From Thermoanaerobaculia bacterium (lineage in GTDB: Bacteria > Acidobacteriota > Thermoanaerobaculia > Multivoradales > Multivoraceae), in NCBI GenBank assembly GCA_963664405.1, contig OY761158.1, positions 2,112,001 to 2,176,000 of the forward strand: a stretch of 64,000 nucleotides of DNA, read 5' to 3'. This document shows positions 1 through 64,000 of the stretch, in pieces. The position numbers and the translations under genes are program-made. The notes below the pieces were generated by a model. The model searched no databases. It was not told where the DNA came from and saw only the letters and a program-made list of their open reading frames with translations. The first letter of the stretch is position 1. Every line of letters starts with the position of its first letter.

Positions 1-1
1 G

Positions 2-955
2 CTACGGCGGCAGGTTCTAGCTCCCGACCACCCGAACATTGCCCACAGCCTCGGCACCGTCGCTCGCTGCGCGCTGCGCCGGGGGGACTACCTCACCGCG
101 TACGGCTTCCACAAGGAAGCAGCCGAGACCTACGAGCGTGCCCTGGGGCCAGACAACCCGCGGACGGCGGTCGAGAAGTCCTGGCTGGCCAACGCCGCGG
201 CAGCCTTGGGCCGTTTTGTCGAGGCCCGCGCACTGGTGGAGGCCGCGATCGAAGCAAAGGATGCCCGCTACGGGGCCGAGCATGTCCAGACAGCGGTCTC
301 AGTCAACGATACGTGGCTGTACTTCCCAGGCGTGGTCGACCGCACCGGCGTTCGGGAGCGCCTGGAACAAGCAGTCGCCGTACTGATGGGCGAGCTCGGT
401 GTCGAACATACTTGGCTCTGGTGGGTGCGTCACACCCTGGCCAACGTTCAGGAAGACGTGGGCATGGTCGTTGAAGCCCGCCAGGGCTACGAGAGTGTCC
501 TGCGCTGGCGCGAAGAGGCGGGGTCCCCCGAGTACTCCATTCTCGCCCTGCTGCTGCTGGACCTAGCCAACCTCGAGCGTCGCTCCGGCCGCCTCGATCG
601 AGCCGAAGAGTACTTGGCGCGGGCCCTTATCCTCTACGACGAAGGCGGTCAGGATCCTCGAGAGCACGGGCGAGCTCAGGTTGCGCACGCGACCCTTCTC
701 GCCGCGCACGGTCGAGTGGACGAAGCCGACCAGGTCTTCGCCACGGCCCAAGACTTCTACCAGCGGAGAACCCGCGGACCGCGAACCTATCTGGACATGC
801 GTTACGACGCCGCGTGGTGGGCAGTCCGGGGCGATCGCACCAGGGCCGCCGAGGCCGTCCGAGACCTTTTGGAGATGGGCGTTCACTCCGACTTCCTCAG
901 TCGGCTCCCTGAGCTGCGCGCGCTGTTCAGAGAGCAGGCGCCCAGCCCTGTATGA
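2..955 (+). CDS. TPR-repeat protein, 5'-truncated by the window edge (possibly the C-terminus of a Ser/Thr kinase-TPR protein)
   Basis: The frame is open from base 2: LRRQVLAPDHPNIAHSLG...ERALGPDNPRTA..., kinesin-light-chain-type TPR repeats, continuing into ORF 206..955. Confidence 0.75.
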   Translation, partial: LRRQVLAPDHPNIAHSLGTVARCALRRGDYLTAYGFHKEAAETYERALGPDNPRTAVEKSWLANAAAALGRFVEARALVEAAIEAKDARYGAEHVQTAVSVNDTWLYFPGVVDRTGVRERLEQAVAVLMGELGVEHTWLWWVRHTLANVQEDVGMVVEARQGYESVLRWREEAGSPEYSILALLLLDLANLERRSGRLDRAEEYLARALILYDEGGQDPREHGRAQVAHATLLAAHGRVDEADQVFATAQDFYQRRTRGPRTYLDMRYDAAWWAVRGDRTRAAEAVRDLLEMGVHSDFLSRLPELRALFREQAPSPV

Positions 956-964
956 TGAAAAACC

Positions 965-2581
965 ATGGCGCAGTGCAATGGCTGGGGGGCAGCGGGAGGT
1001 CCGCGGGTCCGGCGGCAAAACTCGGTCGCATCGCAGCTGGCGGCCGCCTTCGCGCTCCTCGCCGTCGCGAGTGCCCAGGGCGAGGATCCCCGGCCTCTCC
1101 TCGACCGGCGACTCACGGCTCAGGGCGCTCTGGTCGGCCAACTGAGGACGGCGGGACAGCTTGCGAGGACGGCTCCAGGGCTTGACGATCAGACTCGCAG
1201 CGAGATCGAGCGGCTGGTCGATGAGGGCACGACATCGATCAAGGCCGGCAGGGACGGAGAGGCCGCTCAGAGCTTCTATCGCGCGCTCGCTCTCGGGCTC
1301 CAACGTCCTTGGAGCGCTCGCGACGACTATGCCCGCTCTCTGGTGCTGCGGCCTCGCGCGACCGTCGCGGACCCTGAAGCCCCGGTCATCGTCGAGCTCG
1401 GCCAGATCTATGACGCGGGCTACCGCACCGAGGGTCTACTCACCGCCCGCGCGAAACTGCGCCGCGACAGCGACCCACCGACCCTGTGGGCGGCGGCCTT
1501 CGAAGGCATCGCCTCCGATCTCACTTACCGGCCCTGGGCCTTCGCCATTCCTGCAGGGGAGCTGGAAGAGGGTAGCTACACCCTCGCTGTAGAGGTCGGG
1601 GACGGCGGCGGAGCGCTACGTACGGTCAAGGCTCCGCTCCACCTCGTGCGCGGCCTGGAGCAGGTGCGTGCGGACTTCGAGCACCGTTTATCGGCGTTCA
1701 ATCCACCCGAGAACGCGCGAGCGAGCGTGCTTCATCCCTTCGATCATGCTGCCCGCATCAATCTCGGCAACGTCCGGCCACGCGGCTTCGACTTCCAGCG
1801 CGCCATCAGCGACAGCGAAGCACTGCTGGAGAGCGTCGAGCGCGACAAGGACCCGCTCACCGGCGTCACCGGCGACCTGCTGCGTCACTACGACTTCACC
1901 GAGGCCGGGGTCATCCTCCCCTACCGTCTGATCGTGCCGGAGAGCTACGACGGCAGTCGGGAGCTGCCGCTGATCATCGCCCTGCACGGCGGCGGCGGCA
2001 ACGAGAACAGCCTGATGATGCGTCCGAGCGGCCTGATGACGTCGCTTGCCAGGCGCCACGGCTATATCGTCGCCTCGCCAAACGGCTACCGTTCCGACGC
2101 CGGCTTCGGCACCATCACCGACGCGCTGCCCTTCGCCGGCCCAGCCCGGGTATTTGCCTCGACCCTCAGCGAGCGCGACGTCTTCAATGTGCTCGAGCGC
2201 GTCGTCGCCGAGTACCGCATCGACCAGGACCGCATCTACGTCATGGGGCACTCGGGAGGCGGAGGTGCCGCCTACCGCTTCGCCTCCGTCTACCCCGACC
2301 GCTGGGCGGCGGTTGCCGCGATCGCGACCCTGAACACACTCGAGGTCCACGAGCTCGAGCCCATGCGTGACGTCCCGGTGCACGTGAGCCACGGCGATGC
2401 GGATCCGGTGGCGCCGGTCGAGACTGCGCGCATGATGGTCGAGCGCATGCGCTCGGTGGGCATCGAATGCGAGTATCGGGAGATCGCTGGCGGCACCCAT
2501 GACCTCGTCGATGCTGGCCTCCCCGAGGTCTTCGAATTCTTCAACATCATCGGCGCCCGCGCCGGCCGTGCCCGGCGCTAG
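965..2581 (+). CDS. Secreted alpha/beta-hydrolase (PHB-depolymerase/peptidase-like esterase) with N-terminal extension
   Basis: Signal-like AAAFALLAVASAQG; PLIIALHGGGG oxyanion motif; DRIYVMGHSGGG nucleophile elbow; HGDADPV acid; GGTH His. Confidence 0.8.
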   Translation: MAQCNGWGAAGGPRVRRQNSVASQLAAAFALLAVASAQGEDPRPLLDRRLTAQGALVGQLRTAGQLARTAPGLDDQTRSEIERLVDEGTTSIKAGRDGEAAQSFYRALALGLQRPWSARDDYARSLVLRPRATVADPEAPVIVELGQIYDAGYRTEGLLTARAKLRRDSDPPTLWAAAFEGIASDLTYRPWAFAIPAGELEEGSYTLAVEVGDGGGALRTVKAPLHLVRGLEQVRADFEHRLSAFNPPENARASVLHPFDHAARINLGNVRPRGFDFQRAISDSEALLESVERDKDPLTGVTGDLLRHYDFTEAGVILPYRLIVPESYDGSRELPLIIALHGGGGNENSLMMRPSGLMTSLARRHGYIVASPNGYRSDAGFGTITDALPFAGPARVFASTLSERDVFNVLERVVAEYRIDQDRIYVMGHSGGGGAAYRFASVYPDRWAAVAAIATLNTLEVHELEPMRDVPVHVSHGDADPVAPVETARMMVERMRSVGIECEYREIAGGTHDLVDAGLPEVFEFFNIIGARAGRARR

Positions 2582-2783
2582 GAGCGTGCGCAGCAGGAAA
2601 CGAAGCTGGGGACTCAGGTGTCTTGGTTCTTGGCGACGACGGCGAGGAAACTCTCTCGTCTGAGGGAGGGGCTCCCGGAGCGAATAGGAAGCTAAGCCCT
2701 AGTGCGCCGTCCTCGGCGCCAGAAAGCAACGAGCCGGGGCGCGCCTAGCGTAGGAAGTGATAGCAATCACTTCCGGAGGCGAG
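2578..2783 (+). repeat. CTAG-bounded intergenic hairpin repeat, family B copy 1 (with internal insertions)
   Basis: Begins CTAGGAGCGTG; core TCCCGGAGCGAATAGGAAG...GTGCGCCGTCCTCGGCGCCA matches 48152-48200 and the reverse complement of 32543-32591; terminal hairpin GGAAGTGAT-agca-ATCACTTCC. Confidence 0.85.
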
Positions 2784-3885
2784 CGCAGACCACGACCCTG
2801 TCGTGGAAGGCGTTGCCCATGATGAACGCCCTTTCGCCCCCGGCGGCTACAAAGGGGGCTGACACCGTGATGGCAGAGATCTCTTCGCCGCCGTTGACGT
2901 AGATCTCGCTCAAGCCGCTGTCTCCCGGCAAGGCGGGATCAACCTCGAGCACCTGGCTCGGTGCGGGTCGGGGCGGACGTCTGCTTCGGGCTATCAACAT
3001 CTTGAAAATCGAGGGCTTGGCGGCAATCAGCAACTTGCCGTCGGGAGCAACCGACAGATTGTCGGGAGAGGAGCCGAGAGCGATCGTCTCCTTCAAGTGC
3101 AGCGTGTTTCTCGAATCGCGCTCATAGATCCGCAGCTTCTTCCCCAGCGCCTCACTGATGTAGATCTCGCTTCCATCCGCACTGGCGGCAATGCCGTTCG
3201 CACCGTCGAGCCTCTCGGCGGCAATGGAGATCCCTTCGCCGCTCGAGAACACCACGGTGGTCAGGCTCCTGGGGAGCAGAATGAAGAGTATCTGCCCCCA
3301 GAAAGTGCGACTGCGCGACGCATAGGGGATATCGCGGTCATTGGTCACGTAAAAGGCCTTGGCGTCCACCGAGACAAGGTCGTTCGGAGAGACGATCAGC
3401 GGATCGCGGATGGTCTCGAGGTGCACGAGGCGACCGTCATCCAGATCGAAAATCTCAACGCTGTCGCCGGCGGCGTTGTGGTTGACGGCGAATAGCCGCG
3501 CGCCGCCATCGTCTAAACGCCGGACATGGATGCCGTGGGGATGAAAATCGGTGAGCCCGACTACCGGCAGACGATCAAAGGCGGCGTCGGCGTCGAAGGC
3601 CTCGGCCAGCCTCAGCAGGTAAATACCGTCAGACGATTCGGCGCCGGTCGACCCCGAGGACATCGCACGGCGATCCGTCGCGCTGACATAGGCAATGCCG
3701 GCTTCATGATCGATCTCGACGTCCTCGGCACCGGTTACGCCGCTGAGCGTTACGCAGCTGCCGGCGAAATGCGGATTGATCTCGCGGAAGGCATTGAGCT
3801 CGAGAAGAACAGCGACAACGCGTACACCCGATAAGATCAGGACAGCGCCAAGGAGAATACCGATGACCTTCGTTGGCTTACGCAT
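2767..3885 (-). CDS. Paraoxonase/arylesterase-like (PON, SMP-30/gluconolactonase) six-bladed beta-propeller lactonase
   Basis: Motifs GAED, FHPHGI, AVNH, PNDL, FYVTND, ANGI, PDNL occur in PON order; N-terminal hydrophobic anchor; start could be 3921. Confidence 0.85.
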   Translation of the reverse strand: MRKPTKVIGILLGAVLILSGVRVVAVLLELNAFREINPHFAGSCVTLSGVTGAEDVEIDHEAGIAYVSATDRRAMSSGSTGAESSDGIYLLRLAEAFDADAAFDRLPVVGLTDFHPHGIHVRRLDDGGARLFAVNHNAAGDSVEIFDLDDGRLVHLETIRDPLIVSPNDLVSVDAKAFYVTNDRDIPYASRSRTFWGQILFILLPRSLTTVVFSSGEGISIAAERLDGANGIAASADGSEIYISEALGKKLRIYERDSRNTLHLKETIALGSSPDNLSVAPDGKLLIAAKPSIFKMLIARSRRPPRPAPSQVLEVDPALPGDSGLSEIYVNGGEEISAITVSAPFVAAGGERAFIMGNAFHDRVVVCARLRK

Positions 3886-3959
3886 CTCGGCCCGGAAATC
3901 CTTGGCTGCACGATACAACACCCATCCACTAGACCAGTGTTTCGAAGGCCGGAGGAACC

Positions 3960-5060
3960 ATGAAGATCGCGAATGTTGAAGCCATCGAGCTCCAGATACC
4001 GTTCAGTCGCGGCGTCGAAGAGAAGAAGACCCCAAGCTTCCTGAATTGGAGCAAACTCGACTTCTGTCTGCTCAAGGTCGAGACCGACACCGGCCTGACC
4101 GGGTGGGGCGATACCTTCTGCTTTCAGGGCCGCCGCGCGGTCGCCGAGGCGGTCAACCACATGATCGCTCCGCGAGTCGTCGGTCGCGACGCCAGAGACG
4201 TGGCACGGATCAACCACGAGCTCCAACAGGGGTTGCATCTCTTCGGGCGCTACGGCCTCACCATGTTCGCGATCTCGGGGCTCGACATCGCACTGTGGGA
4301 CATTGCCGGCAAAGCCGCCGGTCTTCCGCTCTACCAACTGCTCGGCGGGTCGGGGGTAACCCCGGTGCCGGGCTATGCAAGCCTCGTCCGCTACGAAGAT
4401 CCTGATCTTGTCGCCGAACGAGTGCGCCACGCCACGAATCTCGGCTATACCCACATCAAGCTGCACGAGATCGCCGTGCCGGAGATCAGAGCCGGCCGGG
4501 CGACAGCGGGCGACGGCGTACCGATCATGGTCGACACCAACTGCCCCTGGACATTCGAGAAGGCCAAGGAGATGGCGATCGCCTTCTCCGAATACAACCT
4601 CCACTGGCTCGAGGAGCCGATCTTTCCACCGGAGGACTACAGCTCGCTGGCGAGACTCCGACGCGAGACAGGCGTCGCCCTGGCGTCCGGCGAGAACGCG
4701 TGCACCGCCTTCGACTTCAAGCACATGCTGGAGGCCGGAGCCGTCGACTACGCGCAGCCGAGCGTGGCCAAGGTGGGCGGCATCACCGAGTTTCGCAAGG
4801 TCGCCACTCTGTGCGAGACGCACGGTGTACAGATCATGCCGCACTCCCCGTATTTCGGGCCGGGCTTTCTGGCCACTCTTCATCTGGCTCAGGCGCTGCC
4901 GAATCCAGGGCTGATCGAGCGGCTGTTCATCGATCTGGAGGCCGACCTCTACCCCGGCGGGATCTATGACCCGGAGGACGGCCTCTTCGGCGCACCGTCG
5001 GGGCCAGGCCTGGGCGTCGAGCCGGACCCCGACGTCATCAAGACCTACAGAGTCGGCTGA
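3960..5060 (+). CDS. Mandelate racemase/muconate lactonizing enzyme family (enolase superfamily)
   Basis: SGLDIALWDIAGKAAGLPLYQLLGG signature; MVDTN, WLEEP, SGEN metal ligands; RBS GGAGG. Confidence 0.9.
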   Translation: MKIANVEAIELQIPFSRGVEEKKTPSFLNWSKLDFCLLKVETDTGLTGWGDTFCFQGRRAVAEAVNHMIAPRVVGRDARDVARINHELQQGLHLFGRYGLTMFAISGLDIALWDIAGKAAGLPLYQLLGGSGVTPVPGYASLVRYEDPDLVAERVRHATNLGYTHIKLHEIAVPEIRAGRATAGDGVPIMVDTNCPWTFEKAKEMAIAFSEYNLHWLEEPIFPPEDYSSLARLRRETGVALASGENACTAFDFKHMLEAGAVDYAQPSVAKVGGITEFRKVATLCETHGVQIMPHSPYFGPGFLATLHLAQALPNPGLIERLFIDLEADLYPGGIYDPEDGLFGAPSGPGLGVEPDPDVIKTYRVG

Positions 5061-5069
5061 GAGACGGGC

Positions 5070-5948
5070 TCACACCGGCATTTTTCGACCGGAGTGCGCA
5101 CGCCCCACCTCCGCCGTCTCCGGTCGGCCACCGGAGATAACGCGGACACCTTCGTCGATCTTCCACCCCACATTTTCGGGCGTCGCCCCCTCGAGATACG
5201 CGACCCCGTTCGCCCTGCAAGCGCTGAGGACCCGATCACGTATCTCGAGCAGCTGGTCGGGCCAGGGCTCCGGCAGCCACGGGTAACCCAGCGAAAGGCT
5301 CATATCCGCCGGCCCCATCTCGGCCAAGCCGATACCCGGCACCGCCAGGATCTCCTCGATGTGGGGAATGGCAGCCTTCGATTCGATCTTGACCCCCAAC
5401 AAGAGCTCCCCCTCGGGGTTGAGTGGCCAGGGGTCGGCTTTGGCCAGGTACTGGTCTCGGTCTACGCCCCAAATAGCCGTCGTCACCGGCTCCGAGCCCA
5501 CGCCACGCGTACCTTCGCGAAGCACTCCGACTCCGATGCGGTTGATCGGATAGCGACACGACTCGACGAAGGCGGCGACCGCAGCAGCAGACGCGACCTG
5601 GCAGAGCATGATCCCGTGTACACCGCGACCGAGAATCTGGCGAAACTGCCAGGCGTTGTAGCGCACCATCTCCGCGCTCGCACCCTCTACAGGCGCTTCG
5701 ACCATGACCGTTGGCGTGTAGTGACCACTGCGAGTGAGCCCACCCTCGACCAGCCCGCGCATGTAGCCTTCGAGGCCCGCCAAGTCGAAGGCACCATGCT
5801 CCATGCCTACATTGATGTAGTCGGCCCAGGTGGCGGCGTCCTCGACGCCCTGCTCGTGGGTGAGCGTGGCGCCGGCGTGGGCGCCGGTGTAGTACACCGC
5901 TTGGCCCTGGGATAGAAGCTCGATGGTACGGTTGACTCTTCCTCCCAT
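5070..5948 (-). CDS. HpcH/HpaI aldolase/citrate lyase family protein
   Basis: MEHG, VKIES and GPADMSLSLG motifs. Confidence 0.8.
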   Translation of the reverse strand: MGGRVNRTIELLSQGQAVYYTGAHAGATLTHEQGVEDAATWADYINVGMEHGAFDLAGLEGYMRGLVEGGLTRSGHYTPTVMVEAPVEGASAEMVRYNAWQFRQILGRGVHGIMLCQVASAAAVAAFVESCRYPINRIGVGVLREGTRGVGSEPVTTAIWGVDRDQYLAKADPWPLNPEGELLLGVKIESKAAIPHIEEILAVPGIGLAEMGPADMSLSLGYPWLPEPWPDQLLEIRDRVLSACRANGVAYLEGATPENVGWKIDEGVRVISGGRPETAEVGRAHSGRKMPV

Positions 5949-5993
5949 GCCTCAAGCATACGATGCCCCCGACTCGGAAAGGCGGGATTGCCC

Positions 5994-7823
5994 ATGAGAC
6001 TCCACCCACTCCGGCCTCTCGCAAGCGCGCTGCTCGCGCTCGCGGCGAGCGTCGCTTTCGCCGCGCAGCGGCCCAACGTCATCATCGTCATGACCGACGA
6101 TCAGGGCTACCCCGAGCTCTCGGCCCACGGCAATCCGATCCTCGAGACCCCGAGCCTCGACCGATTGCACAACGAGAGCGTGCGCTTCCACGACTTTCAT
6201 GTCGCGCCGATGTGCACACCCACACGCGGCCAACTTCTCACCGGCGTCGATGCGGCGCGAAACGGGGCCATCAACGTGAGCAGTGGCCGCACCCTGCTCC
6301 GTCAAGGCTTTCCCACCATGGCCGATTTTTTCCGCGACAACGGTTACCGGACGGGGATCTTCGGTAAATGGCATCTCGGTGACAACACCCCCTCCCGTCC
6401 GGAGCAGCGCGGCTTCGAGGAGACACTGTGGTTCCCCTCGTCGCACATCAACTCGGTGCCGGACTTCTGGAACAACGACTACTTCGACGACACCTATACC
6501 CGCAACGGAGAGCGGGTGGCCTACAAGGGGTATTGCACCGATGTCTTCTTTCGCGAGGCGATGGCGTGGATGAAAGAACGCGCCGCGGCGAGCGAGCCCT
6601 TCTTTGCCTACATACCGACGAATGCGCCTCACGGACCGTTCTGGGCGCCCGACAACGAGCTGCGGCAAGCGAAACAAGCTCTAGCCGGCGTCGACCTACC
6701 GCAGATGGACTCGACGAATACGAAGCCGGGGTCGTTCGCCGGGTATCTGGCGATGATTCTCAACATCGATAACAATGTCGGCCGGCTGACCGAGTTTCTC
6801 GATGAAACAGGTCTCGCCGAGAACACCATCCTCGTCTTCCTCACCGACAACGGCAGCACCTTCGGACACCTCTACTTCAATGCCGGGATGCGTGGCAAAA
6901 AGACCGAGCTATGGGAGGGGGGCCACCGCGTGCCTCTGTTCATTCGCTGGCCGGGAGGCGGCTTCGGCCAGCCTCGTGATGTCGAGGGGCTGACCCAGGT
7001 CCAGGATCTCCTGCCGACTCTCATCGACCTCGCCGGGCTGGTCACGCCCGCTGCCCCGAAGTTCGACGGCATCAGTCTCGCTCCGGTCCTGCGCGGCCAC
7101 GCCACCGTGCCCGAGGATCGGATGTTGGTGATCAACTACAGTCGCATGCCCTTCGGCTTCGACTATCCATCGCCGGACAGCCCCTCGATCATGCGCAGAG
7201 AAGGCGCCGCGGTGCTATGGAAGCGCTGGCGCTTCGTGGAAGGCCGAGAGTTGTATGACCTCGCCGCCGATCCGATGCAGGAGAGAAACGTCGTAACAGA
7301 GCATCCGCGGGTGGCTGCCCGGATGCGCTCTCATCTCGACTCGTGGTGGTCTCGTGTCGGCGAAGGCGCGAATGAGCCGCAAGCGACAACCATCGGCAGC
7401 GACGCAGAGAATCCGATGATGCTGACCGCTTGCGAATGGTTGGACGTGTTTGTCGATCAGCAGGGCCAGATCCGGCGAGGTGTGCGCAAGAACGGCTACT
7501 GGCACCTCGATGTTGCCGCAGCCGGCACCTACGAGTTAGAGCTGCGCCGGTGGCCTCGCGAGGCAGACACGCCTCTTAGGGCAGGCCTGCCGCCAGTGAC
7601 GCTGACAGCGGGTAGCCGAAACGCAGGGGCCGCACTTCCGATCGCGGCGGCGCGCATCTTGGTCGGCGGCAGCAGCATGGCAAAAGAAGTGAGCCCAGAG
7701 GACCGGTCCGTGACTTTCGAGGTCGAGCTCGAGCCAGGCCCCACCCTGCTGCACACATGGTTCGACGACGAGCATAACGAGCCCATCACGGGCGCATACT
7801 ACGTTTACATCCGGCGGAAATGA
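5994..7823 (+). CDS. Arylsulfatase (Cys-type) with C-terminal extension
   Basis: Signal peptide; PNVIIVMTDDQGY; CTPTRGQLLTG (CxPxR); GKWHLG; TDNG. Confidence 0.93.
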   Translation: MRLHPLRPLASALLALAASVAFAAQRPNVIIVMTDDQGYPELSAHGNPILETPSLDRLHNESVRFHDFHVAPMCTPTRGQLLTGVDAARNGAINVSSGRTLLRQGFPTMADFFRDNGYRTGIFGKWHLGDNTPSRPEQRGFEETLWFPSSHINSVPDFWNNDYFDDTYTRNGERVAYKGYCTDVFFREAMAWMKERAAASEPFFAYIPTNAPHGPFWAPDNELRQAKQALAGVDLPQMDSTNTKPGSFAGYLAMILNIDNNVGRLTEFLDETGLAENTILVFLTDNGSTFGHLYFNAGMRGKKTELWEGGHRVPLFIRWPGGGFGQPRDVEGLTQVQDLLPTLIDLAGLVTPAAPKFDGISLAPVLRGHATVPEDRMLVINYSRMPFGFDYPSPDSPSIMRREGAAVLWKRWRFVEGRELYDLAADPMQERNVVTEHPRVAARMRSHLDSWWSRVGEGANEPQATTIGSDAENPMMLTACEWLDVFVDQQGQIRRGVRKNGYWHLDVAAAGTYELELRRWPREADTPLRAGLPPVTLTAGSRNAGAALPIAAARILVGGSSMAKEVSPEDRSVTFEVELEPGPTLLHTWFDDEHNEPITGAYYVYIRRK

Positions 7824-7860
7824 CCGTCTCACTCCCGCTTGAGTGGCGCGCCCCAGCAAG

Positions 7861-9423
7861 ATGAGCATCCGCAGCCTGGCCGGGTTGATCCGGCACCAAG
7901 CCGAGCAGCGAGCGGACGAGAAGGCCCTCACCTTCGAAGATCAAACCAGGACCTACCGCGAGCTCGACGAACGCTCGAGTCGCCTGGCACAGGCCCTCGA
8001 CGCTCTGGGGGTGGGAGAGCAAGATCGAATCGGCGTCTTGGCGAAGAACACGCCGGAGTACTTCGAGATCCTGTTCGCTGCGGCGAAGCTCAACGCCGTC
8101 ACGGTGGCCATCAACTGGCGGCTGGCACCAGGTGAGATACGCCAGATCCTCGACGACTCTAAGGCGGTGAGCCTGTTCGTCGGCGAGAACTTCACAAAGC
8201 TCGTGGAACCCTTCCGAGACGACCTCTCGCACCTCCGGCAGGTCGTGGTCTTGGACGCCGATCGCCCTGTCGATGACGGCTTCCAGAACCTTCTCGAGCG
8301 CTTCCCTCCACTGGACCCGGGGGTGGAGCCCCGACCAGGGGACGTCTGCTGCCAGATCTACACTTCCGGCACCACGGGTCTTCCCAAGGGCGTGATGCTC
8401 ACCCATGCCGGCGTACTCTCCCAGATCTCCTCCGCCACCCCGGTCACACGATTCACCCCCGAATCGGTCAACCTGGTGGCGATGCCGCTGTTTCACGTAT
8501 CGGGTTGTGGCTGGGGTCTCATGGGCTTCTACAGCGGGTGCCACAACGTGCTTCTCGCGGGTGCGAATCCGGGCGAGATCGTCCGGGCGATCGAGCGCCA
8601 TCGGATCACGCACGCCTTTTTCGTCGTTCCCCTCCTCGAAACTCTGCGACAGGCTGTCGAGAAGGGCAGGGCGGACCTGTCCAGCCTGCGCAGTGTTGCC
8701 TACGGCGCCTCTGCCATCTCCCCAGAGGTCTTGCAACGGGCCCTCGACACCTTCGGGTGCGCCTTCACCCAGGGCTACGGTCTGACCGAGACCAGCGGCG
8801 CCGTCATCTACCTATCTCCCGAAGATCACACTGCCCACGGTTGTCATCCCGAGCGCCTGCGCTCCGCAGGCAAGCCGGCTTCGGGAGTGGAAGTTCGTGT
8901 TGTCGACCCCGGCAGCGGTTCCGACGTAGCCGAGGGGGCGGTAGGAGAGATATGGATCCGCGGACCCCAGAACATGAAGGGCTACTGGAACCAGGCAGAG
9001 GAGACATCCAAGACCCTGACCGAGGACGGGTGGGTACGCAGCGGCGACGCCGGCTACAGCTGCGATGACTACCTTTACCTTCAGGATCGTTTGAAGGACA
9101 TGGTGATCTCCGGCGGCGAGAACATCTACCCGGCAGAGGTGGAGAGGGTGTTGGCGGACCACCCCGCGGTGGGCGAGGTGGCGGTGATCGGCGTGCCCGA
9201 CGAGAAATGGGGCGAGACCATCAAAGCGATGGTCGTAGGCAAGGCCGGCCTCTCTTCCACCGCCACAGAGCTCATTGCCTACTGCCGCGAGAATCTGGCC
9301 CACTACAAGTGTCCAACCTCGGTCGAGCTGGTGGAGAATCTCCCCCGCAATGAGATGGGAAAGATCCTCAAGTCGGAGCTGCGTGAGCGCTTCTGGAAGG
9401 ACCATGAGCGTCGCGTTAACTGA
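7861..9423 (+). CDS. Long-chain fatty acid--CoA ligase (AMP-binding)
   Basis: YTSGTTGLPKG, GYGLTE, SGD, RLKDMVISGGENIYP, GKILK. Confidence 0.93.
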   Translation: MSIRSLAGLIRHQAEQRADEKALTFEDQTRTYRELDERSSRLAQALDALGVGEQDRIGVLAKNTPEYFEILFAAAKLNAVTVAINWRLAPGEIRQILDDSKAVSLFVGENFTKLVEPFRDDLSHLRQVVVLDADRPVDDGFQNLLERFPPLDPGVEPRPGDVCCQIYTSGTTGLPKGVMLTHAGVLSQISSATPVTRFTPESVNLVAMPLFHVSGCGWGLMGFYSGCHNVLLAGANPGEIVRAIERHRITHAFFVVPLLETLRQAVEKGRADLSSLRSVAYGASAISPEVLQRALDTFGCAFTQGYGLTETSGAVIYLSPEDHTAHGCHPERLRSAGKPASGVEVRVVDPGSGSDVAEGAVGEIWIRGPQNMKGYWNQAEETSKTLTEDGWVRSGDAGYSCDDYLYLQDRLKDMVISGGENIYPAEVERVLADHPAVGEVAVIGVPDEKWGETIKAMVVGKAGLSSTATELIAYCRENLAHYKCPTSVELVENLPRNEMGKILKSELRERFWKDHERRVN

Positions 9424-9453
9424 AACAGCGCCGGTGAGCCAACGGAGACAAAT

Positions 9454-10242
9454 ATGAGCCCGGACGAACCCACCCTGCTGACCCGCACCGTTGACGGCGT
9501 TCTGACGCTGAGCCTAAACCGTCCGAAGAAGCTCAACGCCCTGACTTACGAGATGATCGGCCTGCTGCTCGAGAATCTCGACCGCGCAGCCAACGACGAC
9601 GACATTCGCGCTGTCGTCCTGATCGGGGTGGGCCGAGCTTTCAGCTCTGGCGACGACATCGTCGCCAAGGGTGAGCCGCCGTTCGGAGTGCCGCCGGGCT
9701 CCCATCCGGTGCGCGAGCTGCCTCAACGCCTGGTCAAGACCTGGTACTGGCTGCGAAAGCCCTGCGTAGCCGGCATCCGCGGACACTGTCACGGCCTGGC
9801 TCACGATCTCGCGCTCGCCGCGGACTTCCGAGTGGTTTCCAAAACCACGGTATTCGGCGACCTGCGAGCCCGGATCGCCGCCCCCGTGGCAACTGGGGGC
9901 TCGTATCTGCTGCCCCGTCTGATCGGACTGCCGGCCGCCACCAATCTGCTGCTCACCGGAGACACTCTCGACGCCGAGGCCATGGACCGGTTCGGGCTGG
10001 TGACGCGCCTGGTCGAGGACGAGCGGCTGGAGGAAGAGACCCAAGACCTGGCGGCGAGCCTGGCCCAAGGCCCGACCAAGGCCCTGGGGTTGACGAAGTA
10101 TCAGATGCGCCGCAACCTGGAAACGACTTTCGCCGAAGCGATGGAGCTCGAGTTGGAGCTCCACGACGTGCCGCTGGAAGATCGCGTCGAGGGGGTGCGC
10201 TCCTTCGTCGAGAAGCGCGCGCCCCGCTACACCGGGCGCTGA
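9454..10242 (+). CDS. Enoyl-CoA hydratase/isomerase (crotonase) family
   Basis: LNRPKKLNAL, AFSSGDD, LALAADFRV, FVEKRAPRYTGR. Confidence 0.9.
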   Translation: MSPDEPTLLTRTVDGVLTLSLNRPKKLNALTYEMIGLLLENLDRAANDDDIRAVVLIGVGRAFSSGDDIVAKGEPPFGVPPGSHPVRELPQRLVKTWYWLRKPCVAGIRGHCHGLAHDLALAADFRVVSKTTVFGDLRARIAAPVATGGSYLLPRLIGLPAATNLLLTGDTLDAEAMDRFGLVTRLVEDERLEEETQDLAASLAQGPTKALGLTKYQMRRNLETTFAEAMELELELHDVPLEDRVEGVRSFVEKRAPRYTGR

Positions 10243-10270
10243 ACGGAGCCGAGACGAAGCCTCTCTGAGA

Positions 10271-11836
10271 TCACTGCGTCTCTTCCCCGAACAGCCGCTC
10301 GAGATGCTCCGGGGGAAGCGGGCTGCTGACGAGTGAGACGATGACGGTGATGACCACAGAGACGATCTGACCAAGGGCGGCGCAAGAAAAGGGGTTCGGA
10401 GCTTCGCCTCGCAGCCAAACCAGGACGCCCGCCACGCCTGTGCCGTCGAGCCAGGCCGGATCCAGGATCCCGGAGTGGAGCACCGAAAAGGTCACAACAC
10501 CGCCGACGAGCCCTGCTACGGCTCCAGCACGGGTTACGCCCTGCCACACCGAGCCAAGCACGAGCGGGCCCGCAAACCCCGCCATCATCCCGCCGAGACC
10601 GATCCACACCAGCAGCGTCACGTTCATTTCCATCAACAACCAGGCCAGAGCGGCACAGAGAAGCAGAAAGCCCACGGTACTCCAGCGACTGATCTCGAGT
10701 GCTCGACGATCCACCTCGTGGCTTGACAGCTGACGGCCCCAGCGCGGAATGAAGCTGCGACGATAGAGGTCGTTGGCGATGATCTGGGAGGAAGACACCA
10801 CCAGGCCATCCGCCGTGGACATGACGGCCGAGAGGATTCCGATCCCGAGAAGAGCGGCCAACCAGGGAGGAAATAGGTGGATGAAAAGCATGGGAAGGGA
10901 TTCGTTGGGAGTCGATCCCGGTGCTAGGAGGGCGTCGCCAAAGACCGCCCTGGCGAGGAGCCCGCCGAGGCCCAGAGACGACAGCAGGAGGAAGATACCC
11001 ATGGTCAGCCAGACGAAGCGTCGGCGCATCCGAGTTTCCCGGAGCGCCCAGAGTTTGTTGCCGATGTGGGGGAGGAGGCCCAGCGGGACGTGAGCCAAGA
11101 CGAGGGCAACGAGGGACCACCAGGAGTGGAAGAGCGGGGTATCGGGATTGAGCAGCCGAAGCGCGTTGGCGTCGAGCTCTTCCACGGCCTTCAGCACCCC
11201 TCCTGCCCCTCCGCCTACGCCGGCGCCGAAGGCGAACAGGACGATCACGAGGATGGCGATGAGAAGCATGAGAAAGCCTTGCACGCCGTCGGTGAGGATG
11301 TCCGCGTGCGCGCCTCCCAGGGACACATAGACACCCAGGACCGTCGTGGTCAGAGCAAGACCCCAGAAGGGGGAGATGCCCAACATGACTTCGAACATGA
11401 CCAGGCCGGCCACGATCTGGCCGGTGAGGTAGAGGAGTAGGAGCAGCGAGAAGAGCGCCACTGCGATGCGCAGACCGTCGGACTGGTAGCGGTCACCCAG
11501 GAACTCGGGAATCGACCGGTTGCCGAAGCGATGGCCGGCGATGGTGATGAGCCTCATGGAGAGGCTCAGACCCAGGAAGGCCCCCACCGGCGCGAGCACG
11601 GCCGCCCACAGAGAGGAGATTCCTACTTCGTAGGCGATGCCCGGCGAGCCGAGGAAAGTAGCTCCGCTCGAGATCGTCGACGCCGTCGCCAGGGCGAGAA
11701 AGACTGGTCCGTAGCTACCGCGGGCGGTGGCGAAGTCATCGGCGCCCCGGACGCGGGTGCGGCCGACGAGGCCAAGTACGACCATCATGCCGACGAAGAG
11801 GGCGAGGAATAGCCACGACCAGGTGGTCAGATCCAT
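10271..11836 (-). CDS. Sodium:solute symporter (SSS, PanF/PutP-like)
   Basis: About 13 hydrophobic segments; SGATFLG.PG, IPEFLGDRY, TDGVQG, SAVMSTAD. Confidence 0.9.
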   Translation of the reverse strand: MDLTTWSWLFLALFVGMMVVLGLVGRTRVRGADDFATARGSYGPVFLALATASTISSGATFLGSPGIAYEVGISSLWAAVLAPVGAFLGLSLSMRLITIAGHRFGNRSIPEFLGDRYQSDGLRIAVALFSLLLLLYLTGQIVAGLVMFEVMLGISPFWGLALTTTVLGVYVSLGGAHADILTDGVQGFLMLLIAILVIVLFAFGAGVGGGAGGVLKAVEELDANALRLLNPDTPLFHSWWSLVALVLAHVPLGLLPHIGNKLWALRETRMRRRFVWLTMGIFLLLSSLGLGGLLARAVFGDALLAPGSTPNESLPMLFIHLFPPWLAALLGIGILSAVMSTADGLVVSSSQIIANDLYRRSFIPRWGRQLSSHEVDRRALEISRWSTVGFLLLCAALAWLLMEMNVTLLVWIGLGGMMAGFAGPLVLGSVWQGVTRAGAVAGLVGGVVTFSVLHSGILDPAWLDGTGVAGVLVWLRGEAPNPFSCAALGQIVSVVITVIVSLVSSPLPPEHLERLFGEETQ

Positions 11837-11891
11837 AAGCTACGAGCCTACGATAGGAGAGGAGATTCCCTAGGATATCCTGTCAACCTGC

Positions 11892-13778
11892 ATGCACCTT
11901 CTATGGGCTCTCGTCCTCCTGTGTATCTGCGCCTGCGGCGTCGAAAGCGGGCCGCGCGACGAGGTTGCTGGCAGTGCTGAGCTGGAACCGGCCACGGAGG
12001 CGAACCGGCTGCGCAACGCCTATTTCGGCGACCTCCACGTCCACACCAAGTACTCCCTCGACAGTTACACCTTCGGCAATCAGCTGAGCCCTCGGGACGC
12101 CTACCTCTTTGCCCGCGGTGGTGTAGTAACCGTGAGCGACGGCGCGAGTCAGCAACTGGCGGAGCCTCTCGACTTCGCGGCGGTCACCGACCACGTCGAG
12201 ACGCTGGTGGAGTACGCCAGGTGCGTGGAAGGAAGCGGCGAAGTCCATGACTCTCCTTTCTGTGCCGCCGTCCGTACTCGCGACTCCAATATGATGACGC
12301 GCCTCCGCGCCCAGGTCGCCGACCGCCCCCAACACCATCCGGAAGTCTGCCCCGAGGGGCCATCGTGCAGTGAGGCGGTTGCAGGACCCTGGCGCGAGAT
12401 CCGCCGTGCCGCCGAAGAGTTTTACGAGCCGGGCCGCTTCACCACTTTCATCGCCTACGAGTATTCCCCTCCGCTCGAGGACGGTGGCATGTTGCACCGT
12501 AACGAGATCTTCCGCGGCTCCGAAGTGCCCGAGGTGCCGCTCGGCTTCTTCGAGCTGCCCACAGCACAGGACCTGTGGCGCTGGCTGGACATGACTTGCA
12601 CAGGCCCTTGCAAGGTTCTCTCCATTCCTCACAACACCAACTTCTCGTGGGGCCTCGCTTTCACCGCCAATTCCGAGAACGGAGGCCCTCTTTCGCGGCG
12701 CATGCTGCAGACCCGGGCCGAGCTCGAAAGGCTGGTCGAGATCATCCAACACAAGGGCTCATCCGAATGCGCGGTAGGTGTCGGCACCACCGACGAAGAG
12801 TGCGCTTTCGAGCAGATCTTCGAGCCCTGCACCGGCGACCGGGAGACCGCCTGCGCCCGCGAAGGCTCGTACGCACGGGACGCGCTCGCCTCCGGCCTCG
12901 CGCACCAGCGCGAGATCGGTTTCAATCCGTTCAAGCTCGGCTTCATCGGCAGCACCGATACCCACGAGGCGATCCCGGGGGCGGTCGAGGAGGATCGCTA
13001 TCTGGGCCACTTCGGAACGGTCGACGACTCCACCGCCAAGCGGCTCACCGGCAACACCCTTCCGGCCGGAACGCACGCCCTCCTTGGTGAGCGGGCCGGC
13101 AACGCTCTTTACAACCCAGGGGGGCTCGCCGGCGTGTGGGCGGAGTCGAACACCCGAGAGTCGATCTACGACGCCCTGCGCCGTCGCGAGACCTTCGCCA
13201 CCAGCGGCCCTCGCATTCGCGTCCGACTCTTCGGCGGCTGGGATTACGCCTCGGATCTCCACCTGAAGGCGAAGGCGGTAGCCCTCGCCTACGAGGAAGG
13301 GGTGCCCATGGGCGGGGACCTGCCGCTCACATCCGACGACAGAGCTCCCCGCTTTCTAGTTCTCGCCAGCAAGGACCCGGAAGGCGCGGACCTCGACCGC
13401 ATCGAGCTGATCAAGGTCTGGGTCGTCGAGGGTGAGAAGCGGGAGCGCATCTACGACGTGGCGTGCTCTGACGGTCGCGAGGCCGATTCCGGGAGCGGGC
13501 GCTGTGCCAGGAGTGGCGCAGGTGTGGACCTTTCAGACTGCAGCGTCGCCGGCGGCCGAGGAGCAGCGGAGCTTGGGACGGTGTGGATCGACCCCGACTT
13601 CGATCCGCGCACGCCGGCTCTCTACTACGTACGGGTGCTAGAGAACCCGACCTGCCGGTGGACGACTTTGGAGTCCTTGCGCACCGGACTCCCGCCTCCA
13701 GCTCAAGTACCGGCAACGATCCAAGAGCGCTCCTGGAGCTCTCCGATCTGGTATTCCCCGCCTAGTCTACGGAAGTGA
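11892..13778 (+). CDS. DUF3604 domain lipoprotein (canonical type, PHP-fold metallohydrolase)
   Basis: Lipobox ICAC; YFGDLHVHT..S.D, LDFAAVTDH, YEYS, LHRN, IPHN, GSTDTH, QERSWSSPIWY. Confidence 0.88.
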   Translation: MHLLWALVLLCICACGVESGPRDEVAGSAELEPATEANRLRNAYFGDLHVHTKYSLDSYTFGNQLSPRDAYLFARGGVVTVSDGASQQLAEPLDFAAVTDHVETLVEYARCVEGSGEVHDSPFCAAVRTRDSNMMTRLRAQVADRPQHHPEVCPEGPSCSEAVAGPWREIRRAAEEFYEPGRFTTFIAYEYSPPLEDGGMLHRNEIFRGSEVPEVPLGFFELPTAQDLWRWLDMTCTGPCKVLSIPHNTNFSWGLAFTANSENGGPLSRRMLQTRAELERLVEIIQHKGSSECAVGVGTTDEECAFEQIFEPCTGDRETACAREGSYARDALASGLAHQREIGFNPFKLGFIGSTDTHEAIPGAVEEDRYLGHFGTVDDSTAKRLTGNTLPAGTHALLGERAGNALYNPGGLAGVWAESNTRESIYDALRRRETFATSGPRIRVRLFGGWDYASDLHLKAKAVALAYEEGVPMGGDLPLTSDDRAPRFLVLASKDPEGADLDRIELIKVWVVEGEKRERIYDVACSDGREADSGSGRCARSGAGVDLSDCSVAGGRGAAELGTVWIDPDFDPRTPALYYVRVLENPTCRWTTLESLRTGLPPPAQVPATIQERSWSSPIWYSPPSLRK

Positions 13779-13794
13779 TGGAGGAGGAGCGAAG

Positions 13795-14178
13795 ATGGCA
13801 CATGAGTTTCACCACGGACACATCAAGTCGAAAGATCCCAGCAAGACTGCCCGCTGGTGGGCCGAGACATTCGGTGCGAAGGTCCTCGAGGAAAGAAACA
13901 TTCACGGGGCTCTCTTTGCTCCTGTAGAGATCAGTGGTGTCGTCATCAACATCTCCACTCCTATAGAAGAGGAAAGAGACAAGATGAGCGATGGTGATGC
14001 GGGTCTCCGCTATGGCTTCGAGCACATCGGTTTGCTTACGGACGATCTCGAAGCCGATCTTGCCCGGATTGCGGAACAGGGATTGGAGATATTCGACGTG
14101 CGCGACTCACCGCAGGCCAAAATCGCTTTCGTGGAAACCCCCGACAAAGTGCGGGTCGAGCTCATCCAACGCCGCTAG
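13795..14178 (+). CDS. VOC/glyoxalase family protein
   Basis: FHHGHI, FEHIGL, PDKVRVELIQ; strong RBS GGAGGAGG. Confidence 0.88.
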   Translation: MAHEFHHGHIKSKDPSKTARWWAETFGAKVLEERNIHGALFAPVEISGVVINISTPIEEERDKMSDGDAGLRYGFEHIGLLTDDLEADLARIAEQGLEIFDVRDSPQAKIAFVETPDKVRVELIQRR

Positions 14179-14459
14179 CTCCGCTTGGGTAAGCGGCTGG
14201 TGCCGTAGAGCTCCGCCACTTGGGGCCCCACCGCCCTCTTCAGCACCCCCTCGTTGCCGCTGCCCAAGACCGGGAGCGAGCGGTCGAAGGCACCCGAGAT
14301 GTCGAGAGCTCCCGGTACGGCGGAAATGCCGCGACCTCGCATAGCCGTGGTCTGGTCCCAGAGACATGATCTCCGTTGGCTACCACCGCATCGGGCGCAA
14401 AAGAGAGACCACGAGCGAGAAGCTACCCACGGAATCAGTGGGTCGACCCGTAAAGGTTC

Positions 14460-14799
14460 GCCGGCCAGCGGCAGCTGGAAGTTGATCCACTTCGGAGAAT
14501 CGGTGGCGCTCGACGAGCATCCGACAGGTAAGATCGAGCTCTACAAGCTCGCCTCCGAGGCCGGAGAGACGAAGGACCTTGTGGAGCGGCATCCCCAAAT
14601 CGTCAAGGAGCTCTTTGCAAAAATGCACAAATTCCGCCTGATGGCGCCGAGCGCCGCAACCGCCGACTTCTACGACGGCGCCCCGCAAGAAACGCGGGAC
14701 TTCCACGCCCTGTTTCGTCAGGGGGAAGCACCTGACGACCTCAACCATGCGATCCCCGGCGTCGTGGCCCCGGTTCAGTGGCGCATTCCTTCCCTATGA
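14460..14799 (+). pseudogene. C-terminal remnant of a sulfatase
   Basis: GSWKLI...ELYKLASEAGETKDLVERHPQIVKEL resembles the sulfatase C-terminal ELYDL..DP.E..DL...P motif; no CxPxR upstream; its TGA overlaps the ATG of the next gene. Confidence 0.6.
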
Positions 14800-17462
14800 T
14801 GCCCGCACGCGCCAAATCGATCGCCGCTTGGATGGCCGTCGCAATGCTCGTCGGCGGCGGCTGCGCCGATCGCGCCCAGCGCACCGAGCCGACGTCCACG
14901 GATGACTACCTCTCCACGGAGCTACGGCGGGAGGTCGAGAAGCTCAAGCGCGACGTTGCCCAGTCGCCAACGACCGCGGCGACCCTGCCGGAGCGGGTAG
15001 ACGTTCTGTGGCCGTGGGCCAACGCCTACGCGCTGACCGGCGGCCCGATGCCGGTCAACTTCCCGCTCGAGGTGACCGTCGTGCGCTGGGGAGCCGCCGA
15101 CGATCGAGGGCCCGACGACACTATCGTCGAGGACATGGACTTCTTCACCCTCACCCGCCTGTCGTCGGTGATGGACGGCTACGTTCGCGAGTTCACGCTC
15201 AAAGATGAGACCCCCGATGCCCTCGGCGAGCTCCGCCTCGATCCCGGCACCCCTCTCGCGGCCGGGAGCTGGACGACACTGCAGGTGATCTGGACGGTGG
15301 GGTCGGTGCCGATGCAGCCTGGTGGCGCTCTTCTCATGGGGACCCAGTACATGGGCGACCAGGGCCGTGAACAGACCGGCGATCCGGCCGGCGACCACTT
15401 CGTCTCGATCGCGTCGTCGAATCCGGAGGCCCGCTTCGAGCCGACGGAGGTGCCGCTCTCGGGGCTCCACGGCGGCTTCGTAGTCGAAAGACCGACGCCC
15501 GCGTACCGCCTGCTCGGCCCTCAGCTCGAGCCCGGTGACACTGTCACTCTCACCTACGGCGACCGCTCGGGCGGATCTCGTGGGCTGAAGGTACAGAGCT
15601 TCACCACCGATGCTCTGATCCTCCCGGTCTATCTCGATCTCGACGGCCAGGGCCGCTTCGTCACGCCGAGCTGGCCCAGTGTTCCCATCCTCGGCGGCGA
15701 GATCCGGTCGATCTGGCCGCTCGCACCGTCGGTGGTCGACCCCGGCGAGACCTTCAGCCTCGGAATCCGTAGTCAGGACGGTCTCTACAACCGCGCCACC
15801 GGCGCCATCCCCGGCTACAGGGTGCACCTCGATGGCGAGCTGGTCGCCGAGGTCGCCGCCGGGACCGCACCGGTCGTTTCGGTCCCGAACCTCGCGATCG
15901 ACGAGCCGGGGGTCCACCGCCTCGAAGTCGCCTCGGCCGACGGCAAGCTCCGAGCTACGAGTAATCCAATCTGGGTCCGCGACAGCGCTCAGACCCCTCG
16001 CATTCTCTGGGGCGAGACGCACGGCCATAGCGGCTTCGCCGAGGGCCAGGGCACGGCGGAGGGCTACTTTCTCTACGCCAGAGAGGACTCCCGCCTCGAC
16101 TTCGTCACTCTCTCGGAGCACGACTTCTGGATGGACGATTTCGAGTGGAAAAGGCTGCAGGACCTCTCGCGAGAAGCGACAGCGAGTGGGCTGGTAGCGT
16201 TCCTCGGCTACGAGTGGACGGCCATCCGTTCGCGCGGCGGACACCACAACGTTCTCTTCCGCACCCCCGACCACAACCGCGTGCCCCTCCAGGAGGCCGG
16301 GCGGCTATCTGCTCTCTATGAAGGCCTGCGCCGAGAGGTGGACCCCGACGATGTCGTCGTCATTCCACACGCCCATATGGCCGGGGACTGGACCCAGAGC
16401 GATGCCGATCTCGAGCGCCTCACCGAGATCTATTCGATGCACGGCACCTTCGAGTGGTTCGGCAATATGTATCTGCGTAACGGCTGGGAGATCGGCTTCG
16501 TCGCTGCGTCGGACGACCACCGTGCTCAACCGGGGGCGCCCCACGGCCTCTATCGCCTGACCCTGGCCGGTAGCGGGGGACTGGCCGCGGTGCTGGCGCC
16601 GGAGCGCACCCCCGACGCCATCTTCGACGCCATGCGCTCGCGCTCGGTCTACGCGACGTCCGGCCCGAGGATTCTCCTCGATGCCAAGCTCAACGGGCAC
16701 CCGATGGGGACTCGTCAACCCGACGCCACGGAGCGGAAGATCGAGTGCCGAGTTTTCGGAACCTCCCCGATCGATCGTATCGACGTGGTGAAAAACGGCG
16801 AGATCGTCATGACCAGGCGCTACCTCGGGACCGCGCTCGACGGCGACCCTTGGGTGCTGGTCGGCTTCGAGTCGGAGTCCGAGGTCTTCACTCTGGACAC
16901 CACCGACAACCCGCGCCCGTACCGGCGCTGGAAAGGCACGATCGAGGTGGAGGGGGCAGACGTCACTGGCGTCTCGGGGCCGGGGCTCGACAACATCATC
17001 GTCGATGCCTTCGAGGTCGACCCGGAGAGCCCGAACAAGATCCATTTCAACGTCCTGACCCGAGGTCGGCGCGACGCTCTACTGGTCAAGCTGGCTGACG
17101 CCTCGACCACCACCACCTTCAGCATCCACCTCGAAGAGACCACGGAAGAGGGCCTCGGTCGGCCTGAGACCATCCGTCCCGCCCAGGACCTGCCGGGGGA
17201 CGATCTCACTCTGCCCTTCACCGACCTTGTGGGCGGCCGACTCGAGCGCGAGCTAAGGGTCGGTGAGCACACCGATCGCGTCTCCATCGAGATCGTCGAT
17301 CCCGAGGCGGCGCTGGACCGCGACTTCGAATTCACCGACCTCGAGAGCCCACGGCCCGGGGACTACTACTACGTCAGGGTCACCCAGCTCGACAGCGGCC
17401 GGGCCTGGTCGAGTCCGTTCTGGGTTGGCGAGAAGGACACCGAGCCATCAGGAGAACGCTGA
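14796..17462 (+). CDS. Large PHP/DUF3604-like (CehA/McbA-related) metallohydrolase lipoprotein, paralogue 1
   Basis: Lipobox GGGC; WGETHGH, SEHD, GYEWT, GHHNV, IPHAH, ASDDH, YATSG, DYYYVRVTQLD..RAWSSPFWVG. Confidence 0.8.
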   Translation: MMPARAKSIAAWMAVAMLVGGGCADRAQRTEPTSTDDYLSTELRREVEKLKRDVAQSPTTAATLPERVDVLWPWANAYALTGGPMPVNFPLEVTVVRWGAADDRGPDDTIVEDMDFFTLTRLSSVMDGYVREFTLKDETPDALGELRLDPGTPLAAGSWTTLQVIWTVGSVPMQPGGALLMGTQYMGDQGREQTGDPAGDHFVSIASSNPEARFEPTEVPLSGLHGGFVVERPTPAYRLLGPQLEPGDTVTLTYGDRSGGSRGLKVQSFTTDALILPVYLDLDGQGRFVTPSWPSVPILGGEIRSIWPLAPSVVDPGETFSLGIRSQDGLYNRATGAIPGYRVHLDGELVAEVAAGTAPVVSVPNLAIDEPGVHRLEVASADGKLRATSNPIWVRDSAQTPRILWGETHGHSGFAEGQGTAEGYFLYAREDSRLDFVTLSEHDFWMDDFEWKRLQDLSREATASGLVAFLGYEWTAIRSRGGHHNVLFRTPDHNRVPLQEAGRLSALYEGLRREVDPDDVVVIPHAHMAGDWTQSDADLERLTEIYSMHGTFEWFGNMYLRNGWEIGFVAASDDHRAQPGAPHGLYRLTLAGSGGLAAVLAPERTPDAIFDAMRSRSVYATSGPRILLDAKLNGHPMGTRQPDATERKIECRVFGTSPIDRIDVVKNGEIVMTRRYLGTALDGDPWVLVGFESESEVFTLDTTDNPRPYRRWKGTIEVEGADVTGVSGPGLDNIIVDAFEVDPESPNKIHFNVLTRGRRDALLVKLADASTTTTFSIHLEETTEEGLGRPETIRPAQDLPGDDLTLPFTDLVGGRLERELRVGEHTDRVSIEIVDPEAALDRDFEFTDLESPRPGDYYYVRVTQLDSGRAWSSPFWVGEKDTEPSGER

Positions 17463-18691
17463 TGGCGGCTCTCTCCTGTCTGTATCCCGTGCTCACCGTC
17501 GCCCTCGTCTTGGGGGTCGCGCTCCCAGGCTGGGCGGCGGAGCCGGAGCTCACCAACCAGATCCTCTTCCCCGAGGAGCCGCACGCCTGGTACCGCATCC
17601 CCTCGCTGGCCATCTCCAAGAGTGGCGTCGTCCTCGCCTTCGCCGAACGGCGCATCGGCACCGCTCACGACTACGGCCACGACAGCGAGAGCGTGCTGCG
17701 CCGGAGCTTCGACTCCGGCAAGACCTGGGCGCCGATCCAGACCATTATCAGCGAGAAGCATCTCGATCCCGACAGTGGGCCTGTGGTCGTCGACTACCAG
17801 ACGGGCCGCATCTTCCGGTTCTTCAAGTGGGTATCCTCGAGCGTGCGCTCGGCTCAGTGGGACACCGAGCACCCCGAGGAGATGAAGAAGCTCGGCTACG
17901 CATCGTACGAGATCCACAGCGACGATGATGGCGTAAGCTGGTCGCTGCCAAGGAACATCGGCCTCCACCACCCCGAGGCGAAGAGCCGGTTGAGCGTCGG
18001 CAACGGCAGCCACGGGATCCAGCTCGCGGACGGGCGGCTTGTGATCCAGGGCGGCTGGATGGCGGAGCCGAACTGGGTCAGCGCCGGCAAGTACATGCGG
18101 GGCTGCTTCATCGTCAGCGACGACCATGGGGAGACCTGGAGGATCGCGGGCTACTACAAGCCGACCGAGGAGGACCTCCGGACCAAGCCAACGACCGCGC
18201 CCGGAGGCATGCAGGTCGAGTACAACCTCTTGGAGCTCAACGATGGCTCGATCTACGTCAACGCGAGAGCCGCCCGCAATGCCGTCGGCATCGACGCCGA
18301 CCATCCCTGGCGCACCATCCTCTGGAGCAAGGACCGCGGCGAGACCATGGAAGGGTGGCACTATCAGGAAGGGCAGATCAGCGGCACCCACGCCGGGCTC
18401 CAACGCTACGACCACGACCGCATCCTGATGTCGTTCGCCACCAAGTCGGGACGCCGCGAGATGTCGATCACGATGAGCCCCGACGAGGGCAAGAGCTGGC
18501 CGACCACCAAGGTCATCGATCCGGGACCGGGGAGCTACTCGGACATCGCCGTCACCGCGGACAAGGACATTCTGGTCCTCTACGAGGCAGGTCACCAGGA
18601 CCGGACCGTGACCTCAGGGACGCAGCCCGGAGGGTGGGCCGACTGGCTCTCGCTGGCGCGCTTCAACAAGACCTGGCTCGAGACGAAGTAG
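17462..18691 (+). CDS. Exo-alpha-sialidase-like (GH33/BNR-repeat) protein
   Basis: Signal peptide; YRIP motif; Asp-boxes SFDSGKTW, SDDDGVSW, SDDHGETW, SKDRGET, SPDEGKSW; SYSD. Confidence 0.85.
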   Translation: MAALSCLYPVLTVALVLGVALPGWAAEPELTNQILFPEEPHAWYRIPSLAISKSGVVLAFAERRIGTAHDYGHDSESVLRRSFDSGKTWAPIQTIISEKHLDPDSGPVVVDYQTGRIFRFFKWVSSSVRSAQWDTEHPEEMKKLGYASYEIHSDDDGVSWSLPRNIGLHHPEAKSRLSVGNGSHGIQLADGRLVIQGGWMAEPNWVSAGKYMRGCFIVSDDHGETWRIAGYYKPTEEDLRTKPTTAPGGMQVEYNLLELNDGSIYVNARAARNAVGIDADHPWRTILWSKDRGETMEGWHYQEGQISGTHAGLQRYDHDRILMSFATKSGRREMSITMSPDEGKSWPTTKVIDPGPGSYSDIAVTADKDILVLYEAGHQDRTVTSGTQPGGWADWLSLARFNKTWLETK

Positions 18692-18700
18692 GCTATCGAG

Positions 18701-20113
18701 ATGGCTTGTCGATCTGAACTAGGAGAGCGCGTTCGTGCCCCAGGGCGGCACACGACGTACTTTCTTCTCGCGCTCGGCCTGTCGTTCGCCGGCGTCGCCA
18801 CTGGCCAGACGGCTTCGGCCTCGCCCAAGCCCAACGTGCTCTTCATCGTCGTCGATGACCTCAACGACTGGGTGGGCTACCTCGGAGGCAACGCGCAATC
18901 CCCGACGCCGAACCTCGATCGGCTGGCCCGTCGAGGAGTCCGCTTCACCCACGCCTACGCCCCCGTCTCGGTCTGCAATCCCTCTCGCGCCGCGGTCCTC
19001 TCCGGCATGCGGGCGTCGACCACCGGCGTCTACGACAACCACACCGACTGGCGCCCGCTCGTCCCCGAGCCCCAGATGATCACCGCCCAGTTCCGCAACG
19101 CCGGCTACTGGGTCGCCGGCGCAGGGAAGGTTCATCACTATCTTCGTGCAAGCGACTGGAACGAGTTCATCAGGAGCAAAGACGGCTTCAGGCGCCGGCC
19201 CGGCGACACGATGCACCGCTCGAGCGTCAACGACGTGCCCGACGACGCGATGGCGGACCACCGCAACGTGACCTGGCTCGTCGAGCAGCTCCAGAAGGAG
19301 CGCGATCAGCCCTTGTTCCTCGCCGCCGGGCTGATGAAGCCTCACCTACCGTGGAACGTGCCGCGCAAGTACTACGACCGCTTCCCGGTCGAGATCATCG
19401 AGCTGCCGCCGTACCTGGAAACCGACCTCGGCGATCTGCCACCGATCGGCGTGAAGCAGGCCCGTGAAGTGGGGCGCGGGCCGATGGCCGAGAGCGACCA
19501 CGAGAAGATCCTCCGGACCGGGCGGTGGAAGGACACCATCCAGGGCTATCTGGCGGCGATCGCGTTCATGGACGGGCAGCTCGGCCGGCTCATCGACGCG
19601 CTCGATCACAGTCCCATGCGCGACAACACCATCGTGGTGCTGTGGAGCGACCACGGCTGGCATCTCGGAGAGAAGCATCACTGGCGCAAGATGACCTTAT
19701 GGGAGGAAGCCACCCGCGTGCCCTTCCTCTGGGTCGTTCCCGGCGTGACCAAGCCGGATACCGTCTGTAACCGAACGGTCGATCTCATGAGCATCTATCC
19801 GACGCTGATGGAGCTCGTCGGTCTGCCGATCCCGGAGCACGTCGATGGCGTCAGCATTCACCAGCTGCTCGCCGACCCGACTTCGGAGTGGAAGCGTCCG
19901 GCGCTCTCCACCTATCTCTTCGAGAACCATGCCATCCGGTCGGACAATTGGCGCTACATCCGCTACTCCGACGGCGGCGAAGAGCTCTACAACGAGGAGA
20001 AAGATCCCAACGAGTGGACCAATCTGGCGGGGAAACCAGAGCTCTCCTCGGTGAAGGCGAAGCTGGCGAATTTCCTCCCAAAGGTCAACGCCCAGCCGGG
20101 GCCCCGGATGTAA
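18701..20113 (+). CDS. Sulfatase (iduronate-2-sulfatase/choline-sulfatase-like)
   Basis: PNVLFIVVDDLND, CNPSRAAVLSG, KPHLP, WSDHGWHLGEK. Confidence 0.92.
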   Translation: MACRSELGERVRAPGRHTTYFLLALGLSFAGVATGQTASASPKPNVLFIVVDDLNDWVGYLGGNAQSPTPNLDRLARRGVRFTHAYAPVSVCNPSRAAVLSGMRASTTGVYDNHTDWRPLVPEPQMITAQFRNAGYWVAGAGKVHHYLRASDWNEFIRSKDGFRRRPGDTMHRSSVNDVPDDAMADHRNVTWLVEQLQKERDQPLFLAAGLMKPHLPWNVPRKYYDRFPVEIIELPPYLETDLGDLPPIGVKQAREVGRGPMAESDHEKILRTGRWKDTIQGYLAAIAFMDGQLGRLIDALDHSPMRDNTIVVLWSDHGWHLGEKHHWRKMTLWEEATRVPFLWVVPGVTKPDTVCNRTVDLMSIYPTLMELVGLPIPEHVDGVSIHQLLADPTSEWKRPALSTYLFENHAIRSDNWRYIRYSDGGEELYNEEKDPNEWTNLAGKPELSSVKAKLANFLPKVNAQPGPRM

Positions 20114-20196
20114 GGGGGACCGCCTGGCGGCGAGGACCGAAACCCTGAGCTTTGTCAGATCGATGCGGCCCCTCCCACCTTCCGTCCGCGGGCGGC

Positions 20197-20940
20197 TCAG
20201 GCGTTCGAGAGGGGTCGATCCAGAATGGATCGCCTAGGTGCCACACCCGTCTTCTTGTCTAGGGCGATCATGAAGGACTCGCTTCCGCCCTCCATATCGG
20301 CCTGCACGATGAGCAGGTCCCGCCACAAGATGGGCGAGGTGCCCACGCTCATGCCGAAGCTTCCGATGTCGCCGATGTCGCGTTTCCACAGTGGCCGGCC
20401 TTCGATGTCGAAGGCGTATACCCCTTGTGATCCGAAGTAGGCATAGATCGCATCGGCGTCGAGGACAGGAGTGGGCGATGCGTAGGAGCCGTTCCGATGG
20501 CGATTGTCGTAGACCCTGCTGTCGCTGGCTGTGCGTCTCCAGCGGACCGCTCCGGTCCGAACGTCGACGGCGATCACCTCGAGCCGATGCCGCCGGTCGG
20601 CACCGACGCTCTCGGGATGGAGGAACTCGCCGCCCTTCCGAAAGTGAAAGGGCGCCTTGGCGCCGGGGATCTTCTCGCCTTCAATGGCAGTGGTGACGAA
20701 CACGAGATCGTCCCAGATGACCGGCGAAGAGTGGCCGCGCCCTTCGATCTCGATCTTCCAGAGGACGTTCTCGGTCGCGCTCCAGTGCAAGGGAACGCTC
20801 GACTGTGCGATGCCGCGACCTCCGGGCCCGCGGAACTGCGGCCAGCGGTCTGCTTCCGCGTCGCTCTCGGACGCAGCCGTGAGCGACGTCGCAAGAGAGG
20901 CGACGATCAGCGTGCAACCCCAGCGCCAGCCGGCAATCAC
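20197..20940 (-). pseudogene. PQQ-like/BamB-type beta-propeller protein, 3'-truncated
   Basis: WPQFRGP, GHSSPVIW, YASPTPV, GTSPI, ALDKKTG, then an unrelated tail and stop at about 247 aa; its GTG overlaps the esterase TGA. Confidence 0.65.
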
Positions 20941-21914
20941 TCCGAGGATGCGCTCACAAAGTGTCCGGCGTGGAGCTGAAGGCCTTCCAAGCCGGCGTGG
21001 TCGTAGAGCTTGTAGATGTTGTGGGCCACACCCTGCACCAGCTCGAACTCGAAAGCGATCCCGAGCTCCTGGAGCCGGTCGCGCGAGACCTTGGCGCCGG
21101 GGAGCGAACGGAAGTCCTCGGTGCCGATCACGATGCGGATGGGCAGCCGGCCGGCGATACGATCGCGGTTGCGCTCGAGCAGGTACCAAGCGCCGGTCTC
21201 CCGCCAGTGATCGAGGTCCTCGCCCATCAGGATCTTCTTGGTACGAAGCGTCTCCTCGGCGCGCTCGGCGTTGTTGAGATCGGCCGCCATGATCATGGTT
21301 TTGAACTCGCGCACGCCACCGCTGCCGTAGACAACGACCGAGCTGAACAGGTCCGGGTGCATGGCGGCGATCCGCAGCGCCCCGCCGCCGCCCATCGAGA
21401 AGCCCTGAACCGCCCGCCCCTCGCGCCGGCCGATCGTGCGATAAGTGGCGTCGATGTGGGGAATGAGCTCGTCGACGATCATTGTCTCGGGGCGGACTGT
21501 GCCGTCGATCGAGTCGATATACCCGCTGTTGCGCCCACCGTTGGCGAACACCATGAGCATCGGCGGCACATCCTCAGCCTCGATGGCAGCGTGCAGGTAG
21601 GTGGCCAGGCGGATCGTGCGCGACTCGTTGCCGGCACTACCGTGCAGGAAGTACACGACCGGGAAGCGCCAGCCGGGCTCGGCGTCGTAGGCTGGTGGTA
21701 GGTAGACGTTGTAGCCCACCGCCGTATCCATGCACGTCGAGTGAAAGGTACCGTGTCGCACTCCGGCCGGAGCCTTCTCCGGCGGATTGACCCAGCTGAT
21801 TCGCAGCACCTCCGCGGCGGTGGGCGAGTCCCCCGCGAACAGGGCCAGCGGCCAGAGGCAGATCGCCCACACCAAGGCCAGGCAGATGGCAATCCGATTG
21901 ATTCGATGGCTCAC
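20937..21914 (-). CDS. Secreted esterase (Fes/XynC-like alpha/beta hydrolase)
   Basis: Signal peptide; VYLPP.Y, PVVYFLHG, ELIPHID, GFSMGG, GTED, GVAH. Confidence 0.88.
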   Translation of the reverse strand: MSHRINRIAICLALVWAICLWPLALFAGDSPTAAEVLRISWVNPPEKAPAGVRHGTFHSTCMDTAVGYNVYLPPAYDAEPGWRFPVVYFLHGSAGNESRTIRLATYLHAAIEAEDVPPMLMVFANGGRNSGYIDSIDGTVRPETMIVDELIPHIDATYRTIGRREGRAVQGFSMGGGGALRIAAMHPDLFSSVVVYGSGGVREFKTMIMAADLNNAERAEETLRTKKILMGEDLDHWRETGAWYLLERNRDRIAGRLPIRIVIGTEDFRSLPGAKVSRDRLQELGIAFEFELVQGVAHNIYKLYDHAGLEGLQLHAGHFVSASSE

Positions 21915-21959
21915 GCGGTGCTCAGCGCGGCTCGGTCGCTTGGCACGCAGCCCGTGCCG

Positions 21960-22700
21960 CTATTTCTTTTCCTGCAAGTAGTGCTCGATCGAGCGATCCA
22001 TGGTCTCGCCGTCGAACCAAGGGTGCTTGACCTCGACGGTGCCATCGGGGTTGACCAGGAGACCGACATTCGGCCCTCCACCCAGTTGCTCCCAGGCTTC
22101 ATTGTTCATCTGATCGACCAGGATCGGCACCTGGACATCGAGCAGCTCACGGAACTCTCCCGCCAACTCGATCCGACCCTCGAGATCGGTCGGCTGACGT
22201 CGCGCCAGCCCGACCTTCTCGTTTCCGCCAGGCCTCTCACCGGGGCGCTCGGGGTTCTCGAGCTCCGGCGAGTACTTGGCGTAGGGCGAAGGGTCGATCG
22301 TAGGATGAGCCTCCTGAGTGTAGATCACCGCCACATTGAGCTGGTCTTTGTACTTCTCGGCCAGCTCTTCGACCCAGGGCTGCCGCTCCCGCGAGCGGCC
22401 GCAGGTGAGGGAGGCCCCTACTACCAATGTGGGCTTGTCGTCTTGCCACAGGCTCGACAGGCTCGTCTCCTCCCCGTCCATGGTGAGAACGGGGAGGTCC
22501 GGTACCTGCTTGCCCGGCACCACTCCTCGAGTGTCGAAGTCCTCGACGGTCTTGGCTCGGCGCGCCTCCCGCTGCGCGATCTGCAGCGGAGACAGGTTCT
22601 TGTCTCGGTCGGAGTGCTTGTCAGCCGCCGCTAGAGGCAAAGCAAGACCCACAGCCAAGAGCAGAGGGACGAGGGTTCGGAATCCGATTCGCGATCGCAT
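21960..22700 (-). CDS. Iodothyronine deiodinase-like thioredoxin-fold protein (Cys form), secreted
   Basis: KPTLVVGASLTC (cf. RPLVLNFGSCTU), IYTQEAHP (cf. YIEEAH), LVDQMNN...GGGPN; signal peptide. Confidence 0.78.
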   Translation of the reverse strand: MRSRIGFRTLVPLLLAVGLALPLAAADKHSDRDKNLSPLQIAQREARRAKTVEDFDTRGVVPGKQVPDLPVLTMDGEETSLSSLWQDDKPTLVVGASLTCGRSRERQPWVEELAEKYKDQLNVAVIYTQEAHPTIDPSPYAKYSPELENPERPGERPGGNEKVGLARRQPTDLEGRIELAGEFRELLDVQVPILVDQMNNEAWEQLGGGPNVGLLVNPDGTVEVKHPWFDGETMDRSIEHYLQEKK

Positions 22701-22746
22701 GCTCTGTCTCCTAACTAGTCGCTCAGCCGAAACTACGAGTCACTCC

Positions 22747-25455
22747 CTAGAAAACGAAACCAATCTGCAGCCTGTACTCGCGCGGGATCTGGTACGCCGC
22801 CACTCCGGGGAAAGGCCGGCCGTTGGCGCGGTTGATGCCGATCAGCTCCTGCTCGTCGGTAACGTTGGCGGCCTCGAGCCCGATCCGGCCCTGCACCGGG
22901 CCGCGGATGGGGAAGTTCCACTGCGCGGTGAGGTTCAGGTTGAAGGTGTCCTCCATCTGCTGGGCGTCTCGTGGCTCGGAGTAGCTGCTGGTCCGAATCC
23001 TCTGCCTCGAGACCGGATGTTGGACAAAGGTGTTTCGGCGCAGCCCCCAATACTCACCGCCGCGGAAGCCGAAGTAGCCGCCGAGGGAGATGTTGTGGGA
23101 GCCGATCGGAATCCGCTTGACGCCGACAATATTGAGATTGTGGTCACGGTGAGAAAAGCCATGGCCATAACGGTTGACGATGGTGGCGTCGGTAGCTCCG
23201 GTGCCGACTTGCGCGCCGCCAAGGGCCTCGAAGAGAGCGTCATCCCAGGTCACTGTGTTGTCGCCGGCGCCGAAATTGTTGCCCTCGCCGTTGGACCAAG
23301 TGTAGTTGACACTCGCCATCCAGTTGTTGCGCATCGATCGTTTGAGTCCGAGACGTACACCTTCATACTTCCGTTCCGCCTTGAAGGGCGAGGTGCCCCA
23401 GGTGCGGACGTCAATGACTTCGAAGCCGTCGTCATCGAACTGTGAGGTCGCCATCCAGAGGTCGTCGAGCTCCCACAGGATACCCGTGGTCTCGAACACC
23501 CAGAGGTCGGAGAACTGCCATGCAAAGCCGAGGGTGATCTCGTCCTTGTAGTTGGGATCGATCTGCTGTACCGAATTGGCATCGGCAGGGGTGATCCGCG
23601 TCTGGAAGATGTCGTAGAGCTGGGTTGCGGGATTCCACCCGAACCTGTCGAAGAGATTTCTCCCGTTGGGAAGCGAGCCGTACAGGCGAGGCGAGAAGTC
23701 GGCGGTGTGACCGTTGTAGTAGCGGCCCAGAGTAGCCCTGATCAGGAAACTGCCATCGGCCTTGGTGTCGTAGCTCATGGCCACACGCGGCGCCACCTCG
23801 GTCCAGTCAACGGTCTGGATCCCGATGTCCTGGAACTGCTCCTGCTGATCGAGACGCAACCCCAGGTTGAATACCCATTTGTCACCCACGCTGAGGCGGT
23901 CCTGGGCGTAGAGCGACAAGATCTCGCCGTTCGTGGTGGTCGCGGCAGCGGGATCGTAGACCTCCAGGAGGTCGGGCTGCGCAAAACCGCCAGCAGCATT
24001 CTCGTCGTAGCCGCGACCGAAGAAGCGGTGACCGATGATGTTCAAGCGCTCATCCTCGAGATCCTGATAGTCGACGCCGAACTTGAGCTCGTTGTTGCCC
24101 CGGTACAAGCTCAAAGCTACGTTCGCCTGGTCGCGGAGACCAGTGATGAAGCCCTCTCCGGCAGCCTGTCCGATGGTGTTGTAACCGATATTCCCCCGAC
24201 GATCCTGATACGAGAGGTTGTTGCCGAGCGGGCTGTGCGGAGAGGCGTTCGGATCGATCACGCGGGCCCTCGCGGCGGATCGATTCACAGTGTTTTCCTG
24301 GGAAGCGATCTTGAGCTCGAGAAAGGCCGAAGAGTTGATGGTAAAGGCCCAACTGGCGGTCATGACCTCACCCGGCAGGTTGCAGGCGCAGAGGGCGAAA
24401 CGATCGCCGGTCCGAGCATTGGCATGAAACTTCTCGATCGGACTGTCGATATAGAGCCCCGTGAAAGCGTTCCGATCGTTGGGCTGAAGGTTGATCTTTA
24501 CGACCGGGATCTCAACCTTGAAGCTTACCTCCTCGACCGAGCCGTCAGCGGTGAAGTCGACTTGATTGGTGTTCTGGTCGGCGTAGGAGACAAAGAACCA
24601 TGCCTTGTCCTGGACGATCGAGCCACCGAGGTTGGCCTCGAAGCTGTCGATGATCTCGTCCTTCCGCGGAATGTCGGTGTACTCGTAAGGTGCCCGCCAA
24701 TCCTGATTCTGCGGGATATACAAGAACTGGCCGTGAAAGGTGTTGGTCCCCGACTTGACCACCGCGTTGGTGACCCCGGCGGACACGCGACCGTACTCGA
24801 CACCGAATCCGGCATCCTGGAGAGAGACTTCTTCCAGCGACGTGGTCGGCAGCATCGTCCGTGGGCTGCCGCCGTGCCGCGCGAAACTGGTGTCGACACC
24901 ATCAATGAAGCCGGCAGTCTCCCCTTGCTCGCCGCCGTTCAGCATGAATCCGAAGTCGCCCTGGAATCGAGATCGGAAGTCGTGCACGACCCCCGGCAGG
25001 GCCTCGATCGAGGCCTGGTAGTTGCGACCTTTGAAGCTCAACTGCTCAGCAACATCGGCCTCCAACGCCGAAACTGCACCGACCTGGTACTTGTCGACCA
25101 AGGCGGACTCGGCCGTAACGATGATGGATTCGGAGGTGGCGCCGAGACTGAGGTCGTAAGTTTGCCTCTGACCGGTAGTCAAACCCACCACTCCCTCTGA
25201 AGACCCCATGCCTTCGAGGGTGGCGGTAATCTTGTAGGACGATGCCTGGAGGAGCGTGAAGCGGTAGGCCCCGTCGGCGTCGGTCCCGGTCGACTGCTCA
25301 CCGCGATCACTGCTGAGCGTAACGGTGACTCCGGGCAGACCATCGCCCTGAGCATCGACCACCCGGCCGTCGATCGTCCCGACCGAAGGTCCGTCAGCTG
25401 CGAGAGGACCTACTAAAAGCGTCAGTATTCCGAGAGCCAAGATCCATCTATGCAT
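22747..25455 (-). CDS. TonB-dependent receptor with N-terminal carboxypeptidase-regulatory-like domain
   Basis: Signal peptide MHRWILALG; GRVVDAQGDGLPGVTVTL; EYGR.S.GV.N.V.KSGTN.FHG; C-terminal PREYRLQIGFVF. Confidence 0.92.
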   Translation of the reverse strand: MHRWILALGILTLLVGPLAADGPSVGTIDGRVVDAQGDGLPGVTVTLSSDRGEQSTGTDADGAYRFTLLQASSYKITATLEGMGSSEGVVGLTTGQRQTYDLSLGATSESIIVTAESALVDKYQVGAVSALEADVAEQLSFKGRNYQASIEALPGVVHDFRSRFQGDFGFMLNGGEQGETAGFIDGVDTSFARHGGSPRTMLPTTSLEEVSLQDAGFGVEYGRVSAGVTNAVVKSGTNTFHGQFLYIPQNQDWRAPYEYTDIPRKDEIIDSFEANLGGSIVQDKAWFFVSYADQNTNQVDFTADGSVEEVSFKVEIPVVKINLQPNDRNAFTGLYIDSPIEKFHANARTGDRFALCACNLPGEVMTASWAFTINSSAFLELKIASQENTVNRSAARARVIDPNASPHSPLGNNLSYQDRRGNIGYNTIGQAAGEGFITGLRDQANVALSLYRGNNELKFGVDYQDLEDERLNIIGHRFFGRGYDENAAGGFAQPDLLEVYDPAAATTTNGEILSLYAQDRLSVGDKWVFNLGLRLDQQEQFQDIGIQTVDWTEVAPRVAMSYDTKADGSFLIRATLGRYYNGHTADFSPRLYGSLPNGRNLFDRFGWNPATQLYDIFQTRITPADANSVQQIDPNYKDEITLGFAWQFSDLWVFETTGILWELDDLWMATSQFDDDGFEVIDVRTWGTSPFKAERKYEGVRLGLKRSMRNNWMASVNYTWSNGEGNNFGAGDNTVTWDDALFEALGGAQVGTGATDATIVNRYGHGFSHRDHNLNIVGVKRIPIGSHNISLGGYFGFRGGEYWGLRRNTFVQHPVSRQRIRTSSYSEPRDAQQMEDTFNLNLTAQWNFPIRGPVQGRIGLEAANVTDEQELIGINRANGRPFPGVAAYQIPREYRLQIGFVF

Positions 25456-25554
25456 CACGTTCTCCTGGGTTAAATCACAAACAAGGGGCAACCGGATGAA
25501 ATTCGACCTTCTCCGAGCGGTCGCCTTTTGGTGCAAGTTACGCGCAGCCTAGCC

Positions 25555-25570
25555 TAGACAGATCGGTCTA
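25555..25570. promoter_or_regulatory. 16-bp palindromic operator candidate TAGACAGATCGGTCTA
   Basis: Perfect TAGAC/GTCTA arms in the TBDR-TetR divergent region; the motif recurs in four other promoter regions. Confidence 0.7.
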
Positions 25571-25588
25571 GTCAACAATTCTCAACCG

Positions 25589-25605
25589 ATTGACAACAAG
25601 TCAAT
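25589..25605. promoter_or_regulatory. Second palindrome ATTGAC-AACAA-GTCAAT containing a TTGACA -35-like hexamer
   Basis: Perfect 6-bp arms in the AT-rich divergent promoter upstream of TetR. Confidence 0.5.
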
Positions 25606-25658
25606 ATTCTGGATCGAGTCCACAAAAATGAACCGCCCGTTTCGCCAGATCGTTTGAC

Positions 25659-26531
25659 TTGCTCACGGCGATCAAATACCGTTTCGACGCCTTGTCAAAA
25701 CACAGTCAAGCTGTTCCCGGCCCGGACAGCAATCCCCGCCTTGCCCGCAAGGCTCGGGAGCAGCTCCGCCGGCAGCAGGACATCCTGTCTGTGGCACGGG
25801 ATGTTTTGCAGCAAGAAGGCGTCGCCGGTTTCTCGATGGAGCGCATCGCAGAGGAGGCTGGCTATTCGCGCACCGCCGTCTACCACTACTTCCCGTCGAA
25901 GGAAGATGTGATCATGGCTCTGGCGATCGAGACCACGGAGCTGCGCCTCCAGCTGCAGGATCGGGTCAGGCACTTCGATGCCCGACCCCGCGAGCGCATG
26001 GTCGCCCTCGGCGAGGTGACGGCGGTCCTCTACCCGGTGCATGTCGTCGCCGAGGTCATCGCCTACGCCAACGCCGTGCGCATCAAAACCTCCGACGAGC
26101 TGCAGCAGCACCTCCGCAACCTCGACCAGCAGGAGGACGCGGTCGCCGCGGAAGTAATCGCAGAGGCTGTCCAATGCGGAGATCTCAGCCTACCGCAAGG
26201 TATACGGTTGCACGAGCTCCGCTACGCTCTCGACACCTTTGGTCGTGGCATTTTCAGCTCCATCGCCACCGCCACGCCGTTCGAAGAGCTCGACATCCCC
26301 GACCCCCGAGTTCTGCTGCGCAAAGTCGGAGTCCACTTTCTCGACGGTCTGCAATGGCAACCCCTGAGCACCGAATGGGACTACAGCAGAACCATGAGGC
26401 GGATCTACAGCGAGGTGTTTCCGCCGGCCTTCCTCTTCTCTCTTGGTCTGGCATCGGACCAACCTCGGGTCCGTAAGAGCTCGGCTCGCGGCGCCGTTCC
26501 CGCCGAGGAAACCGCCGACACGAGCTCTTGA
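25659..26531 (+). CDS. TetR/AcrR family transcriptional regulator
   Basis: ILSVARDVLQQEGVAGFSMERIAEEAGYSRTAVYHYFPSKEDV HTH; start uncertain. Confidence 0.92.
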   Translation: MLTAIKYRFDALSKHSQAVPGPDSNPRLARKAREQLRRQQDILSVARDVLQQEGVAGFSMERIAEEAGYSRTAVYHYFPSKEDVIMALAIETTELRLQLQDRVRHFDARPRERMVALGEVTAVLYPVHVVAEVIAYANAVRIKTSDELQQHLRNLDQQEDAVAAEVIAEAVQCGDLSLPQGIRLHELRYALDTFGRGIFSSIATATPFEELDIPDPRVLLRKVGVHFLDGLQWQPLSTEWDYSRTMRRIYSEVFPPAFLFSLGLASDQPRVRKSSARGAVPAEETADTSS

Positions 26532-26556
26532 AGCGCGGCGGCGCTCTGCCGCTATC

Positions 26557-29256
26557 ATGGTAATAACCGCTGGAGACTTCGGTTTGTCTATTCTCGAGAT
26601 CAGGAGCTTGGGCCTGACCGCCCTTCTCGGAGCGTCCCTCGGTTGCGGACCCACGCCGACAACGGGACCGGCTGCATCCGACGACTACCTGTCTCCTCAG
26701 CTGCGCGAGCGGGTCGAAGAGGTCAAACGAGAGCGCGCCGAGGAGCCCACCAGCCCCGACAATATCTACGAGCGGGTGGATGTGCTGTGGGATTGGGCCA
26801 ATGCCTACGCAATGACCGGCGGGCCACTCCCGGTCAATTTCGCTCTCGACATCGCGGTGATGCGGTGGGCCGAGGCCGACGGTTCCGCCGCCGACGTACG
26901 TCTGGTCAACGACGTGGAACTGGCCACCGTCAATGACTACGTGCCCTACATCGACAGCTACCTGCGCGAGCTCCAGATCAAGGACGAGCAACCGGGCGCT
27001 ATCGGCACCCTCCACTTCGTCTCCGACGAGCCGCTGACGGTGGATACCTACACCACTGTGGAGATGGTCTATACCGTCGGTACCATGCCGATGGCGGTGG
27101 GCGGCGGGGCGATAGCTGGGCGCCAATGGCTGGCCGATGTCAACGACTATCAGAACACCGATCCCACCGCGCCCAACTATGTGACCGCGCGGGTGTCACG
27201 GTCCGAAGCCCGCATCGATGCGGTCATGGTCCCCCTGGTCGGACCGCACGGCTCGCAGCGCTTCCCCAAGCCGACCCCTGCCTTCCTCCTCGAGGGGGCG
27301 GCTCTCCAGCCCGGCGACACTCTCACCGTGACCTACGGCGATCGCTCGGGAGGCTCGCCAGGGATACGAGTGCAAGGCTTCACCACCGATGCCCTCCTCT
27401 TCCCGCTCTATCTCGACCTGGAAGGGAAAGACCACTGGCTGACGCCGGTGTGGCCACCGCTGGAGGTGGTCGGCGCAGAAGTCGCCGGCGTGCGCGTTCT
27501 GGCGCCGTCGGTGGTCGCCGCTGGAGAACCTTTCGATCTCACGGTGCGAAGCGAGGACGCAGCAACGAATCGCGCGACCGGCTCCATCCCGACCTACGAA
27601 GTACTTCTGGACGCCAAGGTCGTTGCCGAGGTCGAAGCCTCCGAGGATGCCCTGGTGCTGGTCGACGAGCTCACAATCGAAGAACCAGGGACCTACCGCT
27701 TCGTGGTGCGCTCCAAGGGCGGGGACCTCGACGCCGTTGCCATCAGCAACCCGGTGTGGGTCGAGGCAAACCCCGAGCGGCTGGTGCTCTGGGGTGAGAC
27801 CCACGGCCACACCGATTTCGCCGAAGGGCAAGGAACGCCCCAGGCCTACTTTCGCTACGGCGTCGAGGACTCACGCCTCGACTTCTTCACTCTCTCCGAG
27901 CACGACTTCTGGCTCGACGACTACGAGTGGACCGTGCTCCAGGAGCTCAGTCGAACCACCACCGCGGAGGGCCGAGCGATCGCTTTCCTCGGCTACGAGT
28001 GGACTCCGACGAGAAAGCGCGGCGGCCACCACAACGTGCTCTTTCGCACCCCCGACAACCGAGAGCGCGTGCCGGTCCAGGAGGCCCATCGCCTGCCTCT
28101 CCTCTGGCAGGGACTGCGGGCCGCAAACGAGGAAGAAGACCTGCTGATCATCCCCCACGCTCACTCCGCCGGCGACTGGACCCAGAGCGACGGCGGGCTC
28201 GAACGAGTGGTCGAGATCCACTCGGTGCACGGAAGCTTCGAGTGGTACGGCAACATGTTCCTGCGCAATGGCTTCGAGGTCGGATTTCTCGCCGCTTCGG
28301 ACGATCATCGAGCGAAGCCGGGAGCGCCAAGGGGACTCACCCAGTCCTCCCTCATCGGCCGACCAGGTCTCGCCGCTGTAAGAGCGCCGGAGAAGAGCCC
28401 CGACGCGGTCTTCGACTCGCTCCGCAGTCGCTCGGTCTACGCGACCTCCGGACAACGTATCCTCCTCGACGCCACCTTGAACGGCCACGAGATGGGAACC
28501 CGCCAGCCGATGGCGGACGAGCGCCAGATTCTGTGCCGTGTGTCGGGGACCTCGCCGATCGATCACATCGATGTGGTCAAGAACAGCGAAGTGGTCTTCT
28601 CTCGCAGCTACCTGTCAACGCCGCTCTCCTCTCGCTCCTGGCTCCAGGTCGGATTCGAATCTTCATCCGAAGTCTTCACTCTCGACTCTGTCGACAACCC
28701 GAGGCCCTACCGGATCTGGCAGGGCACCTTGCGCATCTCGGGCGCAACCGCGATCGGCTTCGAGGCCATCGGTTTCGACACCCCGGCCCTGGACACGATC
28801 GAAGAGGTAGAGCCTGGCCTCTACCTCTTCCGCATCTACACTCGCGGCCGGCGGGAGACAGTGCTCTTCGAGCTCGAAGGAGCCACCTCGTCGACCACCC
28901 TCGACTTCGAGCTCGAGCCCACTCGCGAGTACGGTCTGGGCCAGGGCCACGAGCGCCTCGCCCTCGACATTCCAGGCACCGAAGTCCGCCTGAGCCTTGC
29001 CGATCTCGAGAACGATCGCCTCGAGCGCGAGGTTCCGTTCTTGGAGCACACCGATCGGCTGAGTCTCCAGGTGGTGCAGCCGAATAGCCCCCTGGACCAG
29101 GAGTTCGAGTACTCCGATATGGAGCCAACGTCGCCGGGCGACTACTACTATGTCCGGGTGACTCAGCTCGATGGTGGTCGTGCATGGTCCAGCCCCTTCT
29201 GGGTAGGCTCGAAACCACAGCCATCATCGGCCGCTGCGGCAGGGGGAGGCTTCTAG
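26557..29256 (+). CDS. Large PHP/DUF3604-like metallohydrolase lipoprotein, paralogue 2
   Basis: Lipobox SLGC; same motif chain as paralogue 1 (WDWANAYAMTGG, WGETHGH, SEHD, IPHAH, ASDDH, RAWSSPFWVG); start uncertain. Confidence 0.8.
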   Translation: MVITAGDFGLSILEIRSLGLTALLGASLGCGPTPTTGPAASDDYLSPQLRERVEEVKRERAEEPTSPDNIYERVDVLWDWANAYAMTGGPLPVNFALDIAVMRWAEADGSAADVRLVNDVELATVNDYVPYIDSYLRELQIKDEQPGAIGTLHFVSDEPLTVDTYTTVEMVYTVGTMPMAVGGGAIAGRQWLADVNDYQNTDPTAPNYVTARVSRSEARIDAVMVPLVGPHGSQRFPKPTPAFLLEGAALQPGDTLTVTYGDRSGGSPGIRVQGFTTDALLFPLYLDLEGKDHWLTPVWPPLEVVGAEVAGVRVLAPSVVAAGEPFDLTVRSEDAATNRATGSIPTYEVLLDAKVVAEVEASEDALVLVDELTIEEPGTYRFVVRSKGGDLDAVAISNPVWVEANPERLVLWGETHGHTDFAEGQGTPQAYFRYGVEDSRLDFFTLSEHDFWLDDYEWTVLQELSRTTTAEGRAIAFLGYEWTPTRKRGGHHNVLFRTPDNRERVPVQEAHRLPLLWQGLRAANEEEDLLIIPHAHSAGDWTQSDGGLERVVEIHSVHGSFEWYGNMFLRNGFEVGFLAASDDHRAKPGAPRGLTQSSLIGRPGLAAVRAPEKSPDAVFDSLRSRSVYATSGQRILLDATLNGHEMGTRQPMADERQILCRVSGTSPIDHIDVVKNSEVVFSRSYLSTPLSSRSWLQVGFESSSEVFTLDSVDNPRPYRIWQGTLRISGATAIGFEAIGFDTPALDTIEEVEPGLYLFRIYTRGRRETVLFELEGATSSTTLDFELEPTREYGLGQGHERLALDIPGTEVRLSLADLENDRLEREVPFLEHTDRLSLQVVQPNSPLDQEFEYSDMEPTSPGDYYYVRVTQLDGGRAWSSPFWVGSKPQPSSAAAAGGGF

Positions 29257-29735
29257 TGAAGACAATCCGATTCGACGATATCGACACCCTCCGCCAGCAG
29301 GTGTCGAACGAATTCGGACCCTGGAGTGAGCCGATCGACGTGAGCCAGGAACTGATCGACGGGTTCGCCGCTCTCACCGGCGACGACGAGTGGATTCACG
29401 TCGACGTCGAGCGTGCGCGGCGCGAGAGCCCCTTCGGCGGACCGATCGCGCACGGCCTCTTGACTCTGAGTCTGTTCTCGAAACTTCCGGGCGACGGCTC
29501 TTTCGAAATCGTCGGCCATGGCAACCCGGCGAACTATGGGCTCGATCGCGTCCGCTTTCTCAGCCCGGTACCGGCCGGCGCGCAGCTTCACGCCCGCGCG
29601 CGCGTCGCCGAGGTCGAGGCAAAGCCCACAGGCACCCTTCTCGCCAGGGAAATCGAAGTGGGAGTCGTCGGAAGCGAGCGGCCGGCCATGATCTGCCGCC
29701 CCCTGACGCTTTTCCAGAAGGCTGTCGAGGCCTAG
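29256..29735 (+). CDS. MaoC-family dehydratase
   Basis: FAALTGDDEWIHVD, IAHGLLTLS, NYGLDRVRFLSPV; GTG start overlaps the upstream TAG. Confidence 0.9.
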   Translation: MKTIRFDDIDTLRQQVSNEFGPWSEPIDVSQELIDGFAALTGDDEWIHVDVERARRESPFGGPIAHGLLTLSLFSKLPGDGSFEIVGHGNPANYGLDRVRFLSPVPAGAQLHARARVAEVEAKPTGTLLAREIEVGVVGSERPAMICRPLTLFQKAVEA

Positions 29736-29747
29736 AGCATTAGCGTC

Positions 29748-30938
29748 ATGTCTGCACTCGAAGGTCTCGTGGTCCTCGACTTCTGCCACGATCGCCCGGG
29801 CTCCTACACCACGATGTTCCTGAGCGACTTCGGGGCCGAGGTGATCAGCGTCGATGCCCCGCCAGGGGTGGTCGAAGACATCGACAATCTCGAGGCCGGT
29901 GGCGGCGTCAGCCCAGAGTTGCTCGCGGCCCACTCGATCGTCGAACGCAACAAGAAGAGCATCCAGGTCAACCTGAAGACCGCAGAGGGGCAGGAGGTCG
30001 TTCAGCGCCTGGCGAAGAAGGCGGACGTCTTGGTGGAAGGCTTCAGCCCCGGCGTCATGGCCCGCCTGAAGGTGGATTGGCCCACCCTGCAAAAGATCAA
30101 TCCACGGCTGATCTACTGCTCGCTGAGTGGCTTCGGCGCCGACGGGCCCTACGCCGACCTGCCCGGCCACGACTGGAACTACACCGGCATCGGGGGAGCG
30201 TTGAGCCTGATCGGGGCACGCGACGGCCCTCCCTACCTTCCGGCCAGCTTCATCGCCGACATGGCGGGGGCGGGGCTGCACGGGGTCATCGGCATTCTTC
30301 TCGCGGTCGCCGCCAGAGAGCGAACGGGACTCGGACAGTTCGTCGACGTGACCTATCTGGACGGTGTGATCTCGCTCCTCGCCGCCGAGTCTTCGAGCTA
30401 CTTCCTCACCGGCAAGGTACCTCGCCGCGGCCGGACCAATCACACCGGCGGCGCGCCCTGGGCCAACGTCTACCGATGCCAGGACGGCGAGTACCTCACA
30501 GTGGGCTGCGCCGAGACCCACTTCTGGGTCAATCTATGCACGGCCATCGACCGTGAAGATCTCATTGCCCGCAAGGACCCCCCGCCAGAGGAGCTTGACG
30601 AGGTGGTGGCGGAGCTGGCGAAGGTCTTTGTGACCCGGACCCGCGACGACTGGGTCGACTTCTTCCGCGACAAGCGGGTCTGCGTCGGTCCGGTCAACAA
30701 CATCGACGAGACCTTCGCGGATCCTCATGTAAAACATCGCAATATGGTGATCGAGATCGACCACCCAGAGCTCGGTACAGTGCGGCAGGCGGGTATACCC
30801 ATCAAGCTGTCGGCGACTCCTGGCGAGGTTCGTAGCGTCGGTACTCCCAGTGGCACCGAGAGCGACCAGGTGCTTCGCGAGCTCGGATACAGCGACCAAG
30901 AGATCGAGAAGCTGCGCAGCGCTCATGCGGTCGGCTAG
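29748..30938 (+). CDS. CaiB/BaiF family III CoA-transferase
   Basis: LEGLVVLDF, RNKKSI..NLK, ADVLVEGFSPG, NPRLIYCSLSGFG, GHD.NY, catalytic IADMAG. Confidence 0.92.
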   Translation: MSALEGLVVLDFCHDRPGSYTTMFLSDFGAEVISVDAPPGVVEDIDNLEAGGGVSPELLAAHSIVERNKKSIQVNLKTAEGQEVVQRLAKKADVLVEGFSPGVMARLKVDWPTLQKINPRLIYCSLSGFGADGPYADLPGHDWNYTGIGGALSLIGARDGPPYLPASFIADMAGAGLHGVIGILLAVAARERTGLGQFVDVTYLDGVISLLAAESSSYFLTGKVPRRGRTNHTGGAPWANVYRCQDGEYLTVGCAETHFWVNLCTAIDREDLIARKDPPPEELDEVVAELAKVFVTRTRDDWVDFFRDKRVCVGPVNNIDETFADPHVKHRNMVIEIDHPELGTVRQAGIPIKLSATPGEVRSVGTPSGTESDQVLRELGYSDQEIEKLRSAHAVG

Positions 30939-30968
30939 AAGAGTGAACGCACTGTCGGAGGGTTGAAG

Positions 30969-32498
30969 ATGAGATTGCCAAAGAACCGATCCGTTGCCGC
31001 GCCACTCCTGGTCGCGCTTGCCGCGTGCTCTCCCGCTCCGGCGCCGGACCCCGAGCCGCCCGAGCAAGCACCACCGCTAAACGTGGTGCTGATCATCGCC
31101 GACGATCTCGGCTACGGAGATGTCTGCGCCTACAGCTGTGAAGGAGGCCTGACACCGAACCTCGACGCCCTGGCCGCCGGCGGTGCCCGCTTCGACAGGG
31201 GCTATGTCGCGGCCCCGGTGTGCAGTCCCTCTCGCGCCGCGCTGCTCACCGGGCGCTATCAGCAACGCTTCGGTCACGAGTTCACCGTCGGGCCGCTGGC
31301 AAGAGCCGAAGAAGACGGACTCGGCACTCCCACCACCGAGATCCTGCTCCCTCGCGTGTTACAACAGAACGGCTACACGACAGGAATGGTCGGGAAGTGG
31401 CACTTGGGCTCGAACCCCGAGTTCCTGCCGCAGGCACGCGGCTTCGACGAGTTCTTCGGCTTTCTCCACGGCTCCAACCTCTACACCCCGACCCTGGAAG
31501 GCCCGGGAATGCACTTCATCGATGCCGATCCGAGCCCGCCGCGCACCAGCAGGCGAGAGAGCGATGCGATCTTCCGCGGGACGGAAGTGGTCGAGGAGCC
31601 GGAGTACCTCACCGATGCCTTCACTCGAGAGGCCATCGATTTCCTTGCCCGACGCGGCCAGGATCCGTTCTTTCTCTATGTCGCCTACAACGCGCCGCAC
31701 ACGCCGCTTCAGGCCACCGACCGCTACTACGATCGCTTCCCCCACATCGAGGACGAAGCCAGCCGCATCTTCGCCGCGATGGTCAACGGGGTCGACGAAG
31801 GGATCGGGGAGATCCGCTCCACTCTCCGCGAGATCGGAGTCGACGATCGCACCCTGATCATCTTTCTCTCCGACAACGGCTGTGCCAAATACACGGCGGC
31901 CTGCTCCAACGGACCGTTTCAGGGCGGCAAGCTCATCCACTTCGAGGGCGGCGTCCGTGTGCCCTTCATTCTCAACTGGCCCGCCGCCATCCGCCCCGGT
32001 ACCGTGATCGACGCGACTGTCAGCTCGCTCGACCTGTTTCCGACCATCCTCGACGCGGTCGGCGCTCCTCTGCCGAGCGACCGACCACTCGACGGCAGCA
32101 GCCTGCTCCCCTTGTTACGCGGGGAGATTCAGCGCCCCAACGGCGCCTACCTCGCCGCGCGCGAGTGGATGCCGCGCCAAAGTCTCTACTGGCGTAATGG
32201 CATCAACTGGGGGACGATCCAAGACGGTCACCTCAAGCTCGTCCACATCTCCGACCAGCATCGCTTCGTCTACGACCTGGCCACAGATCCCGGAGAGCAG
32301 CACAATCTGGCCGAGGAGCGGCCCGAGCTGCTCGAGGATCTCGAGAAGCGCTTCGAGGATTGGTCGCAGACCATGTCTCCTCCACTCTGGGGTGATCCGA
32401 GACGCGTCTACATCTCACTCGACGACGTCCTTGCCGGCCGACGAAAGATGACGACGAAGTTCCAGCCCGAAAAGGGGCTGGTCGAGCTCAATCTCTAG
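30969..32498 (+). CDS. Sulfatase, lipoprotein
   Basis: Lipobox LAAC; IIADDLGYGD, CSPSRAALLTG, GKWHLG, YNAPHTP, LSDNG. Confidence 0.93.
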   Translation: MRLPKNRSVAAPLLVALAACSPAPAPDPEPPEQAPPLNVVLIIADDLGYGDVCAYSCEGGLTPNLDALAAGGARFDRGYVAAPVCSPSRAALLTGRYQQRFGHEFTVGPLARAEEDGLGTPTTEILLPRVLQQNGYTTGMVGKWHLGSNPEFLPQARGFDEFFGFLHGSNLYTPTLEGPGMHFIDADPSPPRTSRRESDAIFRGTEVVEEPEYLTDAFTREAIDFLARRGQDPFFLYVAYNAPHTPLQATDRYYDRFPHIEDEASRIFAAMVNGVDEGIGEIRSTLREIGVDDRTLIIFLSDNGCAKYTAACSNGPFQGGKLIHFEGGVRVPFILNWPAAIRPGTVIDATVSSLDLFPTILDAVGAPLPSDRPLDGSSLLPLLRGEIQRPNGAYLAAREWMPRQSLYWRNGINWGTIQDGHLKLVHISDQHRFVYDLATDPGEQHNLAEERPELLEDLEKRFEDWSQTMSPPLWGDPRRVYISLDDVLAGRRKMTTKFQPEKGLVELNL

Positions 32499-32624
32499 CC
32501 TCCGGAAATGATGGCTATCATTTCCTCCGGCTAGTTGTTGTTTGGCGCCGAGGACGGCGCACTTGGGCGTTGCTTCCTATTCGCTCCGGGAGGCGGTTTC
32601 GTGTCCTGCCGCGCAGACTCCTAG
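32495..32624 (-). repeat. CTAG-bounded hairpin repeat, family B copy 2 (130 bp, inverted orientation)
   Basis: Reverse complement matches 48152-48248 and 2673-2783; CTAG at both ends, the left one providing the sulfatase stop. Confidence 0.85.
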
Positions 32625-32802
32625 GGCCGGCCGCTTCTCATTCGATCGCCGCCAAGGCTCCCTGCGCCACGATCAGTCGGCGGTGCAGAGGCAGCGAGCC
32701 TCGGCGAAAGAACTAGGAGAAGAGTCAGCACATGAACGCAAGGGTGCTCGATGCGCGGGCCGCTCTGCTCTCTCGCTCCTCACTCATGGACCGGCGTCGA
32801 GT

Positions 32803-32831
32803 TTGACATCTGTGATCTCGAAGTGTGAAAT
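32803..32831 (+). promoter_or_regulatory. Possible sigma70 promoter TTGACA-17bp-TGAAAT
   Basis: Consensus -35 with canonical spacing, upstream of the ADH remnant and SDR operon. Confidence 0.35.
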
Positions 32832-32884
32832 GCGCACCCGAGGCGCTAGAGACGGTCAAGAAACTCAGTCGGAGTGGAGGCGTG

Positions 32885-33212
32885 ATGAAAGCTTGTGTCG
32901 CGACCGGAGAGAAGGGACAGATGGAATGTCGGGAGGTACCCGAGCCTTCGCTGGAAGCAGGAGCTCTGCTGCTGAAAACGAAGTGCGCACTCATTTGCGG
33001 GAGCGATCTCGAGTATCTCGAGGGCCTGCACGGAAAGATCGTTCCGGGCGAGATTCGAGGGCACGAGTTCGTCGCCGAGGTCGCTGCCGTTGGCGGGCGT
33101 CGAGGAGTTGATCGTGCCGGACTTCACTCTCGGCACCTTGGTGGGCGCTGGGCAAGAAAAAATGGACATACTCGATCGTTTTATCTCTGAGGTCGCTCCG
33201 GCGGCCAAGTAG
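32885..33212 (+). pseudogene. Deletion chimera: N-terminus of a Zn-dependent alcohol dehydrogenase joined out of frame to a C-terminal remnant of another oxidoreductase (LLM-like)
   Basis: MKACV...ICGSDL...GHEFVAEV breaks at about 33093; another frame reads AGVEELIVPDFTLG...MDILDRFISEVAPAAK* to TAG 33212. Confidence 0.7.
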
Positions 33213-33229
33213 GAAGAAACACCTGACAA

Positions 33230-33994
33230 ATGGCAGAGTTATTTGGACTCCAGGACAAGGTCGCAATCGTTACCGGCGGCGCCGGTGGGATCGGGACACG
33301 GATCGCTAGGGAGTACGCGAAAGCAGGCGCCCACGTCGTGGTCGCGAGCCGAAAACAAGAGAATCTCGACAAGATCGCCGAGGAGATCCGAGGCCTCGGC
33401 AGAAAGGCGCTGGCCATCGCTACCGACGTATGCATTCCCGAGCAGGTGGATAACCTCGTCGCCAAGACCGTCGAGGAGCTCGGTCGCCTCGACATCATGG
33501 TCAACAACGCCGGCGGAGCCCTGCACATCAAACCGCCGGAAGAGCTCACGCCTGAAGAGTGGCGCGCCGGGATCGCCCTCAACCTCGACAGTGTTTTTGT
33601 CTGCAGCGCAGCCGCCGCCCGGGTGATGATTCGCCAGCAGAGTGGGAACATCATCAATATCTCCTCGGTTGCCGGTATCAAACAGGTACCGAACTTCGTC
33701 CATTACGGAGCGGCCAAGGCGGGGGTCATCAACCTGACCAAGTCGCTGGCCGCTTCGTGGGCGAAGCACAACATCAATGTCAACTGCATTGCGCCGGGCC
33801 TCACCGCCACCGAAGGAGTCGCCGACTGGCTGCCCACCACCAAGAAGAAGGACGGCACCCCCGTTCCGCCCCTGGAGTTCCCCGCCGACCCCGAGCACGT
33901 GGCTCACCTTGCAGTCTTTCTCGCCTCTGAGGCAGCCGAGCGAATCACCGGCGAGGTCATACCGATTCGCGCCTCGATCGGATTCGATCGCTAG
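33230..33994 (+). CDS. SDR family oxidoreductase
   Basis: TGGAGGIG, NNAG, YGAAK, VNCIAPG. Confidence 0.93.
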   Translation: MAELFGLQDKVAIVTGGAGGIGTRIAREYAKAGAHVVVASRKQENLDKIAEEIRGLGRKALAIATDVCIPEQVDNLVAKTVEELGRLDIMVNNAGGALHIKPPEELTPEEWRAGIALNLDSVFVCSAAAARVMIRQQSGNIINISSVAGIKQVPNFVHYGAAKAGVINLTKSLAASWAKHNINVNCIAPGLTATEGVADWLPTTKKKDGTPVPPLEFPADPEHVAHLAVFLASEAAERITGEVIPIRASIGFDR

Positions 33995-33996
33995 CC

Positions 33997-34827
33997 ATGA
34001 CTCGGAGACTAGAGGGCAAGGTCGCTATCGTCACCGGAGCGAGTCGCGGGCTCGGCCAGTATTGCGCTCTCGGCTTCGCTCGAGAGGGGGCGAAGGTCGC
34101 GATTGCTGCTCGCACTGTCGAGGTCAAGGACGCGCGGCTGCCGGGGACGATTCATGAGACCGCAAGACTCATCGAAGAAGCGGGAGGAGAAGCGCTGCCG
34201 GTGGTCTGCAATGTGGCGGACTCCGCCTCGGTCGATGCGATGGTCGAGCAGGTCCTCGAACGCTGGGGGCGCATCGACATCCTGATGAACAACGCCGCGA
34301 TCCAACCGCCGGGAGTCAATTCAGACATCCTGCCCAGACACTGGGAGCTGCAATACCGGGTCAATGTGCATGGGCCCTTTCACTGCATTCGTGCAGCTTT
34401 GCCGGCGATGAGAGAGCAGCAGAGCGGCAACATCATCAACATCTCGTCGGCGGCGACTCGAGGTGGGACTCCCTACGGCGGGACCAAGCGGGCACTCGAG
34501 GCCATGACCGAGGGTCTCGCCGCGGAGCTCGAAGCGGACGGCATCGTTGTAAACGCACTCAAGCCCCTTGGTGCCATCGAGACACCAGGCTTCCTATTCG
34601 CTCAGCTCCCGCGAGCCGGCGAGCAGAGCGAAGCGCTGGAGCTGCCACCCCGAGACAGCTACGTCGAGGCCGCGATCCTGCTGGCGCTGCAGACTCCCGA
34701 GTCCTTTACCGGACGGGTCCACGACGACGCCGAAGTGATTCGGCATCTGGCGGACGAAGAAACGAAGACTAGGTTTCGCGAGCTCAACCCGAGCTACTGG
34801 ACCGCCGTCATGGATCGCTCAGAGTAG
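33997..34827 (+). CDS. SDR family oxidoreductase
   Basis: TGASRGLG, NNAA, YGGTK. Confidence 0.92.
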   Translation: MTRRLEGKVAIVTGASRGLGQYCALGFAREGAKVAIAARTVEVKDARLPGTIHETARLIEEAGGEALPVVCNVADSASVDAMVEQVLERWGRIDILMNNAAIQPPGVNSDILPRHWELQYRVNVHGPFHCIRAALPAMREQQSGNIINISSAATRGGTPYGGTKRALEAMTEGLAAELEADGIVVNALKPLGAIETPGFLFAQLPRAGEQSEALELPPRDSYVEAAILLALQTPESFTGRVHDDAEVIRHLADEETKTRFRELNPSYWTAVMDRSE

Positions 34828-34857
34828 GGCTGCGCCCGATCAAGGGCTCAGCCTCGG

Positions 34858-35394
34858 TCACTCCCTCGCGACAGTGTCACCAACCCGAATCGCGCCGGGC
34901 TCTACGACCCTGGCGTTCACTCCGCGCAGGTGCAATTGCTTTCCGACCCCTGAATTGACGAACACCATCGCGTCGAGGCCGAATCGCTCGACGAACTTCT
35001 TGCACCCTGTATGGGGCGGCGGCGTCACTTCGACCAAAGCGCTCCCTAGCAGCAGGCGCGTGCCTGCCGGGAGATTCTCTTCACTGAGGTCGAGATCGAG
35101 GAAGAATTGATCACCCGCCAACGGCCACCGCTCGCGGCTCTGAGCGACCAGTGCAGCAGTACGGGAGTTCATGAGCGTGAGCTGCATATCTCGATCAGGT
35201 GTACCTCGTGCGCTCCAATTGTCGCCAACCAGACCCTGCTCCACATCGAGGCGGCCCTCGTCGAGAACCTCTCGATCGCCAACACTGGGCCTGCGAACGA
35301 TCATCTCCACGACTCCCTCAGCCGCCGGGGAACTGCGGATGTGTTCCAAGCCCGCCTCGAGCTCTTCACTCGTCAGGTGTCTTATCTCTTCCAT
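34858..35394 (-). CDS. MOSC domain-containing protein
   Basis: GLVGD, LAGDQFFLDLDLS, PHTGCKKFVERFG, RGVNARVV..G.I..GD. Confidence 0.85.
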   Translation of the reverse strand: MEEIRHLTSEELEAGLEHIRSSPAAEGVVEMIVRRPSVGDREVLDEGRLDVEQGLVGDNWSARGTPDRDMQLTLMNSRTAALVAQSRERWPLAGDQFFLDLDLSEENLPAGTRLLLGSALVEVTPPPHTGCKKFVERFGLDAMVFVNSGVGKQLHLRGVNARVVEPGAIRVGDTVARE

Positions 35395-35593
35395 CGACTC
35401 CCTCTCCGCAGCTGTGCTCCATCTTGATGAGACTCTCGGCGCCCGGATCCGCAACATCGCTGGTCGGATGAGCCTCGGGTCTATCCTGGCACGTTCGCGC
35501 TGCAGCGGCTACGGTGAATGAGCTGAACTCTGGTATTCGTCTATCGTAGAAATAGTCGAGTCGCGTAGTATCAAGATGAGAAGAGGAACGAGA

Positions 35594-37180
35594 ATGAAAC
35601 CAATGAAGTTCTTGGCAGTATGCCTCTCTTTGCTTGCGCTTCCTTTGGCTAGTGTTGCCGCGGAAAACGACGAAGGCGCAGGGCCGATCACCTATTCGAA
35701 GCATGTAGCCAGCATCCTCAACCAGAAATGCGTTCGCTGTCACCGCCCGGGCCAGGGTACACCGATGACCCTGGGCAGCTATGAAGAAGTGCGACCGTGG
35801 GCCAGGTCGATCGCTCGTCTGGTCAAAGAAGGCACCATGCCGCCCTGGCATGCGGTTGCTTCGATTGGCCCGATCACCAATGACCGCAGCCTCGAGGAAA
35901 AGCAGGTGGCAACGATCGTTCGTTGGGTGGAACAGGGCTCCCTCGAGGGCGACGCGGCAGATCTGCCACAGTCACCGACCTTTTCCGATAGCGAGTGGGT
36001 TCTAGGCGAGCCTGACTTCGTAGTCACTCTGCCGGAGGTGTTCGTCCCTGGCGGCGGTCCCGACCAGTTCGAGAATCTGAGCGGCAAAGTGATGCTGCCC
36101 GAGGACCGTTGGATTGGGGCCGTCGAGATATTGCCTGGCAACAAGAAAGTCGTGCATCACGTCATCGCCTTCCAGATCAAGGGATTCAACGTCGACCCCG
36201 AGCAAGGCTGGCTCGGCGCCTGGGCCGCCGGAAGCGAGCCGATGACCTTTCCACCAGGCACCGCTCGAGTCATGACCAAGGGCGCAAACCTGGTCGGAGA
36301 CATGCACTACCACCCGGCGGAGACCGACGAGACCGACATCACCCGAATCGGCTTTCACTTTCTCGACGATGCTGAAGTCGACAAAGAGCTGGCCAATATC
36401 TGGGTCATGAACACCGGCTTCGAGATTCCTCCCGGAGCGCCGGATCACGAAGTACGTGCGTCGTATCGCTTCGCCCAGTCCGGCAAGCTCTTTGGCTTCG
36501 CTCCCCACATGCACTACCGCGGCAAGGACTTCACCTTCACGGCGACCTACCCCGACGGGAGTGAAGACGTTCTGCTACGTGTCGAGAACTACGACTTCAA
36601 CTGGCAGACCATGTACACCCTGGATCAACCCATCGAGGTACCCGAGGGAACGCTCATCGAGTGCGTCGCACACTTCGACAACTCCGCTGACAACGTCCTC
36701 AACCCGGATCCGACCAAGACTCTTCACTTCGGCGACGAATCCTACGACGAGATGATGATCGGCTTCATGGACTTTGTGGTCGACGACGGGGTGCGGATGG
36801 AGACGACCGACCAGACCAAGGCGCGATACCTGAAACGCATGATCGAGGAACATCCGAACGAGGTTTATGTGTTCGCCGACAGCAAGGGCGCCCCGACATC
36901 TCTGCATCTGCCGCCACAAGGTGAAGGCCTGCTCTATCTGCGCGTCAATCGCAACCTCACTCCCTGTCGCATTTTCGACATCGAGTGGGAGGGGTCGAGC
37001 TTCAGCGCGTCGGTGGATGTTCCAGGCTTCAAGGTTCTGGATCTCGAAGGAACGGCAGACGCCCGTTCTTTCTCGGCCAAGCTACGAACGGGGGAAGACA
37101 GCGCTCTCGACTTCGAGGGCTCCCCTGCCGCCGTTTGGCGCGCCGAGAAGGAAGCCGGCAACTCGTCCAGCGGGCTGTAG
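35594..37180 (+). CDS. Cytochrome c / copper type II ascorbate-dependent monooxygenase-like secreted protein
   Basis: Signal peptide; CVRCH heme motif, MPPW; VVHH, MHYH, PHMH and DEMM Cu-ligand motifs; extra C-terminal domain. Confidence 0.8.
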   Translation: MKPMKFLAVCLSLLALPLASVAAENDEGAGPITYSKHVASILNQKCVRCHRPGQGTPMTLGSYEEVRPWARSIARLVKEGTMPPWHAVASIGPITNDRSLEEKQVATIVRWVEQGSLEGDAADLPQSPTFSDSEWVLGEPDFVVTLPEVFVPGGGPDQFENLSGKVMLPEDRWIGAVEILPGNKKVVHHVIAFQIKGFNVDPEQGWLGAWAAGSEPMTFPPGTARVMTKGANLVGDMHYHPAETDETDITRIGFHFLDDAEVDKELANIWVMNTGFEIPPGAPDHEVRASYRFAQSGKLFGFAPHMHYRGKDFTFTATYPDGSEDVLLRVENYDFNWQTMYTLDQPIEVPEGTLIECVAHFDNSADNVLNPDPTKTLHFGDESYDEMMIGFMDFVVDDGVRMETTDQTKARYLKRMIEEHPNEVYVFADSKGAPTSLHLPPQGEGLLYLRVNRNLTPCRIFDIEWEGSSFSASVDVPGFKVLDLEGTADARSFSAKLRTGEDSALDFEGSPAAVWRAEKEAGNSSSGL

Positions 37181-37236
37181 CCGACGGAGAGGGACAGACA
37201 GAACGTCGCGGCGCTTAGTACATGCGGCCACAAGTA

Positions 37237-38745
37237 CTAGCCGGGTCGATAGCTTCCCTGGCGCATCAGATTCTGAAGCGCTCGGCAACGGTCGGGATCT
37301 CCGGCGGAGAGGTCGCGATCCTCCCAGGGGTCTTCCGCGAGATCGTAGAGCCTTTGCTCGGCACCGTCGAAACCGGTGACCAGTTTGTAGCGACCGTCGT
37401 AGACCATTCTCCAATCGTAAAGGCCGGAGAAGACGTACTCACGATGAGCGTCGGTGTGTCCGGCGAGCAGGTGTCTCATCGAGATTCCGTCCATGTCTTC
37501 GGGTACTCCGACTCCCGCGAGATCCAGGAAGGTGGCCGATAGATCGATGAGGCTGACCATGGCGTCGACCCGCTCGCCCTGGCGAACGCCTGGGCCGGCC
37601 ATGACCAGCGGCACTCCGGAGGAGGACTCGAAGGGGAGCTGCTTTCCCCAGCGCGAATGGTCCCCCAACATCTCGCCGTGGTCACTCGAATAGACGATGA
37701 CGGTGTTGTCGAGCTCGCCGCGCTCCTCGAGCTGGTCGACATAGAGACCGATCCAACGGTCGATGTTCTCGATCATCGCGGCGTAGTTCTGGCGGATCCG
37801 GATCTGATGGGGGGCGTCCCAAGGGCCGTCATAGGCGTGGGGCTGAGGGAAGTCGTCGATCATGCCGTCGGGTCCACGAAACCTTCGCTCCATCCGCTCG
37901 GTGATGTCCATCGGAGGGTGCGGGCCGGCGAAGTTGACGATCTGAAACCAGGACTCACCTCGAGGCACGGAGTCGAGTAGCGACACCCCATTGCGACCGA
38001 TCCAATTGTCGCAGTAGTGCGCCTCCGCCAGGGGGGAGAGCGAAGTGTTTCCCCACTGCTCCACCCTCTGAGGTCTTCGCCGAGCCTCCATGTCTCTGGC
38101 GCAGATCAGGCCTTGCTTGGGATCGAGACCCTCGAGGTAGGCGTAATAAGAGTCCTTGGCGCCTACCGGCTCTGAAAGATAGGTCAGCGCTCCCGCGCCC
38201 TTGCCGGCGTTGTTGATGCCGTTGGTGAACCCCCATTCCTGAATGAATCGCTGACCATCGAGACCGAGCCCCACCGGGCCTTCGGAATCTCCGCCACCGT
38301 CGAGAATGCGATGCAGGGCCGCCGAGCCCATGTCCATCTTGCCGCAGCCGAGAACGTGGTAGCCGCTCTCACGCAGCAAGCCGTAGAAGGTCTGCCGGTC
38401 CAAGGGAAAGCTCTGGTTGTTGGTCGGAACACCGCAGTCGTCGTACTCCATCCCACTCGCGAGACAGGCGCGGGACGGCGCACAAACGGGCGCCGCACAG
38501 TAGGCCCGCTCGACCGAGAGCCCACGCCGCGCCAAGGCTTCGAGATTGGGCATTGGGACCGGGATATCAGAGTTCGCCGGTGTCCAGTCCCACCGGTGCT
38601 GATCCGAGAACAGAAACAGGAAGTTCGGCCGCGAGGGTGGGGCCAACGGCGGAGGCTCCTGCATCTCTCGGCCGCACCCCACGGCGGGCAGCAGAGTCGC
38701 AGCCAACGAGCCCTTCAGAAAATCACGACGAGTCTGACGCGACAT
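37237..38745 (-). CDS. Sulfatase with Tat signal (possible lipoprotein)
   Basis: TRRDFLK twin-arginine; AVGC; FSDQHR, CAPSRACLASG, GPHPP, SSDHGEMLGDH. Confidence 0.92.
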   Translation of the reverse strand: MSRQTRRDFLKGSLAATLLPAVGCGREMQEPPPLAPPSRPNFLFLFSDQHRWDWTPANSDIPVPMPNLEALARRGLSVERAYCAAPVCAPSRACLASGMEYDDCGVPTNNQSFPLDRQTFYGLLRESGYHVLGCGKMDMGSAALHRILDGGGDSEGPVGLGLDGQRFIQEWGFTNGINNAGKGAGALTYLSEPVGAKDSYYAYLEGLDPKQGLICARDMEARRRPQRVEQWGNTSLSPLAEAHYCDNWIGRNGVSLLDSVPRGESWFQIVNFAGPHPPMDITERMERRFRGPDGMIDDFPQPHAYDGPWDAPHQIRIRQNYAAMIENIDRWIGLYVDQLEERGELDNTVIVYSSDHGEMLGDHSRWGKQLPFESSSGVPLVMAGPGVRQGERVDAMVSLIDLSATFLDLAGVGVPEDMDGISMRHLLAGHTDAHREYVFSGLYDWRMVYDGRYKLVTGFDGAEQRLYDLAEDPWEDRDLSAGDPDRCRALQNLMRQGSYRPG

Positions 38746-38780
38746 GGTTTTGCGTCCTTCTTCGCGGGTCGTTCAGAAAC

Positions 38781-38796
38781 TAGATTGACCAGTCTA
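38781..38796. promoter_or_regulatory. Operator candidate TAGATTGACCAGTCTA
   Basis: About 35 bp upstream of the Tat-sulfatase start; matches the 25555 motif. Confidence 0.65.
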
Positions 38797-38820
38797 TTCT
38801 ACTCAGGACCACAGAGTGGA

Positions 38821-38986
38821 CTAGACCAGCGTTTCCAAAGTTCGCACCACATATCTCGGCCCGTTCTGCCCGCTGGCGTCGTTCCGCCTCCTCGACATAT
38901 TGCCGAATATGCCTGCGTCGGCGCGCCTTGCCAGCGAACAGAACGACCTCGAGCTCTGTAGCGCGACTTTGGAAACGCTGGTCTAG
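38821..38986. mobile_element. MITE, 166 bp, with 21-bp perfect terminal inverted repeats CTAGACCAGCGTTTCCAAAGT
   Basis: Left end 38821 CTAGACCAGCGTTTCCAAAGT; right end ACTTTGGAAACGCTGGTCTAG 38986; internal complementary segments; partial second copy at 58873. Confidence 0.85.
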
Positions 38987-39104
38987 GATCCGGGTCTTCT
39001 TCGGCGACTTCGACAGCGACGGGCGACGGCCGTCCGGAGGTCTCGGCGCCCACGTTGGAGGCGAGAAGGAGCGAATCGGTGGGGGCCTCTAGCGCCGCCT
39101 GTGA

Positions 39105-41261
39105 TCAACGAAGCGATTTGAGAGCGCGGTCGAGATCCTGTCGGGGCAGCAAGTCGACCACCTCGATCTCGTCCTCGTGCAGCCGAAAGAGCATCCTGTA
39201 GTCACGGCCTATCCGCTGGCGATGCAGATCTCGGTCGGTGTGGAGGCGGCGGGCTCCGCGCAGAGCGGCGGGATCGCCGGCGGCGATTCGGCCGGCGGTC
39301 AGTACCGCCCTCCTCCCGATCGCATCCGGCACCGCTGCGAGCTTCTCCCGGAAGCGCTTCGAGAAACGCGGCAGTCTCACCGGTACCGGACCCGCGAGCT
39401 CTTCCGGAGGCTCAGTCGCGGCTGCTGCAGTCTCCGCCTCCGCCGCCTTTGGCGGATCTTCGCGCAGCGCCTTCACGGCGTCGACGCGTTTGCGCAGAAT
39501 CTCGACTTGGCGGCGAAACCGATTCCGCTCGGCGTGCCGCTGATTGAGCTCGCTCTTGAGGCGATGGACACGCTCCCGGAGCGCGAGGAGTCGCGGATCC
39601 GTTTCCGAACGACTCTCCTCGGTGGCCGTTCGGTCTCGCTCATCCTGCTCGCGCAGCTGCGCGCTCAGCTCCGCGAGCTGGGCGCGCAAGCGCCTGACCT
39701 CCTCTTCCTTCTCCTCTAGCGCGCGCGAGTGCTCCGCGTCCGAGCTCTGAGGCGCCTCCGGGGGTTTTTCGTCCGCAGCAGCGGGCGAGCCGTCGGAGGC
39801 CGCAGGCTCGGTGTCGTCGATCCCCCACGCACGGTCGGATGCTTGCAACGCTCCCGGAGCGAGATCCTCGCGGCGCCGCGTTTGCGGGTCGAGCTCTTCG
39901 CCCGACCACGAGTCGAGAACCTCTTCGATGGGGTCGACGACCGGTAGGTCGAGGTAATCTCGAGCCTCGCCGATCGAGCTCAGGAGCACCTCATGCTCGA
40001 AGCCCTGGCTCAGGGGGAGAACGCCGCGAGCGACGAGAATCCCGAGGTGGGGCCATCGACTCTCGAGCAGCTCGCAGGCCAGATCCACCGCGGCTTCGTC
40101 GGCGGTGTTGCGAGCCCGAAGCTCGATCTCGTCGAGCAGCGGACTCTCTTCGAGCCCCTTGGTCAGCATAAGCAGGCCAAGGCTCATCCACGCCTCGTCC
40201 AACGGCTCGTCGACATGCTCGAGAAGCGCCTTCGCCTCTTCGGGCCGGCGTTGACGTAGCGCCGCCTCGACCGCGTCCAACAAGTGCGCCTTGAGCTCGG
40301 GTGCTACGTCATCGGTCTGGAAGAAACGAAGAGCAGCCTGAAACTCGTTGAAGAGAATGAGCTTCCTCAGCACGGCGAGGCAGAGACCGGGATCGATACG
40401 TCGAGGATCAAGCCTGGCAAGCTCGTGGGCGCGGAGCTCGTCGACGCGATCCCAGGTCAGATGCTCTTCCAGGTTACGGCGCAGCTCGGATCGCGTCACG
40501 CCTTCGACGTCTGAAGAATCGCGCAGCCGTCGCTGGTCGCGAGCCAGGCAACAGCGCTTGTATTTCTTCCCGCTGCCACAGGGGCACGGCTCGTTGCGAC
40601 CGATGCGTGGTGCGGCCCGGCGCATCGGACGCCAATCGAAATCAGCCTGCTGCGGACGGTCCGGAAGCCCCTCCATCACCGGCTGCGTGGCAAGCTCGAG
40701 AATCGATGTTCGGATCGAGTGAGCATCCTCCCCGAAATAGCTCGGTGCCGAACGCGAGGCGAGCTCCGAGAGCTCTCCGTCGTCGAGAATCTGCGCGGTG
40801 GCCAGGACCAGAAGTCCTCCCGTCAGCGACAAGGATCGGCGGCAGAGGAGACGCGCTTCACGAACCAACTCCTTGCGGTGACTGCCGTCCCCCCTCTCTT
40901 GGTCCCACCAGGCCCCGAGCAGCAAAGCCGTGCCGGCTCGCTCCCACGAAAGACGAGCCTCCTGGACGGCCTCGATAAGAGCCCCGGCAACGTCTCCCTG
41001 GCAGTGGCCAGCGATCCTGGCGAGAATTCCCGGCTCCGGGAGCAGGTGAGCCCCACCGCTGAGGTGGCGTGCGTCGACGGGAAGCTCGACGTGGAGGGCT
41101 GCGAGTGAGAGGTTTGTGAAACCGTAGTCGAGTGACTGCTCTACGGCCGCAGAGAGAAGATCGTCCAGCTCATCGGAGCTCTCGCTGAGCCTCGGGCCCA
41201 GGCTGACGATGTCATGGCGACAGGGTTGACAGTCCTCGGCTGCCAGCAGCAGCGGATGCAC
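39105..41261 (-). CDS. SEC-C (zinc-binding) motif protein with coiled coil and C-terminal RelE/ParE-like domain
   Basis: [19 protein letters not shown]; [17 protein letters not shown] coiled coil; C-terminal FSKRFREKL...[14 protein letters not shown]...EVVDL. Confidence 0.7.
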
Positions 41262-41395
41262 CCCGGCAGTGTATTACTTCAGCGCTTCCGGAGGGAGTGC
41301 TTCTCAGGTTCTTTTACTCGAGACGACGACACGCGAGGGAGCAGACCTCAACATCCGCGACTTGACAACGACACGCCTCAAAGAAGGCGCCCCCC

Positions 41396-44194
41396 TTAGG
41401 GCACTTTCCTCTCCACCCAGATCGGAGAGCTCCACGCCATCTGGCCGTCGCGTTGCTGCACTCGCGTGTAGTAGAAATTGCTGCCCGGCTCCGCCTCCAG
41501 GTCGCGAAAGCTCAGCGCTACTTCGCTCTGCTCCGGCCGTACCGAGTAAATGACCGTGTTGTTGCGCAAGATCTCAGCGGTGGCGATGGCGCCGGTGCCC
41601 ACCGCTTTGACCCGAATCTCGGGCACCTCGCCGACCACCGTGACGTCGTCTCCCATAAAGTGATCGCCGACCCAGAACTCGAGAACGATGTTGTCGGTGG
41701 CGGCGTAAGTGCGGCGGGCCTTCATCGCTTCCAAGAGGGCTTCGCGGCTGCGCTCGGGCACCCACACCATGGCGTAGGAGATGTGAGTCGAGAAGTGATC
41801 GGAGCTGGCGACGACACCGATCCGAAGGCCTTTGGACCAGGCGTTGGAGACGAAACCGGCAGCCTTGGGTGTAGTGGTGGCGGCTTGTGGGGTCGAGGCG
41901 ACATCGCTCAACGGCGCACCCGGAGCTTCATAGCTGTGGCGGTCGCCCTGATAGATCTCGACCAGGGTCTCGACCTGGGGATCGTTGTCGCTCCAGTCGG
42001 TGCCGCTCGAGGTAGCCGTGGTGTGGGGGATGGTGATGCCGCCACTGCGTCGAATCGCCTCGTGGAGCAGTCGCGTGTCGTCCTCCAGGACCCCGGGAGC
42101 CGAGTTGTGGAAGCGCACACTGGCGAAGCCCTCGTATTTCGAGTGCTGATAAAACGGCAGCGGCAGCTGACCACGCTCGGCATGAATGATGTTGCGGTGC
42201 CCCATCGGAAACTGGATCGATCGCTCGTAGCCGAAGAGAGCGACGTAGCGCTCTGGCGCATGGAAGAGATCGGCGAGCTTCTCTGACAGCCACCACCAGT
42301 ACTCCCGATCTGCGCCGCCCTGATGGTCGGTGATGAGACCGAAGTCCATTGCCGCGGCGTCGAGCATGTAGCGGTAGAAGTCGATCACCGAGCCGTCCGG
42401 AAGAGCCCGCGAATCCAACGACAGCTCGGTGTGGCGATGGGTGTCGCCGCGCAGGATCTGGAGAGTCTCGCCACCCGCCCGCACTCGCCAAGCACGGATA
42501 CGCGCCACGTCTCCAGCCTCGTCGGCGTGACCTGGCGGACGATGGGAGTAGGGGGCTGCCTGCGGGGGTCCGGTCGAGAAACCGGCGTCGCTCGAGGGCT
42601 CCCAGCGAGCCGCATAGACATTCTCGATCACCGTCTCCTCAGGAAAAGTGAGAGTCGCGCCAAAGCCGGGAAAGCCATCTCGAGGCCAGGTGAGCCACAG
42701 CCCGCCATCACTCGAGGGCGCCGTATCGGCGAGCATCGACAGGCGCCCCTCGCTGAAAGGCACGATTGCCGGCTTGCTCCAGCCGGAATCGCTCATGGTA
42801 GCCACCCACAACCGCCAGGATTGGGCGAAACCGCCCTCGCTCTCGAAAGCGCGCATCAGAAGATGGATCCGCCCACGATCGTCCAGTGCGAGGCGGGCCG
42901 AGGACACCGACGGCCTCTTCGAGCCGCCAAAGTAGCCCTCGAAAATGGCCTTGCGCGGAGCAAAGAGGCTCTCGAGCTCGGGCTTGGCAGCGGTCCACGA
43001 ACCGCCCTCGAGCACTCTGACCTGCACTCGACGGTCCAGATTCAAGGTCGAGCCGGGTGCCTGCGCCTTGTCGATGAGGAGCCCCTGGTCCTTGCCCCAC
43101 CCCCGTTCGCCCTCTTCGTAGGCCACCCACACTCGATCGCGGTCATCGACTACGATGCTGGGAGAAGCCTCGAAAGTATCGTCAGACGTGAGCGCGAAAA
43201 TCTCGCCAAGGCCTCCGTCCGTGATGGTGCGACCGACGATGTCGTAGTTACCTCGATCGTAGCTGTCCCAGACCACCCAAGCGCTTCCTTTCGAATCGAC
43301 GGCAACGTCCGGCGCCCAGTCATTGGCGGGGCTCTCCGAGACCCTGAGCTCGGGGGACCAGGTGGAGCCGTCGAAGCTCATATGGAAGATGTCGGACTGA
43401 CCCCGACGAAATCCCTGCCACACCAGATGCAGCGAGCCATCTTCAGCGCGGCTCAAGCGTTGGTTGAAGTCGCCGCCGGGCTGCGAGCTGAGACGCTCGA
43501 GGCGGCCCCACCTCTCACCGTCGAACCATCGGCCATAGAGGTCGAAGTTCGCCGCCCAGAGCTCCTGCTGTGCCCAGACAACCCAGAGCCGGCCCGCACG
43601 GTCGAAACCCAGAGAGGGCCGCCAGACGTCACCACTGACTCCGGGCACCGGGCTCCACACGCCCCACTTCCCGTCGCTGGGATCCCTGTGGGCGAGGCGC
43701 AGCTCGTCGCGGCGGCCTGAGTAGCTCACCCAAACCATCCAGACGGAGTCCCGGTCTGCTGGATCGGAGGCGATCGAGGGGAAGTCGTCGCTGCGAAAAT
43801 CATCGCTCAGGCGCACCGCATCGTGGAAGCGATCATCGACCTCCGGCCACGGGGCCGGCACTCTCGCCTCGAGAAAGCCCCTGGCCCAGTCGGGGACCTC
43901 CGGGTCGCGGAGATTCATCTCGAAGACAGCGGGAGCGTCGGGTCGTACCCTTCCCGGCGAAAAGGGATGGGCGGCGGAGCCGGGGTTAGCCCTTCCCTGG
44001 TCGAAGATCTCCGAGGTATTGCGACCTTCGGGGCGCGCCGGCGGAAAGTCGAGAACCTGAGGGGAAGGAGCGTTCTCGCTGGAGAGTAGCGGGCGACCGG
44101 ATTCCTGCACCCAGACCCCGACCGGCACCAGAGCGGCGCCGAGAAAGGCCAATGCCAGCACGGCGGGGCGAGAGCTCCCGCGTTCTCTCGTCAT
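41396..44194 (-). CDS. PHP/DUF3604-like metallohydrolase with N-terminal repeat (beta-propeller-like) region
   Basis: RGDTHRHTE, ITDH, GYER, GHRN, IPHT, VEIYQG, SSDH, YAAT, MAWSSPIWV; N-terminal repeats (P.....D..G..WVVW); real start taken as MTRER at 44194. Confidence 0.75.
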   Translation of the reverse strand: MTRERGSSRPAVLALAFLGAALVPVGVWVQESGRPLLSSENAPSPQVLDFPPARPEGRNTSEIFDQGRANPGSAAHPFSPGRVRPDAPAVFEMNLRDPEVPDWARGFLEARVPAPWPEVDDRFHDAVRLSDDFRSDDFPSIASDPADRDSVWMVWVSYSGRRDELRLAHRDPSDGKWGVWSPVPGVSGDVWRPSLGFDRAGRLWVVWAQQELWAANFDLYGRWFDGERWGRLERLSSQPGGDFNQRLSRAEDGSLHLVWQGFRRGQSDIFHMSFDGSTWSPELRVSESPANDWAPDVAVDSKGSAWVVWDSYDRGNYDIVGRTITDGGLGEIFALTSDDTFEASPSIVVDDRDRVWVAYEEGERGWGKDQGLLIDKAQAPGSTLNLDRRVQVRVLEGGSWTAAKPELESLFAPRKAIFEGYFGGSKRPSVSSARLALDDRGRIHLLMRAFESEGGFAQSWRLWVATMSDSGWSKPAIVPFSEGRLSMLADTAPSSDGGLWLTWPRDGFPGFGATLTFPEETVIENVYAARWEPSSDAGFSTGPPQAAPYSHRPPGHADEAGDVARIRAWRVRAGGETLQILRGDTHRHTELSLDSRALPDGSVIDFYRYMLDAAAMDFGLITDHQGGADREYWWWLSEKLADLFHAPERYVALFGYERSIQFPMGHRNIIHAERGQLPLPFYQHSKYEGFASVRFHNSAPGVLEDDTRLLHEAIRRSGGITIPHTTATSSGTDWSDNDPQVETLVEIYQGDRHSYEAPGAPLSDVASTPQAATTTPKAAGFVSNAWSKGLRIGVVASSDHFSTHISYAMVWVPERSREALLEAMKARRTYAATDNIVLEFWVGDHFMGDDVTVVGEVPEIRVKAVGTGAIATAEILRNNTVIYSVRPEQSEVALSFRDLEAEPGSNFYYTRVQQRDGQMAWSSPIWVERKVP

Positions 44195-44196
44195 TG

Positions 44197-45030
44197 CTAC
44201 GAATCTTCCTGAAAGGGGCGAGGCAAGTCTCGGAAGGGTTTGTGCACCGACTCCGTCGCGACCTTCCAGCCCTTCTCGTCTGCCAGCTTGCGGAAATCCT
44301 CGATGAACTTGTTGTTGGTCCGTGCGATCACATCGATCTCGATTCCAGTCTTGAGCACGTTTGCAAGACCCATCTCTTCGACCACTCGGTTGACCATGGT
44401 CTTGTTGAAGGACAGCAGCTCCGACGGAACCAGCGCGATCCGGTTCGCCAGCTTCAGGACTTCCGAGTCGAGCTTCTCTTCCGGTACGGCCTTGGCCACC
44501 AGACCGATCTCCTCCGCCTGCTTGCCGCTGATCCCGTCTCCGGTGAACATCATCATCTTGGTCCACTGCGGCCCCGCATGGTAAACGCCCATATGGAGGT
44601 AGCTGATCGCCCAGCCCCGCACGTGGGGATTCAGAATCACAGCATTCTCTGCGGCAATGATGATGTCGCACTGCCCCGCCAGCTCCAGCCCGCCCGAGAC
44701 ACACTGGCCGTGGATCTGGGCAATGACCGGCTTACGCAGGTTCCATGTGGTCGAGACCTTCTCGTTCCAATCCTGCCGTCCGACCCAACCGTCGTGGCTG
44801 GAGATGTCGGCATACTCCCTGGACTCCACCATCGTGTAGCCCGAACAGAAGGAGCGGCCTGCTCCTTTGATGATGACCACCCTGACATCGTCGTCCTGCT
44901 CCGCCGATTTCAGAGCGTCGACCCACTCCTCGAGCATCGGCTCGATGATCGAGTTGAGCGTTTCCGGCCGATTGAAGGTGATGGTGGCAACCCGGTTCTC
45001 TATGTCGTAAAGGATGTGTTCGTAAGCCAT
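44197..45030 (-). CDS. Enoyl-CoA hydratase/isomerase family
   Basis: FNRPETLNSI, GRSFCSGY, KPVIAQIHGQCVSGGLEL. Confidence 0.9.
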   Translation of the reverse strand: MAYEHILYDIENRVATITFNRPETLNSIIEPMLEEWVDALKSAEQDDDVRVVIIKGAGRSFCSGYTMVESREYADISSHDGWVGRQDWNEKVSTTWNLRKPVIAQIHGQCVSGGLELAGQCDIIIAAENAVILNPHVRGWAISYLHMGVYHAGPQWTKMMMFTGDGISGKQAEEIGLVAKAVPEEKLDSEVLKLANRIALVPSELLSFNKTMVNRVVEEMGLANVLKTGIEIDVIARTNNKFIEDFRKLADEKGWKVATESVHKPFRDLPRPFQEDS

Positions 45031-45045
45031 ATTCGATCCCTCGCT

Positions 45046-46263
45046 TCAGACAACGACGTCATTGGCGCGCAGAGCGTCGATGTCGTCTGGTGAAAAGCCC
45101 GCCCCTAGCAGCACCTCCTCGGTGTGCTCACCGATAGCGGGCGCCGGCGCCGATACAGCGGCGCGGGTGCGGCTGAAGGTGACCGGCGTAGCAACATAGT
45201 TCAGGGTCCCGGCGACGGGGTGCGGAGACTCGTAAAAGAAGTCGTTGGCGAGAACCTGTGGGTCTGTGATCGCCTCCTCATAGGTCTGTACCGAGCTGTA
45301 GATGCAGCCGTTCTCGCGCAGACGGGGCAGCCAGTCTGTGAGATCTCTGGTGGCAAAGACCTCGTCCAAGATGGCGATCAGCTCCAAGCTGTTCTTGTCT
45401 CGGCCCTTCGCGCTCGAGAAGCGGAGATCCTGCTCGAGGTCTTGCCGCTCGATGGCAGCGCACAAGCCGGGCCAGTCCTTGTCCGACTCCAGCATCGAAA
45501 GCATCATCCAACGATCATCGCGAGTGCGATACACATTGGCGAGAGGGTTGTTCGAATCGGTGCGGTCGAATCGGTGCCCTTCGAGCCCCATCAGGGCCGG
45601 TTCGATATCGAGACCCAGGGTCCACAGGGCTGAGTGGAAGAGAGAGACGTCGAGCTTTTGCCCCAACCCGCTCCTCCCTCTCTCCAAGATGGCACCGAGG
45701 ACTCCCATCACCAGATGATCCCCGGTGATGCGATCGAGCATCGCCGGACGCATGACCACCAGATTGGCTCCCGGCTCGGTGATCGCCTGTGACAGGCCCG
45801 CACGCCCCCACAGAAGCTGGTCATAGCCTCGCTCATCTTTGTCAGGGCCCATGGCACCGAAGCCGGTGAGAAGGGCATAGATGAGTCGCGGGTTGATCGC
45901 GCTCAGCGTGTCGTAGTCGAGGCCCAGCTTGTCGAGAGTGCTCGCCTCGTAGTTGGAGAGAAAGATGTCGGCGCCCTCGACCAGACGATGCAGCACCGCT
46001 CGGCCCTGCTCCTTTCTGAGGTCGACAGCCAATCCCTTCTTCCCTCGGTTCAACAGCTCGACGAGCCAGTTGACCTGACCGCCCTCCATCTCCATCACCG
46101 GATCCGCTTCCAGGTGACCGCGGTAGTGCCGCATCCACTCCCCGCTGAGGGGCTCGACCTTGGTGACATCCGCCCCCCAGTCCGCCAACAGCGACGCCGC
46201 GGAGGGGCCCGCCACCACGTGACCCATGTCGATCACCTTCAAGCCATCGAGTACGCGTTCCAT
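45046..46263 (-). CDS. CaiB/BaiF family III CoA-transferase
   Basis: LDGLKVIDM..VAGP, LADWGADVTKVEP, NRGKK, NPRLIY, GYD, MLDR. Confidence 0.92.
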   Translation of the reverse strand: MERVLDGLKVIDMGHVVAGPSAASLLADWGADVTKVEPLSGEWMRHYRGHLEADPVMEMEGGQVNWLVELLNRGKKGLAVDLRKEQGRAVLHRLVEGADIFLSNYEASTLDKLGLDYDTLSAINPRLIYALLTGFGAMGPDKDERGYDQLLWGRAGLSQAITEPGANLVVMRPAMLDRITGDHLVMGVLGAILERGRSGLGQKLDVSLFHSALWTLGLDIEPALMGLEGHRFDRTDSNNPLANVYRTRDDRWMMLSMLESDKDWPGLCAAIERQDLEQDLRFSSAKGRDKNSLELIAILDEVFATRDLTDWLPRLRENGCIYSSVQTYEEAITDPQVLANDFFYESPHPVAGTLNYVATPVTFSRTRAAVSAPAPAIGEHTEEVLLGAGFSPDDIDALRANDVVV

Positions 46264-46344
46264 TCAGTACCTCCGGCCCTCGAGTCAATAAAGAAGCTTA
46301 CTCAGCACCGATGACTTCCGAGCCATGATAGAAAAGGCCGAATT

Positions 46345-46360
46345 TAGACTGGTCATTTTA
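46345..46360. promoter_or_regulatory. Operator candidate TAGACTGGTCATTTTA
   Basis: 14/16 identical to the reverse complement of the 38781 site; lies between the divergent CoA-transferase and MFS genes. Confidence 0.55.
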
Positions 46361-46428
46361 CTTAAGTTCTGGCGCTTGGCTAGCCCGCCATGCTTTCCAG
46401 GAGCAAGAGGATCGTGGAGGATCGAGCA

Positions 46429-48033
46429 ATGGAAGCTCCGAGCGAGTCAGCTGAACCGACAGGCCCGCCCCAGGAGACCGATCGGTACTCCTGGTACACC
46501 CTCTCGGTACTCGTCGTCTGCTACCTATTCAACTACATCGACCGCAATATCCTGTCGATCCTTGCGGAAGACGTAAAGGCGGATCTCGGCCTGGCCGATG
46601 CCCAGATCGGCTTCCTCTACGGCACCGCCTTCGCGGTCTTCTACGCCGTTTTCGGCATCCCTTTCGGACGGCTGGCAGACTCTTGGGTGCGTAAGAACCT
46701 GATCGCGATCGGTCTCTTCTTCTGGAGCATCATGACCGCGCTCACCGGCACCGCTCGAAGCTTCGGCGCCCTGGCCGCTTACAGAGTCGGCGTAGGCGTA
46801 GGCGAGGCCAGTCTCAGCCCTAGCGCCTACTCGATGATCGTCGACCTCTTCCCGCAGAAACTGCGAGCGACCGCCCTCGCTCTCTACTCCAGCGGCATCT
46901 ACTTCGGCGCGGCGCTCGGCTTTGCTCTCGGCGGCTTCATCGTCGACTTCTGGAATGGAACCTTTCCCGACGGCTCCGCTCCCTTCGGGCTCGCCGCATG
47001 GCAGGCCGCCTTCATGATCGTCGGTGTGCCTGGTATGGCCGTTGCCGGCTGGGTCTGGACCCTGCGCGAGCCGGTGAAAGGTCAACAAGAGGGCATCACA
47101 GTCTCTTCTCCAACCCGACCGGAGCCCTTGAAAGAGTTCGCCGCCGTAGTTCCACCTTTCACCTTCATCAACCTCTGGCGCTCCGGGGCCGGGCCCAAGG
47201 GGATCGCCTTCAACCTTCTCGGCGCCGCCGCTCTCGCGGCTGTCGCAGCCGCCATGATCGCCTGGACTGGAGACTACGCCCAGTGGATCGCCCTCGCGAT
47301 CGGAGTCTACGCCGCCTTCTCCTGGGGTCAGGGCCTGGCTCTGAGCGATCCCGAGACCTTCCGGAACATTCTCGGCAGCCGCGCTGTCATGTACTCCTGC
47401 GTCGGCTTCGCAAGCCTGTCCTTCGTCACCAATGGCCTCGCCTTCTGGACAGCTCCTGTCCTCCTCCGTAACTTCGATGCCTCACCGACAAAGGTCGGCA
47501 CCTTGATGGGCGCGGGAGTGGCGATTGGAGGCTTTCTGGGCGTCACTGCGGGAGGATTGATCTCCGACCGTATGAAGGCGCGGACCACCAACGGCCGAGT
47601 GAATATGGGTCTGCTCACAGTCGCACTCAGCGTTCCCGCGATGATGTTGATGCTGACCGCCTCGAGCTTGGCGATGGCGTCCTTCTACTTCCTGTTCAGC
47701 GTCGGCCTGGTCTCGCTGTGGATCGGCCCCGCCGCCGCGGGTGTGAACGAGCTGGTGCCACCCCAGATGCGCTCCACCGCCTCGGCCATCTATCTCACTC
47801 TCAACACCTTCATCGGCTTCGCTCTCGGCCCCTTTGCGGTCGGCAAGATCAGCGACAGCCTCGTGACAGCAGGCCAGTCGAGCGGCGATGCCCTTCGCCA
47901 CGCGATGATGCTCAGCATGTTGTTCTGGATCGTCTCGGTGTTCTTCCTGTGGCGCGCGCGTAGCTATATTGGTCCAGCCGAAGCCAGAGTCAAACAGATG
48001 GCCGTAAAGGTGACCGAGCCCGACGCAGCCTAG
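46429..48033 (+). CDS. MFS transporter (spinster-like)
   Basis: YLFNYIDRNIL, GRLAD...RK motif A, RVGVGVGEA, LREP; RBS GGAGG. Confidence 0.92.
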   Translation: MEAPSESAEPTGPPQETDRYSWYTLSVLVVCYLFNYIDRNILSILAEDVKADLGLADAQIGFLYGTAFAVFYAVFGIPFGRLADSWVRKNLIAIGLFFWSIMTALTGTARSFGALAAYRVGVGVGEASLSPSAYSMIVDLFPQKLRATALALYSSGIYFGAALGFALGGFIVDFWNGTFPDGSAPFGLAAWQAAFMIVGVPGMAVAGWVWTLREPVKGQQEGITVSSPTRPEPLKEFAAVVPPFTFINLWRSGAGPKGIAFNLLGAAALAAVAAAMIAWTGDYAQWIALAIGVYAAFSWGQGLALSDPETFRNILGSRAVMYSCVGFASLSFVTNGLAFWTAPVLLRNFDASPTKVGTLMGAGVAIGGFLGVTAGGLISDRMKARTTNGRVNMGLLTVALSVPAMMLMLTASSLAMASFYFLFSVGLVSLWIGPAAAGVNELVPPQMRSTASAIYLTLNTFIGFALGPFAVGKISDSLVTAGQSSGDALRHAMMLSMLFWIVSVFFLWRARSYIGPAEARVKQMAVKVTEPDAA

Positions 48034-48335
48034 GAGCGTGTCCGAGAATTCGGACAGGCGAGTAGTTCTTAGGGGGGGATGGGCCGGAGAACGGGCCGCA
48101 GGCCCGTTTTCCGGGGCTAGGAGCGTGTCCGAGTATTCGGCCAGAGCCGTTTCCCGGAGCGAATAGGAAGCAACGCCTGAGTGCGCCGTCCTCGGCGCCA
48201 AAAGACAACTAGGCGGAGGAAATGATAGCCATCATTTCTGGAGCCTAGGAGCGTGTCCGAGAATTCGGACAGGCGAGTAGTTCTTAGGGGGGGATGGGCC
48301 GGAGAACGGGCCGCAGGCCCGTTTTCCGGGGCTAG
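48030..48335 (+). repeat. Mosaic A-B-A repeat: two identical 91-bp hairpin units (48030-48120, 48245-48335) flanking family B copy 3 (48117-48248)
   Basis: Exact direct repeat; all three modules begin CTAGGAGCGTGTCCGAG and share CTAG junctions; hairpins TGTCCGA/TCGGACA and CCGGAGAACGGGCC/GGCCCGTTTTCCGG. Confidence 0.92.
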
Positions 48336-49933
48336 GGGCCATGCGAAGCGGACCACTGGTCGCGCAGCTCGGTCTTTAGGATCTTCCCCGAGGCATTCAA
48401 GGGAAACTCGTCGACAAAGATCCACTGGCGCGGAGCCTTGTAGGGGGCGAGGTGAGCACGGACGAACTCCTTCAACTCGTCCTCCTCGGGCGGTTGACCC
48501 ACCGGCCTGATGAAAGCTGCGACCTCCTCGCCCCACTTCGGGTCAGGGACACCGAGGACCGCCACTTCAGCGACCGCGGGATGATCGAAGAGGACGTCCT
48601 CGATCTCCTTCGGATAGATGTTCTCGCCGCCTCGAATGATCATGTCCTTCAAACGGCCGTGAATCTTGGTGTAGCCGCGCTCATCCATCGAACACAGGTC
48701 ACCGGTGTGCAGCCAGCCTTCCTGGTCGATCGCCCTCGCGGTCTCTTCGGGCATCTCGAAGTAGCCGTGCATGACCAGATAGCCGCGAGTGCAAAGCTCG
48801 CCGACACTACCCGTAGACACCGTCTCACCACTCTCTGTATCGACGATCTTGACCTCGGTCTGAGGCAGCGGCGGACCCGCCGTCGTCGCCTTGTCCTCTA
48901 CGCTGTCATCGGGATGGTTCTGAGTGATGCCTGGAGAGGCCTCGGTCTGTCCGTAGGAGATCGAAAAGCTCACCCCGAGCGTGCCTTCGATCCGTCGCAC
49001 CAGATCGGGGGGCACCGAAGTGCCACCCGAACAAACGGTCGTCAACGAGGAGAGATCTCGGGTCACAAAATCGGGATGCTCCATGATCTTGATCAGCATC
49101 GTTGGGACCCCGGGCAGGAAGCTGACCTTCTCGCTCTCGATCAGCTCGAGCATCAGGCCGGGGTCGAACTGTTCGACCAGAACCTCGGTCGCTCGCTCCC
49201 ACACAGCCCCGAACACCGCCAGCCCGCCGCCGCTGGAGTGGAATAGAGGAACGGCGTTGATCCACACCGGCCCCATGCGACCCCGCACCGCGGTCAGCCG
49301 CGCATTGTTGACCATGCCTCGATGATGAAGAAGCGCCCCCTTGGGGAAGCCGGTCGTGCCGGAGGTGTACTGGATCTGCACCGGCGCCTCGGGACTGACC
49401 TCGGGGAACGACGTGGAGGCAGAGGCGGTCGCGACGAACTCACCCCAGTGGTCGAAATCGAAGACAGTTCGGAGCTCGGGAAGCTGTGAGCGCACCTCGC
49501 TCAGCGACTCCTTCATTTGATTGCCGCGGTACTCCGACACCAGGAAGATCCCCGCAGCGCGTGACTGCGACAAGACGTAGGCCAGCTCCTTGGGTCGGTA
49601 GGCCGGGTTGACGGTGACGAGCACCATTCCTGCCAGCGCCGCTCCAAACTCGAGAAAGAGCCACTCCGGCAGATTAGGCGCCCAGACCGCTACCCGTTCC
49701 CCAGGCTCGAAGTGCTCGAGCAGGCTTCTCGCAGCGGCCTCGGCCTCGGCGAGGAACTCGGCGTAGCTCCATCGCCTTCGCTCTTCGGCGAGCGGGGCTC
49801 CCTCCACCAAGAAGGTGTGCTCAGGCACTTCCGCGGCGGCCTGGCGAAGAAGCTCGCCGACGGTGAGCTCGAGGATCTCCTCCGAGTCGTCCGCGGCCCA
49901 GTAGGAATCCGTCAAGGAGCGGGAGGTACGCAT
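48332..49933 (-). CDS. Acyl-CoA synthetase (AMP-binding)
   Basis: YTSGTTGFPKG, YGQTE, TGD, RLKDMIIRGGENIYP, GKILK. Confidence 0.93.
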   Translation of the reverse strand: MRTSRSLTDSYWAADDSEEILELTVGELLRQAAAEVPEHTFLVEGAPLAEERRRWSYAEFLAEAEAAARSLLEHFEPGERVAVWAPNLPEWLFLEFGAALAGMVLVTVNPAYRPKELAYVLSQSRAAGIFLVSEYRGNQMKESLSEVRSQLPELRTVFDFDHWGEFVATASASTSFPEVSPEAPVQIQYTSGTTGFPKGALLHHRGMVNNARLTAVRGRMGPVWINAVPLFHSSGGGLAVFGAVWERATEVLVEQFDPGLMLELIESEKVSFLPGVPTMLIKIMEHPDFVTRDLSSLTTVCSGGTSVPPDLVRRIEGTLGVSFSISYGQTEASPGITQNHPDDSVEDKATTAGPPLPQTEVKIVDTESGETVSTGSVGELCTRGYLVMHGYFEMPEETARAIDQEGWLHTGDLCSMDERGYTKIHGRLKDMIIRGGENIYPKEIEDVLFDHPAVAEVAVLGVPDPKWGEEVAAFIRPVGQPPEEDELKEFVRAHLAPYKAPRQWIFVDEFPLNASGKILKTELRDQWSASHGP

Positions 49934-49965
49934 CGTCTCACCCTTTCTTTCTCAGCTCGAGAAAG

Positions 49966-49981
49966 CAGACTACCTGGTCTA
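49966..49981. promoter_or_regulatory. Operator candidate CAGACTACCTGGTCTA
   Basis: About 32 bp upstream of the acyl-CoA synthetase start; AGAC-N6-GTCT arms. Confidence 0.55.
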
Positions 49982-50024
49982 TCCGGGCTTAGGAAGCGGT
50001 ATTAGGCCTAGACCGCTCCCCCCC

Positions 50025-50873
50025 TTACGGCGTCCCCGACAGAGCCTCTCGCAAGAACGATGCGACCTCGCCGATCAGAAGCCGCCCCGCCAGCAGCTCG
50101 TGGTCGTTGTGGTCGGCGCCGGGAATGGCAACGAAGCGCTCTGGGCGGCGGGCGGCTTGGAAGAGGCGCCGGCTCAGGCCGATGGGAACGATGCGGTCTT
50201 CTTCCCCCGCGATTACAAGCAGAGGCGAGTCGATCTCACCGATACGGTCGAGCGACGGATAGCGGTCGCGGAGCAGCAGAGCACGCACCGGCAAGTAGGG
50301 GTAATGAATTCGCCCGACATCCGCCAGCGAGGTAAACGGCGACCGCAGAACAAGCGCGCCCGGAGGGTGCGCTGCCGCCAGAGCCACCGCCACCCCGGCT
50401 CCCAGACTTTCGCCGAAATAGGCGATGCGGTCGCGAGAGAGACCCGTCTCGGTCTCGAGGTAGGCGAGCGCGCCTCGTGCGTCGAGGAGTAGGCCGGCCT
50501 CGCTGGGGTGGCCGGGATTGTCGGCGTAGCCCCGGTAATCGGTTAGCAGAACAACGAATCCCTCGCCTCGAAGAGCCTCGGCCAAGGGAGCACGGAAGCC
50601 TCGATGTCCGGCATTGCCGGGAAAGACGACCACAGCGCCAGCAGCCGGCGAGCTCGGTGAAACGAGCCAAGCGTTGAGACGCAGACCATCCTCGGTCTCG
50701 AAGCTGACCTCGCTTCCTCCGGGTAGCACGTCGCTCACCGGCGGCACCCGGCGTGTCAACGGCAGGTAGATGAGGCGCCTCTGAAAGGTGGCGACCAAGA
50801 CAACCAGCAGCGCGAAGAGCAGCAGTCCGACCGCTACGGCCATGGCAGCTCGCGAGCCGAGAAGTTCCATCAA
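50025..50873 (-). CDS. Alpha/beta hydrolase (ABHD13/17-like)
   Basis: N-terminal TM, QRRLIYLP, PGNAG, DYRGY, GESLG, GEED, HND. Confidence 0.88.
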   Translation of the reverse strand: MMELLGSRAAMAVAVGLLLFALLVVLVATFQRRLIYLPLTRRVPPVSDVLPGGSEVSFETEDGLRLNAWLVSPSSPAAGAVVVFPGNAGHRGFRAPLAEALRGEGFVVLLTDYRGYADNPGHPSEAGLLLDARGALAYLETETGLSRDRIAYFGESLGAGVAVALAAAHPPGALVLRSPFTSLADVGRIHYPYLPVRALLLRDRYPSLDRIGEIDSPLLVIAGEEDRIVPIGLSRRLFQAARRPERFVAIPGADHNDHELLAGRLLIGEVASFLREALSGTP

Positions 50874-51031
50874 GTCTGTGGGCTCCTCAGCGTTCCTCGG
50901 TCGCTTCTCTCAGTGGCGCCTCTTCCTACCATCTAGTGCCATGTCGGAGACACAACACTAGCTCGCAACCTCGATTCTAGCTCAGCGACTTATGGCACAA
51001 TGACATCGCAGGCCATCTCCGAAAGAGACCT

Positions 51032-51889
51032 ATGATGAAAAAAGCTTTCCGAGCCGATCAGAGGGTGGGATTGGTCGCGCTGGCGGCCGCCGTCGCCCTG
51101 GCGACGATCGCTCACGCTAACGATCCGAACGCCGGAGAGCGCTATCGCGTCAAGCCCGGAAGCGTGGTTGTTGCCTGCGGTGGTTTTCTGCCTCGCTGCG
51201 AGGTGCAGCAACTACGAGGAACCCTGACTCTCGGCTCGGAGCATGACAAGCCGGCGATCCTCGCTTCCGACCTCGAGATCAGCGCCGGCTCTTCTGCCCA
51301 CTTCCCCTTTCCGTCCGTCGGTGATCTTCAGCTGACCGAGCTCGTGGGGAGTGGCTCCGGGTCCGTGCTTCGCTTCGAGAGCCCCGCCGCCAGCCCACAA
51401 GGGGTCGCCCTCGACATTTTCCCTTTTGAAGAGGACCTGGGAAACGACGAGCACGAAGGGCTGGTTCTGGACGGTGTCTACGACGAGGGCTGTTGCGATC
51501 GTTTCACTCTGGACTTCGGCAACATCGTGCTGCGTCATGACTCCGGCGCCGACGCTCTCGAGCTCCACGGGCAACGCTTTCGCATTGGTGTCGAATGGCA
51601 GGGATTCTCCGGCCAGAGCGGCATCGGCCACCCCATCGTTCTCGACGACCAGTCGGGCTACTTCTGGTTCCTGGGCCCGGACAACCCCGAGATCTTCGTC
51701 AAGATTCTGGATGCCTGCAGCCTCAGCGAGACCTACTGGGTCTTCGTCAGTGGTCTCACCAACCTCGGGGTGGAGATCTCCATCTTCGATGAGCTTGGCG
51801 ATATCGCCATCCCGGTAACGAACCCCAAGCGCCGAAGGTTCGAGACCTTCATCGATACGAGTACCTTCGTCTGTCAAACGGGAGGTTGA
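51032..51889 (+). CDS. Secreted hypothetical protein
   Basis: Signal peptide; C-terminal SGYFWF...NPEIFVKILDAC....YWVFVSGLTN module that I recall from Thermoanaerobaculia-type secreted proteins. Confidence 0.65.
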   Translation: MMKKAFRADQRVGLVALAAAVALATIAHANDPNAGERYRVKPGSVVVACGGFLPRCEVQQLRGTLTLGSEHDKPAILASDLEISAGSSAHFPFPSVGDLQLTELVGSGSGSVLRFESPAASPQGVALDIFPFEEDLGNDEHEGLVLDGVYDEGCCDRFTLDFGNIVLRHDSGADALELHGQRFRIGVEWQGFSGQSGIGHPIVLDDQSGYFWFLGPDNPEIFVKILDACSLSETYWVFVSGLTNLGVEISIFDELGDIAIPVTNPKRRRFETFIDTSTFVCQTGG

Positions 51890-51893
51890 GCCG

Positions 51894-54536
51894 CTAACGA
51901 GCTCCCCCGGAAGCCATCGCTCCAGTCGGCCTCCGACCTACCCAGAAGGGGCTGGACCACGCACGCCCACCATCCAGTTGGGAAACGCGGACATAGTAGT
52001 AGTCGCCGGGCGCTCCGGGCTCCATGTCGACGAAGTCGAAACTCTGATGCCAGGGAGCTTCGGGATCGACGATCTGCAGCGCGACCCGATCCTGATGGCG
52101 ACCGACCGGAAGCACCTGTTCGACGCGACTGTCGTCGAGATCGCGCAAGCGCAGCTCGACATGGGCGGCGGGAATGTCCACCGGCTCACGGACCAGGGGC
52201 GGAGCGAAGCCGTTCTCGCGCGCGGCCTCGAAGTCGAAGATGAAGGCAGTGTCGGCCGACGAGCCCTCTAACTCCACCAAGAGGGTGTGCATGCGCCCAC
52301 GAGTCTCGACGTAGAAGCGAATCTCGTCGGAGCCCTCCGGCTCTACCCTCGCCCATTCGAGATAGCGATTCTTCAGACCCGGCGTCTGCAGGCTCAGCAC
52401 CTTCGCGCCTTCGACCCGCAAGGTGCCGGTCCACACCCGATAGACACGCGGGTTGTCGCGATCGGGCACGAAGACTTCCGACGAAGACTCGAAGCCCACC
52501 TGCACCCAGGCGTGATCGCTGAGCGGCGCCGACATGTAGCTGCGACTGAGGATGACCTCGGCGTTACGCACGACATCAATGCGATCGATGGGGGCCGTGC
52601 CGAGCACCTGGCACGCGATCTCGCGGCGATCGGCAGCCTCCAACCGCGTCCCCATCGGCTCTCCGTTGAGAGTCGCGTCGACGACGATGCGCTCACCCGT
52701 AGTGGCGTAGGCGCGCAACGAGCGCAGCCCATCAAAGATCCCGTCGGTGGTCTTTGCCGGCGCCAGCACCGCCGCCAGACCCCCGCCTTGAACCTGCGGC
52801 GAAAAGAATAGCCCCGGCGCGTATCCGGGCTTCGATCGGTGGTCGTCCGATGCCGAGATGAAGCCGATCTCGAAACCGTTCAATAGATAGCGATTGCCGA
52901 ACCACTCGAAAGTACCGTGCATCGAGGAGATCTCGACCAGCTTCTCCAAGTCCCCGTCGTTGGTGTTCCAGTCTCCCGCCTGGTGGGCATGTGGAATGAC
53001 CAGTACGTCCTCTACAGCGCTCTCTCGTCGCAAACCCTCGTAGAGATCAGCGAGAGCAGGAGCCTCCTGGTTCGGCACCCGACGGTGATCGGGGGTGCGG
53101 AAAAAGACGTTGTGATGGCCTCCGAGCTCGCGAGTCGCACTCCACTCGTAGCCGAGATAGGCGACGAATCTCCCTTGCTCGGTGAAGCTGCGGCTCATCT
53201 CCTGGAACATTCGCCACTCCGAGTCGTCCATTGAGGAGTCGTGGTCGGTCAGCGAAACGAAATCGAGGCGGGCATCGTCGCGGGCGTAGGTGAAGAACTG
53301 CTGCGCCGAGCCCTGACCCTCGGCATAACCGGAGTGACCGTGGGTCTCCCCCCAATACACACGGTAGGGGGGATCCTCGCTCACCCAGATCGGGTTGCTC
53401 ACAGCGTGGAGATCCCCATCCGCCGATCGCACCTCGAAGCGGTGAGGGCCAGGAGTCGAGATTCGAAGATCCGTAAGCACGACGATCGGCTCTTCCCCGG
53501 CCTGGACTGTCGCCACGGCCTCCTCCCCCAGCAGTACCTCGTAGGCGGGAGTGGCGCCGCTGCTGCGGTTGGTGTAGCGATCCTCACTGCGCACGATCAG
53601 CTCGAAGGGCTCGTCGACGGCCACCACCGACGGAGCAAAAGCCACCACCGCACGCACCTCTTCGCGCCCGACAACCTCCAATCCTGGCCAGTTGGCACTG
53701 TAGAAATGACCTTCGCCATCGAAGTCGAGGTAGATCGGCAGCAAGAGGTTGTCTGTGGTCAGGGTCTGGAGACGGAGGCCCGCCGACCCACCCTCGCGAT
53801 CGCCATAGGTGACCGTGAAGCTCTCCCCCTCTTCCAGGCTGCCGCTGAGCAGCCGAAAGCTGGGCATCGGCTTCGCATCCTTGAAGCCGCCGTGCCTCCC
53901 GCTGCGCGGAATGGTGAACTTCTCGAAGCTCACTTCGGGATCCGAGACGCGCAGAGAAACATAGCCATCGGCGGCGGGATCTTCGTGCTGCATATCTCCC
54001 TGGTCGGCCATGATCTGGCCACCGAGGAGAATCACGGCCCCGACTTCGAGCGGCTTGGTTCCAACCGTGTAGGTCTGCTCGATCGTGTTGTACGAGTCCG
54101 CGACCAAGGGCTCGGCTGACGCGAATCGCAGCGAGCCGATCGCTCCGGGATCCTCGTCTTTGACCCGGAGCTCGCGAATCATCCCGTCGAAACCGGCGAG
54201 CACTCGAGCCGGCGGCACCACACCCATGGTCGCGTCACGGGTCAGACGCATCACCGTAGTCGGGCCGTCGGCCGGCACCGCGCCCCCGGTCAGAGAGAAG
54301 GCGTTGCTCCACTGGAAGAAGACTTCGGAGCGCTCGACGAAGTTGCTCTCCGACGTCGGCTCCGCTTCGACCTCCTCCTTCAGTCGCTCGACGCGGAGGC
54401 GCAGCTCCGGGCTGAGGTAGTCCTCACGCTCCGAAGAAGGGGCCGAACAGGCACTGCAGACAACAATGGCAGCCAAGCCGTAGCTGCCTGCAAAGGCTCT
54501 CCAGAGACCTGTCCGCGGTTCCGATTCTCGCTTCAA
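51894..54536 (-). CDS. Large PHP/DUF3604-like metallohydrolase lipoprotein, paralogue 3
   Basis: Lipobox CSAC; DYLSPELR, WSNAFSLTGG, WGETHGH, TDHD, IPHAH, ASDDH, RAWSSPFWVG; the 55151 start rejected because it overlaps the SDR, TTG at 54536 assumed. Confidence 0.8.
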   Translation of the reverse strand: MKRESEPRTGLWRAFAGSYGLAAIVVCSACSAPSSEREDYLSPELRLRVERLKEEVEAEPTSESNFVERSEVFFQWSNAFSLTGGAVPADGPTTVMRLTRDATMGVVPPARVLAGFDGMIRELRVKDEDPGAIGSLRFASAEPLVADSYNTIEQTYTVGTKPLEVGAVILLGGQIMADQGDMQHEDPAADGYVSLRVSDPEVSFEKFTIPRSGRHGGFKDAKPMPSFRLLSGSLEEGESFTVTYGDREGGSAGLRLQTLTTDNLLLPIYLDFDGEGHFYSANWPGLEVVGREEVRAVVAFAPSVVAVDEPFELIVRSEDRYTNRSSGATPAYEVLLGEEAVATVQAGEEPIVVLTDLRISTPGPHRFEVRSADGDLHAVSNPIWVSEDPPYRVYWGETHGHSGYAEGQGSAQQFFTYARDDARLDFVSLTDHDSSMDDSEWRMFQEMSRSFTEQGRFVAYLGYEWSATRELGGHHNVFFRTPDHRRVPNQEAPALADLYEGLRRESAVEDVLVIPHAHQAGDWNTNDGDLEKLVEISSMHGTFEWFGNRYLLNGFEIGFISASDDHRSKPGYAPGLFFSPQVQGGGLAAVLAPAKTTDGIFDGLRSLRAYATTGERIVVDATLNGEPMGTRLEAADRREIACQVLGTAPIDRIDVVRNAEVILSRSYMSAPLSDHAWVQVGFESSSEVFVPDRDNPRVYRVWTGTLRVEGAKVLSLQTPGLKNRYLEWARVEPEGSDEIRFYVETRGRMHTLLVELEGSSADTAFIFDFEAARENGFAPPLVREPVDIPAAHVELRLRDLDDSRVEQVLPVGRHQDRVALQIVDPEAPWHQSFDFVDMEPGAPGDYYYVRVSQLDGGRAWSSPFWVGRRPTGAMASGGAR

Positions 54537-54582
54537 AGCGTCTTTCAAGCTACCATTCCAACTAATCCTTGGCAACGAAAAA

Positions 54583-54598
54583 TAGATTGATTGGTCTA
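54583..54598. promoter_or_regulatory. Operator candidate TAGATTGATTGGTCTA
   Basis: Palindrome extends to ATAGA...TCTAT with A/T flanks; lies in the divergent promoter of paralogue 3 and SDR-paralogue 4. Confidence 0.65.
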
Positions 54599-54663
54599 TC
54601 TTTTTTCCGGTAACCTGCCGCCCTCGGAACGAAGGAGTCAGCGCGTCAACAGGGGGCATCCAG

Positions 54664-55512
54664 ATGGGAATACTCGAAGGCAAGGTCGCCATCATCACCG
54701 GCGCCGGCAACGGTCTCGGCCGCTGCCACGCACTTCTCTTCGCAAGAGAAGGAGCGAGGGTCGTGGTCAACGATCCGGGCTGTGAGCGCGACGGCTCGGG
54801 CGAGGGCGATGCAGCGGACCAAGTCGTGCAAGAGATCCGAGACGCAGGAGGCGAGGCCGTCGCCGACAAAAACCCGGTCGGCACCTTCGAGGTCGCGCAG
54901 AAGATCGTCGACGGTGCCGTCGAGGCCTTCGGTGGTCTCGACATCCTGGTCAACAACGCCGGCATTCTGCGCGATCGCACTGCGCTCAAGATGTCTCCGG
55001 AGGACTGGTTCTCTGTGCTCACCGTGCACCTCACCGGCACTTTCTCCTGCCTCCAGGCGGCAGGGCGGGTGATGCGTGAGCAGGCCCGCGGTGGACGTAT
55101 CATCAATACCACCTCGATCGCCGGCCTCCAGGGCAACTTCGGCCAGAGCAACTACGCCGCCGCCAAGGCCGGGATCTATGCCGTGACCCGGACTGCCGCC
55201 ATCGAGCTCCAGCGAGGCGGCATCACTGTCAACGCCATCTCGCCGACAGCGCTGACAAGGCTCACCTCCGACAATGCCGGCGTGAGCGACGATTTCGGGC
55301 TGCGCTACGGCCCCGAGCAGGTGTCGCCGCTGGTCGCCTTTCTCGCTTCCGACGAAGCAGCCAACATCACCGGCCAGACCTTCGGGGTCGAAGGCACACA
55401 CATCTTCGCCTACCACATGCTGAGCACGGTGGGGGCGAAGATGCACGTCGGTGATGGGCCCTGGGAGCCAGCCGACCTCGCCGGACCGGTCCAACAGGCG
55501 ATGGCTTTCTGA
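54664..55512 (+). CDS. SDR oxidoreductase (3-hydroxyacyl-CoA dehydrogenase/MFE-2-like)
   Basis: TGAGNGLG, VVVND, NNAGILRDR, GNFGQSNYAAAK. Confidence 0.93.
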   Translation: MGILEGKVAIITGAGNGLGRCHALLFAREGARVVVNDPGCERDGSGEGDAADQVVQEIRDAGGEAVADKNPVGTFEVAQKIVDGAVEAFGGLDILVNNAGILRDRTALKMSPEDWFSVLTVHLTGTFSCLQAAGRVMREQARGGRIINTTSIAGLQGNFGQSNYAAAKAGIYAVTRTAAIELQRGGITVNAISPTALTRLTSDNAGVSDDFGLRYGPEQVSPLVAFLASDEAANITGQTFGVEGTHIFAYHMLSTVGAKMHVGDGPWEPADLAGPVQQAMAF

Positions 55513-55527
55513 GGCGGAGCTCTGCGC

Positions 55528-58182
55528 GTGGAATCCATTGCAGTGTGGGCGCGGCGGGCGTCGTGGTGCCTGGTCGGCCTCCTTCTCTCTTGTGGCCCGA
55601 GCGACTACCAGGAGCCCGGCGCGGCCCCCCCCAAGGCGACGGATCTGCGTGCGCGCGTCGAGCAGCTCCGCCATGACGCTCGCAGAGAGCCGACCACGAA
55701 GGAGAATGTCTACCGCCGAGCCGACGTGGTCTGGGAGTGGGCCAACGCGATGGCCCTCGCCGGCGAGGTCATACCGGCCGATGTACCTCTGACCATCGCC
55801 TTGATTCGCTTCGCCGAGGCCGACGGGGGTGTGATCGATCTCACCCCGGGGATCGAGCTACCGCTCGAGCTCCACATCCCCCGGCTCGATCAGTACATCG
55901 CCGAGCTCGGGCTCAAGGAAGACGACCCGACGGCCCTCGGAAAATTGCACTTCCCTTCCCAGGAACCGCTGTTGGCGCGGAGTTGGGGGACCGTCGAAGA
56001 GATCTACACCGTCGGCACGACCGCAGTGGCGGTGGGAGGCGGTTTCCTCATCGGCAAAGCAGGCACCACAGATATCACGCGGCCACAGAACGAGGATCCC
56101 GCCGCCAACAACTACGTCACTGTCCGCTCGTCCAATCCAGACGTGCGTTTCGAGCCTCATCAGGTGCCCTGGAACGGGGTGCACTCCAACGTTCCGGCCA
56201 AACGCCCGCTGCCCGCCTTCCGAGTGGAAGGAGCCGGACTCGAGCCCGGCGACACGGTGACCGTCACTTTCGGTGACCGCTCTGGAGGCTCCCCGGGTCT
56301 GGTCATCCCGACCCACTCCAACGACGCCTTTCTGCTTCCGGTGTATGTCGACCTAGGGGGCGACGGCAACTACATGACACCGCGGTTCCCGGCTCGCGAA
56401 GTCGTCGGACAGCCCGAGCCAACGGCGGTCCGCCTGCTCGCCCCTTCGATCGTAAGGCCTGGTGAAAGTTTCACGCTGACGGTGCGAAGCGAAGACGAAG
56501 CCATGAATCGTTCGAGCGGGGAGAGTCCTGCCTACGAAGTTTCCCTCCACGGCGAGACGGTGGCGCGGATTCCTGCCGGTCTTGGCGCCCTCGCGACTCT
56601 GCCGGAGATCAGTCTCAACGAGCCCGGTATGCATCGCTTCCTCGTCCGCTCTGCAGACGCCGGCCTCGAAGGATGGAGTAACCCGATCTGGGTCGAGGAG
56701 GATCCGAAGCACCGCATCTACTGGGGAGATACCCACGGACACACCGGCCTAGCTGAGGGTCAGGGCTCGGCGCGCGCTTTCTTTCGCTACGCCAAAGACG
56801 ACGCGCGACTCGACTTCGTCACGCTCTCGGAGCACGACATCTGGATGGATGATTCCGAGTGGTTCACGATGCAGGATCTCACTCGCGAATTCAGTGCCGA
56901 TGGCGACCTGGTCGGCATCATCGGTTACGAGTGGACCGCCTTCAACAACCGCGGCGGTCACCACAATGTCTTCTTTCGCAAGCCGCTGAGCGCGCGCGTC
57001 GGTGTGCAGGACGCAACCAGGCTCGCCGACCTCTATCGCGAGCTGCACCGTCTCTACGATCCCGGCGACGTCCTCGTGATCCCCCATGCGCACCGCTCAG
57101 GTGATTGGACGCGCAGCGATCCCGAGCTCGAGCGTCTGGTCGAGCTCTATTCCGTTCACGGCAGCTTCGAGTGGTTCGCCAACAAGTACCTCATGAACGG
57201 CTTCGAGCTGGGTTTCGTCGCCGCCGCCGACGATCACCTCGCCAAGCCCGGTCTCTCCCCGCCACCCACCAGTAGCGTTTCGCAGCCCGGGGGGCTCGCG
57301 GCGGTGCTCGCCGGCGAGAAGACGACAGATGCCATCTTCGACTCGTTGCGCGGTCTTGCGACCTATGCCACGTCGGGGCAGCGCATCATCCTCGACGCGA
57401 GCCTCAACGGCTTCGCGATGGGCACGCGCCAGGCCGACACCAAGAACAGAGAGATCCGCTGTCGGGTGATGGGCACCTCCCCGATCGAGAGCATCGACGT
57501 GATCAAGAACGGCGAAGTCGTCCTCGGCCGGCGTTATCTCACCAAGCCTCTCACCCGGCACGCGTGGCTTCAGGTCGCCTTCGCCTCGTCCTCGGAAGTC
57601 ATCGGTCCCGAGCGCGACAACCCACGCGGTTACCGGCTGTGGAAGGGCACTCTCGAAGTCTCGGGAGCTCGTGTCGTCTCGCTCGATCCCGCGGGCATCG
57701 ACAACCCGGTGCGCGAATCGGTGGAGCTAGAGGAGGGCGGAAACAGGATCCGCTTCGAGATCCTGACTCGAGGCCGCGCCGATTCGATGCTCCTCGAGCT
57801 CGAAGGGGCGAGTGTCGACACCTCCCTTCATTTCACTGTCGAGCCCACCCGAGAGATAGGACCGGCGCCCATTTTGCGACCCGCCGCCAACATCGACGCC
57901 GTCGACATCCACCTCCGCCTTAGCGATCTCCAAAGCGGTAGGCTCGAGCACGAGCTCCTCGTCGGTGAGCACGTCGACAGCATCGCTCTACAGGTGATCG
58001 ATCCCGAAGGGGCCTTAGACCGAGATTTCGAGTACACCGATCTCGGCGAAAGAGCCAGCGGTGACTACTACTACGTGAGGGTCACTCAGCTCGACGGCGG
58101 CCGCGCCTGGTCGAGCCCGTTCTGGGTCGGCGAACGGGACCCCTACGGTGAAACGCGCCGGCGCCGGACTACCAGTAGGTAG
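55528..58182 (+). CDS. Large PHP/DUF3604-like metallohydrolase lipoprotein, paralogue 4
   Basis: Lipobox LLSC; WEWANA, WGDTHGH, SEHD, IPHAH, ADDH, DYYYVRVTQLDGGRAWSSPFWVG. Confidence 0.8.
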   Translation: MESIAVWARRASWCLVGLLLSCGPSDYQEPGAAPPKATDLRARVEQLRHDARREPTTKENVYRRADVVWEWANAMALAGEVIPADVPLTIALIRFAEADGGVIDLTPGIELPLELHIPRLDQYIAELGLKEDDPTALGKLHFPSQEPLLARSWGTVEEIYTVGTTAVAVGGGFLIGKAGTTDITRPQNEDPAANNYVTVRSSNPDVRFEPHQVPWNGVHSNVPAKRPLPAFRVEGAGLEPGDTVTVTFGDRSGGSPGLVIPTHSNDAFLLPVYVDLGGDGNYMTPRFPAREVVGQPEPTAVRLLAPSIVRPGESFTLTVRSEDEAMNRSSGESPAYEVSLHGETVARIPAGLGALATLPEISLNEPGMHRFLVRSADAGLEGWSNPIWVEEDPKHRIYWGDTHGHTGLAEGQGSARAFFRYAKDDARLDFVTLSEHDIWMDDSEWFTMQDLTREFSADGDLVGIIGYEWTAFNNRGGHHNVFFRKPLSARVGVQDATRLADLYRELHRLYDPGDVLVIPHAHRSGDWTRSDPELERLVELYSVHGSFEWFANKYLMNGFELGFVAAADDHLAKPGLSPPPTSSVSQPGGLAAVLAGEKTTDAIFDSLRGLATYATSGQRIILDASLNGFAMGTRQADTKNREIRCRVMGTSPIESIDVIKNGEVVLGRRYLTKPLTRHAWLQVAFASSSEVIGPERDNPRGYRLWKGTLEVSGARVVSLDPAGIDNPVRESVELEEGGNRIRFEILTRGRADSMLLELEGASVDTSLHFTVEPTREIGPAPILRPAANIDAVDIHLRLSDLQSGRLEHELLVGEHVDSIALQVIDPEGALDRDFEYTDLGERASGDYYYVRVTQLDGGRAWSSPFWVGERDPYGETRRRRTTSR

Positions 58183-58582
58183 AAAGCTGGCGAGCGCGAA
58201 GACCCGTCGAAAAGCGCCGGTCGAAGGTGGCAATCGCGTCGAGATCGCGGTCCGCCAGAACCGCGGCCAACATCGCGTCGGCGAAATCGGCGAAGACGCC
58301 AGGCCACAGATCGAGAAGGCGGGGCCACGGTGCATCGTCCAAAGGACGGACGCCTGGTAAGTGGAGCAGCTCTTCCAGCAGAGATGCGGTCTCGGCAGGA
58401 GAACGCCGATAGAGGTTCAAGAGCACGTAGACCATCTCGATCAACACCACCTGATGGAGCACAAGGGTCAACCTTCCCGCCGACGCCTCGCTCATCAGCT
58501 CCGCCGCCTTGGCCTGCTGTGCTGGGTCGCGGTCGGTCAGAAACGACAAAAGAACATTGGTGTCGATGAGCACACCTCTCAT
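58169..58582 (-). CDS. PIN-domain toxin (VapC-like)
   Basis: LIDTNVL, VLIE, DFADA, TFD acidic tetrad. Confidence 0.88.
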   Translation of the reverse strand: MRGVLIDTNVLLSFLTDRDPAQQAKAAELMSEASAGRLTLVLHQVVLIEMVYVLLNLYRRSPAETASLLEELLHLPGVRPLDDAPWPRLLDLWPGVFADFADAMLAAVLADRDLDAIATFDRRFSTGLRARQLSTYW

Positions 58583-58818
58583 CGAGGTTGAGCTTCCCGC
58601 TGCTCTCTGGCCCGCTCAATGTCGTCGACTGTCGAGCCTGGGCCGATACGCAGAGACCCGCGCCGTTGGAGGAAAGCCCGAGACGCAAGGCCGACCTGAA
58701 TCGCTCCATCGACAAGCTCCCAGCGCAGTACGTCGCCAGGGCCAAGCGCCAGCTTGTCGCGGACTTCCTTGGGAACCGTAGTCTGGTTCTTCGACGTGAT
58801 CTTGGATTGGGCCATCAT
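58579..58818 (-). CDS. AbrB/MazE/SpoVT-family antitoxin
   Basis: SKITSKNQTTVPKEVRDKLALGPGDVL; ATGA overlap with the PIN gene. Confidence 0.88.
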   Translation of the reverse strand: MMAQSKITSKNQTTVPKEVRDKLALGPGDVLRWELVDGAIQVGLASRAFLQRRGSLRIGPGSTVDDIERAREQREAQPR

Positions 58819-58872
58819 CGATTCCTTACTAATTATCCAATATCGTAAGGAGCCTCGCAACTCGCGCTCCTC

Positions 58873-58968
58873 CTAGACCTGCGTTTCCAAAGTTCGTGTA
58901 CATAGCTCGAGGTCATTCTGTTCGCTGGCTAGGCGTGCCGACGCGCGCGTTTCGCGCGTTGGCATATT
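58873..58968. mobile_element. Partial, diverged copy of the 38821 MITE (one end only)
   Basis: CTAGACCTGCGTTTCCAAAGTTCG...AGCTCGAGGTCATTCTGTTCGCTGGC..GGCG.GCCGACGC matches the reverse complement of 38915-38986. Confidence 0.8.
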
Positions 58969-59052
58969 GCGGAGTCGCGGAGCGATTCCGTCAACAGCGT
59001 GTTGAACGAAGCCGCGGGATCGAAGCGAGAGTCTATGTGGATTGTTCGGTGA

Positions 59053-59538
59053 TCAAGAGGATTGAGGCGGATCTGCGGCGAGGAATGGGAGCGAGAAGGC
59101 GCCAGTCTTCGTGGGCAACGACGCGGCGTTCTTGCCCGAGTAGAGGTCCATCCTGGCCATGTTCGCCTTGGTGTTCTCGTGCGCTACGATCTCGACCGGG
59201 GTCCCGAACTCGCTGTTGCTGCCGGCATGACCTGGATGCGCATGGGTGTTGATGATGGTCGTCACCTCGAGATCGGTCACTGCCGCGAGTGCGTCCCGTA
59301 CCGGTTCGCCCCAACCTGGGCGCTTGGTGTCGATCAACACCACGCCACCGTTGATCTCGTCGATGAAGGCCACCGAGTTACCACCGCCGCCGGAGAGGTG
59401 ATAGAGGGTATCGAACACACCCAAGGTGTCGATCCGAACGGTCTTCGGCTCCTGCGCCTGACCGCGCGCTGCGACGGCCGTTAGTGACACCAGTGACAGA
59501 GCCACGAGCCTCACTTCTAACCACGCCCACCGTTTCAT
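59053..59538 (-). pseudogene. MBL-fold (cyclase-like) hydrolase, truncated
   Basis: Signal peptide; GGGGNS, VLIDTK, INTHAHPGHAG (HxHxDH with D->G); similarity stops after LPTKT. Confidence 0.65.
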
Positions 59539-59619
59539 GAGAACCCTCCCCGGCAACCTCTCATCTCGCGAGGCCGGCGACGGGAAGCGAGTGTATACTG
59601 AGATGGCGAGGTGACTTTC

Positions 59620-60027
59620 ATGGGAACAAGGCTCGTCTTCGCGGTTGTCGGCTTCGGCATCCTGCTGGCTGCGGGACCCGTGCTGGCGCATCATGCGTTT
59701 TCGGCCGAATTCGACGCGAACAGGCCGCTTCAGCTACACGGCACCGTCACGAAAACGGAGTGGATAAACCCCCACTCGTGGATTCACATCGATGTGGAAG
59801 GCCCAGACGGCCAGGCGGTGAGTTGGGCCATTGAATTGGGCGCCCCGAACCGGTTGATTAGGCGGGGCCTGAACAAGAATTCGGTCCCGGTTGGCACGGA
59901 ACTGGTCATCAATGGCTTTGCTGCCAAGGACGGATCCAACACAGCGAACGGCAGGGACATCGCGTTGCCCGATGGGTCAACGTTCTTTGTGGGGTCGTCT
60001 GGCACTGGCGCTCCCGATGGGCGATAA
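59620..60027 (+). CDS. DUF6152-family secreted protein
   Basis: VLAHHAFSAEFD, WINPHSWIHIDV, WAIE. Confidence 0.75.
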   Translation: MGTRLVFAVVGFGILLAAGPVLAHHAFSAEFDANRPLQLHGTVTKTEWINPHSWIHIDVEGPDGQAVSWAIELGAPNRLIRRGLNKNSVPVGTELVINGFAAKDGSNTANGRDIALPDGSTFFVGSSGTGAPDGR

Positions 60028-60155
60028 GCAGGGTTGGGATCGCTGAACGGGTTCGTTCAATCTCACCATAGTCCGTCTGGACGCCAGGATGCTGCCGGAT
60101 TTGTTGGCCTGTGACCGGAGCACGTCCACTGAAAGGAAAAAAGGAGGGCTTGGGG

Positions 60156-62336
60156 ATGAGACGGCACACACGGGTCCTGGTGGCCGCGACGCTGACGGTC
60201 ACGTGGCTCTCGGCGGCGGCGGTCGAGGCGCAGCAGGGCGCGGTCGGCGGCGAGTGGCGCCACTACGCCGGCGACATGTGGGGCACGAAGTACTCGCCGC
60301 TCGATCAGATCACCGCGGAGAACTTCGGCGAGCTCGAGGTGGCCTGGCGCTGGCGCACCGCCGACTCCCATCTCCCGTTCGAGGATGAGCACGGGATCTC
60401 GCTCATCCCCTCCGAGACGCTCTTCGACCGGCTCGAGGCGGCCGAGCCAGACCGCTGGGTGACGCGGCCGAATATTGCATTGCAATCAATCTTCTTCGAG
60501 GCGGTCCCGCTCATGGTCGACGGCGTGCTGTATCTGAGCACCCCGCTCTATCAGGCGGCAGCGATCGATGCCCGGACGGGTGAGACGCGCTGGGTCTACA
60601 ACCCGCGAGTCTACGAGGCCGGCAGCCCGCCGGTCCCTTCGCCCTGGAAACACCGCGGGGTGGCCTACTGGGATAACGGGGGCGAGGCGCGGATCTTCTG
60701 GGGCACGGGCGACGGCTATCTGACCGCCGTCGACGCGAAGACCGGCCTGCTCGCCACCGGGTTCGGCGACAACGGGCGCGTCAGTCTGGAAGAGGGCCTC
60801 CCGCGGGCTCGCGAGATCCCCGCAGCCGCCCGCCCCATCGCGGGCCGCCCGGCTCGCGAGAACCCCAGCGGGCTGCCTTACCCGTCCCGGTCAGCTCCGC
60901 TGATCGTGGGTGACACGATCATCATCGGCTCACCCTCGACAATCCACGACCAGGTCGTCACGAAGGAGAGCACGCCGGGGTTCGCGCGCGCCTACGACGC
61001 GCGCACCGGGCGGCACAAGTGGGACTTCCACAACGTGCCACAGAGCGCCGATGAGTTCGGGGCCGACACCTGGCAGAACGAGTCGTGGCGCTACTCGGGC
61101 AATACGAATATCTGGGGGCACATCACGGTGGACCCCGAGCTCGGCTACGTCTATCTGCCGACGAGCACCCCGACCTCCGACAACTGGGGCGGCGAGCGGC
61201 CTGGCGACAACCTCTTTGCGGGGAGTCTGGTTTGCGTGGATCTGGAGACGGGCGAGCGTGTCTGGCACTTCCAGATGGTGCACCACGTCGTCTGGAACTA
61301 CGACACCCCGACGGGGCCGAACCTGCTCGACATCACCGTTGACGGCCGCCGGGTGAAGGCGGTCGCCCAGGTGACCAAGCAGGGGTTCGTCTACACCTTC
61401 GACCGCGTGACTGGCGAACCAGTCTGGCCGATTGAAGAGCGGCCGGTGGCGACGGACACCGACCTGGAGGGAGAGGTCCTGTCACCGACCCAGCCGTTCC
61501 CGACCAAGCCGGCGCCCTTCGAGTATCAGGGCACCTCGATCGACGACCTAGTCGATTTCACCCCCGAGATCCGCCAGATGGCGGTCGAGGCGGTGGAGGG
61601 GTTCCGGCTCGGCCCGCTGTACACCCCGCACTCGCTGCGCGGCACGATCTTCCGTCCGGGCTCCGTGGGCGCTGCCAGCTGGGGCGGCGCGGCGGTAGAC
61701 CCGGAGACGGGCATTCTCTACGTGCCGTCGCGAAACGTGCACTCCGTCGTGCGGTTTCGCGAGCCCGAGCCAGACGAGGGGTCGAACTTGCGATACCTCG
61801 TCAGCGGGGGCGCCGGGCCGTTCCTGGAGGGGGGGAACCCCCGGCGCCAGCCGCCGATGCCACCGGGGCTGCCGCTCTGGAAGCCGCCCTATTCGCGGAT
61901 GACGGCCATCGACATGAACACCGGCGAGCACCTCTGGATGACGCCGACCGGCAACGGCGACCCAATTCGCGACCACCCCCTGCTGCGCCATCTCGATCTG
62001 CCGCCATTGGGAGGTGAGGTCAACAATTTCGGGCCACTCTTGACGAAGACGCTGCTCATTTACGCGTTGGCTTCCGGTGGCACCGACGATGGTCTCCAAC
62101 TGGTGGCCTACGACAAGGGGTCGGGAGAAGTCCTTGCCGCGGTCGACCTGCCTGGAGGCGCAATCGGGACGCCGAGGACCTACACGCTGAACGTTGCAGC
62201 GGCTCGTGACGAAGTCATACGCGTGGGGGGCGCAGTCGGGACGCCGATGACCTACATGCTGGACGGCCGGCAATACTTAGCACTCACCGTCGGCGGAGAG
62301 ACGCCGGCATTGATCGCGCTCAGGCTGCCCTACTAG
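60156..62336 (+). CDS. PQQ-dependent (glucose/quinate-type) dehydrogenase
   Basis: Signal peptide; KYSPLDQIT, AIDARTG..W, WHFQMVHH.VWNYD, KQGF, WGG, PMTY..DGRQY. Confidence 0.88.
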   Translation: MRRHTRVLVAATLTVTWLSAAAVEAQQGAVGGEWRHYAGDMWGTKYSPLDQITAENFGELEVAWRWRTADSHLPFEDEHGISLIPSETLFDRLEAAEPDRWVTRPNIALQSIFFEAVPLMVDGVLYLSTPLYQAAAIDARTGETRWVYNPRVYEAGSPPVPSPWKHRGVAYWDNGGEARIFWGTGDGYLTAVDAKTGLLATGFGDNGRVSLEEGLPRAREIPAAARPIAGRPARENPSGLPYPSRSAPLIVGDTIIIGSPSTIHDQVVTKESTPGFARAYDARTGRHKWDFHNVPQSADEFGADTWQNESWRYSGNTNIWGHITVDPELGYVYLPTSTPTSDNWGGERPGDNLFAGSLVCVDLETGERVWHFQMVHHVVWNYDTPTGPNLLDITVDGRRVKAVAQVTKQGFVYTFDRVTGEPVWPIEERPVATDTDLEGEVLSPTQPFPTKPAPFEYQGTSIDDLVDFTPEIRQMAVEAVEGFRLGPLYTPHSLRGTIFRPGSVGAASWGGAAVDPETGILYVPSRNVHSVVRFREPEPDEGSNLRYLVSGGAGPFLEGGNPRRQPPMPPGLPLWKPPYSRMTAIDMNTGEHLWMTPTGNGDPIRDHPLLRHLDLPPLGGEVNNFGPLLTKTLLIYALASGGTDDGLQLVAYDKGSGEVLAAVDLPGGAIGTPRTYTLNVAAARDEVIRVGGAVGTPMTYMLDGRQYLALTVGGETPALIALRLPY

Positions 62337-62350
62337 TCACCCAGAGAAAG

Positions 62351-63502
62351 GTGGGAAACATGCGTAAACTCCGATCGATCCTGGCGAGCCGAGGCTGGCT
62401 GGCGCTCCTGTCCCTACCGCTGGTGGCTCTCGTGGCCTGTGGCGGTGGCGCTCCGGCGGTGGAGGAGGAGATGGGCGCGATGGATGACGGGAAGATGAGC
62501 GACTGGGTGGATCGGCCGCCGCTGCCGAATCCGACCGGCGAGGTGATCTTGAACTGGGCGCCGCTCCCCGACGGGCGGGTCTGGGGTTCGACCGCGGGCA
62601 TCGATATCGGTCCCGACGGGCACGTCTGGGCCTATGACCGGTGCGGTGGCGGTCTGGACGGTGGGTGCGAGTCCAACCCGGAGCTCGATCCGATCTTCAA
62701 GTTCGACAGGAACACGGGTGAGATCCTGACCAGCTTCGGGGCGGGACTGTTCGTGACACCACACGGTTTCCACGTCGACAGTGACGGCAACGTCTGGGCG
62801 ACCGACTTCGCAGGGAACGAGGCCGGGACCAAGGGGCATCAGGTGATCAAGTTCAGCCCGGAGGGCGAGGTCCTGCTGCGACTCGGCGAGGCGGGGGTGC
62901 CTGGAAGCGGCCCTGGCCAGCTCAACCAGCCGTGCGATGTCATTACGGCGCGCAACGGCGACATCTTCGTGTCTGACGGACACAGCGGCCAGGCGCCTGA
63001 TCCGCCTCCGGGCGCGACCGGACGGATCCTCAAGTTCGACAGCGAGGGCGGCTTCATCAAGGAGTGGGGTGAAATCGGCTTCCGGCCCGGGCAGTTTCGC
63101 ACGCCGCACGCACTGGAGCTCGACTCGCAGGGCCGTCTCTATGTCGCGGACCGTGGCAATGACCGGATCCAAATCTTCGACCAAGACGGCAACCTCCTCG
63201 ACACCTACATGCAGTACAGCCGGATCAGTGGCCTGTTCATCACCGCCGACGACACGCTCTATGCGATCGCTTCGGACTCGGGCCCAAGCAGCCACCCCGG
63301 CTGGAAGAACGGTCTGCGGATCGGACCAGCCGGGGAGGACCGGCTGACCGGCTTCGTGCCGCCGCACTCTCACGACGTTCACGTGCAAGGGGTCGCCGGT
63401 GAGGGTGTCGCCGTGGATGAGGACGGCAACATCTATGCGGCGGAAGGGCCGGACTCCCGTCCCACCGCCGGCGGCGGTATCACGAAATACGTCGCGAACT
63501 AG
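62351..63502 (+). CDS. NHL-repeat lipoprotein (peptidyl-alpha-hydroxyglycine alpha-amidating lyase-like)
   Basis: Lipobox LVAC; PHGFHVD..GNVW.TD, PCDV...GDIFVSDG, PHAL..D..GRLYVADRGNDRIQIFD. Confidence 0.82.
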   Translation: MGNMRKLRSILASRGWLALLSLPLVALVACGGGAPAVEEEMGAMDDGKMSDWVDRPPLPNPTGEVILNWAPLPDGRVWGSTAGIDIGPDGHVWAYDRCGGGLDGGCESNPELDPIFKFDRNTGEILTSFGAGLFVTPHGFHVDSDGNVWATDFAGNEAGTKGHQVIKFSPEGEVLLRLGEAGVPGSGPGQLNQPCDVITARNGDIFVSDGHSGQAPDPPPGATGRILKFDSEGGFIKEWGEIGFRPGQFRTPHALELDSQGRLYVADRGNDRIQIFDQDGNLLDTYMQYSRISGLFITADDTLYAIASDSGPSSHPGWKNGLRIGPAGEDRLTGFVPPHSHDVHVQGVAGEGVAVDEDGNIYAAEGPDSRPTAGGGITKYVAN

Positions 63503-63507
63503 ACCCG

Positions 63508-64000
63508 TCACTTCGCATCAACGTCAACGCCGGTCATGAGCCTGAGGTTACGACCATTGCCCTCGTGACACGCGTACTCCAACAGTTCGTGATCCTCGGG
63601 AGCCCGCATGAACGCGTCGAGCGCGATCGTCCAGGGTCTTGTAAACACTTTCGGATCGTCGATTGTGGCCTCGTAGTGGATCGTATCGGCGTCGGTCAGC
63701 GTGAAGCGTTCCACCACGTGCAAGGCGTCGCTATGGAAGACGCCGTGACCCGTCGAGAGGGCGCTTGCAGGCGCGCCCTCCGGGGCTACCCCACGCGCAA
63801 TCACCCAGGTGTTCTCGGTGAAGTTCGTGACGTCGACGACCAGCGTATCGCCTTCCCAGTGGCCACGCGAATCACCCAACCCCAGGCGTATCTCCGAGCT
63901 GACATGCGGACGCCCATCCAGGGGAATGTAACGGTACTCGTGGTTCGCCTCGTAGAGGATCACCACGTACCCAGGCACCTGCAGAATCTGATACGTGTTG
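63508..64000 (-). CDS. Conserved hypothetical protein, 5'-truncated by the window edge
   Basis: GDSRGHWEGDTLVVDVTNF, HVVERFT, DPKVFTRPW, EYACHEGN; frame open to the window end. Confidence 0.75.
   Translation of the reverse strand, partial: NTYQILQVPGYVVILYEANHEYRYIPLDGRPHVSSEIRLGLGDSRGHWEGDTLVVDVTNFTENTWVIARGVAPEGAPASALSTGHGVFHSDALHVVERFTLTDADTIHYEATIDDPKVFTRPWTIALDAFMRAPEDHELLEYACHEGNGRNLRLMTGVDVDAK

Follow-up and report, generated by a model that had tools for sequence, protein, structure and literature searches.

A 22-copy family of exported long-form PHP-type proteins, predicted metal-dependent hydrolases, in a Thermoanaerobaculia genome

The studied enzymes nearest to the proteins described here are the diesterases Sb-PDE and No-PDE, to which they are linked via a fold match to 3E38 and not via the Sb-PDE sequence, and the CehA/McbA carbaryl hydrolases. 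[quoted passage not shown] The alpha/beta/gamma ligands of the trinuclear zinc site in No-PDE/3E38 are H61, H63, D68, H93, E135, H142, H203, D260 and H262, and the similarity network of Sb-PDE was drawn at an alignment score of 40, about 30% identity (PMC11656708). CehA/McbA are exported or periplasmic and have essential His residues in a PHP-like domain, which lies some 450-500 residues from the N-terminus (PMC8292978). The exported DUF3604/PHP-type proteins, for their part, form a very large family without assigned activity.

We analysed a 64,000-nucleotide stretch of DNA (the window) in which an initial annotation had singled out four paralogous genes, called A to D here. Open reading frames of about 860-900 aa each were found where it had placed them (Table 1). 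The four proteins could be aligned collinearly with MAFFT over 912 columns, B, C and D being 54, 52 and 51% identical to A. All the motifs it had listed were found in the alignment, namely the LR..VE motif of the cap, the G.xHG loop (H225), T(Y/F)GDRxGGSxG, APSxV...RSxD...NR, SNPxWV, the PHP motifs and DYYYVRVxQLDxGRAWSSPFWVG. The collinearity, the open frames and the purifying selection described below bear out the claim that A to D are intact paralogues. A family of four was too low a count: the 6.78-Mb genome holds 22 full-length long-form copies, A to D among them. The same genome encodes ~50 canonical DUF3604 genes and 12 genes of the type found at position 41396 of the window (41396-type), and the expansion of the superfamily amounts to ~85 genes in all three architectures, roughly 180 kb or 2.6% of the genome (a rough sum of copy numbers multiplied by typical gene lengths). 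A degraded remnant of one further long-form copy was also seen elsewhere in the genome, and at 4.67 Mb one 41396-type gene directly adjoins a long-form copy.

Table 1. Long-form genes A to D, parts of protein A and neighbouring genes in the window.
Feature	Position	Strand	Evidence or remark
Canonical full-length DUF3604 protein, 628 aa, 1 kb upstream of A	11892..13778	+	PF12228 654 bits, profile 3-591
Paralogue A, exported long-form PHP (DUF3604-like) predicted metallohydrolase, 888 aa	14796..17462	+	ORF, Pfam, NF038032, AF2; alternative ORF start 14778
A, signal peptide with lipobox (VGGG-C23)	14796..14864	+	Lipobox regex; low-pLDDT N-terminus, helix 5-21
A, four-helix cap, residues 41-138, LR..VE...W.NA motif	14916..15209	+	Helices 41-56, 64-79, 89-101, 119-138 (AF2)
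A, beta-sandwich 1, residues 145-301: Q193, His loop (H225), TYGDRSGGS motif	15228..15698	+	VIA
A, Ig-like beta-sandwich 2, residues 302-397 (APS.V...RS.D...NR, SNP.WV)	15699..15986	+	VIA
A, PHP barrel, residues 398-625	15987..16670	+	VIA; nine predicted metal ligands
A, C-terminal beta-sandwich, first half, residues 626-676	16671..16823	+	Strands 627-675 (AF2); aligns to 41396 protein 840-888
A, inserted beta-sandwich, ~160 aa, residues 677-838 (GFESSSEV..DNPR.YR.W.GT..TRGR)	16824..17309	+	BLASTP gap versus 41396 protein
A, C-terminal beta-sandwich, second half, residues 839-880 (DYYYVRVTQLD.GRAWSSPFWVG)	17310..17435	+	Aligns to 41396 protein 896-932
BNR/sialidase-like gene; start overlaps A stop by one base	17462..18691	+	PF13088, E 3e-21
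Sulfatase, third gene of likely A operon	18701..20113	+	PF00884, E 6.5e-46
TetR regulator, 25 nt upstream of B	25659..26531	+	PF00440
Paralogue B, 899 aa	26557..29256	+	ORF, Pfam, NF038032, alignment; alternative ORF start 26443
MaoC-like hydratase and CaiB-type CoA-transferase, directly downstream of B	29184..30938	+	PF01575, PF02515
41396-type comparison protein: other N-terminal part, PHP, uninterrupted C-terminal sandwich; 1 of 12 in genome	41396..44197	-	Pfam, BLASTP
Paralogue C	51894..54548	-	ORF 51894-55151; true start much further in, uncertain: TTG at 54548, 54536 or 54476
SDR gene upstream of D, divergent from C	54664..55512	+	PF00106
Paralogue D, 884 aa	55528..58182	+	ORF, alignment; 15 nt after SDR gene

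The AF2 model of full-length A (pLDDT 93.5, pTM 0.92, values indicating a fixed packing between the domains) comprises, in order, a signal peptide/lipobox, a four-helix cap, two Ig-like beta-sandwiches, the PHP barrel and a C-terminal beta-sandwich into which a further sandwich is inserted. In VIA, sandwich 1 matched YcnI (7me6; Z 10.1, rmsd 2.8, 120 aligned residues) and sandwich 2 matched GH2 C-terminal, CARDB, PKD and filamin domains (Z 8.5-10). The N-terminal module had been described as novel. It is indeed covered by no Pfam, PDB-sequence or Atlas family, but both its beta domains are common Ig-like folds and the whole module is widespread. The insert of about 160 aa said to split the C-terminal strands was recovered by BLASTP of A against the 41396 protein (E): A394-675 aligns with E573-888 and A844-880 with E896-932, leaving 168 residues in A (676-843) versus only 7 (889-895) in the 41396 protein. 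Modelled alone, the insert folds independently as a sandwich (pLDDT 91.2), with a best VIA Z of 7.1 and no Foldseek match at E<=1e-3.

The distorted (beta/alpha)7 PHP barrel fold is present in the model of A, where VIA retrieved as best matches 2anu (Z 20.3, rmsd 2.8, 194 aligned) and 3e38 (Z 20.2, rmsd 3.1, 217 aligned), then PsfC (7rty, Z 16.3), EndoQ (5zb8, Z 14.2) and, at Z 9-13, DNA polymerase PHP domains and YcdX. Nine residues, H409, H411, E416, H442, E473, H483, H525, D573 and H575 (numbering of A), are the predicted ligands of a trinuclear metal site. Every one of the 22 copies of the genome has all nine, as do 86 of 90 foreign sequences, even between phyla and at identities as low as 40%. 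In order and spacing they resemble the No-PDE/3E38 pattern, onto which they may be mapped residue by residue, judging from this spacing. Among the family models, Pfam PF12228 scores 52.4, 47.6, 47.7 and 54.2 bits in A to D (gathering cut-off 20.4) with a partial match of about a quarter of the profile (positions ~117-221 and 375-412 of 591), and the CehA/McbA metallohydrolase domain NF038032 scores 74.6, 79.9, 82.4 and 66.5 bits, respectively, for a cut-off of 80 bits. A sequence-profile search of PDB chains gave no solved relative at E<=1.

Relatives with the whole architecture, 42-57% identical, occur in several phyla, among them uncultured Acidobacteriota and Gammaproteobacteria as well as Hydrogenedentota, Verrucomicrobiota, Nitrospirales and Myxococcota. 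These relatives are annotated solely as "DUF3604 domain-containing" or "hypothetical", and no characterised enzyme with the full long-form architecture was among the relatives found. A to D are real, intact copies of a widespread exported family of predicted metal-dependent hydrolases.

The duplications had been proposed to be old, with pairwise identity and dN/dS as a check. Identities range from 50.1 to 55.3% over all pairs of A to D, and NG86 dS values from 1.2 to 1.8, which is saturated. Relatives of A in other genomes reach 95% and 72-75% identity versus 55% for the best copy of its own genome, and A, B and C each fall alone among the foreign sequences of a tree that contained 90 of them. 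From the identities, the saturated dS, the closer foreign relatives of A and the tree we conclude that the duplications are old. The dN/dS ratios of 0.13-0.36 correspond to purifying selection and, together with the nine ligands retained in every copy, indicate that the copies are kept under constraint. Retention of the old duplicates for different ester substrates would fit the varying neighbours and the varying accessory domains. The assembly was compared with contigs of runs X1 and X4. Window positions 11500-26935, with A, lie on one 17.7-kb contig of run X1, and positions 11500-29500, with A and B, on one 23.3-kb contig of run X4, both with 0 differences; X1 and X4 belong to different studies, X4 possibly being the source of this DNA. 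In a third study, a strain ~95% identical spans A and B.

The bacterial lipobox follows the pattern [LIVMFWSTAG]2-[LIVMFYSTAGCQ]-[AGS]-C, with an invariant Cys (PROSITE). The lipobox attributed to all four proteins fits this pattern in A (VGGG-C23), B (SLG-C) and D (LLS-C), but C is a near miss (..VVCSAC). Over the 22 copies, a regular expression search returned 11 strict lipoboxes, 2 near misses and 9 sequences without the Cys, while a hydrophobic N-terminus is present in 22/22. Long-form copies are predicted to be in part lipid-anchored and in part soluble in the periplasm.

We compared the conservation of the different parts over the 22 copies. Mean identity is 33% in the insert, 38% in the cap, 40% in sandwich 1 and 56% in the PHP barrel, the PHP core being the most conserved large domain; the most conserved part outside it is the second half of the C-terminal sandwich, with 59%. 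Among 15-residue segments, the one from residue 217, in the His-loop region, varies most, and the loop His itself (H225) is found in 11 copies only. Invariant residues are Q193, S312, R325, D328, N332, R625, R707, R756 and D827, followed by R710 (21/22) and R861 (20/22). The insert has a nearly invariant core (R707, R710, W712, R756, D827) so that, variable as it is, it is also a conserved functional element. The accessory parts as a whole have conserved cores, yet they are the fastest-changing regions between copies.

As had been noted, each copy has distinct neighbours: a sialidase-like gene and a sulfatase for A, TetR and MaoC/CaiB genes for B, an SDR gene for D, and for C a divergent transcription from the SDR-D pair. 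The survey was extended to 96 loci, made of three stretches of the window, 16 loci and 77 loci from other genomes (19 of the 96 being from this genome). The commonest neighbours were sulfatases (26 loci, of which 19 among the 77 in other genomes), acyl-CoA synthetases (up to 26), SDRs (~18), PQQ dehydrogenases (12) and SSF symporters (12). Canonical DUF3604 genes, near 8 of the 22 copies versus 2.9 expected (P 0.0025), are the sole clear enrichment in this genome. Acyl-CoA synthetases (6/22 versus 2.0 expected, P 0.012) lose significance on correction for nine tests, and near the 22 copies no enrichment was found for sulfatases (7/22 versus 4.1 expected, P 0.10; the genome has roughly 109-131 sulfatase genes from two counts), PQQ dehydrogenases (P 0.13) or CaiB (P 0.37). 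TonB-dependent receptors lie near 3/22 copies versus 1.3 by chance (P 0.14), which gives no support to a partnership with such receptors.

The long-form proteins are probably a 22-copy family of exported ester-bond hydrolases with a trinuclear PHP barrel, in which the accessory parts would shape the substrate pocket. Each protein would be a single compact five-part enzyme. The barrel would hold a complete trinuclear metal centre, with two metals activating water and the third stabilising the leaving group, as in other PHP hydrolases; around it would pack four accessory parts, the cap, the two Ig-like sandwiches and the C-terminal sandwich with its insert. We infer catalysis and bond type from homology: the bond cleaved would be of ester type, most likely a phosphodiester or monoester, possibly a carbamate, carboxyl or other ester (cf. 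CehA/McbA). By shaping the pocket, the accessory parts may have directed the old duplicates to different ester compounds of complex organic matter. The alcohols and acids released would then pass to the PQQ dehydrogenases, acyl-CoA synthetases, CoA-transferases, hydratases and SDRs encoded nearby. As only DUF3604 genes are clearly enriched, this feeding into CoA pathways may only reflect a genome rich in such genes.

All copies could instead be phosphoesterases of one class, like Sb-PDE/No-PDE, scavenging phosphorus, with copy number a matter of dosage or leaving-group preference. PHP enzymes are mostly phosphoesterases, the nearest solved folds 2anu and 3e38 are predicted ones, Sb-PDE/No-PDE, the homologues of 3E38, carry a trinuclear Zn site (PMC11656708), and the conserved arginines R325, R625, R707, R756, R710 and R861 would suit an anionic substrate. 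We nevertheless hold this to be unlikely: 22 copies plus ~50 DUF3604 and 12 41396-type genes far exceed the usual need of phosphorus scavenging, the neighbours are carbon-catabolic (CoA ligases, SDRs, MaoC, PQQ dehydrogenases) with no Pho-type or phosphate-transport genes among those annotated, and the best-scoring curated sequence model is that of a carbamate-ester hydrolase domain, CehA/McbA. The tight three-gene unit formed by A with the BNR/sialidase-like gene and the sulfatase, the rank of sulfatases among the neighbours, their number in the genome and the Ig-like/cohesin-like accessory sandwiches, as found in many carbohydrate-active enzymes, would rather evoke glycan-tailoring esterases, stripping substituents from sulfated or acidic polysaccharides and glycoconjugates together with sulfatases and sialidase-like enzymes. 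Such a role appears improbable, given that sulfatases are not significantly more frequent near the copies in this genome than by chance, that no glycoside hydrolase or SusC/D-type gene is among the recurring neighbours, that B, C and D sit amid CoA-dependent acid-catabolism genes and that the sandwich matches are generic (Z about 7-10).

[quoted passage not shown] The presence of the nine ligands in all own and nearly all foreign sequences, within the most conserved large domain, makes this very improbable. Finally, repeated families are prone to mis-assembly and a degraded remnant does exist in the genome, but the reading of the copies as assembly artefacts or decaying duplicates has a negligible probability. 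It is refuted by the 45-50% protein divergence of A to D, the X1 and X4 contigs without differences, the ~95% variant of the third study, the open frames and the purifying selection, as the initial annotation had expected from the divergence.

Under the favoured reading, exported ester-bond hydrolysis, the 22 copies in one genome make a good target for finding new enzyme activity. These 22 diverged natural versions and the two sister architectures, each copy in its own gene context, provide a panel for studying substrates and the tuning by accessory domains. Should the substrates turn out to be organophosphate, organosulfate or other esters of the environment, the family would matter for the turnover of carbon, phosphorus and sulfur by uncultured bacteria that are abundant, and for bioremediation enzymes like Sb-PDE and CehA. 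More tentatively, the ~85 genes might make up a major class of exported ester hydrolases that has gone unrecognised, with which uncultured Acidobacteriota, Gammaproteobacteria and others would open complex organic matter. It would have a programmable pocket (the cap-plus-sandwich module and the insert) over a trinuclear site and, for some paralogues at least, chemistry new for PHP enzymes, e.g. on organosulfate, phosphonate-ester or carbamate-type bonds instead of simple phosphomonoesters; this is possible but doubtful.

Compared with known systems, the long form recalls each in part. CehA/McbA provide the best-scoring curated model (NF038032) for A to D, over residues ~400-720 at 66-82 bits with only C above the cut-off, but their substrate is a synthetic carbamate, which is not expected for the long-form copies, and no CehA/McbA record was among the matches listed by a plasmid tblastn search (best 60 of 65). 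The stand-alone predicted phosphoesterase TM0559 (2anu) has a barrel like that of A (194/224 residues aligned, 20% identity) but, unlike A, is single-domain and cytoplasmic, without accessory domains. Canonical DUF3604 proteins (PF12228, ~600 aa, exported) likewise have PHP-type core motifs and a C-terminal '...YYxRV...(A/S)WSSPxW' end, and both groups are hugely expanded in the genome and nearer each other than by chance. They lack the cap, the two N-terminal sandwiches and the inserted sandwich, and have long insertions inside the barrel instead; the canonical neighbour aligns by BLASTP to A451-626 only, with 25% identity. The 41396-type proteins are exported and expanded like the long form, with 25% identity to A in the PHP core and 49% in the C-terminal sandwich, but their N-terminal region is unrelated and their C-terminal sandwich uninterrupted. 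Finally, the two-domain PHP-like protein 3E38 (BVU_3505, 343 residues) has no cap, N-terminal sandwiches or insert. Its match spans residues 309-860 of the model, and in both proteins the barrel is directly followed by a C-terminal beta-sandwich, which in A is interrupted by the sandwich of ~160 aa.

Long ORFs were found at all four places in which the initial annotation had put paralogous lipoprotein genes, and the four proteins (copies A, B, C and D) were collinear over 912 alignment columns, each motif of its motif list being present in the alignment. Identity among the six pairs was 50.1-55.3%, copies B to D being 51-54% identical to A. An assembly artefact was ruled out by contigs from sequencing runs. 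The stretch carrying A lies within one 17.7-kb contig of run X1 and the stretch carrying A and B within one 23.3-kb contig of run X4, in both cases with 0 differences; the two runs come from different studies, of which X4 may be the source of the window DNA. In addition, a strain about 95% identical, from a third study (run X8), carries both A and B. The X8 contig, of depth around 2, shows several small indels at the start of a sulfatase gene. The four-gene feature is real and intact; it is also widespread and uncharacterised.

The window spans C1:2112001-2176000 of a genome that consists of a single 6.78-Mb contig with 62.6% G+C. Searching it with A using tblastn, we recovered 22 full-length paralogues of this long form, 39-55% identical to A and 36-76% identical to each other (median 43%), so that the four window copies are confirmed but the notion of a four-member family is not. 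The same genome encodes 12 proteins of the type found at 41396, a PHP protein of the window used for comparison, and about 50 full-length canonical DUF3604 proteins (50 matches of at least 538 bits, ranging from 538 to 817; 54 loci by tblastn), one of them encoded 1 kb upstream of A. Taken together, these counts make the four paralogues a corner of an expansion of about 85 PHP/DUF3604 genes. Some canonical DUF3604 genes stand in tandem and a few are in two pieces. A degraded-looking remnant of a 23rd long-form copy was also detected.

Within the taxonomic family to which this genome belongs, 17 of the 18 genomes scored have the long form, with at least 1-9 matches each; these counts are lower bounds since at most 30 candidates were scored per genome. 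The present genome gave 24 match rows in this survey, corresponding to the 22 copies (one split over two rows) and a short variant. Of 12 genomes representing other families of the order, 5 had no matches except short forms similar to this variant (again with at most 30 candidates scored per genome).

Coordinates of the features analysed (window positions unless marked C1, the contig of the whole genome, L, a fetched locus, or residues, in copy A numbering; identities are means among the 22 own copies)
Feature	Location	Strand	Description
Copy A	14796	+
Copy B	26557	+
Copy C	51894	-
Copy D	55528	+
41396 protein	41396-44197	-	different N-terminal part, uninterrupted C-terminal sandwich
718-aa ORF	39105-41261	-	SEC-C motif, C-terminal ParE-like toxin domain; directly downstream of the 41396 gene
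534-aa ORF	35576-37180	+	weak cbb3-type cytochrome c and copper type II monooxygenase C-terminal matches
Short ORFs only	58143-60100		between D and the PQQ dehydrogenase
Metallo-beta-lactamase match	59053-59694		partial, profile positions 3-80 of 196
DUF6152 gene	59611-60027
Stretch within the run X1 contig	11500-26935		carries A
Stretch within the run X4 contig	11500-29500		carries A and B
Run X8 contig	14901-29204		indels at 18702-18755
Long-form remnant	C1:5077415-5077952		two short pieces matching A residues 385-471 and 803-881, 51-53% identity
Short form	C1:1427109-1428701		648-aa ORF, long-form profile positions 125-650 only: sandwiches and PHP barrel, no cap, no C-terminal insert
Closest pair of copies (L004)	C1:1533846-1543240		about 3.3 kb apart, same strand
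Canonical DUF3604, examples	C1:6504686-6506461, 851987-853753
Canonical DUF3604, tandem sets	C1:2041799/2043795, 6350972/6352789/6354615
Canonical DUF3604, in two pieces	C1:3962959+3964080, 6354615+6355726
Klebsiella pneumoniae plasmid locus (homologue)	L094:6335-11259		about 787 aa
Rhizobium etli plasmid locus (homologue)	L095:6480-11406		about 787 aa
Signal peptide	N-terminus
Cap	residues 41-138		four helices, 38%
Beta-sandwich 1	residues 145-301		40%
Sandwich 2	residues 302-397		Ig-like, 46%
PHP barrel	residues ~398-625		56%
Beta-rich C-terminus	residues 626-880		two halves of the C-terminal sandwich, 50% and 59%
Insert			33%

Domain boundaries were taken from an AlphaFold2 model of the full-length protein built on a 105-sequence alignment, which confidently forms a single body (pLDDT 93.5, pTM 0.92). 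Family profiles gave partial or borderline results: PF12228 (DUF3604) matched A to D with 47-54 bits over profile positions ~117-221 and 375-412 of 591, and the NCBIfam CehA/McbA metallohydrolase domain with 66-82 bits for a cut-off of 80, copy C alone being above it. The model was then compared with representative structures (VIA). The barrel resembles TM0559 (2anu; Z 20.3, rmsd 2.8, 194 aligned residues) and the two-domain PHP protein 3e38 (Z 20.2, rmsd 3.1, 217 aligned residues spanning 309-860), followed by PsfC (Z 16.3) and EndoQ (Z 14.2). The nearest fold to sandwich 1 is YcnI (Z 10.1, 120 aligned residues), and sandwich 2 is like CARDB, PKD and GH2 C-terminal Ig domains (Z 8.5-10). Comparing the whole model with the PDB using Foldseek, 3e38 alone matched the core; GH2 galactosidases appeared as poor multi-domain look-alikes (TM ~0.15), which were rejected as evidence for kinship with glycosidases. 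A phmmer search of the PDB with A returned 0 matches at E<=1 and a profile search 2 matches, both at chance level; no solved relative was found in this way.

The initial annotation had described a C-terminal domain inserted relative to the 41396 protein, and BLASTP returned exactly this arrangement: two collinear segments (A394-675 with E573-888 and A844-880 with E896-932, E being the 41396 protein), between which 168 residues of A stand in place of 7. The insert length was counted in 112 aligned family members (22 own and 90 foreign, the 41396-type neighbour being excluded) and came to 153-167 aa in each of the 22 own copies and to 154-163 aa in 86 of the 90 foreign sequences. Folded alone from a 105-row alignment, the insert gave a confident ten-strand sandwich (pLDDT 91.2), but no specific solved relative emerged: its best match had a Z of 7.1 (Mfa5, collagen-adhesin and cohesin sandwiches), within VIA's stated background, and Foldseek with the insert alone found no match at E<=1e-3. 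We do not claim a new fold and treat it as a generic beta-sandwich.

Nine residues of the barrel region, H409, H411, E416, H442, E473, H483, H525, D573 and H575, are putative ligands of a trinuclear site, and the full set is kept in every one of the 22 own copies and in 86 of the 90 foreign sequences. Q193, S312, R325, D328, N332, R625, R707, R756 and D827, outside the barrel, are likewise invariant in the 22 copies. By contrast, just 11 of these 22 have H225 of the His loop, a G.RHG-type loop of sandwich 1. Over stretches of 15 residues, variability is highest in those beginning at residue 217 in the His loop, residue 91 in the cap and residue 734 in the insert. With their conserved cores and variable surfaces, the cap, the sandwiches and the inserted sandwich would form or gate the substrate site.

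A hydrophobic N-terminus was found in 22 of 22 copies. Using a PROSITE-like lipobox pattern, 11 copies (A, B and D among them) agreed with it and 2 (including C) nearly did, and the 9 lacking it resemble ordinary signal peptides. From these N-termini and counts, the family is predicted to be exported and lipid-anchored in part, not uniformly.

We also considered the proposal that the copies are old duplications kept for different substrates. Relatives of A in other assemblies are 95% (one) and 72-75% (several) identical to it, whereas no paralogue within the genome exceeds 55%. A FastTree tree was built from 112 sequences, with a foreign sample limited to the 80 best loci from a single scan. 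Interspersed with the 90 foreign sequences, the 22 own copies make up 13 clades that contain own copies only; A, B and C are singletons, and D belongs to such a clade of four. This topology fits old duplications or old acquisitions, together with some recent local expansion. The most similar pair, at 76% identity with a dN/dS of 0.13, is a recent tandem duplication. NG86 dN/dS among the four window copies was 0.25-0.36 and is of limited use because dS is saturated (1.2-1.8). Both the age of the copies and their retention under purifying selection were supported; as to the substrates, the old duplicates would have been retained probably for different esters.

Of 8000 candidates scored in a protein search, 1084 matched at E<=1e-3; PF12228 was present on 120 of the 120 matches listed, and these, where named, were called "DUF3604 domain-containing protein" or "hypothetical protein". 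Scanning one genome per species gave at least 432 relatives. In the best 77 of these loci, all from MAGs and assigned from record titles, the query was matched from residue ~5-40 to ~878 with 41-57% identity. They belong to Acidobacteriota (Candidatus Multivorans, Bryobacterales, Thermoanaerobaculia, Vicinamibacteraceae), Gammaproteobacteria (Pseudomonadales, Azotimanducaceae, Pseudohongiellaceae), Hydrogenedentota, Verrucomicrobiota, Nitrospirales, Myxococcota, Rhodothermaeota and Desulfobacterales. On its own, the N-terminal module (residues 36-400) matched 789 cluster representatives among 1.84 billion at E<=1e-3 (356 at <=1e-10, 114 at <=1e-30), and in the 150 matches listed it forms the N-terminus of proteins of ~840-955 aa or of fragments. 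Searching the ESM Atlas with the same residues gave no named look-alike, only unnamed or DUF3604-fragment clusters.

Distant relatives of ~25% identity cover A residues ~143-877, that is all but the cap, the insert region included, and are carried by plasmids of Rhizobium, Klebsiella, Azospirillum, Pantoea, Agrobacterium and Natrinema. The Klebsiella and Rhizobium homologue is the last gene of a conserved operon with a GntR regulator and an NMT1/TauT-type ABC importer, and the Rhizobium homologue adjoins the sulfur-acquisition genes sfnB, sfnG and msuE. This setting provides a lead towards an imported anionic organic substrate.

The window itself is a catabolic region rich in hydrolases and CoA enzymes. 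Its short ORFs between D and the PQQ dehydrogenase may represent gene decay of the kind to which the initial annotation alluded. To survey neighbours, ORFs were clustered from 96 stretches (3 of the window, 16 fetched loci and 77 best-scan loci), 19 of them from this genome, and no universal partner gene was found among these loci. Proximity within 8 kb of the 22 copies of this genome was then evaluated with 2000 random placements.

Gene classes around long-form genes (P values are single-test, from nine tests)
Class	In window	Loci of 96	Copies of 22	Expected	P
Canonical DUF3604		9	8	2.9	0.0025
Acyl-CoA synthetases	two	up to 26	6	2.0	0.012
Sulfatases	four	26	7	4.1	0.10
PQQ dehydrogenases	one	12	4	2.0	0.13
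TonB-dependent receptors (TBDRs)	present	8	3	1.3	0.14
CaiB-type transferases	two		2	1.3	0.37
SDRs	four	~18
ABC ATPases		14
2-hydroxyacid dehydrogenases		13
SSF transporters	present	12
MFS transporters	present
Alpha/beta-hydrolases	several
Arylesterase-like gene	one
MaoC and enoyl-CoA hydratases	present

A significant linkage to sulfatases in this genome was rejected: with roughly 109-131 sulfatase genes genome-wide (two counts), a sulfatase near a copy is likely by chance. TBDR proximity was also at chance level. Further exported or catabolic families are also numerous in this genome: PQQ dehydrogenases (39 loci), acyl-CoA synthetases (35), CaiB-type transferases (25) and TBDRs of the type found in the window (23).

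The best-supported reading of the long form is a predicted exported hydrolase of the PHP superfamily with a trinuclear metal centre. No characterised member was found in the literature searched, and bioRxiv 10.64898/2026.10.18.759936 describes DUF3604 as a poorly characterised family for which reports of metal binding or metalloenzymatic activity are lacking. The chief value of these copies lies in offering a natural panel with which a very large exported enzyme family could be de-orphaned. Two known systems come close, and in neither case was family membership reached by the tests run. The CehA/McbA carbaryl hydrolases are periplasmic, and their PHP-like domain contains three essential His around residues 467-504 (PMC8292978). 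The nearest characterised proteins are Sb-PDE and No-PDE, exported PHP phosphodiesterases related to 3E38; the trinuclear-site ligands listed for No-PDE/3E38 in PMC11656708 are H61, H63, D68, H93, E135, H142, H203, D260 and H262, to which, judging by order and spacing, the nine long-form residues would correspond.
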